The notes beneath the pieces were generated by a model. That model had not been told where the DNA came from. It searched no databases and saw only the letters and a program-made list of their open reading frames with translations. 64,000 nucleotides of DNA, from NCBI GenBank assembly GCA_004431415.1, contig QPMI01000673.1:29510-93509 (forward strand), in the 5' to 3' direction. This stretch comes from Cyanophora paradoxa CCMP329. Its lineage: Eukaryota; Plantae; Glaucophyta. The first letter of the stretch is position 1. The number at the start of each line of letters is the position of its first letter. Below, piece by piece: positions 1-64,000 of the stretch. The position numbers were made by a program, and so were the translations under genes.

Positions 1-482
1 CCGCGGACGCCAACCGCCCGCGTGGGAATTGACAGGCGTATGCATAAGAAAGCCATGCTGCGATCACGGCTGCGTGTGCGATGGGCGCGCGCTAGCGCTG
101 CGATTGCGGGGACGCCGGCGCTGCATGCGCAGCTGCCGCCGGCGCCGCGGCTGCGTCCGCAGCCGGGGCCGCCTCTGAGCTGGAACCCGAGGTCGATGTA
201 CCACTGCCCCATATTCGCTCTGGATCACCCCATTAGCAGTATACGAGCTCCGCTGCTGCCCGCGCACCGCGCGCTGCCCTGAGCTCCGGCGGCTCTACGC
301 CTCCGTTCCACGAAGTGAGGTAGCTGAAGTGCTCTGCGTGCGCCTCTTGGGGCGTTTTCAAGCCTGCAGATGCGCAAATCGATAGCTACAGAGCGGTTGT
401 GGGAGGCCCGCACCGCCCGAGCGCTCGGCAGCAATTGCAAAGAACTGCCGCGCGAGCTCGTCCTGCTCTCTGCCGAACTGTG

Positions 483-1483
483 ATGCCGCCGATGCCATCG
501 AGAGGGGTAGAAGAATCGCAAACGCCATCGATGAGCCCCGGCGCAGCGCTTGCGGAGCCTGATGCGGTGCAGCGCTTCCTCGCATGGCTTTCGAAGCTTC
601 TTGGGCTGGACGTGAGCATCGGTCACGGTGCGCGGCGACGCGGCCGCGCGCTCAGCCCTCGCCGAGCAAGCGCGCCTGCCAACGCAGTTGTGCTGGCGTT
701 CTGCCTCGTCGTGCTGATTATGAGGGCCTGGATACAGGCGTTCGGAGCGTCCCGCTCTGCTGGTGCAGCGTCCTTTCGCGCGACCATGCGACGCTACGGT
801 TCGCTGACGTAGCCCTCTCATCAGATGACGCAAACAAGTACTTGCCCGCCGTCTTCTCGAAATCCGTGCGCTCTCGTGCTGACTAGCGCTGGCGCGCTCC
901 GGATCCCCGGCACCCGCTCTGTGTGCGCGTCGAAGCGGTCTAACTCTGCAGCTCTGTGCCCGAGCAGCACCTGGAGAGCGCGATCCGTGAAGCGAGCGAG
1001 GCGGGGCTGCTCCTCGGCGTCTTCTTCTTCAGCACTCAGTGCGCGCGCTCGCCGTTCGCGCCACCGCCGCGCCGGCCCTGGGCTTGAGCTAGCGCTTCGA
1101 GCTCGCGGGCCGGTGGACGGGCGCCGCGACGGGGCCGACGCGGGGCGGCAGGTGCGAGCACAGCAAGCGGCTGGCGCCGCGGCTGGTGGCGATCGGGAAG
1201 CACGTGCGGGGGGTCGCCTTCCGCAAGGTCGACGCCGACGCGCTGCGGCCCCTCGCCGCCGAGCACAGCGTCGACCGCGTCCCGTGCGCCCCCTCGGCCA
1301 CACCCCGCGGCCTCCACCTCGCCCCTGCGCCCCCGACGGGGCGGGGCGGGGCGGGGCAGGTACGTGCTCTTCTTCCGCGGGGGCAAGGAGGCGGCGCGCC
1401 TCTTCGGGAACGACGAGGACGCCGTGCGCGCCATGGCCAAGCAGCTCCTCGCCGCCGGCGCCGCCGCCAAGAAGGCTTCCTAG
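483..1483 (+). CDS. Membrane-anchored thioredoxin-like protein (CxxS), multi-exon
   Basis: Spliced reading gives a hydrophobic segment (VVLAFCLVVLIMRAW), then LLGVFFFSTQ|CEHSKRLAPRLVAIGKHVRGVAFRKVDAD..VP|YVLFFRGGKEAARLFG, a thioredoxin-fold pattern. Stop TAG 1481-1483; start uncertain. Confidence 0.6.
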
Positions 1484-2361
1484 CGCCCCGCCTCCCCTCG
1501 CCTCCAGTGGCAGCCGCCGCCTGCGGCCGGCTAGCGCTGCAGCTGCAGCTCCGGAGCCCCTGCCCGCTCACGATTAGGCCCCAGCGGCTGCAGCCCGTCC
1601 AGCCTCAGCCCCTTGCCGCCCCCCTACTGTCGTGCCCCGGGCCCCGGCCCACACCCCAAGCGTCTCGCCCGAGCGTCGAGCGTCTCGCCCGGCCACCTCG
1701 TGCGGCTCCCTGCAGCTGGCTTACCCGCTGACGGGTGAAGCGGCGCCACCGCTTCCCAAGTCCACGCCACTGCGCATGCGAGTCTAGATCTGCAAGGCGC
1801 TGGCTCGCGATCGGCGTAAGCAGGGTTCATTGGGTCGCCGCCCAAAAAAATGGAATTCGAAACGTTTTGGTCACCGGGTCCCTGTTTCGGCCCTCCCAAA
1901 CGTTTGCGGCGGCTGAGGCGATCATCGAATGCTAGAGGAAGAATTCGAAGAATCATTGAATGCAGTGACTGCAAGCGCTACTAGGGCTAGCCGCATATGC
2001 ACATGTACATACGCAATTTGCGCGCGCAGGGAGGCCATATGCCATGATGCATGGGCATGCCGCAGTGCGGGGCGGCACCGTGGCACCGCGGCCGCCCGCG
2101 TGAAGGCATTGCCCGCAGATGCAACTGTACGAAGTGACTGCAAGCCGCATCTGCAATTCGCGAGCGCAGGGGGGCCAGATTGCAAGACTTTCCTCACTGG
2201 GCCAGGCCTGTACTAGTAGCTAGGCCAAGGGGGCCAGGCCTATAGCTTCGCGCCTAGGCCGGAACTTTGGAAGTTCTGGGCCGGCGCCGGGGGGCGGGCC
2301 GATCGCGACAGGGCAGGCGGCGCCGGGCGGCATGCGCAGGCCCGGCCCGAGGGACCTGAAG

Positions 2362-4837
2362 CTAGCGGTCGGGGTCCTCCATGGGCGTCTCGTAGCCGCT
2401 CGTCGGGTCGACGGTGTTCTGCTTGCGCTTGACGAGCTGGGTGAGGGAGGGGTTGAAGCCCATCTTGCTCGGGTCGTACTGCACCAGCCTGTTCTTCCTG
2501 CGAGGCGCGCCCTCAGCTCGAGGGGCGCCCCGGGGGCCCGGAGGGCGAGGCTGCGCACTTGTCCATCACCAGGATGCCGGATGACGAGGGGGCGAGCATG
2601 GAGACGTACGCCGCCGCCTTCTTCTCCAGCGTCTCCACGCTGTCCGTCAGCGCCGCCTGCACCCGCACGCTCTGCCCCGCCCCGCCCGTGCGGCGTCAGC
2701 TTTGCGGGGGGTGGCGGGGGGGCGGGGCGGGGGACCTTGGGGACGGCGTGGATGTTGAGGTGGATGAGCAGCTGCCCCAGCAGCACCTGCCGCCCGCTTC
2801 AGGCGCGCCTCGCAGAGGCCTAGGGCCGGCGGGGGCGCGGCGCACCAGGTGCTCCACGATCACCATCACGATCACCTGCCGCCGCCGCCGGGCGCCCGGG
2901 AAATTAAACGGGGGTCGGGGCAGGCGGGGCGGGGGCTGGTGGCCGGGGCCGGGGGCGGGGGACCTTGGCGAGGGTCGGGGAGGCGAAGCCGACGAAGTAC
3001 TCGTTCATCGTGTTCGACACGAAGCACAGGATGAAGGTGTTCGAGATGACGGCGGCGGTGGACATCCCTGCCGCGCCGCGGTCCCAGCGCGCCTCAGAGC
3101 GCCCCCTCCGCACCGCCGCCTGCAGCGCGCGGGGCGGCGCCGGGGCGGGGCGGGGCGGGGCGGACCGAAGAGGACGGTGTTCCAGACGCCGATGCCCTGG
3201 GACATGGTGGGGAAGGGCCGCTGCATGGTGCGCAGGTACTTGAACATGTCGCTGCGGATCTCCACCAGGTTGTTCAGCAGCGCCAGCGCCGAGCTCAGCG
3301 GGAACCCCGCCGCACTGCCCGTCCCCGCGTCACCCCCGCCCCCGCAGCCGGCCTGGCGCAGCGGAGGGGCGGGCGCGGGCGCACAACATGGTGACGTAGC
3401 CAAACTGCAGCATTAGCTCCGCGTAATCTTCAAAAAGATCGGACGGGAAGGAGTTGCGCTTCGCCTCCGCCAGCGTCGCCCCCAGCGCCCGCCGCATGCT
3501 CACCTTCTGCGCCCCCGCTCGCGCGTGGCGGGGCGGGGCGGGGCGGGGCGGCGGGCCTCGTCGCCGAGCTGGAGGTCGTGGCGGATCTCGGCGAGGGCGT
3601 CGCTGAGGCCCAGGCCGCGCGCCTCGGCCTCCCGCTTCTTCTCCTGCACCATCCGCCACTTCTGGAACTTGTGCTTCACGTACGGGATGATGTTCTCCTG
3701 CGCCCCGCCCCGCCCCGCCCCCGCGTCGCCCACGGCCGCGCCGGCGAGGGCCCCGCTGGGCGGGCGGGGCGGGCACCTGGACGTTGCCGAGGAGGACCTG
3801 GAAGACGAAGATGGAGAAGAGCGCGTAGTTCAGGTCTGCCCCCGCCCCGCCCCGCTCCGTGAGCCGCCGCAGGGCCGCTCCCCGGCGCGCGGCGCGTCTG
3901 GCGCGCACCGTACATGCAGTTCTGGCGGCCGGGGGGCGTCAGGCGGGGTGGAGCGGGAGAAGGGCGGGGGGAGGGCGGGGGCGGACGGGGGGCCCGTTGG
4001 GGACGGCGGGGAGGCAGCGCTCGGCGGCGCCGGCGGTGAACTCGAGCTCCCAGGCCTTCACCGTGATGATGAAGATGTACGGCGAGTAGCCCGTCACGAA
4101 CTGGAAGCTGCCGTCCCGCCCCGCCCCCCCGTCGCCGGCAGCGCGAGGGGCGGGCAGGGCGCAGGGGGCCGGGCGGGGCGCACAGGAAGATCTTGCCGAC
4201 GAAGGAGTTGTCCCAGGAGGACTGCTTCCGCCAGTTCTGCCGCTCCGTCAGCCACCGCGCGATCCTGCCCGAAACCCGTCAGCCGCCCGCCTCCCGTGCC
4301 CCCGGCCCGCCGGGGCAGCGGCGGCGGCGCACTTGTTGAAGGCCTGCCGGCGGGTCGGGGCGGGACGGGGCGGGCGGGTCAGTTGAGTGAGGAGTGGGGC
4401 GCCGAAGGGCCTGCGGGCGGACCCAATATCCAAGCTGCGTGAAGGTGGGTTAGTGGGGTACAGTTCTGTAGTGCAGCCACAGCATATACCTGGGTGAAGA
4501 TGGTGATCGAGGGGCCGACGATGATGCCCGAGACGAGGGTCCCGTACGTGTGGTTCAGCTGCGGCGGCGTGGCGTCAGGCAGCGGGAGCGCGGGGGCGGG
4601 GCGTGGGGGCGGGCGACGGGCGGACGAAGGCGCGCAGGCCGAGGAGGGCAAAGATGGTGACTGCCCGACCAGCCGCGATCAACAGAGCGCTCGCGGGAGG
4701 GCCGCCATGCGAGGGCGCCGACGGCACCGCAGACGAAGACGATGCAGACGATGGTGACGACGACGGAGAGCACGCGCTCGTGGTGCCGCGGATTGTCGTG
4801 CTTCCGCCTGCCGCCGCTCTCGGCCCCCGCCCGGGCG

Positions 4838-4872
<35 letters not shown>

Positions 4873-6776
4873 GGAGGCCGCACCGGACGTACTGCTCCTG
4901 GAACTCGCGGGGGAACTTGTTGAACCAGGCCTGCCGCCGGCGAGCTCAGCGGCGCTCGGAGGCGGCGGGGCGGCGGCGTCGCGCCTGGAAGAAGCGGGGC
5001 GGCAGGTTCTCCTCGAACCCCACCCACGTCGTCTCGTCCGCGAAGCAGCCGGCGTCCAGCTTGTCCGCCCCCGCCCCCGTGCCTGCCCCCCGTCAGGCCG
5101 GCGGGGGCGGGCGGGGCTGGCGGAGCGGGGCGGGGCGCGCTGATGTAGTTGGGGCGGTCGCGCTCCTTGCTGTCGATGTCGCGCATGCCCCACTCGAAGC
5201 GGCAGCGCGCCTCCACCCGCGTCCCTGCCCCCACGTCGGGGCGGGCTGGGGCGGGGCGAGCGAGGGGGCGGGGCGGGCGGGGCGGACAGTAGACGGAGAA
5301 CAGTGCTGCGGCGCAGGCGACCAGTATACAAAAGGGGGCGGTCACCCAGCTGTCGTACGACGGCGGCTCGATGGAGGTCACCATCTGCGGCGCCCCTCAG
5401 AGCTCGGCGCCGCCCGAGGCGGGGCGGGGCCGGGGGCGGGCGGGCCTTGGTCGCGGGGTCGCGGACGAGGACGGGGGGTGCCCGGTCCGTGTACTGGAAG
5501 GCGGCGGTTGCGATTCTGCTGGACGGTGGGGGGGAGACCCGGGGCGGTGGCGGCTGCGAGAGTACCCGAGGAGGGCCATGATGGCGAGCCAGCGCGTGTA
5601 GGTGTCCAGAAAGGTGAAGTAGAATCCGACCTAGCGCCGCGCCCCGCGTGAGCAGCGCCGCGAGGCGGCCTGGGCCCGGGCCGAGGCGGCGCGCCTGCTC
5701 GCCCAGGTAGTTCCGGCACTCGTCGATCGGCATCGCCGCGAGCGGATTCCACCGCCTGTCCCGCGCCCCGGCTCGGCGGCGGGCGGCGGCGGGGCGGCGG
5801 GGCGCAGGCGGGCGGGCGCACCAGCCGAACCACTTCTTCGCGAGGCTCTCCAGGGCGCCCTCGTCGTGCAGCTGCGCCCCCGCCTCGCAGGCGCCCGCGG
5901 CCGCGCCGACGGCCGGGCCCGGGCCCGGCGCGCGCAGTGCGGACCGGGAAGTACTGCAGCACGACACCGGACTCGATCAGGTCCGAGAAGACGATCTCCG
6001 CTGCGCCCCGGCGGCAACCGGCCGGCCAGGTCGGCGGGGCGCGGGGGCGCGGGGCGGGGCGGGGGCACCGCAGCCCTTGATTTTGGGGCCCTCGAGGAGG
6101 TACTGGAGGATGCGGATGCGGTTCGTGCTGTCGAAGAACGACGGGCCGCTCGCCCGGAGGAAGCTGCTCGCCTGGTCCTTGCGGAACGGCCGCACGCAGC
6201 GGAAGACCGCCGCCCGGTCCCGCGGGTCCGCCGCGTGGTCCATCTTCATCGGCTGCGCGCGGGGCCCGTCAGGCGCCCCGAAGCGCGGAGAAGGGAGGCG
6301 CGGCGACCAGCTGCATCAGCTCGGCGGCGTTCATGAGCACGTCGTCATTTCCGCCGATCTTGATGTAGTACTCGCCGCCGCCCGCTTGGGTCGTTACCTT
6401 GCGGACGTAGAGGCCCATCGCGCGGATGAGCTGGACGAGCTCCCTCCGCTTCAAAATGTTGTTCCTGACCTTGGTGCGCTGCGCAAGCGTCGGGAGGAGC
6501 GCTATGGAATATGCATCTAAGCTCGAACCTCGTCGACGTCGCCGTCGAAGAATCCGCGCGCGCGAGCCTTTGGCTGCTGGCTGCGCAACTCAGCCTCCAC
6601 CTCCTCGTACAGTGGCCCGTAAGGGAACTGGATGACCTGTAAAAGTCCGATTAGCTAAAGGCTCATCGACGGCGCTGGTGCGAGTTAACGACTGCTCGAC
6701 ACAACAGTTTTCGCACCACATCCAGTGGTGGATGACCCAGGTCGCGACTCCGCGCCGGAGCCGCCAGCGCCGCCAT
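2362..6776 (-). CDS. Anoctamin/TMEM16 family Ca-activated channel/scramblase, many introns
   Basis: Motifs across exons: MPIDECRNYLGEQ, DYAELMLQFGYVT, FPLSSALALLNNLVEIRSDMFKYL..QRP...GIGVW, AAVISNTFILCF. First exon MAALAAPARSRDLGHPPLDV inferred. Confidence 0.9.
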
Positions 6777-6967
6777 TTCGTTTAGTACCCCTCCGATGGG
6801 GGTACGGGGGCTTCCGCGCTGTCGGAGCTCTTGTCCCCGTGTCCCTGCGGTCTAGAAGTTTCGCCAGCTTCGTCAGCATCGAGAGCGCGACTGCATGCGT
6901 GCACGGCCTGAGTAGCACAACGAGCTAGCGCGGCGGGCCGCCGCCGAACGCTTGCCTGATAGTTGCG

Positions 6968-9619
6968 ATGTTCGACCACCGATGGCAAAAGCGAGTAAAA
7001 CTCTTCCTGCGACAGCGGCGGCGCACCTTGACTCTGGTTGGAGTGATTCTCATACTGGCCGTGGCGTTCAACTATACGCGCACAGGAAAGACGCAGAAGA
7101 TGCCAAGCCTTACTCTCGTCGAGGACACGGCTGCTGTCTCCAACGCTGGCAGCACCGGAGCGCTTTCGAGCGGCAAGCCTGAGGCTGCGAAGGAAGCAGC
7201 TCCCCAGATCCGCCCCGCGACGCGGGCTGCCGAGCCCGCGAGTCCGGCTTCCGCTAAGCCGCCGACGCCGGTTGAGCCGGCCCTCAAGCCCGCCCCGCCC
7301 AAAGCCGCGCCCGCCGCGCCCGCGGCTCCTCCGAAGCCCGCGGCGGCCGCCAACGAAGCGCCGGCGACCGGCAACCCGGCCGCTGTTAAGCCAGCGGCGA
7401 CGGCGGCCCCTGAGGCGGAAAAGCCGAAGCCCCATCCGATGGATACCTCCGGGCAGAACATCGGGTCGGGCCTGCCGAAGGGCCCCTGGCAGTTCCCCCC
7501 CGTCGGCGCCGACGCGAAGCGCCTGGAGGCCGTCCGCAACGTGCGCTGTCCCTGCTCGCTTTGCTCCCTCCGCCCCGCGGTATGCCCGACTCTGGCGGCG
7601 CAGGGCTTCGTGCACGCGTGGCGGGGGTACGAGAAGCACGCGTGGGGCCGCGACGAGGTCCGCCCCGTGAGCAAGTCGTGCGTGCCCGTGCTGGGCCGGC
7701 GCGGGGCGGGGGCGGGGGCGGGGGGTGAGGCGGGGGCGGGGGACCAGGGGCGGGGACCCGTTCGGGGGCATGGGGGCGACGATCGTGGACAGCCTGGACG
7801 TGCTCTGGCTCATGGGCCTCCGCGACGAGTTCAACCGCTCCCGCGACTGGGTCCGCGACCACCTCCGCTTTGACAACAAGGCCCGCCCGCCCCGCACCGC
7901 ACGGCCCCCGCCCCGCCCCCCCGCCCCCTCGCCGCGCGAGCCCTCGCGGCTGCAGGGGGACGTGAGCGTGTTCGAGACGACGATCCGGGTGCTGGGCGGG
8001 CTCATGTCCGCCCACGACCTCTCCGGCGACCCCGTCTTCCTCGACAAGGCCAAGCAGGCCCGCCCCGCCCCCGCCCCGCCCGCCCCGCCCCCGCCCCCTC
8101 CTCTCACCGCCCCGCAGCTGGCCGACCGCCTGCTGCCGGCGTTCCGCACGCCGTCGGGCCTGCCGCAGGCGACCGTCTCGCTCTCGAGCGGGCGGGCGCA
8201 CAACCCCGGCTGGGCCGGCGGCATGAACTGCCTCGCCGAGATCGCCACCCTGCAGGTCGCCGCCGGCCGCCGCGGCTCAGGTGCCTGGGGCGGCTCGCTG
8301 AGAGCGGGCGGGGCGGGCGCGCAGCTGGAGTTCACGCAGGTCTCGCACAACAGCGGGGACCCCAAGTACGCCAAGGCGGTGCGCGCCGGCGCCGCCGGCT
8401 CGCCCCGGGGCCGGCGCGTCTCCCCGGCCTCACTCGCCGCCGCGCAGGCGCAAGCGGTGATCGAGGCGATGGACAAGATGAACCCGCCGCACGGGCTCTT
8501 CGCGACGAACGTGGACACCGGCGCCGGCCGCTTCGTCGGCGAGTCCGTCACCTTCGGCGCCCGCGGCGACTCCGGCTTCGAGTACTTCGCCAAGATGTGA
8601 GCGCCCCGTCCGGGGCCCGCAAGCGCACTCCCCCCTGCTTACGCTGACGGCGGCTGGAGGTGGGTGCTGCTGGGGAAGGGTGAGGAGGCGGCGATGTACC
8701 GGCGGCTATACGACAAGGTGGGCGAGCCGCGGCCCGCCCCGTGCGAGCCAATCTTGACGTGCAAGTCAGGCCATGGACGGCGTCGTTTCCAAGCTCCTCC
8801 AACGCTCGACGCCGGGCGGGCTCCTCTACATCGCGGAGATGGAGGGGTACCGGAATCTGCGGCACAAGATGGACCACCTCGCCTGCTTCGCGCCGGCGAT
8901 GCTGGCGCTGGGGGCCCAGGGCGCGCCGCCCAACCGGACGGCGGCTGCCGAGCTGCACATGCTGGCGGCGCGGGAGCTGATGGTGACGTGCGTGGAGATG
9001 TACCGGCGGCAGCCGACGGGCCTCGCCCCCGAGCTCGTCCACTTCCGCGCCGGCAGCGACTTCACCACCGACTCGTGGCACAACCTCCTCCGCCCCGGTC
9101 CCCCCCCGCCCCTCCTCCCTCCGCCCCTCCCCGCCCGGGGCGCCGGGCCTGAAGCGGTGGGCGGCCAGAGACGGTGGAGTCGCTCTTCTACCTGTGGCGG
9201 TACACGCATGACCCGCAGTACCGGGAGTGGGGCTGGGAGATCTTCCAGGCCTTCGAGAAGCACGCGCGGACGGAGGTCGCCTACTCGGGGATCCGGGACG
9301 TGCGGAAGATCCCGCCGGCGTTGGACGACCGCATGGAGTCCTTCTTCATGGCCGAGACCATGAAGGTCAGCCCTTGCTGATCCCGCCCTCGCTCCGCATC
9401 TGATTCCAAGCAGTACCTCTACCTCCTCTTCTGCGACGACGACGTGCGCCCCCGGCCCCCGCCTCCACCCCCCCCTCCCTGCCGGGCCCCTCATCGCTCG
9501 ACCCCCAGGTCATCCCGCTCGACGAGTACGTCTTCAATACGGAGGCTCATCCGCTCAGGGTCCACCGGAAGCCGGCGGCCCCCGCCCCCGCCCCCGCCCC
9601 CGACGCCGAGGAAGAGTAA
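6968..9619 (+). CDS. Class I alpha-1,2-mannosidase (GH47), type II membrane protein
   Basis: N-terminal TM plus Pro/Ala stalk, then [75 protein letters not shown]. Confidence 0.95.
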
Positions 9620-9694
9620 CGCTCGAGCGGTCCTGTTTCAAGTGCCCTTTTAGATAACTGTTCGTTATAGTTACGTAATACGCTTTTGATATCT

Positions 9695-12371
9695 CTACGA
9701 GGCCTCGGGCTCGGCCTCCTCGAGGGGCGCCCCGCCCCCCTCGTCGTCGCTGGCGTCGGCGGCGCAGGCGGCTGGCCGGGCGGCGGCGGCCTGGGCGGCG
9801 CGCAGCTCGGGGCCGGCGAGGCCGTGGACCTTCTTCAGGTGCCGCACGAAGTTGTCGCGCGTCGCGAGGAGGGCGTAGCAGCGGGGGAAGCCGGGCCGGT
9901 TCCACGCCCAGCGGCGGGCCGGCCCCGAGCAGGGCTCGTGGGCGCCCTCGCCGGGGGCCTCGTGGGGGCGGACGGGGCACATGAAGTAGGGGGCGGTGGC
10001 GGCGTGGAGCTTGGAGGCGGCGTGGACCCTCAGGCCGTGCGCGGTGAAGCAGCCGTAGCCGCACGCGAGCTTGCCGGCCACGCCGACGACGCGCACGGGC
10101 TCCTCGCAGACGAGGGGGAAGCGCCCCGCGCCGTGCTCGCCCAGCTCGTGCCGCGCCAGCTCGTCCCGCCCCGCGAAGCCCGCCCCGCACACGCCGCAGC
10201 GCCGCGAGAGCTCCCCGCCGCTCCGCTCCGCCTCCTCCACCAGCTCGGGGTGCGCCTCCAGCAGGTGCCGCCGCAGCCGCTGCGTGCTCGTCTGCGCGAA
10301 GGTGCGGGGGCAGCCCGGGGCCGGGCAGCGGCGCGCCCCCTCCTCCGTCTTCTCGACGTGCACGAATTCGGAGAGGCGCCGCCGCCGCCGCGCGGCGGCC
10401 GCCTCGGCCTCGGCGTCCGAGGGGCGGGCGCGCGGGCGGATGCCGAGCGAGGCCGCCAGCGCCTCGTGGCGGGCCCCGATGTGCCGCGTCAGGTTCTCCC
10501 CCCGCACGTACTCCGCCCGCACCCCCCCTCCGGGCACCGGTAGGGCGGGCCCTCGAACCGCGGGCCCGCGCTGTGCGCGTACTGCCGGTGCCTGCAGAGA
10601 CCCCCTGCACGCCGCCCGTTACTGAACGGAGCAGGGGGCGGCGCGGGGTGGGCGGCGCACGCTCGGTGGCGAACTGGCGCCCGCACGCCGAGCCGTCCGC
10701 GAGGGCCGCCTCGCAGCGGAACAACGTGGCGGCCGCAGGCTCGGCCTCCCCGGCTTCGGCGCCGGCGCTCGCCTCGCCGGCGCTCGCCCGCCGGCGTTGG
10801 AGCGGCTGTGCGCGTGCGCGAAGTGCGCCCGCATCTGGTCGTAGCTGGCGAAGCGGCGGGGGCAGCGCGGGCCGGGCACGCCTCGGGCACCACGCCGGCC
10901 GGCCAGCGGTCGTGCTTCTCGCCCAGGTGCCTCGCCCGCGCGCCTGCCGGCCCTTCAGAGGCCTGCACGCCGGCGCGCCGGCGCGGGGCGCGGCTCACGC
11001 TCGTTGGCGAAGACCTCCTGGCAGCCCGGGTGCGAGCACGGGAGTGCGGTCCGAAGCGGCGGCAGCGGTGGCGCTCGTCCTCGGCCGGCGGAGCGGCTGC
11101 GGGGGCGGGGGCGGTGGGCGGGGGCGGTGGGCGGGGGTGGGGGCGGCGGACCGGGAGGCGACGTGGTCCCGCTTGAGGTGCCGGTGGAGGTCCGCGAACT
11201 TGCCGAAGCGCTCCCCGCAGGCCCCCGCCCACTGGGGCGAGCCGTGCGCCCAGGGCAGGCACGCGGGGGGCCGGCTGTGGTCGCATGGGATCCACTTGGG
11301 CTTGACGGCGCGCATGAAGGGCGGCTCGGGCACCGCGTCCTGCCCGTGCTCCCGGATCGCCGCCGCCGACTTGCCCGCCGCCCTGCCCCCCCCGGAGTCG
11401 ACCTCGGGCTCGCGCCGGGGCGGGGCGGGGGCGGGGCGGGGCGGGGCGCGCACTTCCAGGGGGAGCGGGTGCGGCGGGCGCTGCTCTCGACGTGCTGGCG
11501 GGCGCCGGCGACGCGGGCGCCGTAGAGCTCCTTCCAGCGGTGCCCCGTGTGGCCCTCCTTCTTCGCCCCGCCCCGCGCGCAGCACCACACCAGCCCGAAG
11601 CGCGCCGCGTAGAGCTGCATCCAGAGCCGCGGCTCCGACGCCGCCGCCCGCCAGTAGCGCGAGGTCTGGCGCCGGCTCGGCGGCGGAGCGGGGCGCGGGG
11701 AGCGGTGCGGGCGGGGCGGGGCGGACCATGGAGAGGGCGGCGAGGTCGGTGGGGCCGAGGCAGTCCAGAACCATCCGCTGGAGCTCGTCGGGGAGCGCCC
11801 AGAGCGCCCCCGCGCTCTCCGCCTGCTCCTCCCCGTCCCACTCCTGCGCAAGAGCCTCCTCCTCCACCTCCGCGTGCGCGTGCTCGAGCTGCTCCGGCTC
11901 CTCGCCGTGATCGCGGGCCTCGTGGCGCCGCCTCGGGGCCGCCTCCCCCTGGCACCTCCGCGCCCGCTTCGGCGGCGACGCTGCGCCAGCTTTCCGCCTC
12001 CGCGGCGCCCGCTTCGGGCCGCGTGCTTCCTCCTCAATCTTGCTCTCGCTCCCGCTCCCCTCGCTCTCGGAGCTTTCCTTGTACTCGGATCCCTCTTCTT
12101 CGGACGCCGGCGCGACGTCCGTTGCCGCGATGACCGCCTCCGCAGCCGCGCGCATCTTCGATGAGCCTGTACGAGCCGTCAGCCACCATGCTAGCTGCAG
12201 GCGCGGCGCAATCGCGCCGCACATATTGGCATTTGAAGTTGGGCCTTCGCCGATTGAACCACCGCCTCCCGCTCGCCCAAGGAGCCGATTACGGACAGAA
12301 GGTGGCAAAAAGCCGTAGAAACCTTGCCCCCGCTGCTCGTCGCAACGCCCCAAGCCTGCTCTCGTAGGCAT
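9695..12371 (-). CDS. F-box plus multiple C2H2 zinc-finger protein
   Basis: LWALPDELQRMVLDCLGPTDLAALSMV (F-box) and repeated C-x2-4-C...F...L..H...H units (CGERFGKFADLHRHLKRDH, CPAPGCPRTF..LRRHLLEAH, CGVCGAGFAGRDELARHELGEH). Start uncertain. Confidence 0.75.
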
Positions 12372-13042
12372 AGGCTCAGGAGCTGCTCGTCTACACCGGC
12401 GCGATCGAGCGACCAGGCGGATCGAGCGAGCGCCCGAATCCACGCAGCTGCTTCAGCTTCCGCGTCTGCGTCGCCCGCAGCCGCACCCTCCAGCGCGGAA
12501 CGGAAGGCTGCATAGAGGCGGTTTAAGGACGCGCTCCCCTGCGCGTAGCGGCGTCAGAAGCTTGTCGGAAAACCACGCAGCGAGGCTCGAGAGACCGCAG
12601 GAGCGCACTTTTGGGCTGCTGATCGCCTCGCGGACGAGGCGGAGTAGCATTCTCCGCGCGGGCGGCGCTGGCCGCCGCGGCTGAAACCCTGCAACTTCGC
12701 AAGCTTCGACACGCGTCTATGGTGCCTGCTGGCGCAACTTTTGCCGCAAATTTTTTTGCACCGTCCCCGGGTACAAGCACAAGAAGCAGCCGGCAGTTGC
12801 GGCGCAGCCTCGCGACCTTATCATTCCCGAGCTCTAGCTATATAGCTTCTCCAGCCCGGGAGGATCGCCGAGCCCCCCCGCCGCGGCGATCCGGATAAAC
12901 CGGTTCCGTCTGCGCATTGGTTGCACGGGCAGGAGGAGGTCTCGCGTCCGACGGTAGGCGGTTATCTAGCGTGTCGCCTCCATTTAGAAACGCGGAATCA
13001 ACCTGTCCGACTACTTGAGGGGCCAGGGGCTCCTAGCCGGCG

Positions 13043-16000
13043 ATGGCGGAGCGCACATCGCTTTTCGAGGAATGCAGCAGTTCAGAGGAGCTCAAGCGCA
13101 TGCTGGGGCTGCCGGTTCTGACATCTGAGGTGCGCTCTGCGCGGCTGCTCAAGAGCGGCCACTAGCGGCACCACCCAGTGGCTACTAGCTACGACATTCT
13201 CTTCGCGTCGACGCGCGGCCGGAATGTGAACTGAAACCGTTCTAGGTCATCGAGTACTTCGAGGAGCTGCGATCGACCAAGCGCGAGCTGCAAAAGTGGA
13301 AGCGACACGTCCACACGCTGGAACGAATCAACTCGGAGTTTGCGGTGAGCCAAGACTTCGAAACGGCCCGCGAAGGCATTTCACAAGCGCGCCTCGCAGG
13401 AGGAGCACCGGGAGCTCTCGCGCCTTCTCTTCGAGGCGCGTAACGACCTGGCGGCGACAAAGGGCGAGCGCGAGGAGGTCAAGGACCTCTGCCAGAGCCT
13501 CTACCGGCAGATCGAGACGCTGCGCGCCGAGAACTCGCGCCTGAGGCGGGCGGTGAAGACGGGCGAGGCGCCGGCGCCGCGGATGCCGGACCCGGAGCCC
13601 TCCGTGGCGGAGTTCCGCGGGCTCTACTCGAGCGTGCCTGCCTTCGTGGGGACGACCGGCAACAGCGTCGGCTCGAGCGTGCAGTGGGAGCTGAGCCCGA
13701 CGCGCCCCGCGACGGCGCGCGCGTACCGCCGGGCGCGCACCGCGGCGTACCGCACGCTGGGCGAGGACGACGGGGACGAGGCGTGGGCGGGCCCCGCGCG
13801 CCCGGCCCGGCGCCCCGCGAGCGCGGCGTCGGGTCGGCCTCGGAGGCGGCCAGCGACGCCGGCGCCGCCGACACCGACAGCGAGGCCGAGGCCGCCCCGC
13901 AGGCCCCCGCCGCCCTCTGGCCCGGCGCCGGCGAGCCGAAGACGCCGCCGCGCGTGCGGCCCGACCCGCCCTCGGGGAGGACGCCGCCGAACCTGCGCGC
14001 GCCGCCGCTCTCCCCGCCGGAGCCGATGCACCTGCACCCGGCGCCGCCGCCGCACCTCGGGGGCCCCTCGGTCTTCTCGCAGCGCCCCAGCGCCTGGCTC
14101 CTCTCCCTGCGCTCGCACCAGAGCCGTCTCGCCGCCCTCGAGCGCGAGCAGGCGGAGCGCGGCGGCGCCGGCGCCTCCCCAGCCAAGGCGCGCCGCGCGA
14201 AGCAACCCCCGCGGCTCTGCCGGGCCCCGCTGACGCCGACGGGCGCAGGCGAGCCCGTGGACGAGCCCGATCGGGGGCCTCTTCGAGTGGGGCCTGAGCA
14301 GCGGGAGCGGCTCGCCGGCGGGGTGGGACTACCGTAGCGCCGAGCGCGTGCGGCAGCTGCGGCGCACGGTGCAGGAGATGGCCGCCGCCCGCATCCAGGT
14401 CGCCCCCGCGCCCCCCTCTTCTCTCACCCCGCCTCCCGCTCACCCGCACCGCAGGCCGCCGCCCGCGGCTGGCGCACCCGCCGCGCCGTCGCCGAGCCCG
14501 TGCGCCGCGCCTCGCGCCGGCCTCTCCGCTGGGCGCGCGGGGGCCGACGGGGGCGGGGGCGCAGTGCGGCGTGTGATGAGCCGGTTCCGGGCGAAGCGGG
14601 AGCTGCTGACGACGGAGCGGAGCTACGTGGCCGGCCTGCGGACGCTCGTGGAGGTCTTCGCGCGGCCGATGCGGGAGGCGGCGCGGGGGCCGGGGCCGGC
14701 GGTGCCGGGGCGGCTGGTGGAGGAGCTCTTCGCGGGGGCGGAGGCGCTGTGGGCGGCGGGGCGCGTGCTCCTCGCTGAGCTCGAGGCGGAGGCCTCCCAG
14801 CCGCCCCGCTTCCAGGCCCTCGGCACCGTCCTCATGCGCCACGTCCCCGTCCTCCGCTCCCACTACACCGACTGGATCCGCGGCTGGAGCGCCGCCACCA
14901 CCGCCCTCACCCGCATCCGCTCCGCCCCCCCGGGCTCGCCCCTCGCCCCCGCCGCCGACCTCGTCCGCGTGCGCCCCGCCCGCCACCGCCCCCGCCGCCC
15001 CCGCCGCCCCGGCTGAGGGGGCGGGGCAGCGGCTGGAGGGGGACGAGCGGTGCCGGGGCCAGGGGCTGGACTCGCTGCTGATCACGCCGGTGCAGCGGGT
15101 GCCGCGCTACATCCTCCTGCTGGAGACGCTGCTGGGGCACACCGAGGGGCACCACCCCGAGTACGCCGACCTGCGCCAGGCCCTCCACGTCTGCCGCCAG
15201 CTCGCCGCCACCATCTCCGAGGCCCGCGGACAGGCCGAGAACGCGGCGCGCATCCTCCGCATCGAGGCCGCCGTGCAGCGGGGCCCGCGGCGGGGCGGCC
15301 TCCCGCGCCTCCTCGCCCCGCACCGCCGCCTCGTCCGCGACGGCGCCGTCTCGCTGGTGGCGGCCGAGAGCAAGCAGAGCGCCGCCGCCGCCCTCCTCTC
15401 CAGCATCGTCGGCCTGCAGAGGCCGGCCCCGGAGCGCCGCGAGCGCGTCCTCTACCTCTTCAACGACGTCCTGCTGTGCGCGGAGAACGTCGAGCCGGCG
15501 TCGGGCGGGGAGGGGGCGGAGCGGGAGCGGGGCCCGGCCCTCGCGGTCGAGTTCGTGCTCCGCCTCGAGCGCGCCGTCGTCGAGGAGCTCCCCGACCCCC
15601 CTCCCCCCCCCCCCCCCCCCCCCCCCCCCAGCTGCCCCGCCCGCCCGCCCTCCCGCTTGCTCGTCTGACGTGGCGTCTCGCCGCAGCCGAGGCGGGGGCG
15701 CCGCAGTACCGCTTCGTGCTGCGCTCGGCGCCCTCGGACCCGCTCGGCCTCGCCGCGCACCCGGCGATCACGCCGGGGACGGGGCGGCCGTCCGACGTCG
15801 GGGTGCCGCGCACGAGCTCGGGCGGCGAGGGCGGGGTGGAGGGCAGGGAGGAGCACGTGCTGGCGGCGGGGAGCGCCGAGGAGCGGCGGGCGTGGGTGAA
15901 GCAGATCCGGCGCTGCATCCGGGAGCTGCAGAAGGCGATCGCGTCGTGCGAGCGGCTGCTGGCGGTGCCGGCGGAGCTGCGGGCGGCGCGGCGCGTGATC

Positions 16001-16602
16001 GCGGCGGACGTCGAGGCCCGGCGGCTCATCGCCGGCGAGCTCGCCGCGGAGACGGAGCGGCTGATGGCCGCCGACGAGGCCCTCGCCCGCCTCGCCGCCG
16101 AGGCGGCGCGCGCCCCGCCGGCCGCCCAGCAGGAGGCGACGCGGCGCCTGCGGGAGGCGCAGGCGCACCGGGGCACGCTCCTGGGGAACCTCGCGCGCCT
16201 CCTCGCCGCCTCGTCCAGCGTGTGCGAGCGGCTCGAGGCCGCCCGCGCCCGCGCGCAGCGCGACGCCCTCATCGCCGCCGTCCTCCCGCAGCTCGCCCAC
16301 CTCTTCGCCGCCCGCCCGCCCCCGACGACTCCGAGCCCGAGGCCGCCCCCCGCGACTCGCTCAGCCCGGGGCCCCCGCGCGGGGCGGAGGCGGGACGCGG
16401 GGCGGGGGCGGCGGGGCGGGGGGGGCGGGAGTCGGTCTTCCCGCGGCGGGACTCGTTCGACCTCTCCGCCTCGGCGTCGGCGGCGGCCTCGCTGCGGGAG
16501 GCGGGGCCCCTGCACCGCACCTGGTCCGAGCGGCCCCGCGCCTCCTCCATCCCCTCCATCCACCCCGCCCCGCCCCTCCGCTCCCCCCTCAACCTCTTCT
16601 GA
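13043..16602 (+). CDS. Rho GEF (coiled-coil + DH + PH domains)
   Basis: ELLTTERSYVAGLRTLVEVF, LDSLLITPVQRVPRYILLLETLLGHT, ERVLYLFNDVLL, SAEERRAWVKQIRRCI. Confidence 0.9.
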
Positions 16603-16724
16603 AGGCGCTCCCCCGCCCCCGCTTTCCATTTCGCTCTCGAGCTCAGCCCTAGATCCAGGGCGGGTTTTGCGGGTTTAGCGATGATATTGTAAAGAGTACA
16701 TAGGTTCGCAGTGCGCAGGCGCGC

Positions 16725-18064
16725 CTAGGGCTGCTGGTACCACTCGCCGGGGGGGCGGTTGACGTAGCGGGTGGCGTAGCAGCGGAGCTCGGAGGGGAAG
16801 CCCTCGAGGGCCGCCGTCAGCCCCGCCGGCAGCTCCCCGGCCGCCCCGAGAGGCGCGCGAACATTGGCGGGGAGGACGGCGGCGCGGGCGGCGTCGCGGG
16901 GGCCGGCGCAGAAGAAGGAGGTGCCGGAGCCGGACATGAGGACGGTGTCGAAGTGCTCTGCGAGGCGGGCCTTGAGCTCGGCGAGCAGCGGCAGCTCGCT
17001 GAACGAGGCCGCCTCGAGGTCGTTGACGTAGTCGGCCGCAGCGGCGCGCCCGGTGAGGTGGGCGGCGAGGAGGGCCTCGGGGTCGGCTCGGCTCAGCGCC
17101 TCCAGGTCCAGCGCCTTGAAGATGCGGCCCGTGCTGAGGCCCTCCCGCGGCTTCACGACGTACAGCTCCCGCCCGGGGAGCGGGGCGAGGGGCCGCAGGA
17201 TCTCGCCCCGCCCCGTGCAGTAGGCGGTGCCCTCCGAGAGGAAGAAGGAGATGTCGGAGCCGAACTCGGCGCCCCAGTCCGCCAGCGCCTGCGGCGCCAC
17301 GCCGGCGCCCGCCAGCTCGTTCATCGCCCACAGCGCCGTCGCCGCGTTCGCGCTGCCACCCCCGAGGCCGGCCTCGAAGGGGACGCGCTTCTCGATGTGC
17401 GCGCGGAAGCGCTGCGCGTAGCCCGTCTTCGAGCGGAAGAGCGCCATCGCCTTCAGCACCAGGTTCGAGCCGTCCACGGGCACGCCGGGCTCCGAGCACG
17501 TCAGCGCGTCCTCCGCCCCGTCGATCTGCGCCGCGCGGTGCGGCGGCGCGGCCCCGCCGGTCGGCGGCGCGCGGGCCGGCGGGCGCAGCTAGGATCGGGG
17601 CGCACGGGGGTGAAGGAGATTGAGTCGCCCAGGCCGATCGCCTGGAAGAGCGAGGCGAGGTCGTGGTAGCCGTCCTCGCGCCGCCGGATGATCCGCAGGA
17701 AGAGGTTCACCTTCGACGGCGAGAAGTACGTCCTAGTCGCGCCGTCTGCGCGAGGACGGCCCGGCGAGGGGAGGCGCTGCAGTTAGCTAGTCCGGGCCGC
17801 CGGCGGTGATGCGCGGGACAAATCTGCCGCACCGGCCGACGCGAAGACCACGAAGCCCGATGCGGCCCGGCATGCCTTTGACGGCTCGAAGATCGCAACG
17901 CGCTCGCCCCAGAACGCCGAGGCGAGCCGGCCGCCGCGCGCGCGGATCGTCCTCCGCTCCTCGCCCGCGAAGCTGGATTCGCAGCATCTGGAGCTGTCGA
18001 TGCTAGAGAACTGCGCCGCTGGCCGGCAGGGCGCCGGGACGGAGAATGCGAGGCGCGGCGCCAT
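16725..18064 (-). CDS. ispE: 4-diphosphocytidyl-2-C-methyl-D-erythritol kinase (MEP pathway), probable plastid transit peptide
   Basis: SPSKVNLFLRIIRRREDGYHDLASLFQAI, AGLGGGSANAATAL, GSDISFF, LMSGSGTSFF; N-terminal extension MAPRLAFSVPAP. Confidence 0.95.
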
Positions 18065-18100
18065 TGCGGTGTACCCGCTCCGAACTCGTTCCCGGGTATC

Positions 18101-20143
18101 ATGGCCGGCGCGTTCTCCTCCGGCAGGTCCCGGCGGGTCGCTGACGTTCGCAAGCAGGCAACAAGCGCAAGGAGAAGCGGAAGCTTTCGCAGGAGGAGGG
18201 CGAGGCGGAGGAGGACGAGGTTAACCTCCTGCCGGAGCCCGGACGCGGTTCGCGCGCCCCGCCTCGTACGCTGCGTCGCGCTCAGACTCGCGCAGCGGAT
18301 GCTGCCGTCGAGCCTGCGCCGGCGGAGGCGGGTCCGTCCGGATCGACTGGCCAGCGCGGCGCAGCTGGCCACGCCGCGGTGCCCGCCGAGGACGTCGAAG
18401 CATGCGCGAGGATGATTTCGGAGCAGCTTTCCCCGCGCTTCATCCCAGAGACTCTGCACGGCGTCGACGAGCAGCGCCAGTGCGCTTTCCCGCCTTTCTT
18501 GTCGTCGCCGCAGCGCTGACGTGCAAGGGGCAGGAAGCTATACGAGATGCTCGAGCACAGCGTGATGCGAGGGCACAACCACTCTGCTCTGCTCATCGGG
18601 CCCCGCGGCTGCGGGAAGTCGCTCGTGCGCTGCGTAGCATTCCACACGTCATGCGATTCGCGGCAGGGGCTTGACTCGAAGCGCGGGGCAGGTGCTGCGG
18701 CACGTGATGCGGGAGCTGCGGCGGCTGGCGGAGAGGCGTGAGGGGGAGGAGCGGCGGGAGGGCGGGGAGCGCGGGTTCGGGGAGGTCTACCTGAACGGGC
18801 TCGTGCAGACGGACGACAAGGAGGCGGTGAAGAGCATCTCGCAGCAGCTCTGCATCGAGCTCAAGAAGGAGATCAAGGCGACGGCGTCGCACGCGGAGCT
18901 GCTGCGCTTCGTGTGCGGGACGATTAAGGAGGGGGCGCGCCCGACGGTCTTCGTTCTCGACGAGTTCGACCTCTTCGCGCAGCGGAAGAAGCAGACGCTG
19001 CTCTACAACCTCCTCGACCTCATGCAGTCCTCCCGCGCCCACCTCGCCCTCGTCGGCCTCACCACCCGCCTCGCGCGCCCCGCCCCGCCCCGCCCCGCCC
19101 CAGCCCGGCCCGCCTGACGCTCCCGGGCAGGACGCGGCGGAGCTGATGGAGAAGCGCGTGCGCTCGCGCTTCTCCCACCGCCAAGTCCTCTTCCTCGGGC
19201 CCCCCTCCGTGGACGCCTTCGCATCCGCCGCTGCCTCCCTCCTCACCCCGCCCGGCCCGCCCCCGCCCACCGCGAGCCCGAGCCGAGCCGGCGCCCCGCC
19301 GGGGAAGCGGGCGCGGCTGGATGCGGGCGCGGGGGCGGGCGGGGCGGGGCGGGAGGCGTACTTGGCGGAGTTCGGGCGGCGGGTGCAGGGGCTGCTGTGC
19401 GGGGAGGCGGCCCCGCGCGCGCGGACCTCCAGGAGCGCTTCGAGGCCTCCCGTCACCTCGGCGACCTCCTCCCCCTCCTCGTCCGCCCCGCCCCGCCCGC
19501 CCCCTCCCGCCCCCTCGCTGAGGCCCGCCAGCGCTCCCTCGTGCTCTCCCTCGGCCCCAGGCGCCCGTACATCGACCCGGCGGCGTGGGCGGCGTGCGTC
19601 CGCGCGCACCGCGCGCCGCCGGCCCGCTTCACCGTCCTCGTCTCCGGTGCGGCTGCGCGGCGGGGCGGGGCCGGGGCGGGGGCGGGGAGGCGATGCGGGG
19701 CGGCAGGGCTGTCGACGCTGGAGGCGATCGCGCTGATCGCCATGCGGCGGCTCGAGGTGAAGCAGCGCGACTCGTACAACTTCCACATGCTCTGGGACGA
19801 GTACTCCAGGCCCGCCCACCCCGCGCCCACCCCGCCCCGCCCTGCCGCCTCGCGCTGACGGGGGCGGGGCAGGTTCCTGGGGTCGACGCGGACGACGGAC
19901 GCGTACAGCCGGGAGCTGCTGCTGAAGGCCTTCGAGCGGCTCGTGGCCCTCGAGGTCGCGCGCATGGCCGACGGGCGCCCGGCGACGGGCCCCATGGCCG
20001 AGTACCGCCCCGCCCGCCTCCTCGTGACTGCCGAGGAGGCCCGGCGCGCCATCGCCGAGGGCCTCCCTGACCTCCCCACCACCGTCCGCCACTGGGCCGA
20101 GCACGACGAGCTCTCCGACTACTCCCTCCCCAAGATGCTCTAG
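18101..20143 (+). CDS. ORC4: Origin recognition complex subunit 4
   Basis: Walker A LLIGPRGCGKS, VYLNGLVQTDD, VFVLDEFDLFAQRKKQTLLYNLLD, EKRVRSRFSHRQ. Start inferred via a GC-AG first intron. Confidence 0.9.
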
Positions 20144-20394
20144 CCCCGCCTGCACGCCCCTGCGACGAGCGCTCTGAAACACTGTAACGCATACATTCGT
20201 ACTTATCATAGTGTGCTGTCTTACTTAGTTACATCAATAATCTTGAAAGGTATACGCTCAATGAAATCTACTGCATTAGCTGCACTGCATTTATTACTGC
20301 CCATTATCTGTTCACGTCCGCATATGGATGGAGATACCGTAGTACACCTCTGATGCTCTGCTTGTGTTCTTCTGGACCCGGGAAGTTCTGGCAG

Positions 20395-21990
20395 TCACGA
20401 GGCGGCGGGCTTCGGCTTGGGCTGCGCGCGCCAGCGACGCCGTCAGCCGGGGGTACCCGTGGGGCGCGGCGGGACTCAGGGAGGGGGCGGTGGGGCGGTG
20501 GGGCGGTGGGGGGACCTGGAGGCCGATGGCGCGCACGAAGTCGATCCACTGCGAGACCCCGAGGTACGTGTTCACCAGCCGCAGCGCCACCGTCGTCGCA
20601 AAGGGCAGCGCCGTCCCCGCCGCCCGCCGGTACACCTCCCCTTCCACCCCGTTCACCGCCTGCCCGCCGCCCCGCCGTCAGCCGGCTGCGCGCGCGGCGA
20701 GCAAGAAGCAGGGGGGGCGGACCTGGAGGCGCAGATTGGATGCGGTGCTCATGAAGGCGAACCAGGCGAGGCCCGTGAAGAGGTACCGGGGCCGGGGCGG
20801 CGCCGGGACCGCCTCGCCGGCGCGGAGGCGGCGGCGGCGGTTGAGCTCGAGGAGGGCGGCGGTGATGCCCGTGCCGACGATGCCGGCCGTGAAGCCGACG
20901 CTTCCGAGGAGGAGGCCCTTGTAGACCACGGCCGCCGCCCGCTGGGCCGCCGTGTAGGGCGCGGCCCCCGCCGGGGAGCGGGCGAGGGCGTAGGGGGGCA
21001 GGGCGGCGAGGTAGCGCCGCAGGGGGCCCTTGCCGGCACCGCTCAGCTCCAGCGTCGGCGCCATGATCGCGAAGAGCTGCCGGGGCGCCCCGCAGAGCGC
21101 GCCGGCTCAGCGGGGCGCGAGGGGCCGCGGCCGGCGCGGGGCGTCGCAACTCACGAGAAAGTTCGTGACGCGCCCTACAATGAAGTTTGCTGGGGGAGGG
21201 GGGTACAATTCACTAAGCGCGCGGGTCCGGAGGGCGGAGGGGGGGGGGGGGGGGGGGGGGCGCCACCTATGACGTAGTCGAGCTCGCGCAGAAAGCCGTC
21301 GCCGCGCTTCTTGAGCTCGGAGGCGAGGACGAGGACGGTGGAGATGCCCTGCTCGACCCACGCCTTGCGCACCATGTCGGGGTCGGCCAGCGCCCGGTCC
21401 CGGAACGCGCGGCTGCGCATCAGCTGCCGCATCACGGGGCCCCGCCGCAGCGCCTCCAGCCGCTCCACCACGTCGGCGTCGATGAGGCCCTCCTCCAGCG
21501 CCCGCCGCAGGTCCTCCGGCAGCTCCACCGCCGCCTCCTCCCCGTCCCCCTCCCCCCCTGACCCCCCCGCACCGCCTCCCCCGCCGCCGCCTCCTCCCCG
21601 GCCCCGGCCGCTCCCTCCGCCGTGCCCATCACCCGGCCCGGAGCCCTCAGAGGTCAGAGTTTCGGAAGGCTCCGCCGCGGGCCACGGCACCGGCGCCTGT
21701 GCAGAGGGCGCCGACGTCGAGGGTGCCAGAGAGGCCGATGGGGGCGCCTCGAAGTGGACTGCGGGCAGCGGCTCTTGAGGGCCGGCGCACACGAAGAGAC
21801 GTCGTCGACGACGCTCATGGTTCGCCGCTGGGCTGCAGTGAGTGCTGGGGCTCGAGGAGCGCACGTGCACGTGCTCGCACAGCGTGCCAGCGCCGTGCAC
21901 TCTTTCGACGGGGCTGAACAACACGTTTCGACGCTCAAGTCCGCCAGCCGCGACCGCGAAAGCCGGTGCAGGCGCTCCACGTGCTGACAT
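20395..21990 (-). CDS. RETICULATA-related (DUF3411) plastid envelope protein
   Basis: Gly-rich linker, RDRALADP..VEQGI...ELKKRGDGFLRELDYV, YKGLLLGSVGFTAGIVGTG, FMSTASNLR, LGVSQWIDFVRAIGLQ; transit-peptide-like N-terminus. Confidence 0.85.
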
Positions 21991-22300
21991 TTTCCTGAGA
22001 CGTGCTGCGTGAGAACCAGGCAGCTCACCGACGAAGAAGCTCACCTTGCGAGTCGCAGCGTGCGCTCAGTGGCCAGGCGCCTCAGAGGACGAGCGCTTTG
22101 CCGATGTTGAGCCTCTACCCCCCCCGCTGCCTGGTGCAGGGATTCCTCAGCGCATATGAGTAATCTCACTGATTCCTCAGCGCATTGATAACACAAGCAT
22201 GCTAGCTGCGGACTACGCAGGAGCTAGCTGGGTCTGTGCTACCTACGGGGGCGACAAGCCTGCGGGCAACGGCGATATCGTAGCGGCGATATCGTAGCTG

Positions 22301-22552
22301 AAATCGTAATCGCAAACATCGTAGCTGATAGGACTTGAAATCGTAATCGCAACATCGTACTCGCAACCTAGCTCCGCTAGAATCGTAATCGCAACCTAGC
22401 TCCGGGCCGCTAGAATCGTAATCGCGCGCAACCTAGCTCCGCTAGAATCGTAATCGCAACCTATAGCTAGCCTCCGCTAGAATCGTAATCGCAACCTAGC
22501 CTCCGCCCCTTCAATCGTAATCGCAACCTCGTAATCGCAACCTCGTAATCGC
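22301..22552. repeat. Degenerate tandem repeat, core TCGTAATCGC(AACCTAGCTCCGCTAGAA), about 10 copies
   Basis: Directly visible reiterated units of roughly 14-35 bp. Confidence 0.9.
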
Positions 22553-22560
22553 TCGAAAGC

Positions 22561-22890
22561 TTAGCAGAGATTACAGAGCGATGAACAGCACACAATCACA
22601 GCCGCTTCATTTACAGAGGGCGGGCGCAGCTGGAGAGGGAACGGTCCGCCAAGATTGACAAAGAGAACGCGATCCTGGTAGACAAGTTGAATAATCCTGG
22701 TAGACCAGATAAGCTCCCAGAGCTGCCCAAGGCCCGGCACCCACATCCGAGGACCAGGAAGCATCTGTGATTGCTTTGCCACACTCAGGCGCTCCACCGC
22801 AGCGAGGGCAGCGAGGCCCGCCGCCGCGCCGCCGGCAATCAAGCCGGCCTTCGACGACACGCCCTCCAGCTGCGTCGGCGTCAATTCTGA
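22561..22890 (-). pseudogene. Possible N-terminal fragment of a cytochrome P450 (CYP710/ERG5-like)
   Basis: Hydrophobic anchor followed by ERLSVAKQSQMLPGPRMWVPGLGQLWELIW resembles a P450 proline hinge; no downstream P450 body. Confidence 0.3.
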
Positions 22891-23280
22891 GTAGGTGGTG
22901 ACAATGCAGAGCTGCGTCGCATATGCGCAGCGCACCACCATCGCGGCTCAAGCTTCTTGACGTCGTTCTCGCTACACTAAAATCACGCACCCCACTTACC
23001 TCAGGTTCCCTCGGAGCTTCTTCCCCCCTCCTTCTGCAATCTTTACCCCGGCCGGCGGTCAAACAACGTGCATGCACGTGAAATTTCACCCTGGTGCGCC
23101 TCGTTTCGTCTCAAGACTCTCAACAGAGCTGAGTGCTGGTGCGCCTCGTTTCGTCTCAAGACGCCAGCACCGACTGATTCCTCAGCCATCCTGCGGCGAG
23201 CCTGCCGCGAGTCCTGCGCTGCGGCGGACCTGCTCAGACTGTCTGCTAGCCTCGTTTACGCTACAGCACGCGTGGCGAGC

Positions 23281-24568
23281 ATGGCTGCCGCAGTATGCCT
23301 CGCAAACGGGAGCCGCATGCCGGTGCTCGGACGTGCGCAATGCCCCAGCGTATTGAGTTATGGAGTAGCTAAGCGGTCGGCGGCCGGCAGTGGGCACCTG
23401 GCAGGTGAAAGGCGTTGCCTGCAAGAACGCGGTCCTCTGGGCGCTGCGAGAAGGGTGCAGGCACATTGACACTGCAGCGATATACCAGAACGAGGCCGAG
23501 GTCGCGCAGGCCATCGCGGAGAGTGGCGTGCCTAGGGAGGACGTGTACATAACCACCAAACTCTCGCCGTACGATCAGGGATACGAGGAGGCGAAGAAGG
23601 CGCTCGCCACCTCCTTGCAAAACCTGCGGACGTCATACGTCGACCTCTACCTCATGCACTGGCCCGGAAAGTCCCGCATCCCTCCGTGCGCCGTCGTCCA
23701 CGCGCGCGCAGCGGCTAGCGCGCGCTAGCTCTAGCGCTGCGCCAGGTGAGCGGCGCACCGCAGGACCTCGGAGGAGAATCGGGTGAAGCGGGAGGCAAGC
23801 TGGCGGGCCATGGAGGAGGCGTACGAGGCCGGGTTATGCCGGGCCATCGGCGTGGTGCGAATGCATGCGACGCAGTGGCGCTGGCTGCGCTGGCCGCCCG
23901 GGCCCGCCGACCGGTCCCTCCCGATCGCAGTCGAACTTCACGGTGTCGCATATGCAGGAGCTCCTCGCAACGTGCCGCGTGCCGCCTTCCGTCAACCAGG
24001 CACGCAGTCCGGATCCAGCTGCAGCTCGTTTGCGAGGGCGCGGGGGCTGGGGCGGGGCGCAGGTTGAGCTGCACCCGGCGCTGCAGCAGCGGGAGCTGGT
24101 GCAGTGGTGCCGGGAGCGCGGCGTGCAGATCGAGGCGTACAGCCCCCTCGGCGTGGGCCACGTGCGAAGCGACCCCGCCCCGCTCCGGCGCCGCGCGCGC
24201 GCTCCGGCTTAGGACCGGGGACACGGCGCGACAGCTGCTGAAGGAGGCGGCCGTGCTGAGCGTCGCGGGGCGCCGAGGGGCCAGCCCGGCTCAGGTCCTC
24301 ATACGCTGGGGCCTGCAGAAGGGCTACGGTGCGCTCGGGGCCCTGGCATCGGTCCGCGCTCGGGGCGCGCCTCCCTCGTGACCGGGGCGGCCGCGGGGCG
24401 CATGCGTATGCAGTGGTGATCCCGAGGAGCGCGCGGGAGGAGGGCGTGCGGGAGAACTGGGCGTCCCTCTCGGTGCAGCTGACCGCCGAGGACGTGCGCG
24501 AGATGGACGGCATCGAGGAGGCGCGCGGCACCCGCCGCTTCTGCTGGGACCCCTCCGGCGTCCGATAG
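23281..24568 (+). CDS. Aldo-keto reductase
   Basis: LANGSRMPVLG.GTWQ, GCRHIDTAAIYQNE, YVDLYLMHWP, AIGVSNF, IEAYSPLG, SPAQVLIRWGLQKG, VIPRS. Confidence 0.95.
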
Positions 24569-24622
24569 CGCAGGCAACTGCCTCAGACGAAATTCAAAGA
24601 AGAAAGCTGGGAAACGGAAATC

Positions 24623-25543
24623 CTATGCGGAGCGCGACAGAGTTCCTGAGTCTAGATCTAGGGAGTGCGGGTGAGATTGGTGCGGAGGGGATTCGGGGGT
24701 GGAGCCCGAGGCTGAAGGGGAGTCCTGCCCTGCATCTAGACTGGCTATTCCTGCGGAGACTACGGCGCAGCTGGAGGAGGCTCCGCTTTCTTGGCCAGCC
24801 GGCGGTGCCTCCGTCTCGGGCAGCCCAGCTCCGCTCGCTGCTGCTGCTTCTGCGGCGGCAGCCGCCTCCCGAACTGCTCTAAGCTGAGCTGCGGCCGCTG
24901 CGCGCTCCGGCAGCTGGCGGCGGATCTCAACGTATATGTCTTCCGGCGGCCTGCCGGACAAGGAGCGCGCCAACTTGCCCTTCTTCTCCGCGTCGGCGAT
25001 GCACCGCTCCTCCGGGCACAGGTACGCCGAGCGCCCGAACATTCCCTTGCGCAACCCGACGGTGTACGTTGATCCCGATCCAGGGACCACGTGCCGCACG
25101 ACCCGAAAGAGCTCCGCTTGTGGCGTGTACTCGCGGCAGGAGACGCACAGTCGCCAGTGCATGCCCTTGGGCCGCATGCTCCGCCCTGTCACGCGAGGCT
25201 TGCGGACAAGCCGTTGCTGCTGCGACGGTTGAGGTGGGGCAGGGGCCTGGCTGGGCGCTGACTGGGCACCGCCACGGCCCGCTGATTGTGATCGAGGGTT
25301 GCGCTGGCCGCGGGACTGGGCGGTCGCGACGAAGCTACGCGGCTGAAAGCTCCACTGCACCTTCTGCGGCCCGTGGCCGCGCACGGAAGCGCCCCTGAAG
25401 AGCGAAGATTGGAGCGCTGGGTTGTGGGGGGCGGCGGTCTGCCAATCCAAGCTCGATCTGAAGTTCGCCGGCCGCATGCTGCCCGTGAGCGGCGGGCCCG
25501 CTGCGGGCAGCCAAAGCGCGAAGGGCAACTGCGGCTGTGTCAT
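24623..25543 (-). CDS. ylxR: YlxR/DUF448 family RNA-binding protein with N-terminal extension, apparently intronless
   Basis: RLCVSCRE..PQAELFRVVR...GRSAYLCPEERCIADAEKKGKLARSL...PEDIY. Confidence 0.8.
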   Translation of the reverse strand: MTQPQLPFALWLPAAGPPLTGSMRPANFRSSLDWQTAAPHNPALQSSLFRGASVRGHGPQKVQWSFQPRSFVATAQSRGQRNPRSQSAGRGGAQSAPSQAPAPPQPSQQQRLVRKPRVTGRSMRPKGMHWRLCVSCREYTPQAELFRVVRHVVPGSGSTYTVGLRKGMFGRSAYLCPEERCIADAEKKGKLARSLSGRPPEDIYVEIRRQLPERAAAAAQLRAVREAAAAAEAAAASGAGLPETEAPPAGQESGASSSCAVVSAGIASLDAGQDSPSASGSTPESPPHQSHPHSLDLDSGTLSRSA

Positions 25544-25639
25544 GTTACTGGAGTTCGATATGGTGCTGGAATGATGAATATAAGAGCGCTGTTGTGAGCG
25601 GTGCTGATACAAAGCGCGAAGGAGGACTGCCACACCCGG

Positions 25640-25947
25640 CCGTCGACGAGGACGCGCTTCTTGCAAAGGAGGAAGCCGAATACGAGACCAAGGTCAGCCG
25701 GTGCGGGGTACGCTAGCAAGCAAACGATCGAAAGGCGACTTGGGCTCCCCCCGGCACGATCGCGTGTTATTGTAGTGCCACATAGCAGGGCGAAAGTGCG
25801 GCGGCCGCGATGGCTATGCTGCGCTTCCCGCCGTGCGTGCCGCAGCTTCGTCCGTCGCTGATCCAGCACACGGGTTTCAACCCGGCACCCGTCGACGAGG
25901 ACGCGCTTCTTGCAAAGGAGGAAGCCGAATACGAGACCAAGGTCAGC
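25640..25947 (+). repeat. 59-bp exact direct repeat (25640-25698 and 25889-25947)
   Basis: CCGTCGACGAGGACGCGCTTCTTGCAAAGGAGGAAGCCGAATACGAGACCAAGGTCAGC occurs twice. Confidence 0.95.
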
Positions 25948-26187
25948 ACGCCGCCCGCCGTTGCCGCCGCGCGCACCCAATAGGCGGCAGATGGCAGCCG
26001 TACGGGACTTCCAGGCGCCTAAGCCCATCGGGATGCTGAGTGAGGCGCGGCACGAAGACGAGGAGGCTGAGGGGGAGGTGAGGAACCCGCAGCGCGCGCC
26101 CGCGCGCCTTGCTGAGTTGCCGTCTCCCGCAAACAGGAGGAGGCTGAAGAGGAAGTCGAGGAAGACGATGAAATGGACGCGACTTGA
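25810..26187 (+). CDS. Anaphase-promoting complex subunit 15-like small acidic protein (3 exons)
   Basis: Spliced: MAMLRFPPCVPQLRPSLIQHTGFNPAPVDEDALLAKEEAEYETK|MAAVRDFQAPKPIGMLSEARHEDEEAEGE|EEAEEEVEEDDEMDAT*; FP..P..FN..E..L..E..PIG plus acidic tail resembles APC15. Confidence 0.55.
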
Positions 26188-26447
26188 GAGCATCTATTTC
26201 AACGGACAACTTCAAGTGTCCTGTGCAGTTTTTGAAAGCTGCGCGGCGAAGCAGTCCGCCACAGCGGCGGTACACCGGAGCTCTCGGCAATCGGGCGCGG
26301 CATGGCTCGAGGCAGCCACCGCCGCCACTATCGGAGCTGCCTCGCAATTAAATGTCGTGGATCATGATCTCCGCTTATGCATGTCATCTTTATGCGCATC
26401 GATAACACGTGAATCGTAATCGGGGCTGCAGTGGGCGGCTGGAGGGG

Positions 26448-28322
26448 TCAAGGCGCGGGGGGGTCCCTGGGGGCGGTGCTTTCGAGGAGGTCGGCGACGA
26501 GGGCCTCCACGCGGGGGACGATCTCGCTGAACGGCGGCCGCAGCACCGGCGACTCTGCGGCCGGCTTGCCTCCGCCCGAGGCCAGCACGCGCCCGGCCGG
26601 CCGGGCGGGGGCGCACCGGCCCAGCACTGCTCAATGAGGGGGATGAACTGGGGGTACGGACACACTTCGGCGTTGAGCGTGGGCCTGGGCGGGGCGAGCG
26701 AGTGGGCATGGGCGGGGCGGGGTTGCGGTGGCGGGGCGGGGACCGGAGGCCGGTGCGGGCGACGCGGGCGCCGAGGACGGCGGGGGCGAGGCCGAACTCC
26801 TCGTAGGGGAGCTGCCGCGTGAGCAGCTCGTAGAGCATCAGCCCGTAGCTGTACACGTCCACCTGCGCCCGCGCACCCTGAGGTCCCCGTCCCCGGCGGG
26901 GCGGGGCGGGGCGGGCCTTCTCGTCGGCCTTCTCCTCGCGCATGACCTCGGGGGCGATGTGCTGGTAGGTGCCGCAGGGCGTGAAGACCCGCCGCCCCTC
27001 CAGCTCGATCGTGAACCCGAAGTCCGCTGCCCCCGCCCCTCGGCGCCCCGCCCCCGCCGCGGCCCTGCCGGGGGCGCCGCACCGAGCTTGGGGGTCCAGT
27101 CCTCGGTCAGCATCACTGCGGAGGCCCCGGGGCCTCAGGGCGCCGGGCCGGGCGGGGGTGCGGGGCGGGTGAGGGGCCGGGGCGCACCGTTGTCGCACTT
27201 GAGGTCGCGGTGGAGGACGGGGGGCGAGCGGGCGTGCATCGCGGCGACGGCGCGGGCGACGCCGAGGGCCACGCGGGCCACCAGCCACGGCTCCAGCACG
27301 AACTTCCCGTCGTCCAGGTACTTCTTCAGGCTCCCCTGCATGGCCATGCGCGCCCCCGCCCCTCAGCCCCGCCCCGCCTGCCCGCCCCGCGCGGGCCCCG
27401 CGGCTGCCGAGGGGCTGCACTGGGCCCGCGCACCCGGCTGCATAGCTCCATGAGGAGGAAGAGCTTCGGTTCCTTCACGTTGCCACCGTAACACCGCACC
27501 ACTGCCCGGCGTCAGGCGCGCGGCGCGGCGGGCGCGGGCGAGGGGAGCTCCCGATGCACCGTTGGGGTGGCGTATCGAGCTGGCGGAGGCGGGGGGGACG
27601 CGTCAGGGACTTAGAGAGCGCACGTGGTCAAGGCAGAAGCGTGGTGGACCTCATGATGCGAACCTGCGGGCCGTCGGGTCAGGGCGGGGATGGAGCGCTA
27701 GCGTGGCGAAGGCAGCGGTGCGGGGGCGGGGGGCGGGGGCGCACCTCCCGCTCGAAGTCGGTGATGTCCTTCGGAGACTCGATGTCCGCCATCCGCACCA
27801 CCTTCACGGCCACCTCGTGGCCCCGCCACGTCGCCCTGAAGACCTGCGCCCGGGCCCCGCTACTCGCCCGCCGGCCAGCGCGCGCGCACGCGAGCCGCGG
27901 AGGCCGGCGACGCACGTCCGCGAAGGACCCGTAACCGAACCGCCTGCGCTCTGTCCGCTTGACCTCGTCAAACGGTACATCGAAGACCGGCCCCATCTCG
28001 TCCAGGCTCGAGCTCGCTGCGCGCGGCGTCTGCGGTCGTCTACAGCAGCGACCGAACGTGGCAGTTTCTCACTTGCTGGCGGCGGCGCTGGGGCCTCCTG
28101 TGCCGGCTGGGCCGACTCAGACGCCCGCGAAACGACCGCTGGCGCGGCGGCCTTCGTTGACGAACTCGAGTTCTCGTCGTGCCTTCCGTGCAGCGTCAAT
28201 TCGCTCATGCGCGCTTCCAGCTCCCGCGGCGCAGCAGCCGCGTTCTGAAGCAGCATGGCCGCGGCGTTCCGCGCGGCGGCGGATCGCGCTTCCCCCCCGG
28301 ACATAAGCGTGCTTTTGCTCAT
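26448..28322 (-). CDS. TKL/Raf-like Ser/Thr protein kinase
   Basis: GYGSFADV, ATWRGHEVAVK, HRDLKCDN, DFG, CGTYQHIAPEV, DVYSYGLMLYELLT. Confidence 0.92.
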
Positions 28323-28653
28323 GAGAGCCAGAGCTGTGCTAAACGAGGCGGTGCCAGCGAGGGGCCAACTGCCGCTAAGCGGCGGTATCCCCCTCGCGAG
28401 CACGGTCCTGCACGGAGCTCAGGCGGCGCAAGCCGCGGCCCGCAGGCTGGCGTCTACAGCTGGCGCGTGTGCGGATCATCGCTTTGTCTGCCGAGAGTGT
28501 CCACAGTGTCCACATTTTGAAAATATGGTGTGCGACGAAGGCAAGCCGACCGCAGCCGCGGCCGAGCAAAACAAACGAAATCTACTGGAGCTATGGGCAA
28601 CGGTGAGGTTTCTGTGCTTTGGGGCCGCCGCAACGACCCTCTGCCAGGCCCGC

Positions 28654-31600
28654 GATGACCTCCGCAAACGAGGCCAGCGCTGCGGCCGCAGCTGTGGCCG
28701 GCATAGTTATTCGCCGCCTTCGTCACGATCTGACCGAGCGCTCGCAGCAACAAATCGACAACAGGAAATACACGAGTTACCTAGCTTGGTTCGCGCCCAA
28801 CCCCCGCCGCCTAGATCAGTGCGATCTGAACAGCACAATACGCTTTGCAGTCTCGCGTCATCTAGACCGCGTTCCTAGTCCGTTCCCCCGGCGTCTGATT
28901 CGCGGTTGCAGGGAGGCGGATCGGGAGCGCGTGATGGACGTCTATCTCGCGCAGGCCAAGACCATGGCCGACGTTGTCTACCTTCGCGAGTTCCTAAGGT
29001 CGCCCCAGCACCGGTGACGTGGCGCGTCGCAGCTCACTTCGGTCGCATAGGAATGCGGGAAAGGCGGTCGCCCAGCACCTGACGCGGATCCACGAGCAGC
29101 GCGTCCAGGATCTCGAAACTCAAGTCGGTGCGGTCTTCGCGCGACCGCATCTGCGCCGTCCAGCTCACATCCGCCGCGCTCAGAGATGCTCAACATGACT
29201 AACCACGTGAATTACTTTCCTTCCGGAGAAAAGCTTTTCGCGAAGCTTACCCTCTGCCAGACCTTTGCTGAGGAGCGACGATTCCTTCTGAACGCTCAAG
29301 ATGGGCTAAAGTCGAAGTTCGGTGCGCGTACTCCTCTCTGGTTTCTTTTTGCTTTCTTTTTATGAGGCTCGCAGCTGCGGACAAGGCGGACCTTGTAAAC
29401 AGGCTGTGCGTGGCGAGCAGAGAGCGTCCCGGGGGCGAGCGGGGGCGGCTCACGCGAGGGGCGCAGGGAGACGGCGACGGCGCACGTGATGGAGCAGCGG
29501 CGGCTGCTCGAGGCCGTCGCTGCCCGCAACTCGAGCGTCCACCTCCCCGCGCTGCCCCCCGAGCTCGAGGTCGCCTCTCGCCCCCCCCCCTCCCCTCCCT
29601 GGGCGCGCGCGAGGCGGGTTGGCTCACGGCGTGATGTGCAGGGCCTGAAGCGGGAGCAGGAGGCGCCGACGGGGGGGAGCGGGCGGCTGCGGGCGGGGAA
29701 CGCGTCGCCGACGAGCCTGGAGGTGGAGGCGGTGATGTCGATGCCGCGCTCGAGCAGCCGGGGCGCCGTCATCGGGCGCGTCTCGGAGGAGGGGGAGATC
29801 CGGGAGCTGCGCGTCGCCCTCAAGGCGAGCGAGGCGGAGAAGCGGCAGCTGCAGGAGCGCTTCGACCGCGACGTCGGCATGCTCCGCGCCGCCATCGAGC
29901 AGGTCGAGTCCGAGCGCGCCGCCATGGCGATGCGCGCCGAGGACCTCGACCAGCGCCGCGGTCCGCCCCGCCCCGCCCCGGCCCCCGGCCCCCCGAGGCC
30001 GACGCCCCGCGCAGCGCGTGCCGAGCACGAGGCCCTGCGGCTCAAGGCGGAGATGGAGAAGGCGGGGGCGGGCGGGGCGGGCGGCGGCTCGGCGTGGAGC
30101 TTCCTGGGCGCGGCGCGGTCGCCGTCGCCGTCGCCGGCGGCGGGAGCGTCCGGTGCGGAGGAGCTGCGGGCGATGCGGCAGCGGGTGGCGGAGGCGCGGC
30201 GGGAGGTGCAGACGCTGGAAGAGATGGCGCACACGCTGAGCGGCGAGCTCGAGCGGCTCGTCTCGGAGCGCGCCGACGCCGCCCTCGCGGTCGCAGCCAT
30301 GCGCCGCGACGCGGCCGCCCTCGCCTACGCCATCGGCGAGCACGCCGCCGAGGACGAGCGGCTCCGGGCGGAGCTGCAGACGGCGCGGGCGGAGCGGGAG
30401 GAGCTGGCGCGGCGGGCGGAGCTGCTCACGGGCCAGGCGGAGGCGGCGCTGCAGGCGGCCATGTCGCAGGCCGGCGAGCTCGGGGAGCGGGCGGCGCACC
30501 TCGCGAGCGGCTCCGCGCGGCGCGGCAAGCGGGAGGCGGAGCTGATGAAGCAGGTGGGGCAGCTGCGGGAGGAGCTCGAGCACGCGCGGGGGGCGCAGGC
30601 GGGGGCGGAGCGGAAGCTGGCGGCGATGGTGCACGCGCACGGGGAGGTGGAGGCGAGCGAGCGGGCGGCGCGGGAGGTGCAGTGGCGGCTCGAGGAGGAG
30701 GGCCGCGAGCTCAACCGGCACCTCCTCGCCGTGAACAAGGAGGCCGAGGTCCTCAAGGAGGCCCTCCGCAGCGCCGAGCTCGCCCGCGACGCCGCCGACG
30801 CCGAGCGCGCCGCCCTCCGCGCCCAGCTCCGCGCCGCCGGCATCGCCCCCGCCGCCGCCGCCGCCGCCCGAGCGCCGCCCCGTGCGCGGAGGAGGAGGTC
30901 CCCGTGGCGCACGCCTCGCCCGACGGCCCGCGCCGCTTCGTGCGCGCCGTGCGGCCCTCCGCCGGCCGATCCCCGACGGGGGCCGCCCCAGCGCCGACGG
31001 GAGCGCCCGCTCCGCGGGCCGAAGCGACAGCGGGACCCCGAGCTGGAGAGTCCCCGCGGGGGGCGCGGGGCGGCCGCCCTCGAGAGCCCCGCGCGCCGCA
31101 CGCCGCCCCGCCTGCCCCGCCCCGCCCCGCAGGCCGACGCCGCCCCGGCGGCCGCCCCGGCGCTGGCGGCGGCGCCAACAGTGGACGAGGCGGTGGTCGC
31201 CTGTCTGAGGGAGCGCGCGGAGGCGGCCGAGGGACGGCTGCGGGGGCAGAGGCGGCGGCGGCGGGGCGGCGGAGCAGCGGGCGGCGCTGGAGGCGGAGCT
31301 GGCGCGGCTGCGGGAGGAGCTCGAGCGGATGCGCGCCGAGGCAGCGCTCGCCGCGGAGGCGGCCGCGGCGGCCGCGGAGGCGGCCGCGGCGCTCCCGGAG
31401 GCGGAGCTGGAAGCGGCGGCGGCAGCGGAGGCGGCGGCGGAGGCGGAGGGGGGGGCGCGGGGCGGGCCGGTGTCGCCGGCGCTGGAGGCGGCGCTGCCGA
31501 CGGGCCCGGAGCAGGAGCTGAGCCTGGAGGTGGCGCAGCTGAAGGACCGGGTGGCGGAGCTGCTCGAGGACCGGGACGGGTACATGCGCGAGATCGAGAG

Positions 31601-32669
31601 CCTCGAGGACGGCCTCGTCGACCGGGACCTGGTCCGCACCCCGCGCCGCCCCCGCCGGGGCCGGCCCGAGGCGCCGCCCCCGCAGAAGCTCGCGGAGATC
31701 CAGGCGATGTCCGACGCGACCATCAACGGCCTCAACGCCCAGGCGCCGCCGGCCCCGCCTGAGCCCCGCGCCCCGTCGCTGAGGCGCCCCCGCAGGTCGC
31801 GGTGCTCAAGGCGCGGGTCGCCCAGCTCGAGGCCGTCCTGCCCGCCAGCGCCCGCAGCGGGCCGCCGGAGGACCCGCGGAGCCCCTCGCAGAGCCGAACG
31901 CCGGCGCGCAAGGCCGCCGGCGCCGCGAGGCCGCCGGCCGGCCCCGGCGACGCGAAGCCGACGCGGACGTCCCTCACGGGGCGCACTCCGGTCGTCGGGG
32001 CCTCCGCGCCAGCGGGCCGGCCCCTGGTCGACCCCCACGGGGGCCGCCGCCCGCGCCGCCCGCGGCCCCTCGCCGCCTCGGCGACGGGCTCGCTGGCGGT
32101 GGAGAACGGGGCGGGGCCGGGGCCGGGCCGGCGCGGATGAGCCCGTCGCGGGAGGCGCGCTTCGCCGGCAAGGCGCGCTACGCCGAGCCCGAGGGCTCCT
32201 CCCGGGCGGGAGCCCCGCGCGGGGCCGCAGCCCGCGCCCCGCGCCCCTCTCCTCCGACTCCCTCGACGCCCTGTGCGCCCCACAGGGCCCCCGGCCGCCC
32301 CGCCCGCCGCCTCACCGCCCCGCGCAGGCTCGACATCGTCCACGGCGGCTCCTCCTCCGAGATGCCCCTCGGTGCGCCCGCCGCCCTCTCCCCCGCCCCG
32401 CCGGCGGCGAGCGGGGGCCGGCAGGGGAGCCGGTGCGGTGCGAGAGCCCGACGCTGCCGGCGCGGGAGGAGGCGGAGGCGTGCTCGCCAGCGCTGCAGGG
32501 CGCCCTCGCCCCGCCCCTCTCCGCCTCCGCCTCCGCCCTCGACGCCTCGCCCCTCGCCTCCCCCTCCAGGGCGCCCCTCTCGTACCCCGCCAGCCCCATC
32601 CTCTCCGAAGAGCAGCGCGCCGCCGCCCCCCCGACCCGCCTCCGCCTCCCCGCTTCCCGCAGGCTCTGA
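28654..32669 (+). CDS. Large coiled-coil protein of unknown function (exon structure uncertain; may be two genes)
   Basis: Long heptad-rich E/R/A/L stretches in spliced frames and typical small introns. Confidence 0.5.
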
Positions 32670-32962
32670 TCCCGGCCCCAGGCCCCTATTTCGTTCTTCC
32701 ATTTCAACCCCAGAAGCTTCCCATCACATGCGTGCATTCTTTGAACCATTTATGGGACTGATGATTATTCGTGTATTGTTTTTTGATCAACAGATTAAAC
32801 AGCTCCGAGGCTCCACAAGACAAACAGGGCCTGCGCGTCTTCGCAGTGCTATGGTTATCATGTTCGATAGGACATTCTGGGATCAGAGTGGGGGGCAGGC
32901 TCGGAAGAAGGGATGGGGCGGGGGTGCTGTGGCCCTCGTGTGGGGTGCTGTGGGGGCGGGGG

Positions 32963-35900
32963 CTAGCAGCAGGCGTTGGAGGCCTCCTCGTTCATCCTGC
33001 GGTAGTCGGCGAGGACGTGCTCCAGCCACGCCCGCTCCCCCTCCGTCATCGACTCGCCCAGGGCCCCCTCCCCCGCCCCGCCCTCGTCCGCCGCCGCCTC
33101 CTCCGCCTCCGCCGGCGCCTCCTCCTCGCCCCCCTCGGGGGGCGGCGCGCTCTGCTCCCCCGCCGCCTCCGCCACCTCGAAGTCCTCCTCGTACTCCCCC
33201 GCCGGCGTCGGCGGGCGCGGCGGCGGCTCGAACGGCTGCAGGGGACCCCGCGGCCGTACCGCAGGCGCCTCCTCGCCGGCCGCCGCGCCGCCCGAGAGGC
33301 TAAGCGACTCCAGCCTGCGCGCCGCCGAGGGGACGCTCGCCGCCGCTGCCGCCGCCTTGCGGTCGGGCTTGCGCACGGGTGGCGGCGCCGCCTCCTCCGG
33401 AGGCGGCGGCGCGCTCTGCTCCCCCGCCGCCTCGCCGACAGCAAACGGGTCCCCCTCGGCGGACGCCCGCCGGGGCGGCGGCTTGGCCGGCGCCGGCGCC
33501 GCCCGGGCCGCGGAGGCGGGGCGCTGCGGGCCGGATGCGGGGGCGGCCTTGTGCGCGGCTCGCGCCGCCATGGCGGCCTCGTAGGGCAAGGGCTTGGCGG
33601 CGGGGGCCGAGGCGGGGCGCGCCGCCCCCGCCGGCTTGACGGCCTTGGAAGGCCTCGAGGAGGGGGCGGGAGGCGCCGCCGGCTTCGCGGGGCCGGCGCT
33701 GCGGGGGCGGGGGCGAAGCTCGCGGCGTACTCGCCGTAGACGCGCTGCCGGAAGGCGTCCCCCTCTGCCGACTCCCGCACCGCGCCCGCCCCGCTCGCCT
33801 CCGCCGGCGGCGGCGGCGGGGGCGCACTCTGCTCGCCCGCCCCGTCGTCCACCGCCGCGAAGGGGTCTGCCGCCTCCTGCCGCAGCTTGGCCGCCGCCCG
33901 CGCCCGCCCCGCCGCCGCCGCCGCCGACTCCGACCGGCCCGACCGGCCCGCCCCGCCGAGGCCTCCCCGCAAAGACGGAGCGTGGCTTGGGCGAGGCTGC
34001 CGCCGCCGTCGCCGACTCGGGCGCCGCCCGCCGCTTGGCCGCCGGCGGGACCGCCTCCGCGGCGCTCCGCGGACTCTCCGTGGCGCGCTCGGCGCGCAGT
34101 CGCCCCGTGCCGGCCGTCCCGAAGCTCGCGCCTGGAGCGCCCCTGCGCGCCTCGGCGGGGGACGCGGCGGGGCGGCGGGGGCGGTCTCGGGGCGGCCCAC
34201 TCGCGCGCCGCCTCCTCGGCCTGCCGCGCCTCGAGCCGCGGGCGCTCGCCGGGCACCGTCCGCCCGAAGGCGGACTTGGGAGGCGGCCTCTCGGCCTCGG
34301 CGAGGCGGCGGGCGGCGGCGCGGCGCTCGCGCTCGTCCTCGGCGAGGGAGCCGCCCCGCAGGAGCACGCGCACGCGGCGCTCGGCGAGGGCGGCGCGCTG
34401 GAGGGCCCCCGGGGCGGTGCCCGTGGCCCCCAGCGTGCCGTAGATCTCGCTGGCGGCGCGGAGGCCCTCGACGGCCTTGCGCTTGCGGCCGCGCGCGGCG
34501 TGCAGCGAGCCGATGAGCTCGAGCGTCGCCGCCGCCTTCTCGCTCCCCGCGCCGTACGTCTCCGCCTCCAGGCGCAGCAGCCGCTCCAGCTCCCCGATCG
34601 CCGCGTCCACGCGCTCCCGGCACACCAGCGACTGCGCGCCACGTCGCGCGCGCCGGGCGGGGGCGGGGGCCGGGCGGGGCGGGCCTGGGCGGAGCGGAGA
34701 GGGCGGCGAGGCGGAGGCGGCGGGTGCGGGCGTCGGACTCGCCGAGGAGGGCGCCGAGGAGGTCGGCGGCGGCCGCCGTGCACGCCACCGCCTCGTCCGC
34801 CCAGCCCGCCCGCAGGTACTCCAGCCCCAGGCTCGCCGCCGCCTCCGCCCCTGCACAGCCCCTCCCGGTCGTGCCCCCGTCCGCTCATGAAGCTCTGCCC
34901 CCGGCGTAAGCGCGGCCCGGCGAAGCGGGGCGGGGTGGGGGCGGGGGCGGGCCTCGTAGATGGCGCGGGCGAGGTCGAGGTGCCGCAGCGCCGGCTGCCG
35001 CTGCGCCAGCGCCAGCCGCATCTGCGCCGCCCGTCTCGGGGGGCCAGGCGGGGCGGGGCGGGGCCGGCGGGGCGCGCGTGTGCGAGGAAGCGGTGCATGC
35101 GGGCGGCCTCGAGGGAGACGCCGCCGGCGGAGCCGGCGAGGGGCGCCCACTGGAGGGCGCCCTCGAGGCAGAGGGCGGCGTCGGGGAAGCGCCCAAGGGC
35201 CGCGAAGGCCGCCGCCGCCAGCACCGCCACGTCGACCGCCGCCCGCCAGGCCCCCTGGGCGCGACTCAGGGGCGGGGGGGCGGGGCGGGGCGGGGCGGGC
35301 GGGCATGGAGGGCGGGGAGCGGGGCGGCGCGAGCGGCGCGGAGGTGGAGGCGGACGAGGCGGAGCGCGTCGCCGGCCCGGCCCTCCGCCCCCCCGCCCCA
35401 CCAGCGCCCCCCGAACGCCTCCAGCGCCGCCCCCGCGCCCACTCCCCCGCCAGCTCGCCCCCGACCGCCCTGCCGCCGCCGCCGCTCGAGGGGCGGGCGA
35501 GGGAGAGATGGGCGGTGGGGGCGGACGCGGGGCCGGGGGGCTCGAGGGAGAGGCCGAGGGGCTCGTCGGGCGGCTGCGGGGCGAGGGCGGCGAGCAGCGC
35601 CGCGCCCCGCGCCGCGTGCTCGAGCGCGCGCCGGGCCCCGGGGCGGCCTCGGCGCGCTCGCGGGCGGAGAGGCGGCCGCGGGCGGCGCGCAGGAGGGGGC
35701 AGAGGAGGTACGAGAAGGAGATATCTAGATTACTGGAGGCGACCTCGCGCGACTCGCTCCCCGCCGCGGCCGCCGCCAGCGCCGCGCACCGCACCCGCCG
35801 CGTGGCGAGGCTCTGCAGCCAGCGCTCCCGCGTCGCCGCCCCGTCCGGTCGGGGATCGCCAGCACGCCTGCGCCCCGTCAGCCGCCGGCGGCGCGGGGGC

Positions 35901-36640
35901 CCCGGCGGGGCGCGCCGTCGAGCAGGAGGCCCTCGAGGGCGGCGCACTGCGCCCAGAGCTCCTCCAGCTCCCGCCGCGGGCCTGCGCGCACCCCGCCCCG
36001 CCCCGCGTCGCTGGCGGGAGGGGGGGGGGAGGGGAGGGGGGGGCGGCGGGGGCGGAAGAAAGCGACGGACCGTCGGCGACGAGGCGCTCGTGGACCTCGA
36101 CCACCTTCCCCGCCGCCCCCGCCGCCCCTGCGCCCCGCTCGCCCCGCCCCGCCCCGCCCCCGCCCCGGCGCCCGCACCAGCTCCCGCACGCCGTCGCCGG
36201 GGCGGAGCTCGAGGACGAGGCGCACGCTCGCGCGCCCCGCCGCCGTCCGCACCCTCAGCTGCACCTCCTCCGGCACGCAGAGCGCGAGGCGCCCCAGCGG
36301 GAGCGTCATCTGCCGCGCCGCCGCCTCGCCGGGGGCGGGGGCCGGCGCGCGGGGAGGCAGGGCGAGGCGGGGGGCGCACGGAGCCAAGCAGGCCCTGCTC
36401 CTCGAAGCCGTCGCTGAGGAGCTCGGCATAGAGCTCGTCGTGCGCGGGGTCGCACCAGAAGCCCAGCCGCTCGTCCCACTGCGCCTCCCCCAGCACGTCT
36501 GCCTTCACCGTCCGCGTCCTCAGCTCCACCCCCCGCACGCACAGCCGCACGCTTACGTCTGCACCGCGCAAGCGCTCGGAGTCAGCTTCTGAGAGCTTAA
36601 GAGCGCGCCCACAGCTTAGCTCGTCAAGGCTGAACTAGCT
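32963..36640 (-). CDS. C2-domain + TPR-like repeat protein (start uncertain)
   Basis: RTRTVKADVLGEAQWDERLGFW..ELYAELLSDG..GLLGS (C2-like); AAATLELIGSLHAARGRKRKAVEGLRAASEIY (TPR-like); low-complexity C-terminus. Confidence 0.55.
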
Positions 36641-37059
36641 TCTTAGCTTATAGCGCTCAGCGTAGGGATGGCATCTCTTATGCAAGCACATCCGCTCATC
36701 CGCGCACCCAGCGGCGCCCCGCCCGGCGCAAACGGGAGGCTGGATGCGGACAAGATGGTCCCGACCAGCACATGGGCTGACGGGAGCGGCATTGGCTCGC
36801 TTTCCGACAGCTACAAGGTAGCGTGAAAGGCTGCGGTTCTGTAACACTCGACTTCTGTCTCTGTTTGAAGGGGGTAGACGTCTTGGTTGATCTCTTGATC
36901 GTATCCCCCCTAGAGACCCCAAGGGACCGTTAACCAATACTCCCACGGATCGGAAAAACTCGAAGCGTAGCGCTGCGTGAAGCTGGTCCTCGGGGACTTG
37001 GTAGGCCGCGCTCGAGCGGCCCGCGCGTTTCGTACGCTTACCTCTGCGCCAAAACAGCG

Positions 37060-38347
37060 ATGGAGGCCTCCCTCGTATCGTTCACATCCGCAGCATCAGT
37101 CAGCGATGCTTCTTCCAGCTTCGTCGGCATTCCCGCACTCCCCACGTTCCACCCCGCTGAGATCCTCAAGTCCTTCTCGCCCGCGTCCTCCCCCGCCGCG
37201 CCGGCCCCGCCGGCAGCTCCAGCTACCAGCCAGCCAACTGGATCGAAGTTTCGATTCGCGCCAGCTGCCGTCCCCGTCGTAACGGTACTGAGCGACGCGG
37301 TCGATGCCTTCCGGTTTTCTTCCGGCCGGGACGCGTTGGCGCTTTTCCGTATTTCGACTCCGGATCGTTCTTACCTTCAACTACCGGGCTTCCACATCCT
37401 CGAGAAGGAGGGCTGGCTTGATGTGCGCCCGGGATCCCTCTCGCGCTCTTGAGCGTTGCAGTCGCCACGAGCCTCACCGAGCCCCGCCGCAGGGCATCGC
37501 TTCTTGGTATGGACCGGGCTTTCACGGGAAGGCTACTGGTTTGTCCCCGCTCGCGGCCCTTTTGCTTTCCCCGGCTTTGCGTCGACGTTTTCTCGCCCTC
37601 AGCCTCGGGAGAAACATACGACCAGCACAGTCTTACTTGCGCACATCCTGTCCTTCCAATGAACACGCTTATCGAGGTATGCGCGTCGCTCGCGGAGCCC
37701 TTGCAGAGTGCGACGTTGCGTCAGGTGGAGAACACCGCAAACGGGAACAAGGTTGTCGTTCGCGTCAACGATCGCGGCCCTTATGCGGATACGCCAGAGG
37801 GAGACCCGCGAATCATCGATCTGTCCCACGGCGCCGCCAAGTACGTGCCGTGCTGACAGGTGTCACGCAAGTGCTCACGGTCCTCCTCCGCAGCCTGCTC
37901 AAGATGCTCCGGTCCGGAGTCTCTCCCGTTAAGCTCCGTGTCCTTCGGTGGCCGGAGAGCATCGACCGCGTGCGGGGGGTCGAAGCGTACCGCCAGGTCT
38001 GCCGCCCGATCAGCCGGCCGCCGCTGCGCCACTGCTGATGCAGCCCTCGCGTAGTGGGTGGTGCAAGTTGGCTCCTTCGAAACACAAAAGCACGCGGAGA
38101 TGCACGTGGCGGCGATGCAAAAGAAATGCCCGTGGGCCAGTGAGCTCTTCATGGTCGACCGGGCCCCGGGCTCTCAGCGCCACAACGTCGTTACCGCTCC
38201 CCAGGCAAGCTTCTTTTCTATTTCCCCAGTTCAATTGGATCGCCGGGCCTGACGGCATCGCAGCCCGATAGCGCAGCGTGCTACGAGCTCGCGGAACGGT
38301 TCAAGCAGGCGGGCGTCAAGACTTTGGTCACTAACCTCCGCAAATGA
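37060..38347 (+). CDS. rlpA: RlpA-family septal lytic transglycosylase (DPBB + SPOR-like domain), nuclear-encoded with introns
   Basis: GIASWYGPGFHGKAT|ASGETYDQHSLTCAHPVLPMNTLIE|VENTANGNKVVVRVNDRGPY..RIIDLSHGAA; C-terminal VQVGSFETQKHAE...ELAERFKQAG; Ser/Ala/Pro-rich N-terminal extension. Confidence 0.9.
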
Positions 38348-39245
38348 GGTCTTGTCGTCGGCCTTTCTTCTTTCCACGTCCGCGGCGGTCCCCTGCCGAT
38401 GACTTCTTTTGCGTTCCTTCTTCGCTTTCCGATCAAGCCTCCGCTTGCTACGAAGAGATGTATTCTAGTTTTTGTTGTCTCGCGGGCGTTTCAGGCTTCG
38501 TGGGATTTAGCAGTACATGCATCGCCTCCCAGCTGCAGCTCCCGTGATTTAGTTCATATAGGCCCTGGGGTTTTTGAAGTTTCTGTCCGGTGTAGGTTCG
38601 ACATCAGCGTATATTAGAGATAGATGACCGTCTGTAGTAAATCTATGTAAATGAAATCGCTGATTCCTCGGCTGGATCGGCCGATTGCAACGTTACAGAT
38701 AGCTGAAAACGTAACGGCGGGGGGGCGGGGGGGCTCCTTATGCAAATCACGCTTCGTAGTTGTCAAAGTATCACGATACCATGGCCCATCGATATCTAGA
38801 TCTATCACGAAATAATCGTAAAGGTAGAAAATTGACGATACGAGCTAGTCGCGCGCGAAACTAAACGCGAGGGCGCGCCGACCGCGCGGCTAGCTTAAAG
38901 CTTGGAGCCGACTAGCCGCTGAGCTTGGAGCCGCCCGCGCGAGCTAGCTTGGATTATCTCGAATTCAACGCGTAATCGCAGCTGCAGGGCGGCATTCTTA
39001 GCTATAGCTTTAGCGCAACTGCCGTTCGAAAGAGCTAAAGCGGGCGGTGCGCACGCGCGCGACCGGCCATTATAAACTCGGCTCGCGGCGGCACAGCCAG
39101 AGCGCGCAATCCGATCGCTGAGCTCGCCAACAGAAGGCGTATCTGCTGCACGCACCAAGCGGGAGGACCGGAGGAGCGCTGCGGCGCGGTCGCGGACTTC
39201 GCGGCTTCGCGTGCGCACGCGCTGCTGGCGCCATCGGAGAGGCGC

Positions 39246-40746
39246 ATGCCGAAGAGAATGTCGACCTCCGGCGCACACGAGGACGGCGAGGGCCGGAGAC
39301 AGTCATTCGACCTCGACCTGAATGATGAAAAGCCCAAAGACTCCCCGCGGCACCGCGCTACCATCACAGTGGACCAGGATGTGAGCATAGCGCACGTCCT
39401 TCGCGATCCCTACATCGGTGCGCGCTGCCCGCGCGCGGGGGCGGGGCGGCGCGGTGACAGACGGGCGGGCGCCTGTCGACGGGCGCAGGTGGCCCGCTGC
39501 TGATCCTCGCGCTGGCGCTGCTCTCGCAAACGCGCTACGTGGGCCTTGGGGAGTACATGGGCTTCGAAAACGGCGCCGGCTTCAACGCCATCTTACTGAC
39601 CCTCACTAGCGGCATCTCCACGGGCCCGCCCCGACCCCTCCCCACCCCCGCCCCGCGGCCGCCGGCCTGAGGCGGCGGCGGCGGCGCAGGGATCGGGGGC
39701 CTGATTGTGGTGCTCTGGCCGGGCGTCGGCCGCCGCGAGGTCGCCGCCTCGATGGCCTTCGTGAGCGCTACCCCCGCGCCTTGGCCAGCCCGCGGGGCGC
39801 TGGGGCGAGCGTGCGGGGGCAGGCCGGGGGCGTGATGATCTACCTCGCCTTCGTGGAGATGATGCCCGAGGCCCTCGCCGAGGCCCGCCCCGCCCCGCCC
39901 CGCCCCGCCCCGCCCCGGCGGCACCGGAGGGGGCAGCGCCCTGACCCCCGCCGCAGGTGGGGCACCTCAAGGTCCCCGCCCCCGCCCCCGCCCCGCCCCC
40001 GCCCCCCGCCCCGGCTTGCGGGTGGGGGCGCGGGGTGAGGCGGGGCGGGCAGGCGAACGGGGCGATGTTCGCGGGGATGGGCCTCATCGCCGTGCTCGTG
40101 ACCGTCCTCCCCGACCCCGACGTCCACCTCGACGCCTCCGCCGACGAGGCCCGCCCCGCCCCCGCGCCCCCACGCCCCCCGCACCCGACCCCCCGCCCCC
40201 GCAGGTCCGCCGCCACATGCTCCGCATCGGCTACCACACCGCCATCGGTGCGCCGCCGGGCCCGGGGCCCCCCGCTTGGGCGCGGGGCGAGTGGATGCAG
40301 GGCTGGCGGCGCACAACATGCCGGAGGGCGTGGCGGTCTTCATGGCGTGCCTCCGCGGCCAGCGCACCGGCCTCCTCCTCATGCTCGGCCCGCCCCGCCC
40401 CGCCGCCGCCCCGCGCCCCGGCGCCCTGAGGCGGGGGGGCAGCGATGGCGCTGCACAACGTGCCGGAGGGGGTGGCGGTGGCGATGCCGATCTACGCGGC
40501 GACGGGCTCCCGCTGGCTCGCCCTCCGCTTCTCCCTCATCTCCGGCCTCGTCGAGCCCGTGCGCCCCGCCCCCCGCACCCGCCCCGCCCCCCGCCCCGCT
40601 GAGCGCCCCGGCCCCGGCGCTGGCGGCAGGTCTCGGCGGTCGCCGTCGGCTTCGGCTTCTCCCGCTTCCTCACCCCCAGCGCCGTCAAGGCCCGCCCCGC
40701 CCCGCCCCGCCCCGCGCCCCGCGCCCCGCCCCGCCGCGCGCAGGGG
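39246..40746 (+). CDS. ZIP (ZupT-like) metal transporter, 3' end cut off by the viral insertion
   Basis: [58 protein letters not shown]; last TM helices absent after acceptor CAG 40741-40743. Confidence 0.85.
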
Positions 40747-40750
40747 CCGA

Positions 40751-40827
40751 CACACATAGGGATACCCCTGATCCAAGCCCTCCGGCCTTCGGCCTACAGG
40801 CTTGGATCAGGGGTATCCCTATGTGTG
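40751..40827. repeat. Perfect 29-bp inverted repeat at the host/virus junction
   Basis: CACACATAGGGATACCCCTGATCCAAGCC (40751-40779) and its exact reverse complement (40799-40827); the 19-nt spacer contains GGCC-TTC-GGCC. Confidence 0.97.
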
Positions 40828-40948
40828 CGCGTTTCAGGTACTAGGGTAGTAAGCATTTATTTCAGGTCTTAGGGTATTAATCATGTCTTTTTGGCACCAG
40901 TATGTTGGCCGCCTCTGGGGTATTAGAAGCTTGGATTCGGCACCAATT

Positions 40949-41058
40949 AGGCAGGAGAGGCAGGAGGGTTATTTGTAAACTTTCCTAAGGAATCCCCTCT
41001 TGTGTGGGATTTTACATATAACCCTCCTGCCTCTCCTGCCTCTCTTGCCTCTCCTGCC
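40949..41058. repeat. 24(+6)-bp inverted repeat with two short internal arms and 10-bp iterons
   Basis: AGGCAGGAGAGGCAGGAGGGTTAT (40949-40972) pairs with 41018-41041; TGTAAA/TTTACA extends the stem; CCTCTCCTG-like unit repeated about 4 times. Confidence 0.92.
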
Positions 41059-41064
41059 CCTCTC

Positions 41065-41463
41065 TTAAACCTCAAATCTCCTCTTCTCATGGTGTAATCT
41101 CTTTTTAATTACTGCCCCAAATCCAACAGCATATTTGTTTATCTCCTCCTCCAGCTCAAAAGCAATTAAACTTGTATTCCTTTCTGCCTGTTTTCCACAG
41201 CTGAATATATCTATTGCCAACATGCCTTGATCACTGTAGCAATGAGCAGAGCAATGGCTTTCATCTAATAATAATACTTGGGCAAATCCAGGGGGTGATT
41301 TGGTGCCATCAAAAATCTCAGCATGTTTGTGGACAACCTGTATTCCATATTTCTTGATGATGTCTTCACTGACATTCATGAGCCATTTAGAGAGCTCCAC
41401 ATGGTCTCTAATTGGTTGGCTGAATTGGAAATCAAGCATCACATGGTAACCTTTGGCAAGCAT
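41065..41463 (-). CDS. speD: S-adenosylmethionine decarboxylase proenzyme (prokaryotic-type, pyruvoyl-dependent)
   Basis: GYHVMLD...PPGFAQVLLLDESHCSAHCY...AIDIFSCG, with the E-SH autocleavage motif. Confidence 0.88.
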   Translation of the reverse strand: MLAKGYHVMLDFQFSQPIRDHVELSKWLMNVSEDIIKKYGIQVVHKHAEIFDGTKSPPGFAQVLLLDESHCSAHCYSDQGMLAIDIFSCGKQAERNTSLIAFELEEEINKYAVGFGAVIKKRLHHEKRRFEV

Positions 41464-41508
41464 TTTGATTACCAATAGAATAGAAAAAACAATAAGATTG
41501 CTGGAGAT

Positions 41509-42353
41509 TTAAGGCAAAGGATCACTTCCTCCAATGGGATTGTATAAATTTGTGGTTAGATATTGACCAAATCTATTTCCTCTGGCAATTTCATCATTCC
41601 TTTCAGCATACATAATCACTGTGTAAGCCCCTTGCTGGGTAGCTCTTATAATATATTGGTCATCTTGTGTGTCAAGAAGTGGCAGTGAATGGAAAGCAAG
41701 TCCGAAATTATCTACTGGGACTACTTGGACAGTAATTCGGGGTCTTGCTCCATCTGTTCTTCTACATAATGCGTAAATATCAGCAGGCAACGTCTCAGTA
41801 TATCTATAGTGATTTCCCAAAGGCTCTATAACATCAATGACAGCAGTCTGAAGGTTGATAATGATTGTGTTGATTTTGATAATGTAAGGCTCATTCATTC
41901 CCGGGACATATGTCCTGATTCTTGTATTCACATCATCTGGATTGGGTTGATCATTTACTAATAAAGGCGCTCCAATAATTCCACCAACCCTTAAACCATC
42001 TCCAATATAGGCACCTCCTGACCTACATTTAATTGCTCCCTTCTTGCTTCGTAGGCAAAATTGGTTACCTTGTTATCATCATTGTAACTATCAGGATCCC
42101 CATGAAATGCGTTGAAATTCGCATTTGTTACAAGAAGTTTAGTAGTTTTAACGACCCCATTATTTTTGTCACATCTCAATTCTCTTAGTCTTAGCATGTG
42201 AGTGTCCCCAAAAGTATTTAGGGTTGGGGCTATCTCTGTGGATTCGAGACCATCAATATTATCAATAATAGCATGCTGTAAGACGTGGTTAGCTGGAGCA
42301 GCTAATGATAGTTGCGCTGTTAAAATGCGCTCTGGTGGTGCTGGTGCTGCCAT
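41509..42353 (-). CDS. Viral hypothetical protein, paralog A (one frameshift near 42000)
   Basis: ORFs 41991-42353 and 41509-41931 join; shares LRxDKNxGVVKTTxLLVTNANF and C-terminal GxY..RNDE with the next gene. Confidence 0.65.
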
Positions 42354-42372
42354 TTAATATACTGAAACATAA

Positions 42373-43217
42373 TTACGGAATGGGATCATTTGGGAATGGT
42401 TCATTATAGAAATTCGATACTTGCGAATCAGGATTTATACAGTTGGCAACAGCCCATGCTGCTTCATCATTACGATATCCAAAAATTAAAATATCATAAC
42501 CCCTACCTCTGATGCCCAAAAATCGAAACTGTTTGGTTGTGTAGCAGGATTTCTTGTGATCCATCCACGCCCACCATGGCCTACTGCTTGAACAAAGAAA
42601 GTATAACCTTCTAATCCTCCATTCTGAGAGCGACATATAGAATACATTGCCTTTGGTAGAAGCTGATTAGCCAATTTCCATGGTCCGGCAATACCTTGGG
42701 GTTGAGTGGCATTTTGCGTATTTACATTAGCTCTAATGATACCAAAAGCATACGGGGAATCCCCGCATGGAAGAAACATGCGAATTCTTTGGGGATTATC
42801 AGCATGTTCAGGTAAAGTGTCCGGAAAATCATTAAAGGCAGCAGAAGAGCCAAGCATTCCCGATACTCTACAGCCACCACCAATTATTGCTCCTCCTGAT
42901 CTTATAACAGCAGCAGCCCTTGTATTGTCAAATTCAAATGCTTTGATATCTACACCATACGCATCAGGTTGTCCATTTGCTGATTGAAAATTCGCATTTG
43001 TTACAAGTAGTTGAGTTGTTTTCACCACTCCCGAATTTTTATCAGCTCTCAGTTCTTTTACACGAATCATACTATTCTTGTCAAAAGCATTACCTGAATT
43101 TGCCCGTTCTGTTGATTCCATTCCACGAACTTCATCAGACACTTCATGTTGTCTAAAATGAATTGCTGGACTCCCCAATGCGTAAACTGGTAATTGGACT
43201 CGATTATATTCGCCCAT
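42373..43217 (-). CDS. Viral hypothetical protein, paralog B (one frameshift near 42500)
   Basis: ORF 42486-43217 plus the tail of 42373-42636; same shared motifs and PxxDPxP terminus. Confidence 0.65.
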
Positions 43218-43256
43218 TACTTCTTTTATTAAGAAGGATAGAAAAATAAAGCTTCA

Positions 43257-46200
43257 TCACGGAATTCCATATGCTGTCCAGTGAATTGTGAAGGTATATG
43301 TCGTATTTGCTGTAGCAGTCGCATCAGTTAGCAAGGTAACATGAACTGTGGACGAGGTAGAACTTGAATTCGATAATCCAAACTTATAGCCAAGCGCTTG
43401 GGTTGTCACAGGGGTTCCTTCCATTACTAAACTAATGACAGGTGGTTTCGTGTTGAATGCTGGGTTCCAATTTAAAATATAAGTGGCTTCTCCACGGCTA
43501 TTGGCGTTGAGGGGTGCTATACTCATCTGGAAAGTCCCAGATAGAAATCTTTGCCTGATTTCATTCCATGTCAGGATTTTACTTAGACTATTTGTAGTTC
43601 CAGTGGCCACCTCATAGAAAGACCTTGCGTAAACATTGGTGTTCACACTGAGCTTGTCTACCAAAAGATTTGCTGAGAGCTGAGTGTATGTTTCGGGATA
43701 AGTGTATGGAAAGTCAAGCCCAAATTTGAGCTTAAAGTAATATCTCATGAAACTCTTTTCAGTTGGAGATAAAGCCCGATTAAAAATTACAACTTCGGCT
43801 ATCTCTCCTACATAGGAAGTGAATGAGAGTTCCTTTATTTTTATGGTTGGCGTGTTTGACCACAGGAAGCTTCCAGTAATTGAGGGAGATACATCTGTGC
43901 CATTCAACCCATAGTTAGTGTTGTAGGGGTTAATTGAAAGTCGAACAACCCCCAAGAATTCAAGAAGCTTGTTGTTGAGACTTGTGTTAATGTGGAAGTG
44001 ATAATACCAAGGGAATTTCCATTAACTGCTCCCAGTGTGATATATCTCCCGTATGTAGGGTCACTTGTGTCATCATTGGTAACTACAAAATGTGATTGGT
44101 TACCTGTGGCAGTGTGCTTTCTCACTGAAAATACAGTCATGCCACTGGCAAAAATGTTTGATAATGCTGTGGTGTACTGATGCCGATATCCAGAAGAACT
44201 ACTTGTGCTGACCATGTATTTATTTCCATTCAATGCTGTCCCACTGCTTATTGAGTTCTTGGATAAAGTGAACCCAGGGCTCATGTTTGGTAAGGCAAGT
44301 GGGAGCCCTTCTGCTCTGTTGACCATTGTTTCTAACAACGAGCCATTGACATCAGTTGAATTTGGGTACCAGTGGAACACACAATTGGATGTGAAAAGTG
44401 GATTAGTATATGAAAGGAGCTGGTCAATTGGTGGCGATGTAGAAATTGGATAGAACTTGATGGACTGGTCACCATTTATGATTGAAGGAGTGTAAAGGTT
44501 GCTTGAAACTACAAGGTTTGATGTAAGATAGCTGCTGAGCCAGTCCCTTGTAACATTTGAAGTAACAAGTTGTGGATTAATTTTTTCAGCTATCAATGCT
44601 TGAACGACATTTGAAGTGGTGTAAGGTTGAAGCCAGTTTTGAACAGTGTTTGATGTGGGGATATTTGGCAAGGCTACATTGCTATTCACAGTCAGCTTAT
44701 TAAGTATAAGATTGGGGGTGGACACCTGTAGGAACTCATTTGAGGAGTAGGCTGGGCTGATTTGGGGAATTGGGTTGCTCAGACCATACTTTTGTGATAG
44801 ATAGTAGCGGATAAAGCCCTTCTCATCAGCTGATAGAGCCCGATTGTAAATGATTATTTCTGCCATTTGTCCTTGGAAGCTTTCTATCCAATCTTTTGGA
44901 TTGTGAGATTTGCCACTTCACTTAAATTGTAGTTGCCAGATAATGTGGGGGATAAATCAACACTATTGATGCCTACTGTGGTTACGGTTGAAGTGACATG
45001 ATAGTCAAACAAAGTCCAATTGTTGTAAAAGCTCGTGGCTGTGGATGCTGTGGAAGTTGCTTGATACACTCCATTTGTTTGATAACTCGTTATTCCAATA
45101 GATGTTTCTCCTGTGGTTCCGAATCTTATATTTCTACTTGATGTAGGGTCACTGTAAATGTTTAGATGAGCTGAAGGACTGGCAGAGGTTGAATAGTTCC
45201 TTCTCACAGAGAACATTGTCATCCCATTGCTGAATGGGTTTGCTATGTAGGGACTTGGTTGCGCCAAATAGGTTGTTACCCCTGTAACCCCAAATAGTTT
45301 ATTCCCATTGATTAAAGAGGCACTCAGCACGAAGGCCCCAGTTGACACTTTTAGCCAAGAAGGCAAAGCATTGGGTTGCCCAGATGCCCTATTGGTAAGT
45401 TCTGGTATTGCTGTGCCTGATGGCTCATTTAAAGGATACCAGTGGAATACACAGTTTGGTGTAGACAGTGGATTTGTGTATGCTGAAAGGCGTTCCAGGG
45501 GAGGTATCAAGTTTTGGATTAGAACCAAGTCTATGGATTGGCTACCACTTCTTATGTTATTTGTGTAAAGGCTGCCCGAAACAGAAAGATTGGATGTGAT
45601 AGTCCCTCCTGATTTGGGCAAATAGTCACTCAACCAGCTCTGAACTATATTTGAGGATGTGAGTGGAGATATTTGGGTATTGACTGTAGCCGTATCAGCC
45701 TTGGGAGCTAACCAGCCCTGAACTGTGTTGGAAGAGGTCAACAGGGCTATTTGGGAGTTAACAAAGGCAGTCTCAGCCTTTGGGGCTAACCAAGCTTGAA
45801 CTGTGTTGGAGGATGTCAGCAGGGCTATTTGGGAATTTACAGCTGCTGTATCAGCCTTGGGGATTAACCAGCCCTGAACTGTGTTGGAAGACGTCAGCAG
45901 GGCTATTTGGGAATTTACGGTTTCTGTATCAGCCTTGGGAACTAACCACTCTTGAACTATATTGGAAGCAGTCAGTGGGGCTATCCACTCTTGAACTACA
46001 TTGGAAGCAGTCAATGGGGCTATCCATTCCTGAACTACATTGGAAGCAGTCAGTGGAGCTACCCATTCGTGAACTACATTGGAAGCAGTCAATGGGGCTA
46101 TCCATTCCTGAACTACATTGGAAGCAGTCAGTGGGGCTATCCACTCTTGAACTACATTGGAAGCAGTCAATGGGGCTATCCATTCCTGAACTACATTGGA

Positions 46201-49200
46201 AGCAGTCAGTGGAGCTACCCATTCGTGAACTACATTGGAAGCAGTCAATGGGGCTATCCATTCCTGAACTACATTGGAAGCAGTCAGTGGAGCTACCCAT
46301 TCGTGAACTACATTGGAAGTGGTTAAAGGTTCTATATTGGTATTGATACTGTCTATGCTTTCTTGTATCTGTGTAATCTGGGCATTGATGGCAGTTATTT
46401 CTGCCTCTTGAAGGCTTGAACTTGTTTGGAAATCTTTGATAATAAAACCACCTCCTGGTGCTGGTGCTGTATATTGGAGGTTGTTGGCTATAAGACTTCC
46501 TGTAACTCTCAGGCTGTTTGTTTGTAGAAGAAGTTTGTTAGGGTCACTGGAGAAAGGATTGTCTAATGGCTCAGGATAACCGTATTTTTGAAGGAGATAA
46601 CTTCGCACGTTATTTTTGACGATTTCTGTTGTTGGTTTAATAATCACTATTAGCTCTGCTAAATCTTGTTTGGAGGTTGAAGAGCCAATACGACTTTCAG
46701 TAACAAGGTTATTGGGGAACATGTTTGTAACATTTGCAACACTTCTATTGCTACCATTGATCCCAAATGTAACAGTGGAAGGAGAGACTGTTACTTCGTA
46801 GAGTGTCCATGTCGTCATTTCGGAGTATGTAATTTCTGCTTTTGCGTTACTTGGTGAAGTGCTTTCACCTAATCCTGCTGCTCCAACCCCATTAGAAACC
46901 TGAATATAACAAGTCGCACCATTGTTCCATTTATTGATGCTCCAATTTGTGGTTCCATATCTCAAAGATAAAACGTTCTCTACATTTGGAGGTGCTGTAT
47001 CTGTGAATTTCGCGACGAAAAACACAGTTAAATGTTGCTGTGAAGTTTGGCTCATGAAAAGTTCACACTCAGCCCCCCACGTATTATAGGCTGAAAAGTT
47101 GAAGTTAATGGTAGGATACGAATTAAAATAAGGTTTGTTGTTAGGACCTCCATTATTCTTAATTTGCGTCGAGTTCCCAGCAACATTACCAAACCCAAGA
47201 AGAAAATTCGGTGTCTCAGGGTTATTATCAAACCAAACGTCTCCTGCTCCGTTTCCAAGTCCACTCACTATCGTTCCATCTTTCATGTTGTCCCTTGCTC
47301 TGACCCAAACGAAAACATTAAGAACTGAAAGGACATTAAACGTCGAGACATCCAAATAATCCAATTTGAAAGTGTTCTCATATATTTTGAGTTTGCTGTC
47401 AGTGTTTCCTTGATTGCTCACGTTAAGATTTCCTGTGATTGTTCCACCTGTTAATGGTAAGTAGTTCTCTAACAACGCTTCTGAATCTGCTATCCAACCC
47501 TCCACAACATTAGAAGTGGTGTATTTATTTAACCATCCGTCTACTACATTCGAGGTTGTGAATTCTGTAAGTAATGCTGCTACACCATTGGTGGTTGCTA
47601 AGTTCATCCCTGTTACTTGTAGTTCCTGAGTCTTGATGAGTAGTTTATTATCATCTCTTGGTATTGGGTTTGAAGGGTCTTCCACAAATCCGTAGAATTG
47701 ATGAAGATACCATCGTAAATTATATAGCTCAGCAGCTGTTAAGGCTCTTGTGAAACAATAGAATTCGCACAGGTCAAATTTTGAGTATTGACTTCCCAAA
47801 TATACATACTTTACATCATTTCGGGGCAGATGAGAACCATTTGTAATCGAAAAGGTCTGTCTCTCTTTCGCATTAACACCCACTTTTACGAATGTGCTTG
47901 TGATTGTGATGTCATAGATTGTCCAAGAATCTACTTCGTCAATTGTGAGTGGAACCCTGAAAGTAGATTGGTCTAATTTGCTGATGTTCAAAACGAAACC
48001 ATCACCCCATTGACCTTTGGAAATACTCCAAATTTGCCCATTACTACCAAGTGTAGAAGACCCATCAAACTGTAAAATAGGTTCAAGCGGTTCAGCGCTT
48101 CTTAACTTAATCACAAATGCGACAGTTATCCCTCCACTGAAATCGATGGTTTCATAGCCTGCTGAATTTGTAGAAGTGAAGGAATAACGGAAAGTAGAGA
48201 AGCTATTTGTGTCTGCTACATCATAGAAGGGTTTGTTATTAGGACCTCCTGAACTCTTGAATACTACACTTCCTGACTGTATCAGTTTTTGAATAACATT
48301 AGCATTTGCTTTATTAACAAGCTCATAGACCAGTACATTATTTTCCCAAGCATCATCCAAACTCGCATTAAATCTTAGAAGGCAATGAGACAAACCCCAA
48401 CATCGAAATTTAAGAAGTTTAAAGGTGCTCTTGAAATCTCATTGTTCCCTATAACAATCTTATCCTTTACCTCCAATTCTCTATTGACTGTAAGATCACC
48501 TGTAATGGTGCCACCTGTCAGTGGTAAATATTTAGCGAGTTCAGCATCAAGCTCAGTCTCTGTAACATAGGGTATTAATGCTGCTGCCAGTGTTGTGGCA
48601 TATTCAGTTTCTGTTACATAATCATTGAGTATAGTTGAGAGTTCTGTTCCATCTATGTAGTTCTTATTTTCTAAATAATCCTCTGTGACAATTCTCGATA
48701 TAGTTTCGTTGTGTATGTTTTGGCTGATGCCCTTTGATTGATCTCTAAGACACCCTCCCCACTCCACCATTATAATTTGTTTTAATCCAAGCTACCTCAC
48801 ACTGTTTATAATCATCTCGATCTCCAATTAAATCATCAGGTAAGAGACGTTCTCGACTAAATATTAACTTTGGTCTTGATCCATCAAAAGCGCTAACATC
48901 AGTTACGTTAATTTGAAGGGTGGCATCTTTGTCTACAAAATTAATTGGATCAGCTGGAAGAGATGGTATAGGTGGAAATGTTGCTGTCATTGGGATGTCA
49001 TCTGGGTAGTAACTTGTTAGATAGATACCGGGTTTGGTGTCTTTTATTTCAACACCTCCACCAGCTGCCACTAAATTAACTCTTGTTGGGGGTCTGATAT
49101 ACAATTCGCCTTCCATTGTGGTTCCAGCATCTAATCCCCTACGATTCACATAGTAGTCATTTAATTGTAATCTTTCTTCAATCTCAATATTTTGATAGAG

Positions 49201-50631
49201 ACTTACACCAAGTGGAAAGTCTGTCAACATATTGCCTGCTGATGCGAATGTGGGTTGTTCATCTATTTCGTCCCAATTATGCCTATGATCTTCTGGTGGG
49301 AACTGTTCTGGTATTCCGTCAATGTCACCCCAATCATGTCTGTGATCCTCTGGTGGAAATCTGTCAGGTTTATTATCAATCTCTTCCCAATCATGTCTGT
49401 GATCTTCTGGTGGAAATCTATCAGGTTTATTTTCGATTTCGTCCCAATCATGACCATGGGGATCTGGTGGATATGTTTCAGGTTTGTTTCGAATATCTTC
49501 CCAATTAATGATAAAATCGAACAGATCAGGCGCAAAACCATCAGGTAAAAGCTGCTCATGAAAAGGCTCGTAGCGATCATAAGTCACAAGATTTGGGTCA
49601 AAGCCATCTGGTAAGACATTATCGTCTTCAAATCTCCTATCTTCAAGAGGTATTACATTTACATCTGGTGATAAAAGCTCCTCAGCTGGTTGTTTGTAAT
49701 CTGTAAATACTGGTTTGTTTCTGACTTTTTCCCAGCTAACTATGTGCTGCCCAAAGGCTACATTTTCCTCTGCTGTGTATTCCCTCCCTGGTTGCTTCTT
49801 TGGTGTAAGGTCAGGTGGATCCCACGGAAGCGGAAAGGGGACAGGAACAGGACCGTAATGCTCAAAGATTTCCCTTAAAGTTTTCTCACTGACAAGCTTT
49901 TCACCATTGGCATACACATTGCTTCCATGGATATTTCGCCACTGCCTCGTCCTGATTCCAAGGTCTTTGGTGTTTGTGACCAATGGTAAAAGGTGCCTAT
50001 CCATTTCGACAAGATCAGGGTGTAAATGGATTGCCACTGGTTGAGTGGGGCTGCTGTTGATGGTAATTGATGGCTTTTTCTGGTGGACATCATTTGGAGT
50101 AAAAAACCCAAACGGCTCATTCCTCGCAAAGTCATATGTAATATCCTTGGGGTATACATCATTAGTTGAACAGACTTGATTCGTGTTCTGGAAATGGCCC
50201 ACTTGTAATACTTGGGGAACCTCTGTTTTTGTGGTGCTGCCCTCATTATAAATTCTTAAACCCGTGTTCTGTTTGCCCTGCTCATCTTGTACATTGAAAA
50301 TCAAACGGCCACTATCACACCTTGATGGTATGTCTGGATGGGTTCCACTTGGTTTAAGTTTTCTGGGTCTCTTTCTGGTTGCCTTGATCTCTGCTACTTG
50401 GTTGGCTTTCACATTGCCCAAACTAAAAGCTATACTGACATCCTCCTTGTCTGGATCGGTCTGATTTAAGGAAAGGGCATGCTCCCTTGATTGAGTCTTT
50501 GAAGAACCGTCAGAGCTGTGGTCGATTGATATTGAACCTTTAACTTTTATATTATCAAAGTTCACATGCTTTGTGCTGCTGGAATTATCATCTTGAATTG
50601 TTTCCAGATTAGGGGGGTAATTAAAGCTCAT
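43257..50631 (-). CDS. Giant modular fibre/adhesin (~2,450 aa if joined; 4 frame breaks)
   Basis: Abutting ORFs 48745-50631, 48375-48770, 44884-48393, 43904-44866, 43257-43955. Fibre motifs DLGIRTRQWRNI, HxHxW repeats and YLPLTGGTITG; four LamG-like domains ending (A)E..(Y/F)NRALS..E...YL..KYG; C-terminal FNTKPPV..TIHWTAYG tip. Confidence 0.8.
45630..46325 (-). repeat. Coding tandem array: ten 39-bp units (PLTASNVVQEWIA) then four 78-bp units
   Basis: Visible in DNA and in the 44884-48393 translation. Confidence 0.95.
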
Positions 50632-50674
50632 GGCTTTTACTATATGGATTTATAAAATTCCTTATAAGTATTAG

Positions 50675-52230
50675 ATGCCTCTCAAGGTCGTTTTATCTTT
50701 GTCAGGTGGCGGGGCAAGGGGCATTATCATTACCAGACTGCTCAAAGAAATCGAAAATCGAACTGGCAGGCGAATCATTGACCTTGTGGATCTTGTTAGT
50801 GGAACTTCCACGGGTGGGATCATTGCCATTGGGTTGAACATCAGGCATCCAGATAGGGCAGGCGAACCCAAACTCACAGCCAGTGATTTACATAATATTT
50901 ACCTCACTCAGCTGCCCTTGATTTTCGCGAATCCTCGAAATATAATCGAAAATGCCCTTTTTAACACCAAGTATGATGTGGCTCCTTTAGAAAGCGCAAT
51001 CAATTCTGTTACTGGCGAATCCCTCATTCAAGATTCCTTGAAGGACATTGTTATTACTTCGTTTGATACTCAGTACATGAAACCTATATTCATCACAAAC
51101 GATAACAACTACAACTTTCTGCCCTGTAAAATAGCAGCAAGGGCTACCTCTGCTGCTCCCACCTACTTTTCACCTGTGAGTATAGTTGACTTCAATCATG
51201 GGATAACTGCTTGCCTTATTGATGGTGCTATCTCAGGAAACAATAACCCCAGCGTGTGTGGCTATAGCCATGCGAGGAAGATTTACAGTGATGATGATGA
51301 CATTATAGTTATAAGCATCTCTTGTGGTGAGGTAGACCCATATTTAGAGTCTGATTATTTCGGCTATGCTTATGAGACTGTGAACAGTTGGGGCATTCTC
51401 TCATGGATTGCCTCAACAGATGGAAGCCCATTGATTAACATGCTCATGGCAGCAAGTGAGCTGTCGGCTCTTGACAAGATGGAGGAGTTGCTACCTTATA
51501 ACTACGATCAGGATTATGGAAGGTACTATAGGCTATCTGTTCCTCTTCCAAATCACATAGTCAGGTCCCTTGATGATACCTCTAAAATCCCTGACATGCT
51601 TTCGTTCACCGAGACATACATAGCAGCAAACAACAGCATGATTAATAAGCTTTGCGATTTGCTGGTAGCAAACTATGAATTAAAGAACCCATCAAAAGCA
51701 TACATCTCTTCCACTCTCACCCTGTCACCACCTTTGGATGCTAATTGGTACAAACTTGCTGATGATGCCTTTACTGCCTCCTCCTCTGTGATAGGTAAAG
51801 AGCCCCACATGGCTCGACCTTCATCATTTGGCTGGGAAGCTGGGGCATTTGCTCCAGAGCAGATATGGGAGACCCCACTGAGTACCTTCAAGTTGCTTTC
51901 CCATACACTTTTGAACTCTCTTCAGTGGTTGCCTATGGGTCAGGGGACACCAATGCTTTTATAAAGACTTTCAGTGTGGCTACATCAACTAATGGGGTCA
52001 ACTGGTCTTTTATTCGAGCAGAAGGGCAGAACAAAACATTTGTTTGTGAGAATATAAACAATGCTAATAATTCCGGCGATATAGCTTTATTAAATGGTTA
52101 CCCTCTCACCATCAAGGATGCTTTCTACGTAGGGTTCTCTTTGAGAATCAAGTATGTTCGCATTTATCCCCTTGTCTATGTGAATGCTCCCACAATGAGA
52201 GTCGATTTTACAGGTGCGTTTATTCGATAA
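50675..52230 (+). CDS. Patatin-like phospholipase fused to an F5/8 type C (discoidin) domain (frameshift near 51860)
   Basis: LSLSGGGARG, SGTSTGG, RATSAAPTYF, IDGA; then FTASSS...EYLQVAF..FSVATSTNGVNW..YVRIYP...TMRVDFTG. Confidence 0.88.
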
Positions 52231-53154
52231 ACTCGAGCTGAAAAGAATTGTCAATTCCGTTCATGTCAATGATTTCCCCAAAGTAGTCTCTAAACTCAAC
52301 TGTTAATTCCCTTACCACCAGATGTCGGTCGTTAATTCGAATAAATTCCCCATGCTCACCATTATAGTAAACATAGCCTCCTATATCCTTGCTTAATTGG
52401 AGTCTCAGTATGGCGCCTTGGTTTTGTGGCTGTGATTTTGGGACTATATTATGTCTGCTGGCAAAGGGAGCAAGTTCTTTGACATGTAAATAAAGGTACT
52501 GCTCAGCGTTCATGTCTGCCATCTTATTGCTGTAATAAACATATCTAAGAGGTGTGGATGAAAGTCTGGATCCCGAAAAGGTAGTTCCCCACAAGGGGTG
52601 ATTGAGTGTGATAGGTTTGCCATCATACTTTAGAAAATTCTCAGGGCGATATGGAGATTGAGAGGGCGAATTGTCATCCATAAATGAAGACTGGAACTCA
52701 GTTGAGCTTAACCCCAGAAGCTTACCAATACGCTTATTGCTTGCTCTTATACGGAAAAATCTGTTACTGTAGAACTCCACTTTATAAGTGGTTGGATTGT
52801 AAAATAATTTGAATTCGAAAGCAACTGTTTTTCCTGCTATAGTTTCCTCATAGAACACATAGTTCAATCCATAGTTGTATGGTTGGGTGACCCCAAAATG
52901 TCCCTGATTGATATAACCGGTTGGCAGGGGGAGATGTTGTAAGTTACTGTTTCAGTGACAGAACTATCCTGATAGGTGAATTCCACTATTAAATGATCTG
53001 TTCCCACACTATTGTAAATGCTGTTTGGAATTTCTGCGTAAATAACCCTACACTCTCGAGGTCTCTCTACTGGTGTTGTGAGGGCAACCCTGTAAGAGTT
53101 TTCGGTTTCACCTTGGCTGCGATCCCTGCTATCAACATTGACAAGCCGGTTCAT
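52220..53154 (-). CDS. Minor capsid (penton-like single jelly-roll) protein 1 (frameshift near 52865)
   Basis: VNVDSRDR..NSYRVAL...AEIPNSIYN at the N-terminus; YLYLHVKEL and LTVEFRDYFGEIIDMNGIDNSFQLEF at the C-terminus. Confidence 0.8.
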
Positions 53155-53183
53155 TTTAATATATGAATATAGATAAAAGGAGA

Positions 53184-54193
53184 ATGCCCGTGGATTACAT
53201 TGAGGTGAGTTCTTTTAATACAATCTCTGGTGACGGTCCTACTTCAAGCTTTGTAGCTCGACTTCCAAACATATATGAGAATGTGAGGGCTGTCAGGCTG
53301 GTCTCGGCCGAATTTTATAATAGTATCCCTATGGTGAGTGGTGAAACGCAACCAGGGGATATTACAATTGATAATTCATTCAGCATTTTTTGGAGTGAAG
53401 AATTCGATGGTGCTGGCATTGATGGCATTCCAACTACTCGACCAGCGGCCGGCTTTGAACCTTGGAAGCAATTAATCATAAGTCGCAAAAAACCCATTCA
53501 AAGCCACCAGCAATTGGTAAATGTAATTAATGCGAAATTCGATGATAGAGAGCCGGAACCATCTATTCGCTGTAAATGGGATGAGTCACTAAAACGAATT
53601 ATATTCCACTCAGAGAAACCTTTCTATTTAGCCTTCTCTAACGCTGGAAATCCAAACCAGAAAACGATCCAAAAGTTGCTGAGCGCTGCCGATTGCTTGG
53701 TCTTGATCCCGGAAGATATGGAAATTCCCCAATCCAATCACAGGTTTATAATGCTCTTACTGATGGCATCTTTACTGGTGAACGGGTGAATGGTATTATA
53801 TCTTCGTTTGAGCCTGAAAAGACAAGGGACAGTGTTTTATTTGTCAGAGTAAAAGAGTTGGGTGATCTGGTTCAGTGTGGGGATGGTCTCCTGACTGGTT
53901 ACTTCCACAAAATCGTGGTTCCTGACAAGGACTATGGTGAGCATGTGGTTTACAATTCAACAGAATCTCACCCACTTTACAAGTACTATAACAAAAAAAT
54001 GGGTTTGTCTACATTCTCTGTGGATATAGTAAATGCTATAAACGAACCAATCGATTTTGAGGGTCAACCTGTCCACCTCACATTTGAAATTCGATATGGG
54101 GAGGAGCCAGCAGGCGACCCTGTCTATGAATACTTTAAGATGCGGATGTCACAAAGTCATCCAACATATCCAATCATTGCGAGTTTTGGGTAA
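53184..54193 (+). CDS. Minor capsid (penton-like) protein 2 (frameshift near 53690)
   Basis: IEVSS..SSFVARLPNIYENVRAVRLVSAEFYNS; LFVRVKEL; FSVDIVNAINEPIDFEGQPVHLTFEI. Confidence 0.75.
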
Positions 54194-54247
54194 ACACTAG
54201 GTTCATTCGTAATTTTTTTATGTTACAGTATAATAAAAGAGAAAATC

Positions 54248-55618
54248 ATGGATATTACGTCGACCCTCCAGCGCCTTTCGTTGAAAGAAGCCCTAACAAC
54301 CCCAGAGGAGGCCAAGGCCTTCTTTCTGGATAACTCCCTAATGCTTGGTCTTGAATCCAAGTCTAAGCCCGTTCTTGTTGTTGTGAACCCGAGCAATACT
54401 TTTGAAAATAGTGTTGGAAATCGCATTTCATTCAAACTCCCTCGCTACAATTTCTGTGGCAAACTTGAACTTGCCTTCGACCTTCCAGCTATCACTTTTG
54501 GTGATGCTGATCTTGTTCGAAATGGGTATACTCGCCCAGTTGGTGCTTTGGTTCAGCGACTTGAAATTACCTATGGGTCATACACCTACCATATCCCTTC
54601 TGATTTCCTTGCTCATTTCCCTCTTGTCTATTATAGTGAGGATCAGCTTGCCAAAAAGAAGCGGTCAATGGGCATGCTTCACGGCATCCCCGCCCATGGA
54701 ACCAACCGACTTGGTGGCTCATTCTTTGTTGAAATTCCTGTGCCTTGGCTAAACCACTACCTACCTCTTGGTGCTCTGTCTGGTGAAATGGTAGTAACTG
54801 TTTGGTTCAAGGATGTAGGGAAGGGTTATGTTGAGACTTCTTATGGTGGTCGTACTCTTCCTAAGGCTGGGGACACAGCCATTGATGGGGACAAGGACGA
54901 TGGGCTTGGCGTCGCACCTGCTGAATCTGTGCTGGCACATGTTGGCCAAAACATCACCACTTTCAATCTTGGTGCGCCAAACGTTGAAATTAAAATTACT
55001 TCTCCTCGCCTTTATATGTATGCTGTTAATGTGTCTGATGAGCTTTTCGCTACTGTTATTGAGAAGGTAAAGACAACTGGCATGGCTATCCCTGCTCTGG
55101 ATATTGGATTTGTGGATGTCAGTGATATGAAAGCCAAGGGTGGTGCCCAACCCAATCGAGTTAACCTCTCCCAAATCTCAGGTCTCGTTTATGCTCTGCT
55201 TGTTTCAGTTCGTGATAACGCTACTGTTGACAAAGCTAATGGTTCCCACAGTGTTCTCAAGACCTACTCCAACTCCAAAGATATTACTTTCACTGTGGAA
55301 ATTAATGGTCAACGTCTCTATGCCACTGAGCCTATTCCACTGCTCAAGGGTGCTGAGCTGATTGCTGATGTCTTCAAATGCTCTAATATGGATAAGGTTG
55401 CTGATCGCTATGTTCTTTCGGGTATGAGTTTCTGTCTTGACGGTGAGAAGGCGATTCGCAATATTGCCCAGTCTGGCTATGTTGACCTGACCAATTCTTC
55501 ATCTTCATTCCTCACTCTCTACATGCCCACTGAAAAGGCAATTGATGTCAATGTTCGCGCTCTCATGCACACGTTCCTCATTTTGGACAAGGACGGTTTA
55601 CGAAAAATTAATCTATGA
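54248..55618 (+). CDS. Double jelly-roll major capsid protein (PLV/NCLDV-like)
   Basis: 456 aa; G.RISFKLPR...LELAFDLPAI..GY..PVGALVQRLEITYG and FFVEIPVPW...LPLGALSGEMVVTVWFK match the DJR MCP N-barrel pattern; next to pentons and ATPase. Confidence 0.85.
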   Translation: MDITSTLQRLSLKEALTTPEEAKAFFLDNSLMLGLESKSKPVLVVVNPSNTFENSVGNRISFKLPRYNFCGKLELAFDLPAITFGDADLVRNGYTRPVGALVQRLEITYGSYTYHIPSDFLAHFPLVYYSEDQLAKKKRSMGMLHGIPAHGTNRLGGSFFVEIPVPWLNHYLPLGALSGEMVVTVWFKDVGKGYVETSYGGRTLPKAGDTAIDGDKDDGLGVAPAESVLAHVGQNITTFNLGAPNVEIKITSPRLYMYAVNVSDELFATVIEKVKTTGMAIPALDIGFVDVSDMKAKGGAQPNRVNLSQISGLVYALLVSVRDNATVDKANGSHSVLKTYSNSKDITFTVEINGQRLYATEPIPLLKGAELIADVFKCSNMDKVADRYVLSGMSFCLDGEKAIRNIAQSGYVDLTNSSSSFLTLYMPTEKAIDVNVRALMHTFLILDKDGLRKINL

Positions 55619-55755
55619 TCAGGAATGTATGTTTGTCTTACTGTTCTGCTCACAATTGGATTTGTTTTTTCATCATCGATTTCTACTTAATTCCCGAAGA
55701 AAATGATATAAAGAAAAAAGCAACATGTATATAAAGGCCCTTTAACTTTGTTAAA

Positions 55756-56697
55756 ATGGTACGAGCTTTGACCCTTCATGAATTCATCGAAAAGAGCAAA
55801 AGAATACATGGAGAGAAGTATGATTACTCAAAAGTAACCTACAAAAACAATTCCACTTATGTAGTTATTCAATGTAAATCTTGCTCCATGGAATTCAAAC
55901 AGCTCCCTGGTGGGCATTTAGCAGGTCGAGGGTGTAGAAAATGCGCTGCTAAACTAACTGGGGCGGCACAAAAACTTTCGACTGAACAGTTTATTGAGAA
56001 ATCAAGAGCTGTTCATGGTGATGTCTTTGATTATACAAAGACTGTCTATGAATCTGGACACAAAAAAGTCACTGTCACTTGTAAGAAATGTGGAGCAGAT
56101 TCTTGTATTTTAGCACAAAATCATCTATTTAAACAAGGGTGTAAGCAATGCTCTTTAGAAGAACGCAAGAGCAAAACTAGAAAAAGCAAAGACGATTTCA
56201 TTAGAAAAGCCATCGAAATCCACGGCGATCGATATGATTATAATGAAGTTGTTTACATTAACAACAAAACAAAAGTAGTAGTTAAATGTAAGCAGTGTAA
56301 CTCCAACTTTGCTCCAGTCCCAACCGATCACTACAAAGGGACAGGTTGTCCTCGATGCCAATTCTCAAGGGGCGAAACAAGAATTGATCAATATTTAAAG
56401 AAGCTTGGGATTTCATTTGAGATTCAAAAGAAATTCGAACGCTGCCGGAATAAGTTTCCCCTCCCTTTCGATTTCTATATTCCAGACATGAATGCTTGTA
56501 TTGAATACCAAGGAGAGCAGCATTATAAAAAGGTTGGACATTGGGGAACTGATGGGTACCTTCAAAAGTATCAGGAAAGGGACGCCATCAAACTTTTATT
56601 CTGTCAAATAAACAACATACATTTGCTTGTTATTCCTTACACAGAGAAAGATATTGAACGGGCTGTAGAAACATTCCTTCAATCTCTTAAAGATTAA
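55756..56697 (+). CDS. Zn-ribbon-repeat (DUF723-like) + PD-(D/E)xK/Vsr-like endonuclease, homing-endonuclease-like
   Basis: Three FIEK...HG..YDY..V.Y......V...C..C...H....GC..C repeats; SRGE..I..YL...FEIQKKF..C....LPFDFYIP....IEYQGEQHY. Confidence 0.85.
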   Translation: MVRALTLHEFIEKSKRIHGEKYDYSKVTYKNNSTYVVIQCKSCSMEFKQLPGGHLAGRGCRKCAAKLTGAAQKLSTEQFIEKSRAVHGDVFDYTKTVYESGHKKVTVTCKKCGADSCILAQNHLFKQGCKQCSLEERKSKTRKSKDDFIRKAIEIHGDRYDYNEVVYINNKTKVVVKCKQCNSNFAPVPTDHYKGTGCPRCQFSRGETRIDQYLKKLGISFEIQKKFERCRNKFPLPFDFYIPDMNACIEYQGEQHYKKVGHWGTDGYLQKYQERDAIKLLFCQINNIHLLVIPYTEKDIERAVETFLQSLKD

Positions 56698-56750
56698 ACC
56701 ATCTCCAGTCACACTGTATTATTTTTATCTGTTTCTTTATAGAAAGAACC

Positions 56751-57533
56751 ATGGGCGACTTGGACGAATTTGTGGCTGGTGAAATGATAAATCCCCCTTT
56801 CCGCGTTTTGGCAATTGGCAAATCTGCTACTGGTAAATCAGAGGCTGTCAAGTACTGGCTAAAGCAGCTTCATGATGCCAAAAAGATTGATGTCGTTCTT
56901 GTTATCAGTGGAACTGCTTTTAACAACTTTTGGAACAATGTAGCAAGTGTTCAGCTTGGCAAATGGGATGCTCATTACATTGAAAAGGTTTTGGAAGATC
57001 GACAACAGAAAATAGAAAAGGGAGAGCCGATTAATCAACTCTTAGTTGTACTGGACGATCTAATTGATAATGACTTGGTCGATCTCACTCGCGATAAAAT
57101 AATCAACAAATTGTACTCTATGGGCAGACATTTGAAAATATCTATTATCTGTATCACACAAAAGCTAAGGAAAGTCTCATCGACCATTCGCGTCAACTCA
57201 GATTATGCTATGTTCCTAAGCGCTGCCAATAGAAAGGAGCTTGAAGCCATTGAGGAAGAATACAATATAATGCGGGACAAAGATGTTTTCTATAAAATGT
57301 TTGAAGAGTACGTACATTCCTACCAGTTCCTAATTTGGTCATCTGCCGATTATTCTGTAAAATATTTCGTAGATAAAGCGGATTTGGTCAAAGATTTCCC
57401 ATTTCCACGGTTCCACAGGAAACCAAAAAAGAAAGAAGACGAGCTTAAACCACCAGAGAAAGAAGAGGGGCGCAAAGAAGTGAAAAGCCAAGTTCATAGT
57501 AATAAGTTAATGCGATATAAACGCGGTCTATAA
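56751..57533 (+). CDS. A32-like (FtsK/HerA) genome packaging ATPase
   Basis: Walker A GKSATGKS, Walker B LLVVLDD, MGRHLKISIICITQ, IRVNSDY. Confidence 0.95.
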   Translation: MGDLDEFVAGEMINPPFRVLAIGKSATGKSEAVKYWLKQLHDAKKIDVVLVISGTAFNNFWNNVASVQLGKWDAHYIEKVLEDRQQKIEKGEPINQLLVVLDDLIDNDLVDLTRDKIINKLYSMGRHLKISIICITQKLRKVSSTIRVNSDYAMFLSAANRKELEAIEEEYNIMRDKDVFYKMFEEYVHSYQFLIWSSADYSVKYFVDKADLVKDFPFPRFHRKPKKKEDELKPPEKEEGRKEVKSQVHSNKLMRYKRGL

Positions 57534-57561
57534 AAATATCTCTCACTTTAATAAAGACACA

Positions 57562-58296
57562 ATGCCCCCCAAACGCAAAATAGGCATCCCTGCTGGGGCT
57601 GTTGGTTATTCAGGTGGTGGTAACAATGGCTCCATTAACACAGACCCGCTTAAATTCAATGGAATGAATGAGGTTAAGCCCTCACAACAGCAAGAGGATC
57701 CCCTTAATGCCGCCTATGAGGAATCCTTTGATGACAAAGCCCCACAGACGTCCACCAGTGATCAGCTCAACATCTCCCCTGAAGCTTCTAAAATGAAGGC
57801 TGTGGGTGAGGGTGCCAGGCGAATTATAGGTGCTGCTGATGATAAAGGTCTTGGGCTCCAAGATCTATCACTCACTCGCAAAGGTGAGGGTCTCAGTAAA
57901 GAATCCGACAAGGTTATCCAGTCTATGGCGGGTGAAGTCACATACAAGACTGCTCCCACCCAGAATATTCATAGAGTTCCCAAGGCTCAATGGGACGAAA
58001 TGACTGCCAAGCTTAAAGATCTGGAAGCCAAATCAAGTGCCTTAGAGCAGTATGTAACTGAGAAGAGAGAGAGATCCAAACTCAAGGAAATGCTTAGAAA
58101 GGAGGTGTTCAAAATGGGGATCACTGGGATTCCAGATAAACAGTTTATTGCCAAGAAAGAGAACCAAATTGATGAGCAAGCTGTTGATGAAATGAAAACA
58201 AAGACCCAAAAGGGGACTATTGAGCCAGGTGCTACAAAGGCTGAGGTGGACAAAGGTGTAGCTCCCACAGTGTATAAACGACGGGTTTGGCTTTGA
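57562..58296 (+). CDS. Viral hypothetical protein (basic N-terminus MPPKRK, coiled-coil segment)
   Basis: 244-aa ORF with AT-rich leader, in line with the ATPase. Confidence 0.7.
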   Translation: MPPKRKIGIPAGAVGYSGGGNNGSINTDPLKFNGMNEVKPSQQQEDPLNAAYEESFDDKAPQTSTSDQLNISPEASKMKAVGEGARRIIGAADDKGLGLQDLSLTRKGEGLSKESDKVIQSMAGEVTYKTAPTQNIHRVPKAQWDEMTAKLKDLEAKSSALEQYVTEKRERSKLKEMLRKEVFKMGITGIPDKQFIAKKENQIDEQAVDEMKTKTQKGTIEPGATKAEVDKGVAPTVYKRRVWL

Positions 58297-58321
58297 AAGC
58301 GTTTTTCTATAGATATTATAA

Positions 58322-58552
58322 ATGGAGGATACCATTAGTTTGGTGGAGTTCACTGTCGATAGCCCTGTGACAGAGAGTTATATTAAAAACGCTTTAGCAA
58401 ACCAAAAAAGATACAGGGAAGACCCGGAATATAGAGAGTTTAAGAAACAGCAAGCCTTGGCATCATATTATCGCCGAAAGGCACAAAAAGAAGCAGTGAG
58501 GCCCATAGGGAGGCCAATTAAATATTATCAGACTACTGAGAGCAGCAACTGA
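58322..58552 (+). CDS. Small basic putative DNA-binding protein (AT-hook-like RPIGRPIKY)
   Basis: 76 aa, K/R/Y-rich helix then GRP motif. Confidence 0.55.
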   Translation: MEDTISLVEFTVDSPVTESYIKNALANQKRYREDPEYREFKKQQALASYYRRKAQKEAVRPIGRPIKYYQTTESSN

Positions 58553-58577
58553 GTTATTTTGTCTCGTTAATAGTAAA

Positions 58578-58853
58578 ATGTGGCAATGGCTCCAGCAATT
58601 GCTGGATATGTTTCATATACATGTGACCAGCAATTATAAGTGTAGCTGTTGTGATACTACTATTGACGTCAGCATTGGATCTTCCTCCCCAAGTGGATCC
58701 AGGAGTGGGTCTCCCTATGATGTGGTGATGAGGACAGGCTCAACTGAGGGGCAAAGGGTAAGCTTGGAGAGTATTGAAGAGGTGACAGGGGAGCAATTTG
58801 CTCAGGCTGTAAACAGCGCTTGGAATGAGTACCAAGGAAACCGTCTACATTGA
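58578..58853 (+). CDS. Small viral hypothetical protein (amphipathic N-terminus, CSCC)
   Basis: 91-aa ORF with the shared AT-rich leader. Confidence 0.5.
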   Translation: MWQWLQQLLDMFHIHVTSNYKCSCCDTTIDVSIGSSSPSGSRSGSPYDVVMRTGSTEGQRVSLESIEEVTGEQFAQAVNSAWNEYQGNRLH

Positions 58854-58858
58854 ACGCA

Positions 58859-59095
58859 TTATCTGCCATCAGGGAAGGGGGTAATCTCGTTTCCAAGCAT
58901 TAGAAGGTCGTTTGATATTTTTTGTAAGGCTGCTTTAATGTGTGGAGACAAAGGAGCTATGCGGTGTCCAAGGTTGTACAGTTCTATAGAGACGCGATGT
59001 ATGGAGTCACTCAATTCAGGGCTTGGAGACGTCAGCGCCAGATGTGAGAGCTCAAAGGATATTTCTACAAGGCGAGTATGGATGGGAGTTGTCAT
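58859..59095 (-). CDS. Small helical hypothetical protein
   Basis: 78-aa ORF convergent with the previous gene; no family recognised. Confidence 0.4.
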   Translation of the reverse strand: MTTPIHTRLVEISFELSHLALTSPSPELSDSIHRVSIELYNLGHRIAPLSPHIKAALQKISNDLLMLGNEITPFPDGR

Positions 59096-59289
59096 AATAA
59101 TCTACTTTTAGGCAGCATAAAAATGCGAAAGGGGCGGCTCTGCGTAGAGCTTGATGAGAGCTTTACAGGGAAAAAAAGAGCGCTCAAAACGGCCAATCTG
59201 GTGAGGAGATATTCGCGTTTGGAGTTCCTTAAGTGGCTCTAATTGAACATTTTAGAAAAGTTCTTATAGAGCTCTATAAGGAAAAAGCC

Positions 59290-59568
59290 GCCTACTGCTG
59301 TACGGTAGGCATGAGGGCTCTACCGGTAGGCGAGTAGGCAGGGCCCTACTGTCCTACCGCCGGCGGCCTGTGCCTACCGGTCTGCTGTAGACACACGGGC
59401 TCGCCTACCACTGCGGTAGGCTGGCTCATATATGTATATGATATATATGAAAAAAAACAAGTTTCGGTAAAAACTACAGCGCCGTGATCGCCATGACGCG
59501 GCGAGTCCGGAAAGCTATGATATATATATATATGTCATGTGACATTATGATATATCATATACATATAT
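59290..59568. repeat. Palindrome cluster: GC-rich CCTAC/GTAGG hairpins plus a 19-bp AT-rich inverted repeat
   Basis: Hairpins/palindromes at 59290-59310, 59320-59329, 59357-59366, 59403-59421; ATATATGTATATGATATAT (59428-59446) is the exact reverse complement of 59550-59568. Confidence 0.9.
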
Positions 59569-59570
59569 CA

Positions 59571-62500
59571 TTATGGTATATACAATCCAAAGAACCATCT
59601 GATATTATAATATGAAGAAGCTCCACCACTGACACTATATGATATTTTGATGGAATCATTAGCTTGAAGGTCAACTATTATTTCCAATCCATTGTTTGCA
59701 TACACAGATGGATAATTATTATTAACTTCAATTCCAGATGAGCTTCCGTTTTTCTGTAAAAATGTTGTTATAATACCTGGTCTTCCAGCCGTATAACAGG
59801 ATCCACTAAATGTGACAAGATAGTTTCCTGTAACAGGGGCAGTAAAAAGCCCTGTCGCAGGATCGAAATGATTTCCTTGGTTCACTATGACTCCTGTTGT
59901 TGGATATATATTTATTGAGGAAATTGTTGCAGTTATTGACCCATTTGGTTGCTGTTTTGTTGCAAAGAAACGAGGATGGCTACTTAATTTGAGATATTTG
60001 CTTGTCGGAAGTGTGAGATGTTGAACAGTTGTGTTATCTGTCTGAATAGTTTTTTGAAGAGAAAGAATGGTATCCCCATTCCTCTTGTAATTCATGACTG
60101 TGTCACTCATGTTGTCAATCTCAGGTGTATTTATTCTTGTTGTAAGTGTGAGAGTTCCATACTGAATACTCCCTGAAAGCCCACCATTAAAGGTCATCAA
60201 TCCTGCAAATGAACATGTCCACTCACAGTCAATTGATTTGCTGTCAGAGTTCCTGCTACATTTGCTCCATCACCAATGTAGGCTCCTCCACTTTTCACCA
60301 CAAGAGCAGAATTATTGCTTGTATTACCAAAAGTAACTATCTGTGCTGTGGTGAATCCACCCACATTATCATATATTGCTGAATTGGGGACTACCTGACC
60401 TGCTTGAACTTGGTTTTTATTCGAGATTATAATGCCTGTGGTTCTAATCTTGCCTCCATTTCGATCACATCGAATTTCTTTGACCCTCAGTATACTGTTC
60501 TCTGTGAAAGAGGTATTACTTGTAGTTTCAGTGCAAATAAAACCGGGTGTGGAGTCGACTACTTCATGAGAGGTGCTGTGGAGTGATTTGGCTGCAAGTT
60601 CATAGTTTGGAATCTCTAAAAGGAGGTCATCTTTATAATTACGAAATAGTTAAATTGCGACAGCAATGTAATGAATTGTAACTGGAAATCCTGGTCTGTC
60701 AAAAGAACTTAATGGAACTATGTCAAGCTCACAAGTGAAATAGCTACTGTAAACTTGTTTAAGCCTAACATACATTCGATAGTAGTAGGCTGTCTCATTG
60801 TGTTGTATACCAGTTGTTACAATAGGAGGGTTAGCAAGCTGCTGTTGAAATTAATAGTGAGGTTAAACCTATGGTCAGGATTTGCCCAAAGATAAGGAGT
60901 AGTGTAAACATACGTTCCTGCTTGGATTTTCCCATTAAAATATGCATTGAGTTGACTGGAAAGATCTGCTCTGTAATACATCGACTGATGGTCGCATTAT
61001 TTGAGGGGTTCATAGCATAGAAATTTCTTGCATAGGCATTTCCACGAACAAGTAAGGTTTTATCAAAGTAATTCTGCGAATTGTGGAAGAACCATGTTTC
61101 TTCAAACATAGGTCCTGCTGGTTCTACAATCTGACCTGATCCTACATACATTGTGTTGTTGGCTCTGATTGTGGTGGCTGTGAAAGGATCAAGAGTTGGT
61201 CTATTGGTCAAATCATTGTAGTTTCCTGAGAAAATTGCAGGTTTGTTATAGATATCTGTATTCCAATCATGAGTGTGTGCAAAATCTGTAATCTCTGCCT
61301 TTGTGTGGGTGTGACCAACATATGCAACATTTCCAAGATCTGTAATCTCTGCCTTGGTATGGGTGTGACCCACATATGCAACATTTCCGAGATCTAATAT
61401 CTCTGATTTAACATGAGTGTGAGCGAAATTTGTGATATCTGCTCTTGTGTGGAAGTGTGCAAAATCTGTAATTTGTGATTTGGTGTGAGTGTGTGCAAAA
61501 TCTGTGATTTCTGCCTTTGTGTGGGTGTGTGATCTATTATTTAGATCAAGGAAACTACCCGAAAATGCAACAGGATGCAGATTTGCAGCAGTAGGTTTAT
61601 TTATGAGATCATTATAATCTCCTGTGAAAGAGATGGTCTTTAGTTCACCCCTTCCTACATAATCAGAAGGGAGATCAATCTTAATGGGCATAATAGCTGG
61701 ATCATCAGGTATCTCATACTCACCTCCTGGATGAACCACAGGAAAGGTTTGATTGCTTTCAGTATGGACAAAGAAGTTACATGCTGTTACTGTTCCATCA
61801 ATAGTCCCACCTGTGAGAGGGAGTAATTGCCTGTAACACCAATACCTATACCTGCAATGATTGTATTTAGTTCTGTTTCATCTATGTAGTTCTGAGCTTG
61901 AAGGTAATCCTCTGTGACTACTCTCGAAATGCTCTCATTGTGTATGTTTTTTGCAGCCATTCTTTGATTGGCTTCCAGAACCCCACCATAATCTGTTTTA
62001 ATCCATGCAAGCTCTGCCCTTCCATAATTATCATTTGCAGTTCCCACTATGGGAATGTAGGAATACTTATCTCGACTGAAAACTATCATTGGTCTTGAGC
62101 CATCTAAGCTGCTTACATCTGCTACATGAACCTGTATAGCAGAGTTTGTAATTTTGGTAGGTTGCTGGGTCTGTTGGGACTCTGAATGTATCTGTGGGAA
62201 TGTCAGCCTCCATGTAGCTGACACAAAGATATTTGGTATGGTTGCTCCTGGTGGTGGTGGGTTTCAAAAGAGCCTGGTAATGTCCTAATATGAATGGTCC
62301 TCTCATAGCTGAATTTGCAAGTGTCCCATTCACATGACATAGTGTTCATTCAAAAAGATCCTTTCAGGGATATTACAAGTCTGGTAAAGAAGAAACCCAA
62401 GTTATCAGAGGCTCCACCTTTGCAAATTCTGGTTGGTCATTGATCTCATCCCAAATATGTTCATGTTTGCTGGTGGGAACTCAGTTGGAACCCATCAATT

Positions 62501-63882
62501 ACCCCAATCATGCCTGTGATCCTCTGGTGGATACTTTTGAGGTTTGCCTAAGATCTCATCCCAATCATGATTGTGATCCTCTGGGGGATACTTTGCAGGT
62601 TTATTATTAATTTGTTCATAATCAGGAAAGAACTCCCAGATCTCAGGTCGAAATCCATCTGGTAATAATTCCTCAGGGTTCATAAGGTTGCTCATAATCA
62701 ACACTGGTGGATCATGCCCATCTGGCAAATACTCCTCATCAGGTTCATAGTTCTGCTCATACTCAAACTCTTGTGGATCTAAGCCATCTGGTAGTATCTC
62801 CTCCTCATTGGATAACTGATCATATTCATATTCTTGTGGGTCAAAACCATCTGGTAAATATTCTTCCTCATCTGGAACGAATTGATATTCATCAAGCTCT
62901 AATATATCGATTTCAGGAGGTAAATACTGCTCATCTATTGCTTTTTGGTTCAATTATAGGTTTATTGCGAACTTGCTCCCAACTAACAATGTGCTGCCCA
63001 AAGGCTACATCTTCAGTTGCTGTGTATTCTCTTCCAGGTTGCTTCTTTGGTGTTAAATCGGGTGGTCCATTGGGAAATGGAATAGGGAATGGGACAGTAG
63101 GTCCATTGGGACCATAATGCTCAATGATTTTCTTTAGGGTTTTCTCACTTACAAGCTTCTCTCCATTTGCATACACATTGCTGCCATGGATATTTCGCCA
63201 TTGCCTGGTTCGAATTCAAGGTCTTTCACATTGCTATACAAAGGCAAAAGGTGCCTATCCATTTCGACTAAATCAGGGTGTAAATGGATTGCTACTGGTT
63301 GACTGGGGCTACTGTTGATTGTAATTGATGGCTTTTTTTGATGGACATCTTTTGAGTAAAGAACCCAAAGGCTCATTTCTTGCAAAGTCATATGTAATAT
63401 CTTGGGGTAGACATCATTTGTGTAGGACCTGATTTGTATTGGCAATGGGACCCACTTGCAATACTTGGGGACCTCAGCTTTTGCAGTGCTGCCCTCATTG
63501 TAAATTCGTAAAGCTGTGTTCTGTTTGCCCTGCTCATCTTGAACATTGAAAATCAATCGACCACTATCGAACCTGGAAGGTATATCTGGGTGAGTGCCAC
63601 TGGTTTTTAGTTTCCTAGGTCTCCTTCTTGTTGCTTGATCTCTGCCACTTGGTTTGCTTTCACATTACCCAAAACTAAAAGCAACACTGACCTCCTCTTT
63701 ATCTGGATCGGTTTGATTCACAGATAAAGCATGCTCCCTTGATTGAGTCTTGATGAATTATCAGAGCTGTGGTCAATCGAAACTGAACCCTTTACTTTAA
63801 TATTATCAAAGTTCACATGCTTGGTGCTGCTTGCATTATCATCTTGAATGGTTTCTAGATTGGGTGGGTAATTGAAGCTCAT
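59571..63882 (-). CDS. Second fibre gene (~1,430 aa if joined; many frameshifts) with HTH-His repeats and C-terminal C1q domain
   Basis: N-terminal part homologous to 48600-50631; HTHTKAEITD repeats (about 61270-61530); NQGNHFDPATGLFTAPVTGNYLVTF...VDLQANDSI...FFGLYI (C1q). Confidence 0.78.
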
Positions 63883-63925
63883 GCTTTTACTATATGGATT
63901 TAATAAAATTCTTGATAAGTAAAAG

Positions 63926-64000
63926 ATGCCTCTCAAGGTCGTTTTAAGTCTTTCTGGCGGGGGTGCAAGGGGCATTATCATAACCAGGCTGCTAAAGAAA
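63926..64000 (+). CDS. 5' end of second patatin-like gene (runs off window)
   Basis: MPLKVVLSLSGGGARGIIITRLLKE, identical in protein to the start at 50675. Confidence 0.9.
   Translation, partial: MPLKVVLSLSGGGARGIIITRLLKK

What the first reader, a model, noticed from the sequence alone, without database searches (positions are those of the whole stretch)
40751..64000. Endogenous Polinton-like/NCLDV-related virus locus in a probable glaucophyte genome
Seen: abrupt switch to AT-rich intronless DNA with DJR MCP, two pentons, A32 ATPase, fibres, lipase and SpeD. Established: MCP + penton + A32 ATPase is the morphogenetic module of PLVs, virophages and NCLDVs; absence of an adenain-type protease fits PLVs better than virophages or Mavericks. 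Inference: the host is a glaucophyte, a lineage whose viruses are poorly known, and this gene set may define a new group.
Basis: partly seen in the sequence, partly recalled or inferred. Interest (0 to 1): 0.88.

Follow-up and report, generated by a model that had tools for sequence, protein, structure and literature searches.

The report
Integrated small DNA viruses in Cyanophora
A small DNA virus (capsid, packaging motor, likely fibres) sits inside a metal-transporter gene of the alga Cyanophora, likely as a recent insertion, with a second related virus behind it; this virus family is already counted in published tables, so the find is real but mostly known.

Summary
Confirmed as an endogenous Polinton-like virus (PLV), but not a new discovery. 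GC falls from 0.73 to 0.41 at 40,752. The 456-aa protein folds best to double-jelly-roll capsids (PBCV-1, Z 16.1, low-confidence model); A32 ATPase, patatin, discoidin and SpeD pass Pfam cut-offs. The two pentons stay unverified. The host is Cyanophora paradoxa by protein identity. Its closest capsid relative (58%) is listed as a confirmed capsid in Bellas 2023 (366 capsid hits in this species), and Bulzu 2025 tabulates 156 glaucophyte PLVs: rve integrase 85, lipase 89, SpeD 66, protease 0. Added here: the left end is a perfect 28-bp hairpin shared by sibling copies; it interrupts a ZIP transporter gene, probably in an intron, while an identical unbroken copy of that gene exists, so the insertion is likely young; a second, diverged virus (dS 0.93, dN/dS 0.06) starts near 59.3 kb; the frameshifts are likely assembly errors. 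No integrase, polymerase or protease lies in the window. The junction was not bridged by a contig (repeat-masked). The lineage has no group name in the papers read, and its class is open.

The parts
39246..40689 (+). Host ZIP (ZupT-type) metal transporter gene, 5' exons; last exons missing from the window
   Evidence: Spliced exons on RNA contigs of X15 and X16; PF02535 homologues P0008/P0009 100% identical
40690..40751 (+). Host intron cut by the insertion; a branch-point-like word lies at 40,747-40,751 directly before the virus (inferred)
   Evidence: 9 of 9 other introns of this gene have such a word 11-39 nt before the 3' end, 40,690-40,743 has none (pattern chosen after looking)
40752..40826 (.). 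Left terminus of element 1: perfect 28-bp stem with an inner hairpin
   Evidence: (z -9.85, 0 of 200 shuffles); contigs of two DNA runs begin at 40,752
40949..41041 (.). Second, subterminal hairpin (31-nt arms, 97%) just downstream of SpeD; possible transcript end signal (inferred)
   Evidence: Rfam gives only sub-threshold miRNA-shape matches
41065..41463 (-). S-adenosylmethionine decarboxylase (SpeD)
   Evidence: PF02675 45.6 bits; TIGR03330 50.1 bits, below its cut-off
41509..43217 (-). Small ORFs of unknown function, two sharing an internal repeat also found in element 2; frames broken in the window
   Evidence: no Pfam or PHROG hit
43257..48791 (-). Large fibre-like gene(s) with 13 copies of a 39-nt repeat and a weak LamG signal; frames broken in the window
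   Evidence: Laminin_G_3 E 0.034, below cut-off
48745..50631 (-). 628-aa protein with phage-tail-like repeats (fibre base or adaptor, inferred)
   Evidence: PHROG tail families E 2e-10 to 6e-4
50675..52230 (+). Patatin phospholipase followed by an F5/8 (discoidin) domain in an overlapping frame; likely one fused gene
   Evidence: same fusion reported for glaucophyte PLVs
52220..53154 (-). Penton candidate 1, split in two frames; identity rests on recalled motifs only
   Evidence: no database hit
53163..54190 (+). Penton candidate 2, split in two frames; identity rests on recalled motifs only
   Evidence: no database hit
54248..55618 (+). [quoted passage not shown]
55756..56697 (+). Zinc-finger / homing-endonuclease-like gene, likely optional among sibling copies
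   Evidence: phrog_559 HNH endonuclease E 5e-74; one 1,153-nt contig without differences at far lower depth than its neighbours
56751..57533 (+). A32-like genome packaging ATPase
   Evidence: PF04665 49.2 bits; 2 homologues, 78% and 45%
57562..59101 (.). Four small ORFs of unknown function (244, 76, 91 aa on +, 80 aa on -)
59286..59568 (.). Non-coding branched GC-rich palindrome plus AT-rich hairpin; likely left end of element 2 (inferred)
   Evidence: (z -6.59 over 59,100-59,600); no sequence match to the 40,752 end
59571..64000 (-). Element 2, left arm: C1q gene, PTR-repeat fibre with an H-lectin piece, homologue of the 628-aa gene, start of a patatin gene (+); runs off the window

Best explanation
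The region is an integrated Polinton-like virus of the Cyanophora paradoxa family, with capsid, packaging ATPase and a hairpin end, likely inserted recently into one copy of a host ZIP gene and likely interrupted by a second, diverged virus of the same family. Shown: capsid fold, ATPase, lipase, discoidin, SpeD, hairpin end at 40,752, an unbroken second copy of the host gene, two diverged elements. Inferred from known PLV biology: the ATPase fills an icosahedral capsid with a linear genome of about 20 kb, fibres on pentons bind surface glycans, the patatin-discoidin protein helps membrane entry, SpeD feeds polyamine synthesis for DNA packing. Inferred from the family census: integration by an rve integrase (85 of 156 elements, no tyrosine recombinase), encoded beyond the window or supplied in trans. 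Least certain: the terminal hairpin primes replication after excision, with a primase-helicase rather than a protein-primed polymerase (about 45%); whether a helper giant virus is needed is unknown.
For: Fold and family hits. P0001 is the same protein that Bellas 2023 Table S2 lists with HHpred 98.47% to an iridovirus capsid. Contigs of DNA runs X1 and X7 begin at 40,752 at depth 1,047 and 2,122, against 91 and 196 for the endonuclease contig: the GC switch coincides with a shared element end (depth is no copy count). P0008 has the same exons and an intact C-terminus homologous to Cyanoptyche, P0009 reads into the hairpin; RNA contigs of 1,380 and 1,147 nt run on past the last exon in the window. 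All 7 unpaired single-letter contig differences listed inside element 1 lie where two same-strand frames overlap, 6 of 7 in runs of one letter (6 rows of that table were not shown), as Bellas 2023 reports for assembly artefacts. Elements 1 and 2: 291 codons, dS 0.93, dN/dS 0.06. Nested PLVs and terminal palindromes tied to rve and non-pPolB genes are reported in Halocafeteria.
Against: No contig bridges the host-virus junction: the tool masked 40,620-40,746 as repeat. No integrase, polymerase or helicase in 117 six-frame pieces, no inverted copy of the left end and no target-site duplicate in the window. The capsid model is weak (pLDDT 50) and the Atlas recognition value was under its threshold. 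Contigs at the frameshifts sum several copies, so this copy could truly be broken. The 59.1-59.6 kb joint was not covered by any read check. Pentons unverified.
Confidence: 0.85

Rival explanations
1. The virus DNA is real but the layout is an assembly chimera: multi-copy viral sequence was mis-joined to the host gene at 40,752, or two sibling viruses were mis-joined near 59.3 kb.
For: Junction not bridged; many one-letter errors show poor polishing; Bellas 2023 warns that such regions assemble badly; element 2 lacks the 40,752-type end.
Against: The join falls on the first base of the shared element end as defined by two short-read runs, which a chance mis-join would rarely hit; 59,286-59,568 has its own palindrome-plus-hairpin layout mirroring the left end of element 1.
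Confidence: 0.07
2. A member of the NCLDV-like small viruses (Mriyavirus-, Zora- or Zephyr-related) or the edge of a giant endogenous virus, rather than an Aquintovirus-type PLV. The Zora/Zephyr-like form is a placement within the best explanation; the giant-virus form replaces it.
For: Top fold matches are NCLDV capsids; nearest Atlas clusters carry Capsid_N in 12-18% of members and are labelled Nucleocytoviricota; rve-encoding 20-30 kb relatives of Mriyaviruses exist.
Against: The fold libraries returned no PLV-labelled capsid to compare with, and identities are 9-17%; no HUH, VLTF2/3 or polymerase in the window; in the published census 107 ATPases fit a PLV profile and 1 an NCLDV profile; a second left arm after 18.5 kb fits small genomes.
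Confidence: 0.05
3. Old, decayed relics: the frameshifts are real and the elements are dead fossils.
For: At least seven frame breaks in element 1 and ten short gaps in one gene of element 2.
Against: Short-read contigs carry one more letter at these places in nearly all of the depth; GC is not ameliorated; perfect terminal stem; host gene copy still identical to its unbroken twin; dN/dS 0.06.
Confidence: 0.03

Closest known systems
Endogenous PLVs of Cyanophora paradoxa (Bellas et al. 2023, PMC10120064, Tables S2 and S4; Bulzu et al. 2025, PMC12220804, Table S6 and fibre section)
   Same: Capsid 58-59% identical to P0001, which Table S2 lists; lipase, SpeD, discoidin-patatin, A32 ATPase, no protease; PTR-PTR followed by H_lectin, which Bulzu report once, in C. 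paradoxa, occurs in element 2.
   Different: Nothing shown to differ. Whether this very locus is among their elements was not checked. Neither main text mentions a hairpin; the gene interruption and nesting are not in the passages read.
Palindrome-ended PLV subtype 4 and virophages of Halocafeteria seosinensis (preprint 10.64898/2026.07.28.741278)
   Same: Palindrome at the very end of an integrated element; nested elements; hairpin-priming model proposed there.
   Different: Unrelated host (stramenopile); 52-nt palindrome in the example given against a 75-nt branched hairpin here; here the replication gene and the far end are outside the window.
NCLDV-like PLVs: Zora (VC102), VC218, Zephyr, Alpensee groups (preprint 10.64898/2026.06.19.733378)
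   Same: Small genome, capsid with NCLDV-like fold, rve common in Zora and VC218, lipase in some Zephyr members.
   Different: No HUH or VLTF3 hit here; Mriya48 was not tested; glaucophytes are not named in that main text; no phylogeny could be run.
Polintons/Mavericks and virophages
   Same: DJR capsid, packaging ATPase, integration in host chromosomes.
   Different: Both carry a vUlp1 protease; none here or in 156 family members.

Membership tests
Polinton-like viruses (broad sense) | [quoted passage not shown] | tested here: met
   (Z 16.1, rmsd 7.0, 240 aligned; model pLDDT 50), published HHpred of P0001
Polinton-like viruses (broad sense) | A32-like packaging ATPase | tested here: met
   PF04665 49.2 bits, cut-off 22.8
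Polinton-like viruses (broad sense) | [quoted passage not shown] | tested here: inconclusive
Polinton-like viruses (broad sense) | 14-40 kb element with GC contrast and terminal inverted repeats | tested here: inconclusive
   GC contrast and left end met; no inverted copy within the window; far end outside or displaced
Polinton-like viruses (broad sense) | Integrase (rve or tyrosine recombinase) and a replication gene, both variable in the group | tested here: inconclusive
   0 of 117 six-frame pieces hit one; the region runs off the window; family census rve 85, pPolB 49, D5-type 38-40, PIF1-type 34 of 156
Polintons/Mavericks (Polintoviricetes, strict) | vUlp1 cysteine protease with pPolB and rve | tested here: not met
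   None in the 18.5 kb holding the whole capsid module; 0 of 156 in the family; definition
Virophages (Maveriviricetes) | vUlp1 protease and virophage-type capsid | tested here: not met
   No protease; virophage capsid profile 0 of 156; mavirus capsid scores Z 11.3 against 16.1 for PBCV-1
Mriyaviricetes | 35-45 kb genome, HUH endonuclease in all members, VLTF2/VLTF3, no integrase | tested here: inconclusive
   No such Pfam hit in the window, but the element is incomplete; definition (abstract)
Nucleocytoviricota giant endogenous element | DNA polymerase B and other core genes over more than 100 kb | tested here: inconclusive
   None in 23 kb; a second small-virus left arm follows at 59.6 kb; DNA beyond 64,000 not available
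Any named PLV class | Placement in MCP and ATPase phylogeny | not testable with these tools
   No reference PLV set on hand; only 5 MCP relatives among 1.84 billion representatives

The most novel reading that the evidence does not exclude
The Cyanophora elements are an unnamed, glaucophyte-restricted lineage of small NCLDV-like viruses with hairpin-primed ends that still move in laboratory cultures, land inside genes, and can trap host transcripts at a splice acceptor in the terminal hairpin. C. paradoxa would then be a cultured model in which the hairpin-priming hypothesis for PLVs, and a native glaucophyte virus, can be tested directly.
Probability: 0.25. Interest if true: 0.7.

Novelty: new member of a known kind. 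Interest (0 to 1): 0.4.

Why it matters
Glaucophytes are an early branch of the plastid-bearing eukaryotes, and my searches found no paper describing their viruses as a group (library limits apply). The family has been counted but only mentioned in passing. A young, apparently one-copy insertion with a perfect hairpin end gives a concrete locus to test how such viruses integrate and replicate, and whether they are still active. The capsid has almost no relatives outside this alga (best environmental hits 22-24% identity), so the lineage may help place small viruses between PLVs and giant viruses. By itself the locus is one of several hundred already detected.

Tried and rejected
No whole genome is held, so nothing beyond 64,000 could be read. 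Scans for relatives found none: viral contigs with MCP, ATPase, environmental MCP, penton and the hairpin arm, metagenome contigs, phages. The first fold was unusable. The Atlas gave no answer for the penton. No RNA holder was listed for the searched stretch, and RNA-type contigs of X15 and X16 did not cover 41.5-59.4 kb; this is no evidence on expression. The host exon joined to the hairpin loop in X15 is not in the window. No tRNA lies in the element; Rfam matches were all under threshold. No viral sequence was found in the host part 1-40,750. No earlier scan notes. My first reading that the insertion lies in an exon was dropped. Reading element 2 as a local duplication was dropped. Paper searches for PLV plus SpeD (0 papers) and for PLV splice trapping (nothing relevant among 15 listed of 172) led nowhere.
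Full report
Observation. GC is 0.726 up to 40,751 and 0.414 from 40,752 to 59,100. The low-GC part carries long intron-free frames. Pfam cut-offs are passed by SpeD (41,065-41,463), patatin (from 50,675), an F5/8 discoidin domain (51,865-52,230), the A32 ATPase (56,751-57,533), and C1q and PTR fibre domains (59,571-61,691). An endonuclease-like gene lies between capsid and ATPase. The 456-aa protein has no Pfam, PHROG or NCBIfam hit. A model from a 6-row alignment (pLDDT 50) matches double-jelly-roll capsids best: PBCV-1 E 2.4e-10, Z 16.1 with the first 11 of 50 rows viral capsid or scaffold proteins and the best unrelated row at 7.0. Its homologue P0001 scores 0.98 to viral clusters that carry Capsid_N in 12-18% of members, with a recognition value below the tool's threshold. 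The two penton candidates flank each other head to head before the capsid gene; they resemble each other weakly (23 and 16 of 2000 shuffles reach the score) and match penton motifs that I recall, but no tool confirmed them.

Host. A flanking exon is 100% identical to two EukProt proteins of Cyanophora paradoxa and 83% to a Cyanoptyche protein. P0009 matches the window letter for letter across the junction; it may share the window's source, so it is not independent support for the junction.

The end and the insertion site. 40,752-40,826 folds as a perfect 28-bp stem with an inner hairpin. In two short-read DNA runs, contigs begin at 40,752 at about ten times the depth of the endonuclease contig: sibling copies share this end, and it coincides with the GC switch. 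The tool masked the host side as repeat, so no contig bridges the junction. The virus interrupts a ZIP transporter gene. P0008 has the same exons and the C-terminal helices that the window lacks, and spliced RNA contigs continue past the last exon seen here, so an unbroken allele or very recent duplicate exists. The insertion is probably intronic: 9 of 9 other introns have a branch-point-like word near their 3' end, the stretch 40,690-40,743 has none, and such a word sits directly before the virus (approximate intron ends, pattern chosen after looking; 10 of 17 crudely found host introns have it). A 6-bp target duplication would restore that word at the far end, so the gene might survive with a giant intron; this is untested.

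Two elements. 59,571-64,000 repeats the left arm of element 1 in the same orientation, 83% identical over 1,056 nt, with other fibre heads. Over 291 codons dS is 0.93 and dN/dS 0.06, so these are two viruses that diverged under selection, not a local duplication. Between them, 59,286-59,568 holds a branched palindrome and a second hairpin, the same order as at the left end of element 1 but in unrelated sequence. I read it as the left end of element 2, nested in element 1 before its replication genes. No read check covered this joint.

Intact or decayed. All 7 unpaired single-letter differences that short-read contigs show in element 1 lie where two same-strand frames overlap, 6 of them in runs of one letter (six rows were not shown). 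Single-base gaps in element 2 also fall mostly in such runs. Bellas 2023 found such breaks to be assembly artefacts in other protists. The contigs pool sibling copies, so this is likely, not proven, for this copy.

How it likely works. Capsid, pentons and ATPase would build and fill an icosahedral particle; fibres with lectin-type heads would bind the cell; the patatin-discoidin protein would aid entry, as Bulzu 2025 suggest; SpeD would supply polyamines (inference). None of 117 six-frame pieces of 55 aa or more hits an integrase, polymerase, helicase or protease. In the published census of 156 glaucophyte PLVs, rve integrase is in 85, tyrosine recombinase in 0, pPolB in 49, D5-type primase-helicase in 38-40 and proteases in 0, so rve integration is the best inference. 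A 2026 preprint links terminal palindromes to rve and non-pPolB genes and proposes hairpin priming, untested. I put that at about 45% here; protein priming is the rival.

What is known. Bellas 2023 lists P0001 as a confirmed capsid and counts 366 capsid hits in this species in two clusters of 272 and 94. Bulzu 2025 names the discoidin-patatin genes of glaucophyte PLVs and one PTR-PTR-H_lectin fibre in C. paradoxa; element 2 shows PTR repeats followed by an H-lectin piece (E 0.004, below cut-off). Starrett 2021 mentions adintovirus-like proteins in this species. So the family and its gene set are on record. It carries no group name in what I read, and its class is open between Aquintovirus-type and NCLDV-like PLVs.

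Papers seen. PMC10120064: parts 2 and 3 of 7 of the text, term search, rows of supplementary file 2 (cut when stored; other data sets not seen). PMC12220804: abstract, sections 7, 9, 10, 13 (part 1), 34, passages, supplement rows and part 1 of the PDF. PMC11161782 and PMC8502044: passages. 10.64898/2026.07.28.741278: passages and section 7. 10.64898/2026.06.19.733378: abstract, sections 6 and 7, term search. 10.1101/2024.02.29.582850: abstract. Supplements of the preprints are closed and may already place the Cyanophora capsids.

Verdict. Real, correctly identified, largely known. Interest 0.4, for the hairpin end, the young gene-interrupting insertion and the unplaced lineage.

Noticed in passing
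window 40,798-40,799; run X15: One RNA-type contig (558 nt, depth 5.4) joins 238 letters of other, host-like coding sequence to the point just at an AG in the loop of the terminal hairpin and continues like a sibling copy: a possible splice acceptor that traps host transcripts at another insertion site. One contig only.
   Followed up: partly
window 39,420-40,743: Most introns of the host ZIP gene begin with GC rather than GT, and open with GCCCC-type runs.
   Followed up: no
window 59,270-59,430: Nine copies of one 5-mer (five forward, four reverse) in 161 bp against about 1.85 per kb in the element; the same 5-mer is in the loop of the 40,752 hairpin. Possible binding sites for a viral initiator.
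   Followed up: partly
window 55,661-56,813: The endonuclease-like gene between capsid and ATPase is covered by one contig at much lower depth than its neighbours, as expected for an optional homing gene.
   Followed up: no
window 43,500-48,700 against 49,400-55,400: Summed contig depth is several times lower over the fibre genes than over the core genes, and element 2 has different fibre heads: fibre modules seem to be swapped among sibling viruses.
   Followed up: partly
P0005, P0007, P0020 (ENA contigs up to 11.9 kb): A small set of environmental capsid relatives at 22-24% identity; their gene neighbourhoods could not be fetched.
   Followed up: partly
window 33,213-33,289 (-): ARAGORN calls a tRNA-Arg in very GC-rich host DNA; may be a chance call.
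   Followed up: no
window 22,001-23,000 and 38,001-39,000: Local GC dips to 0.57 and 0.56 in the host part; no similarity to the virus.
   Followed up: no
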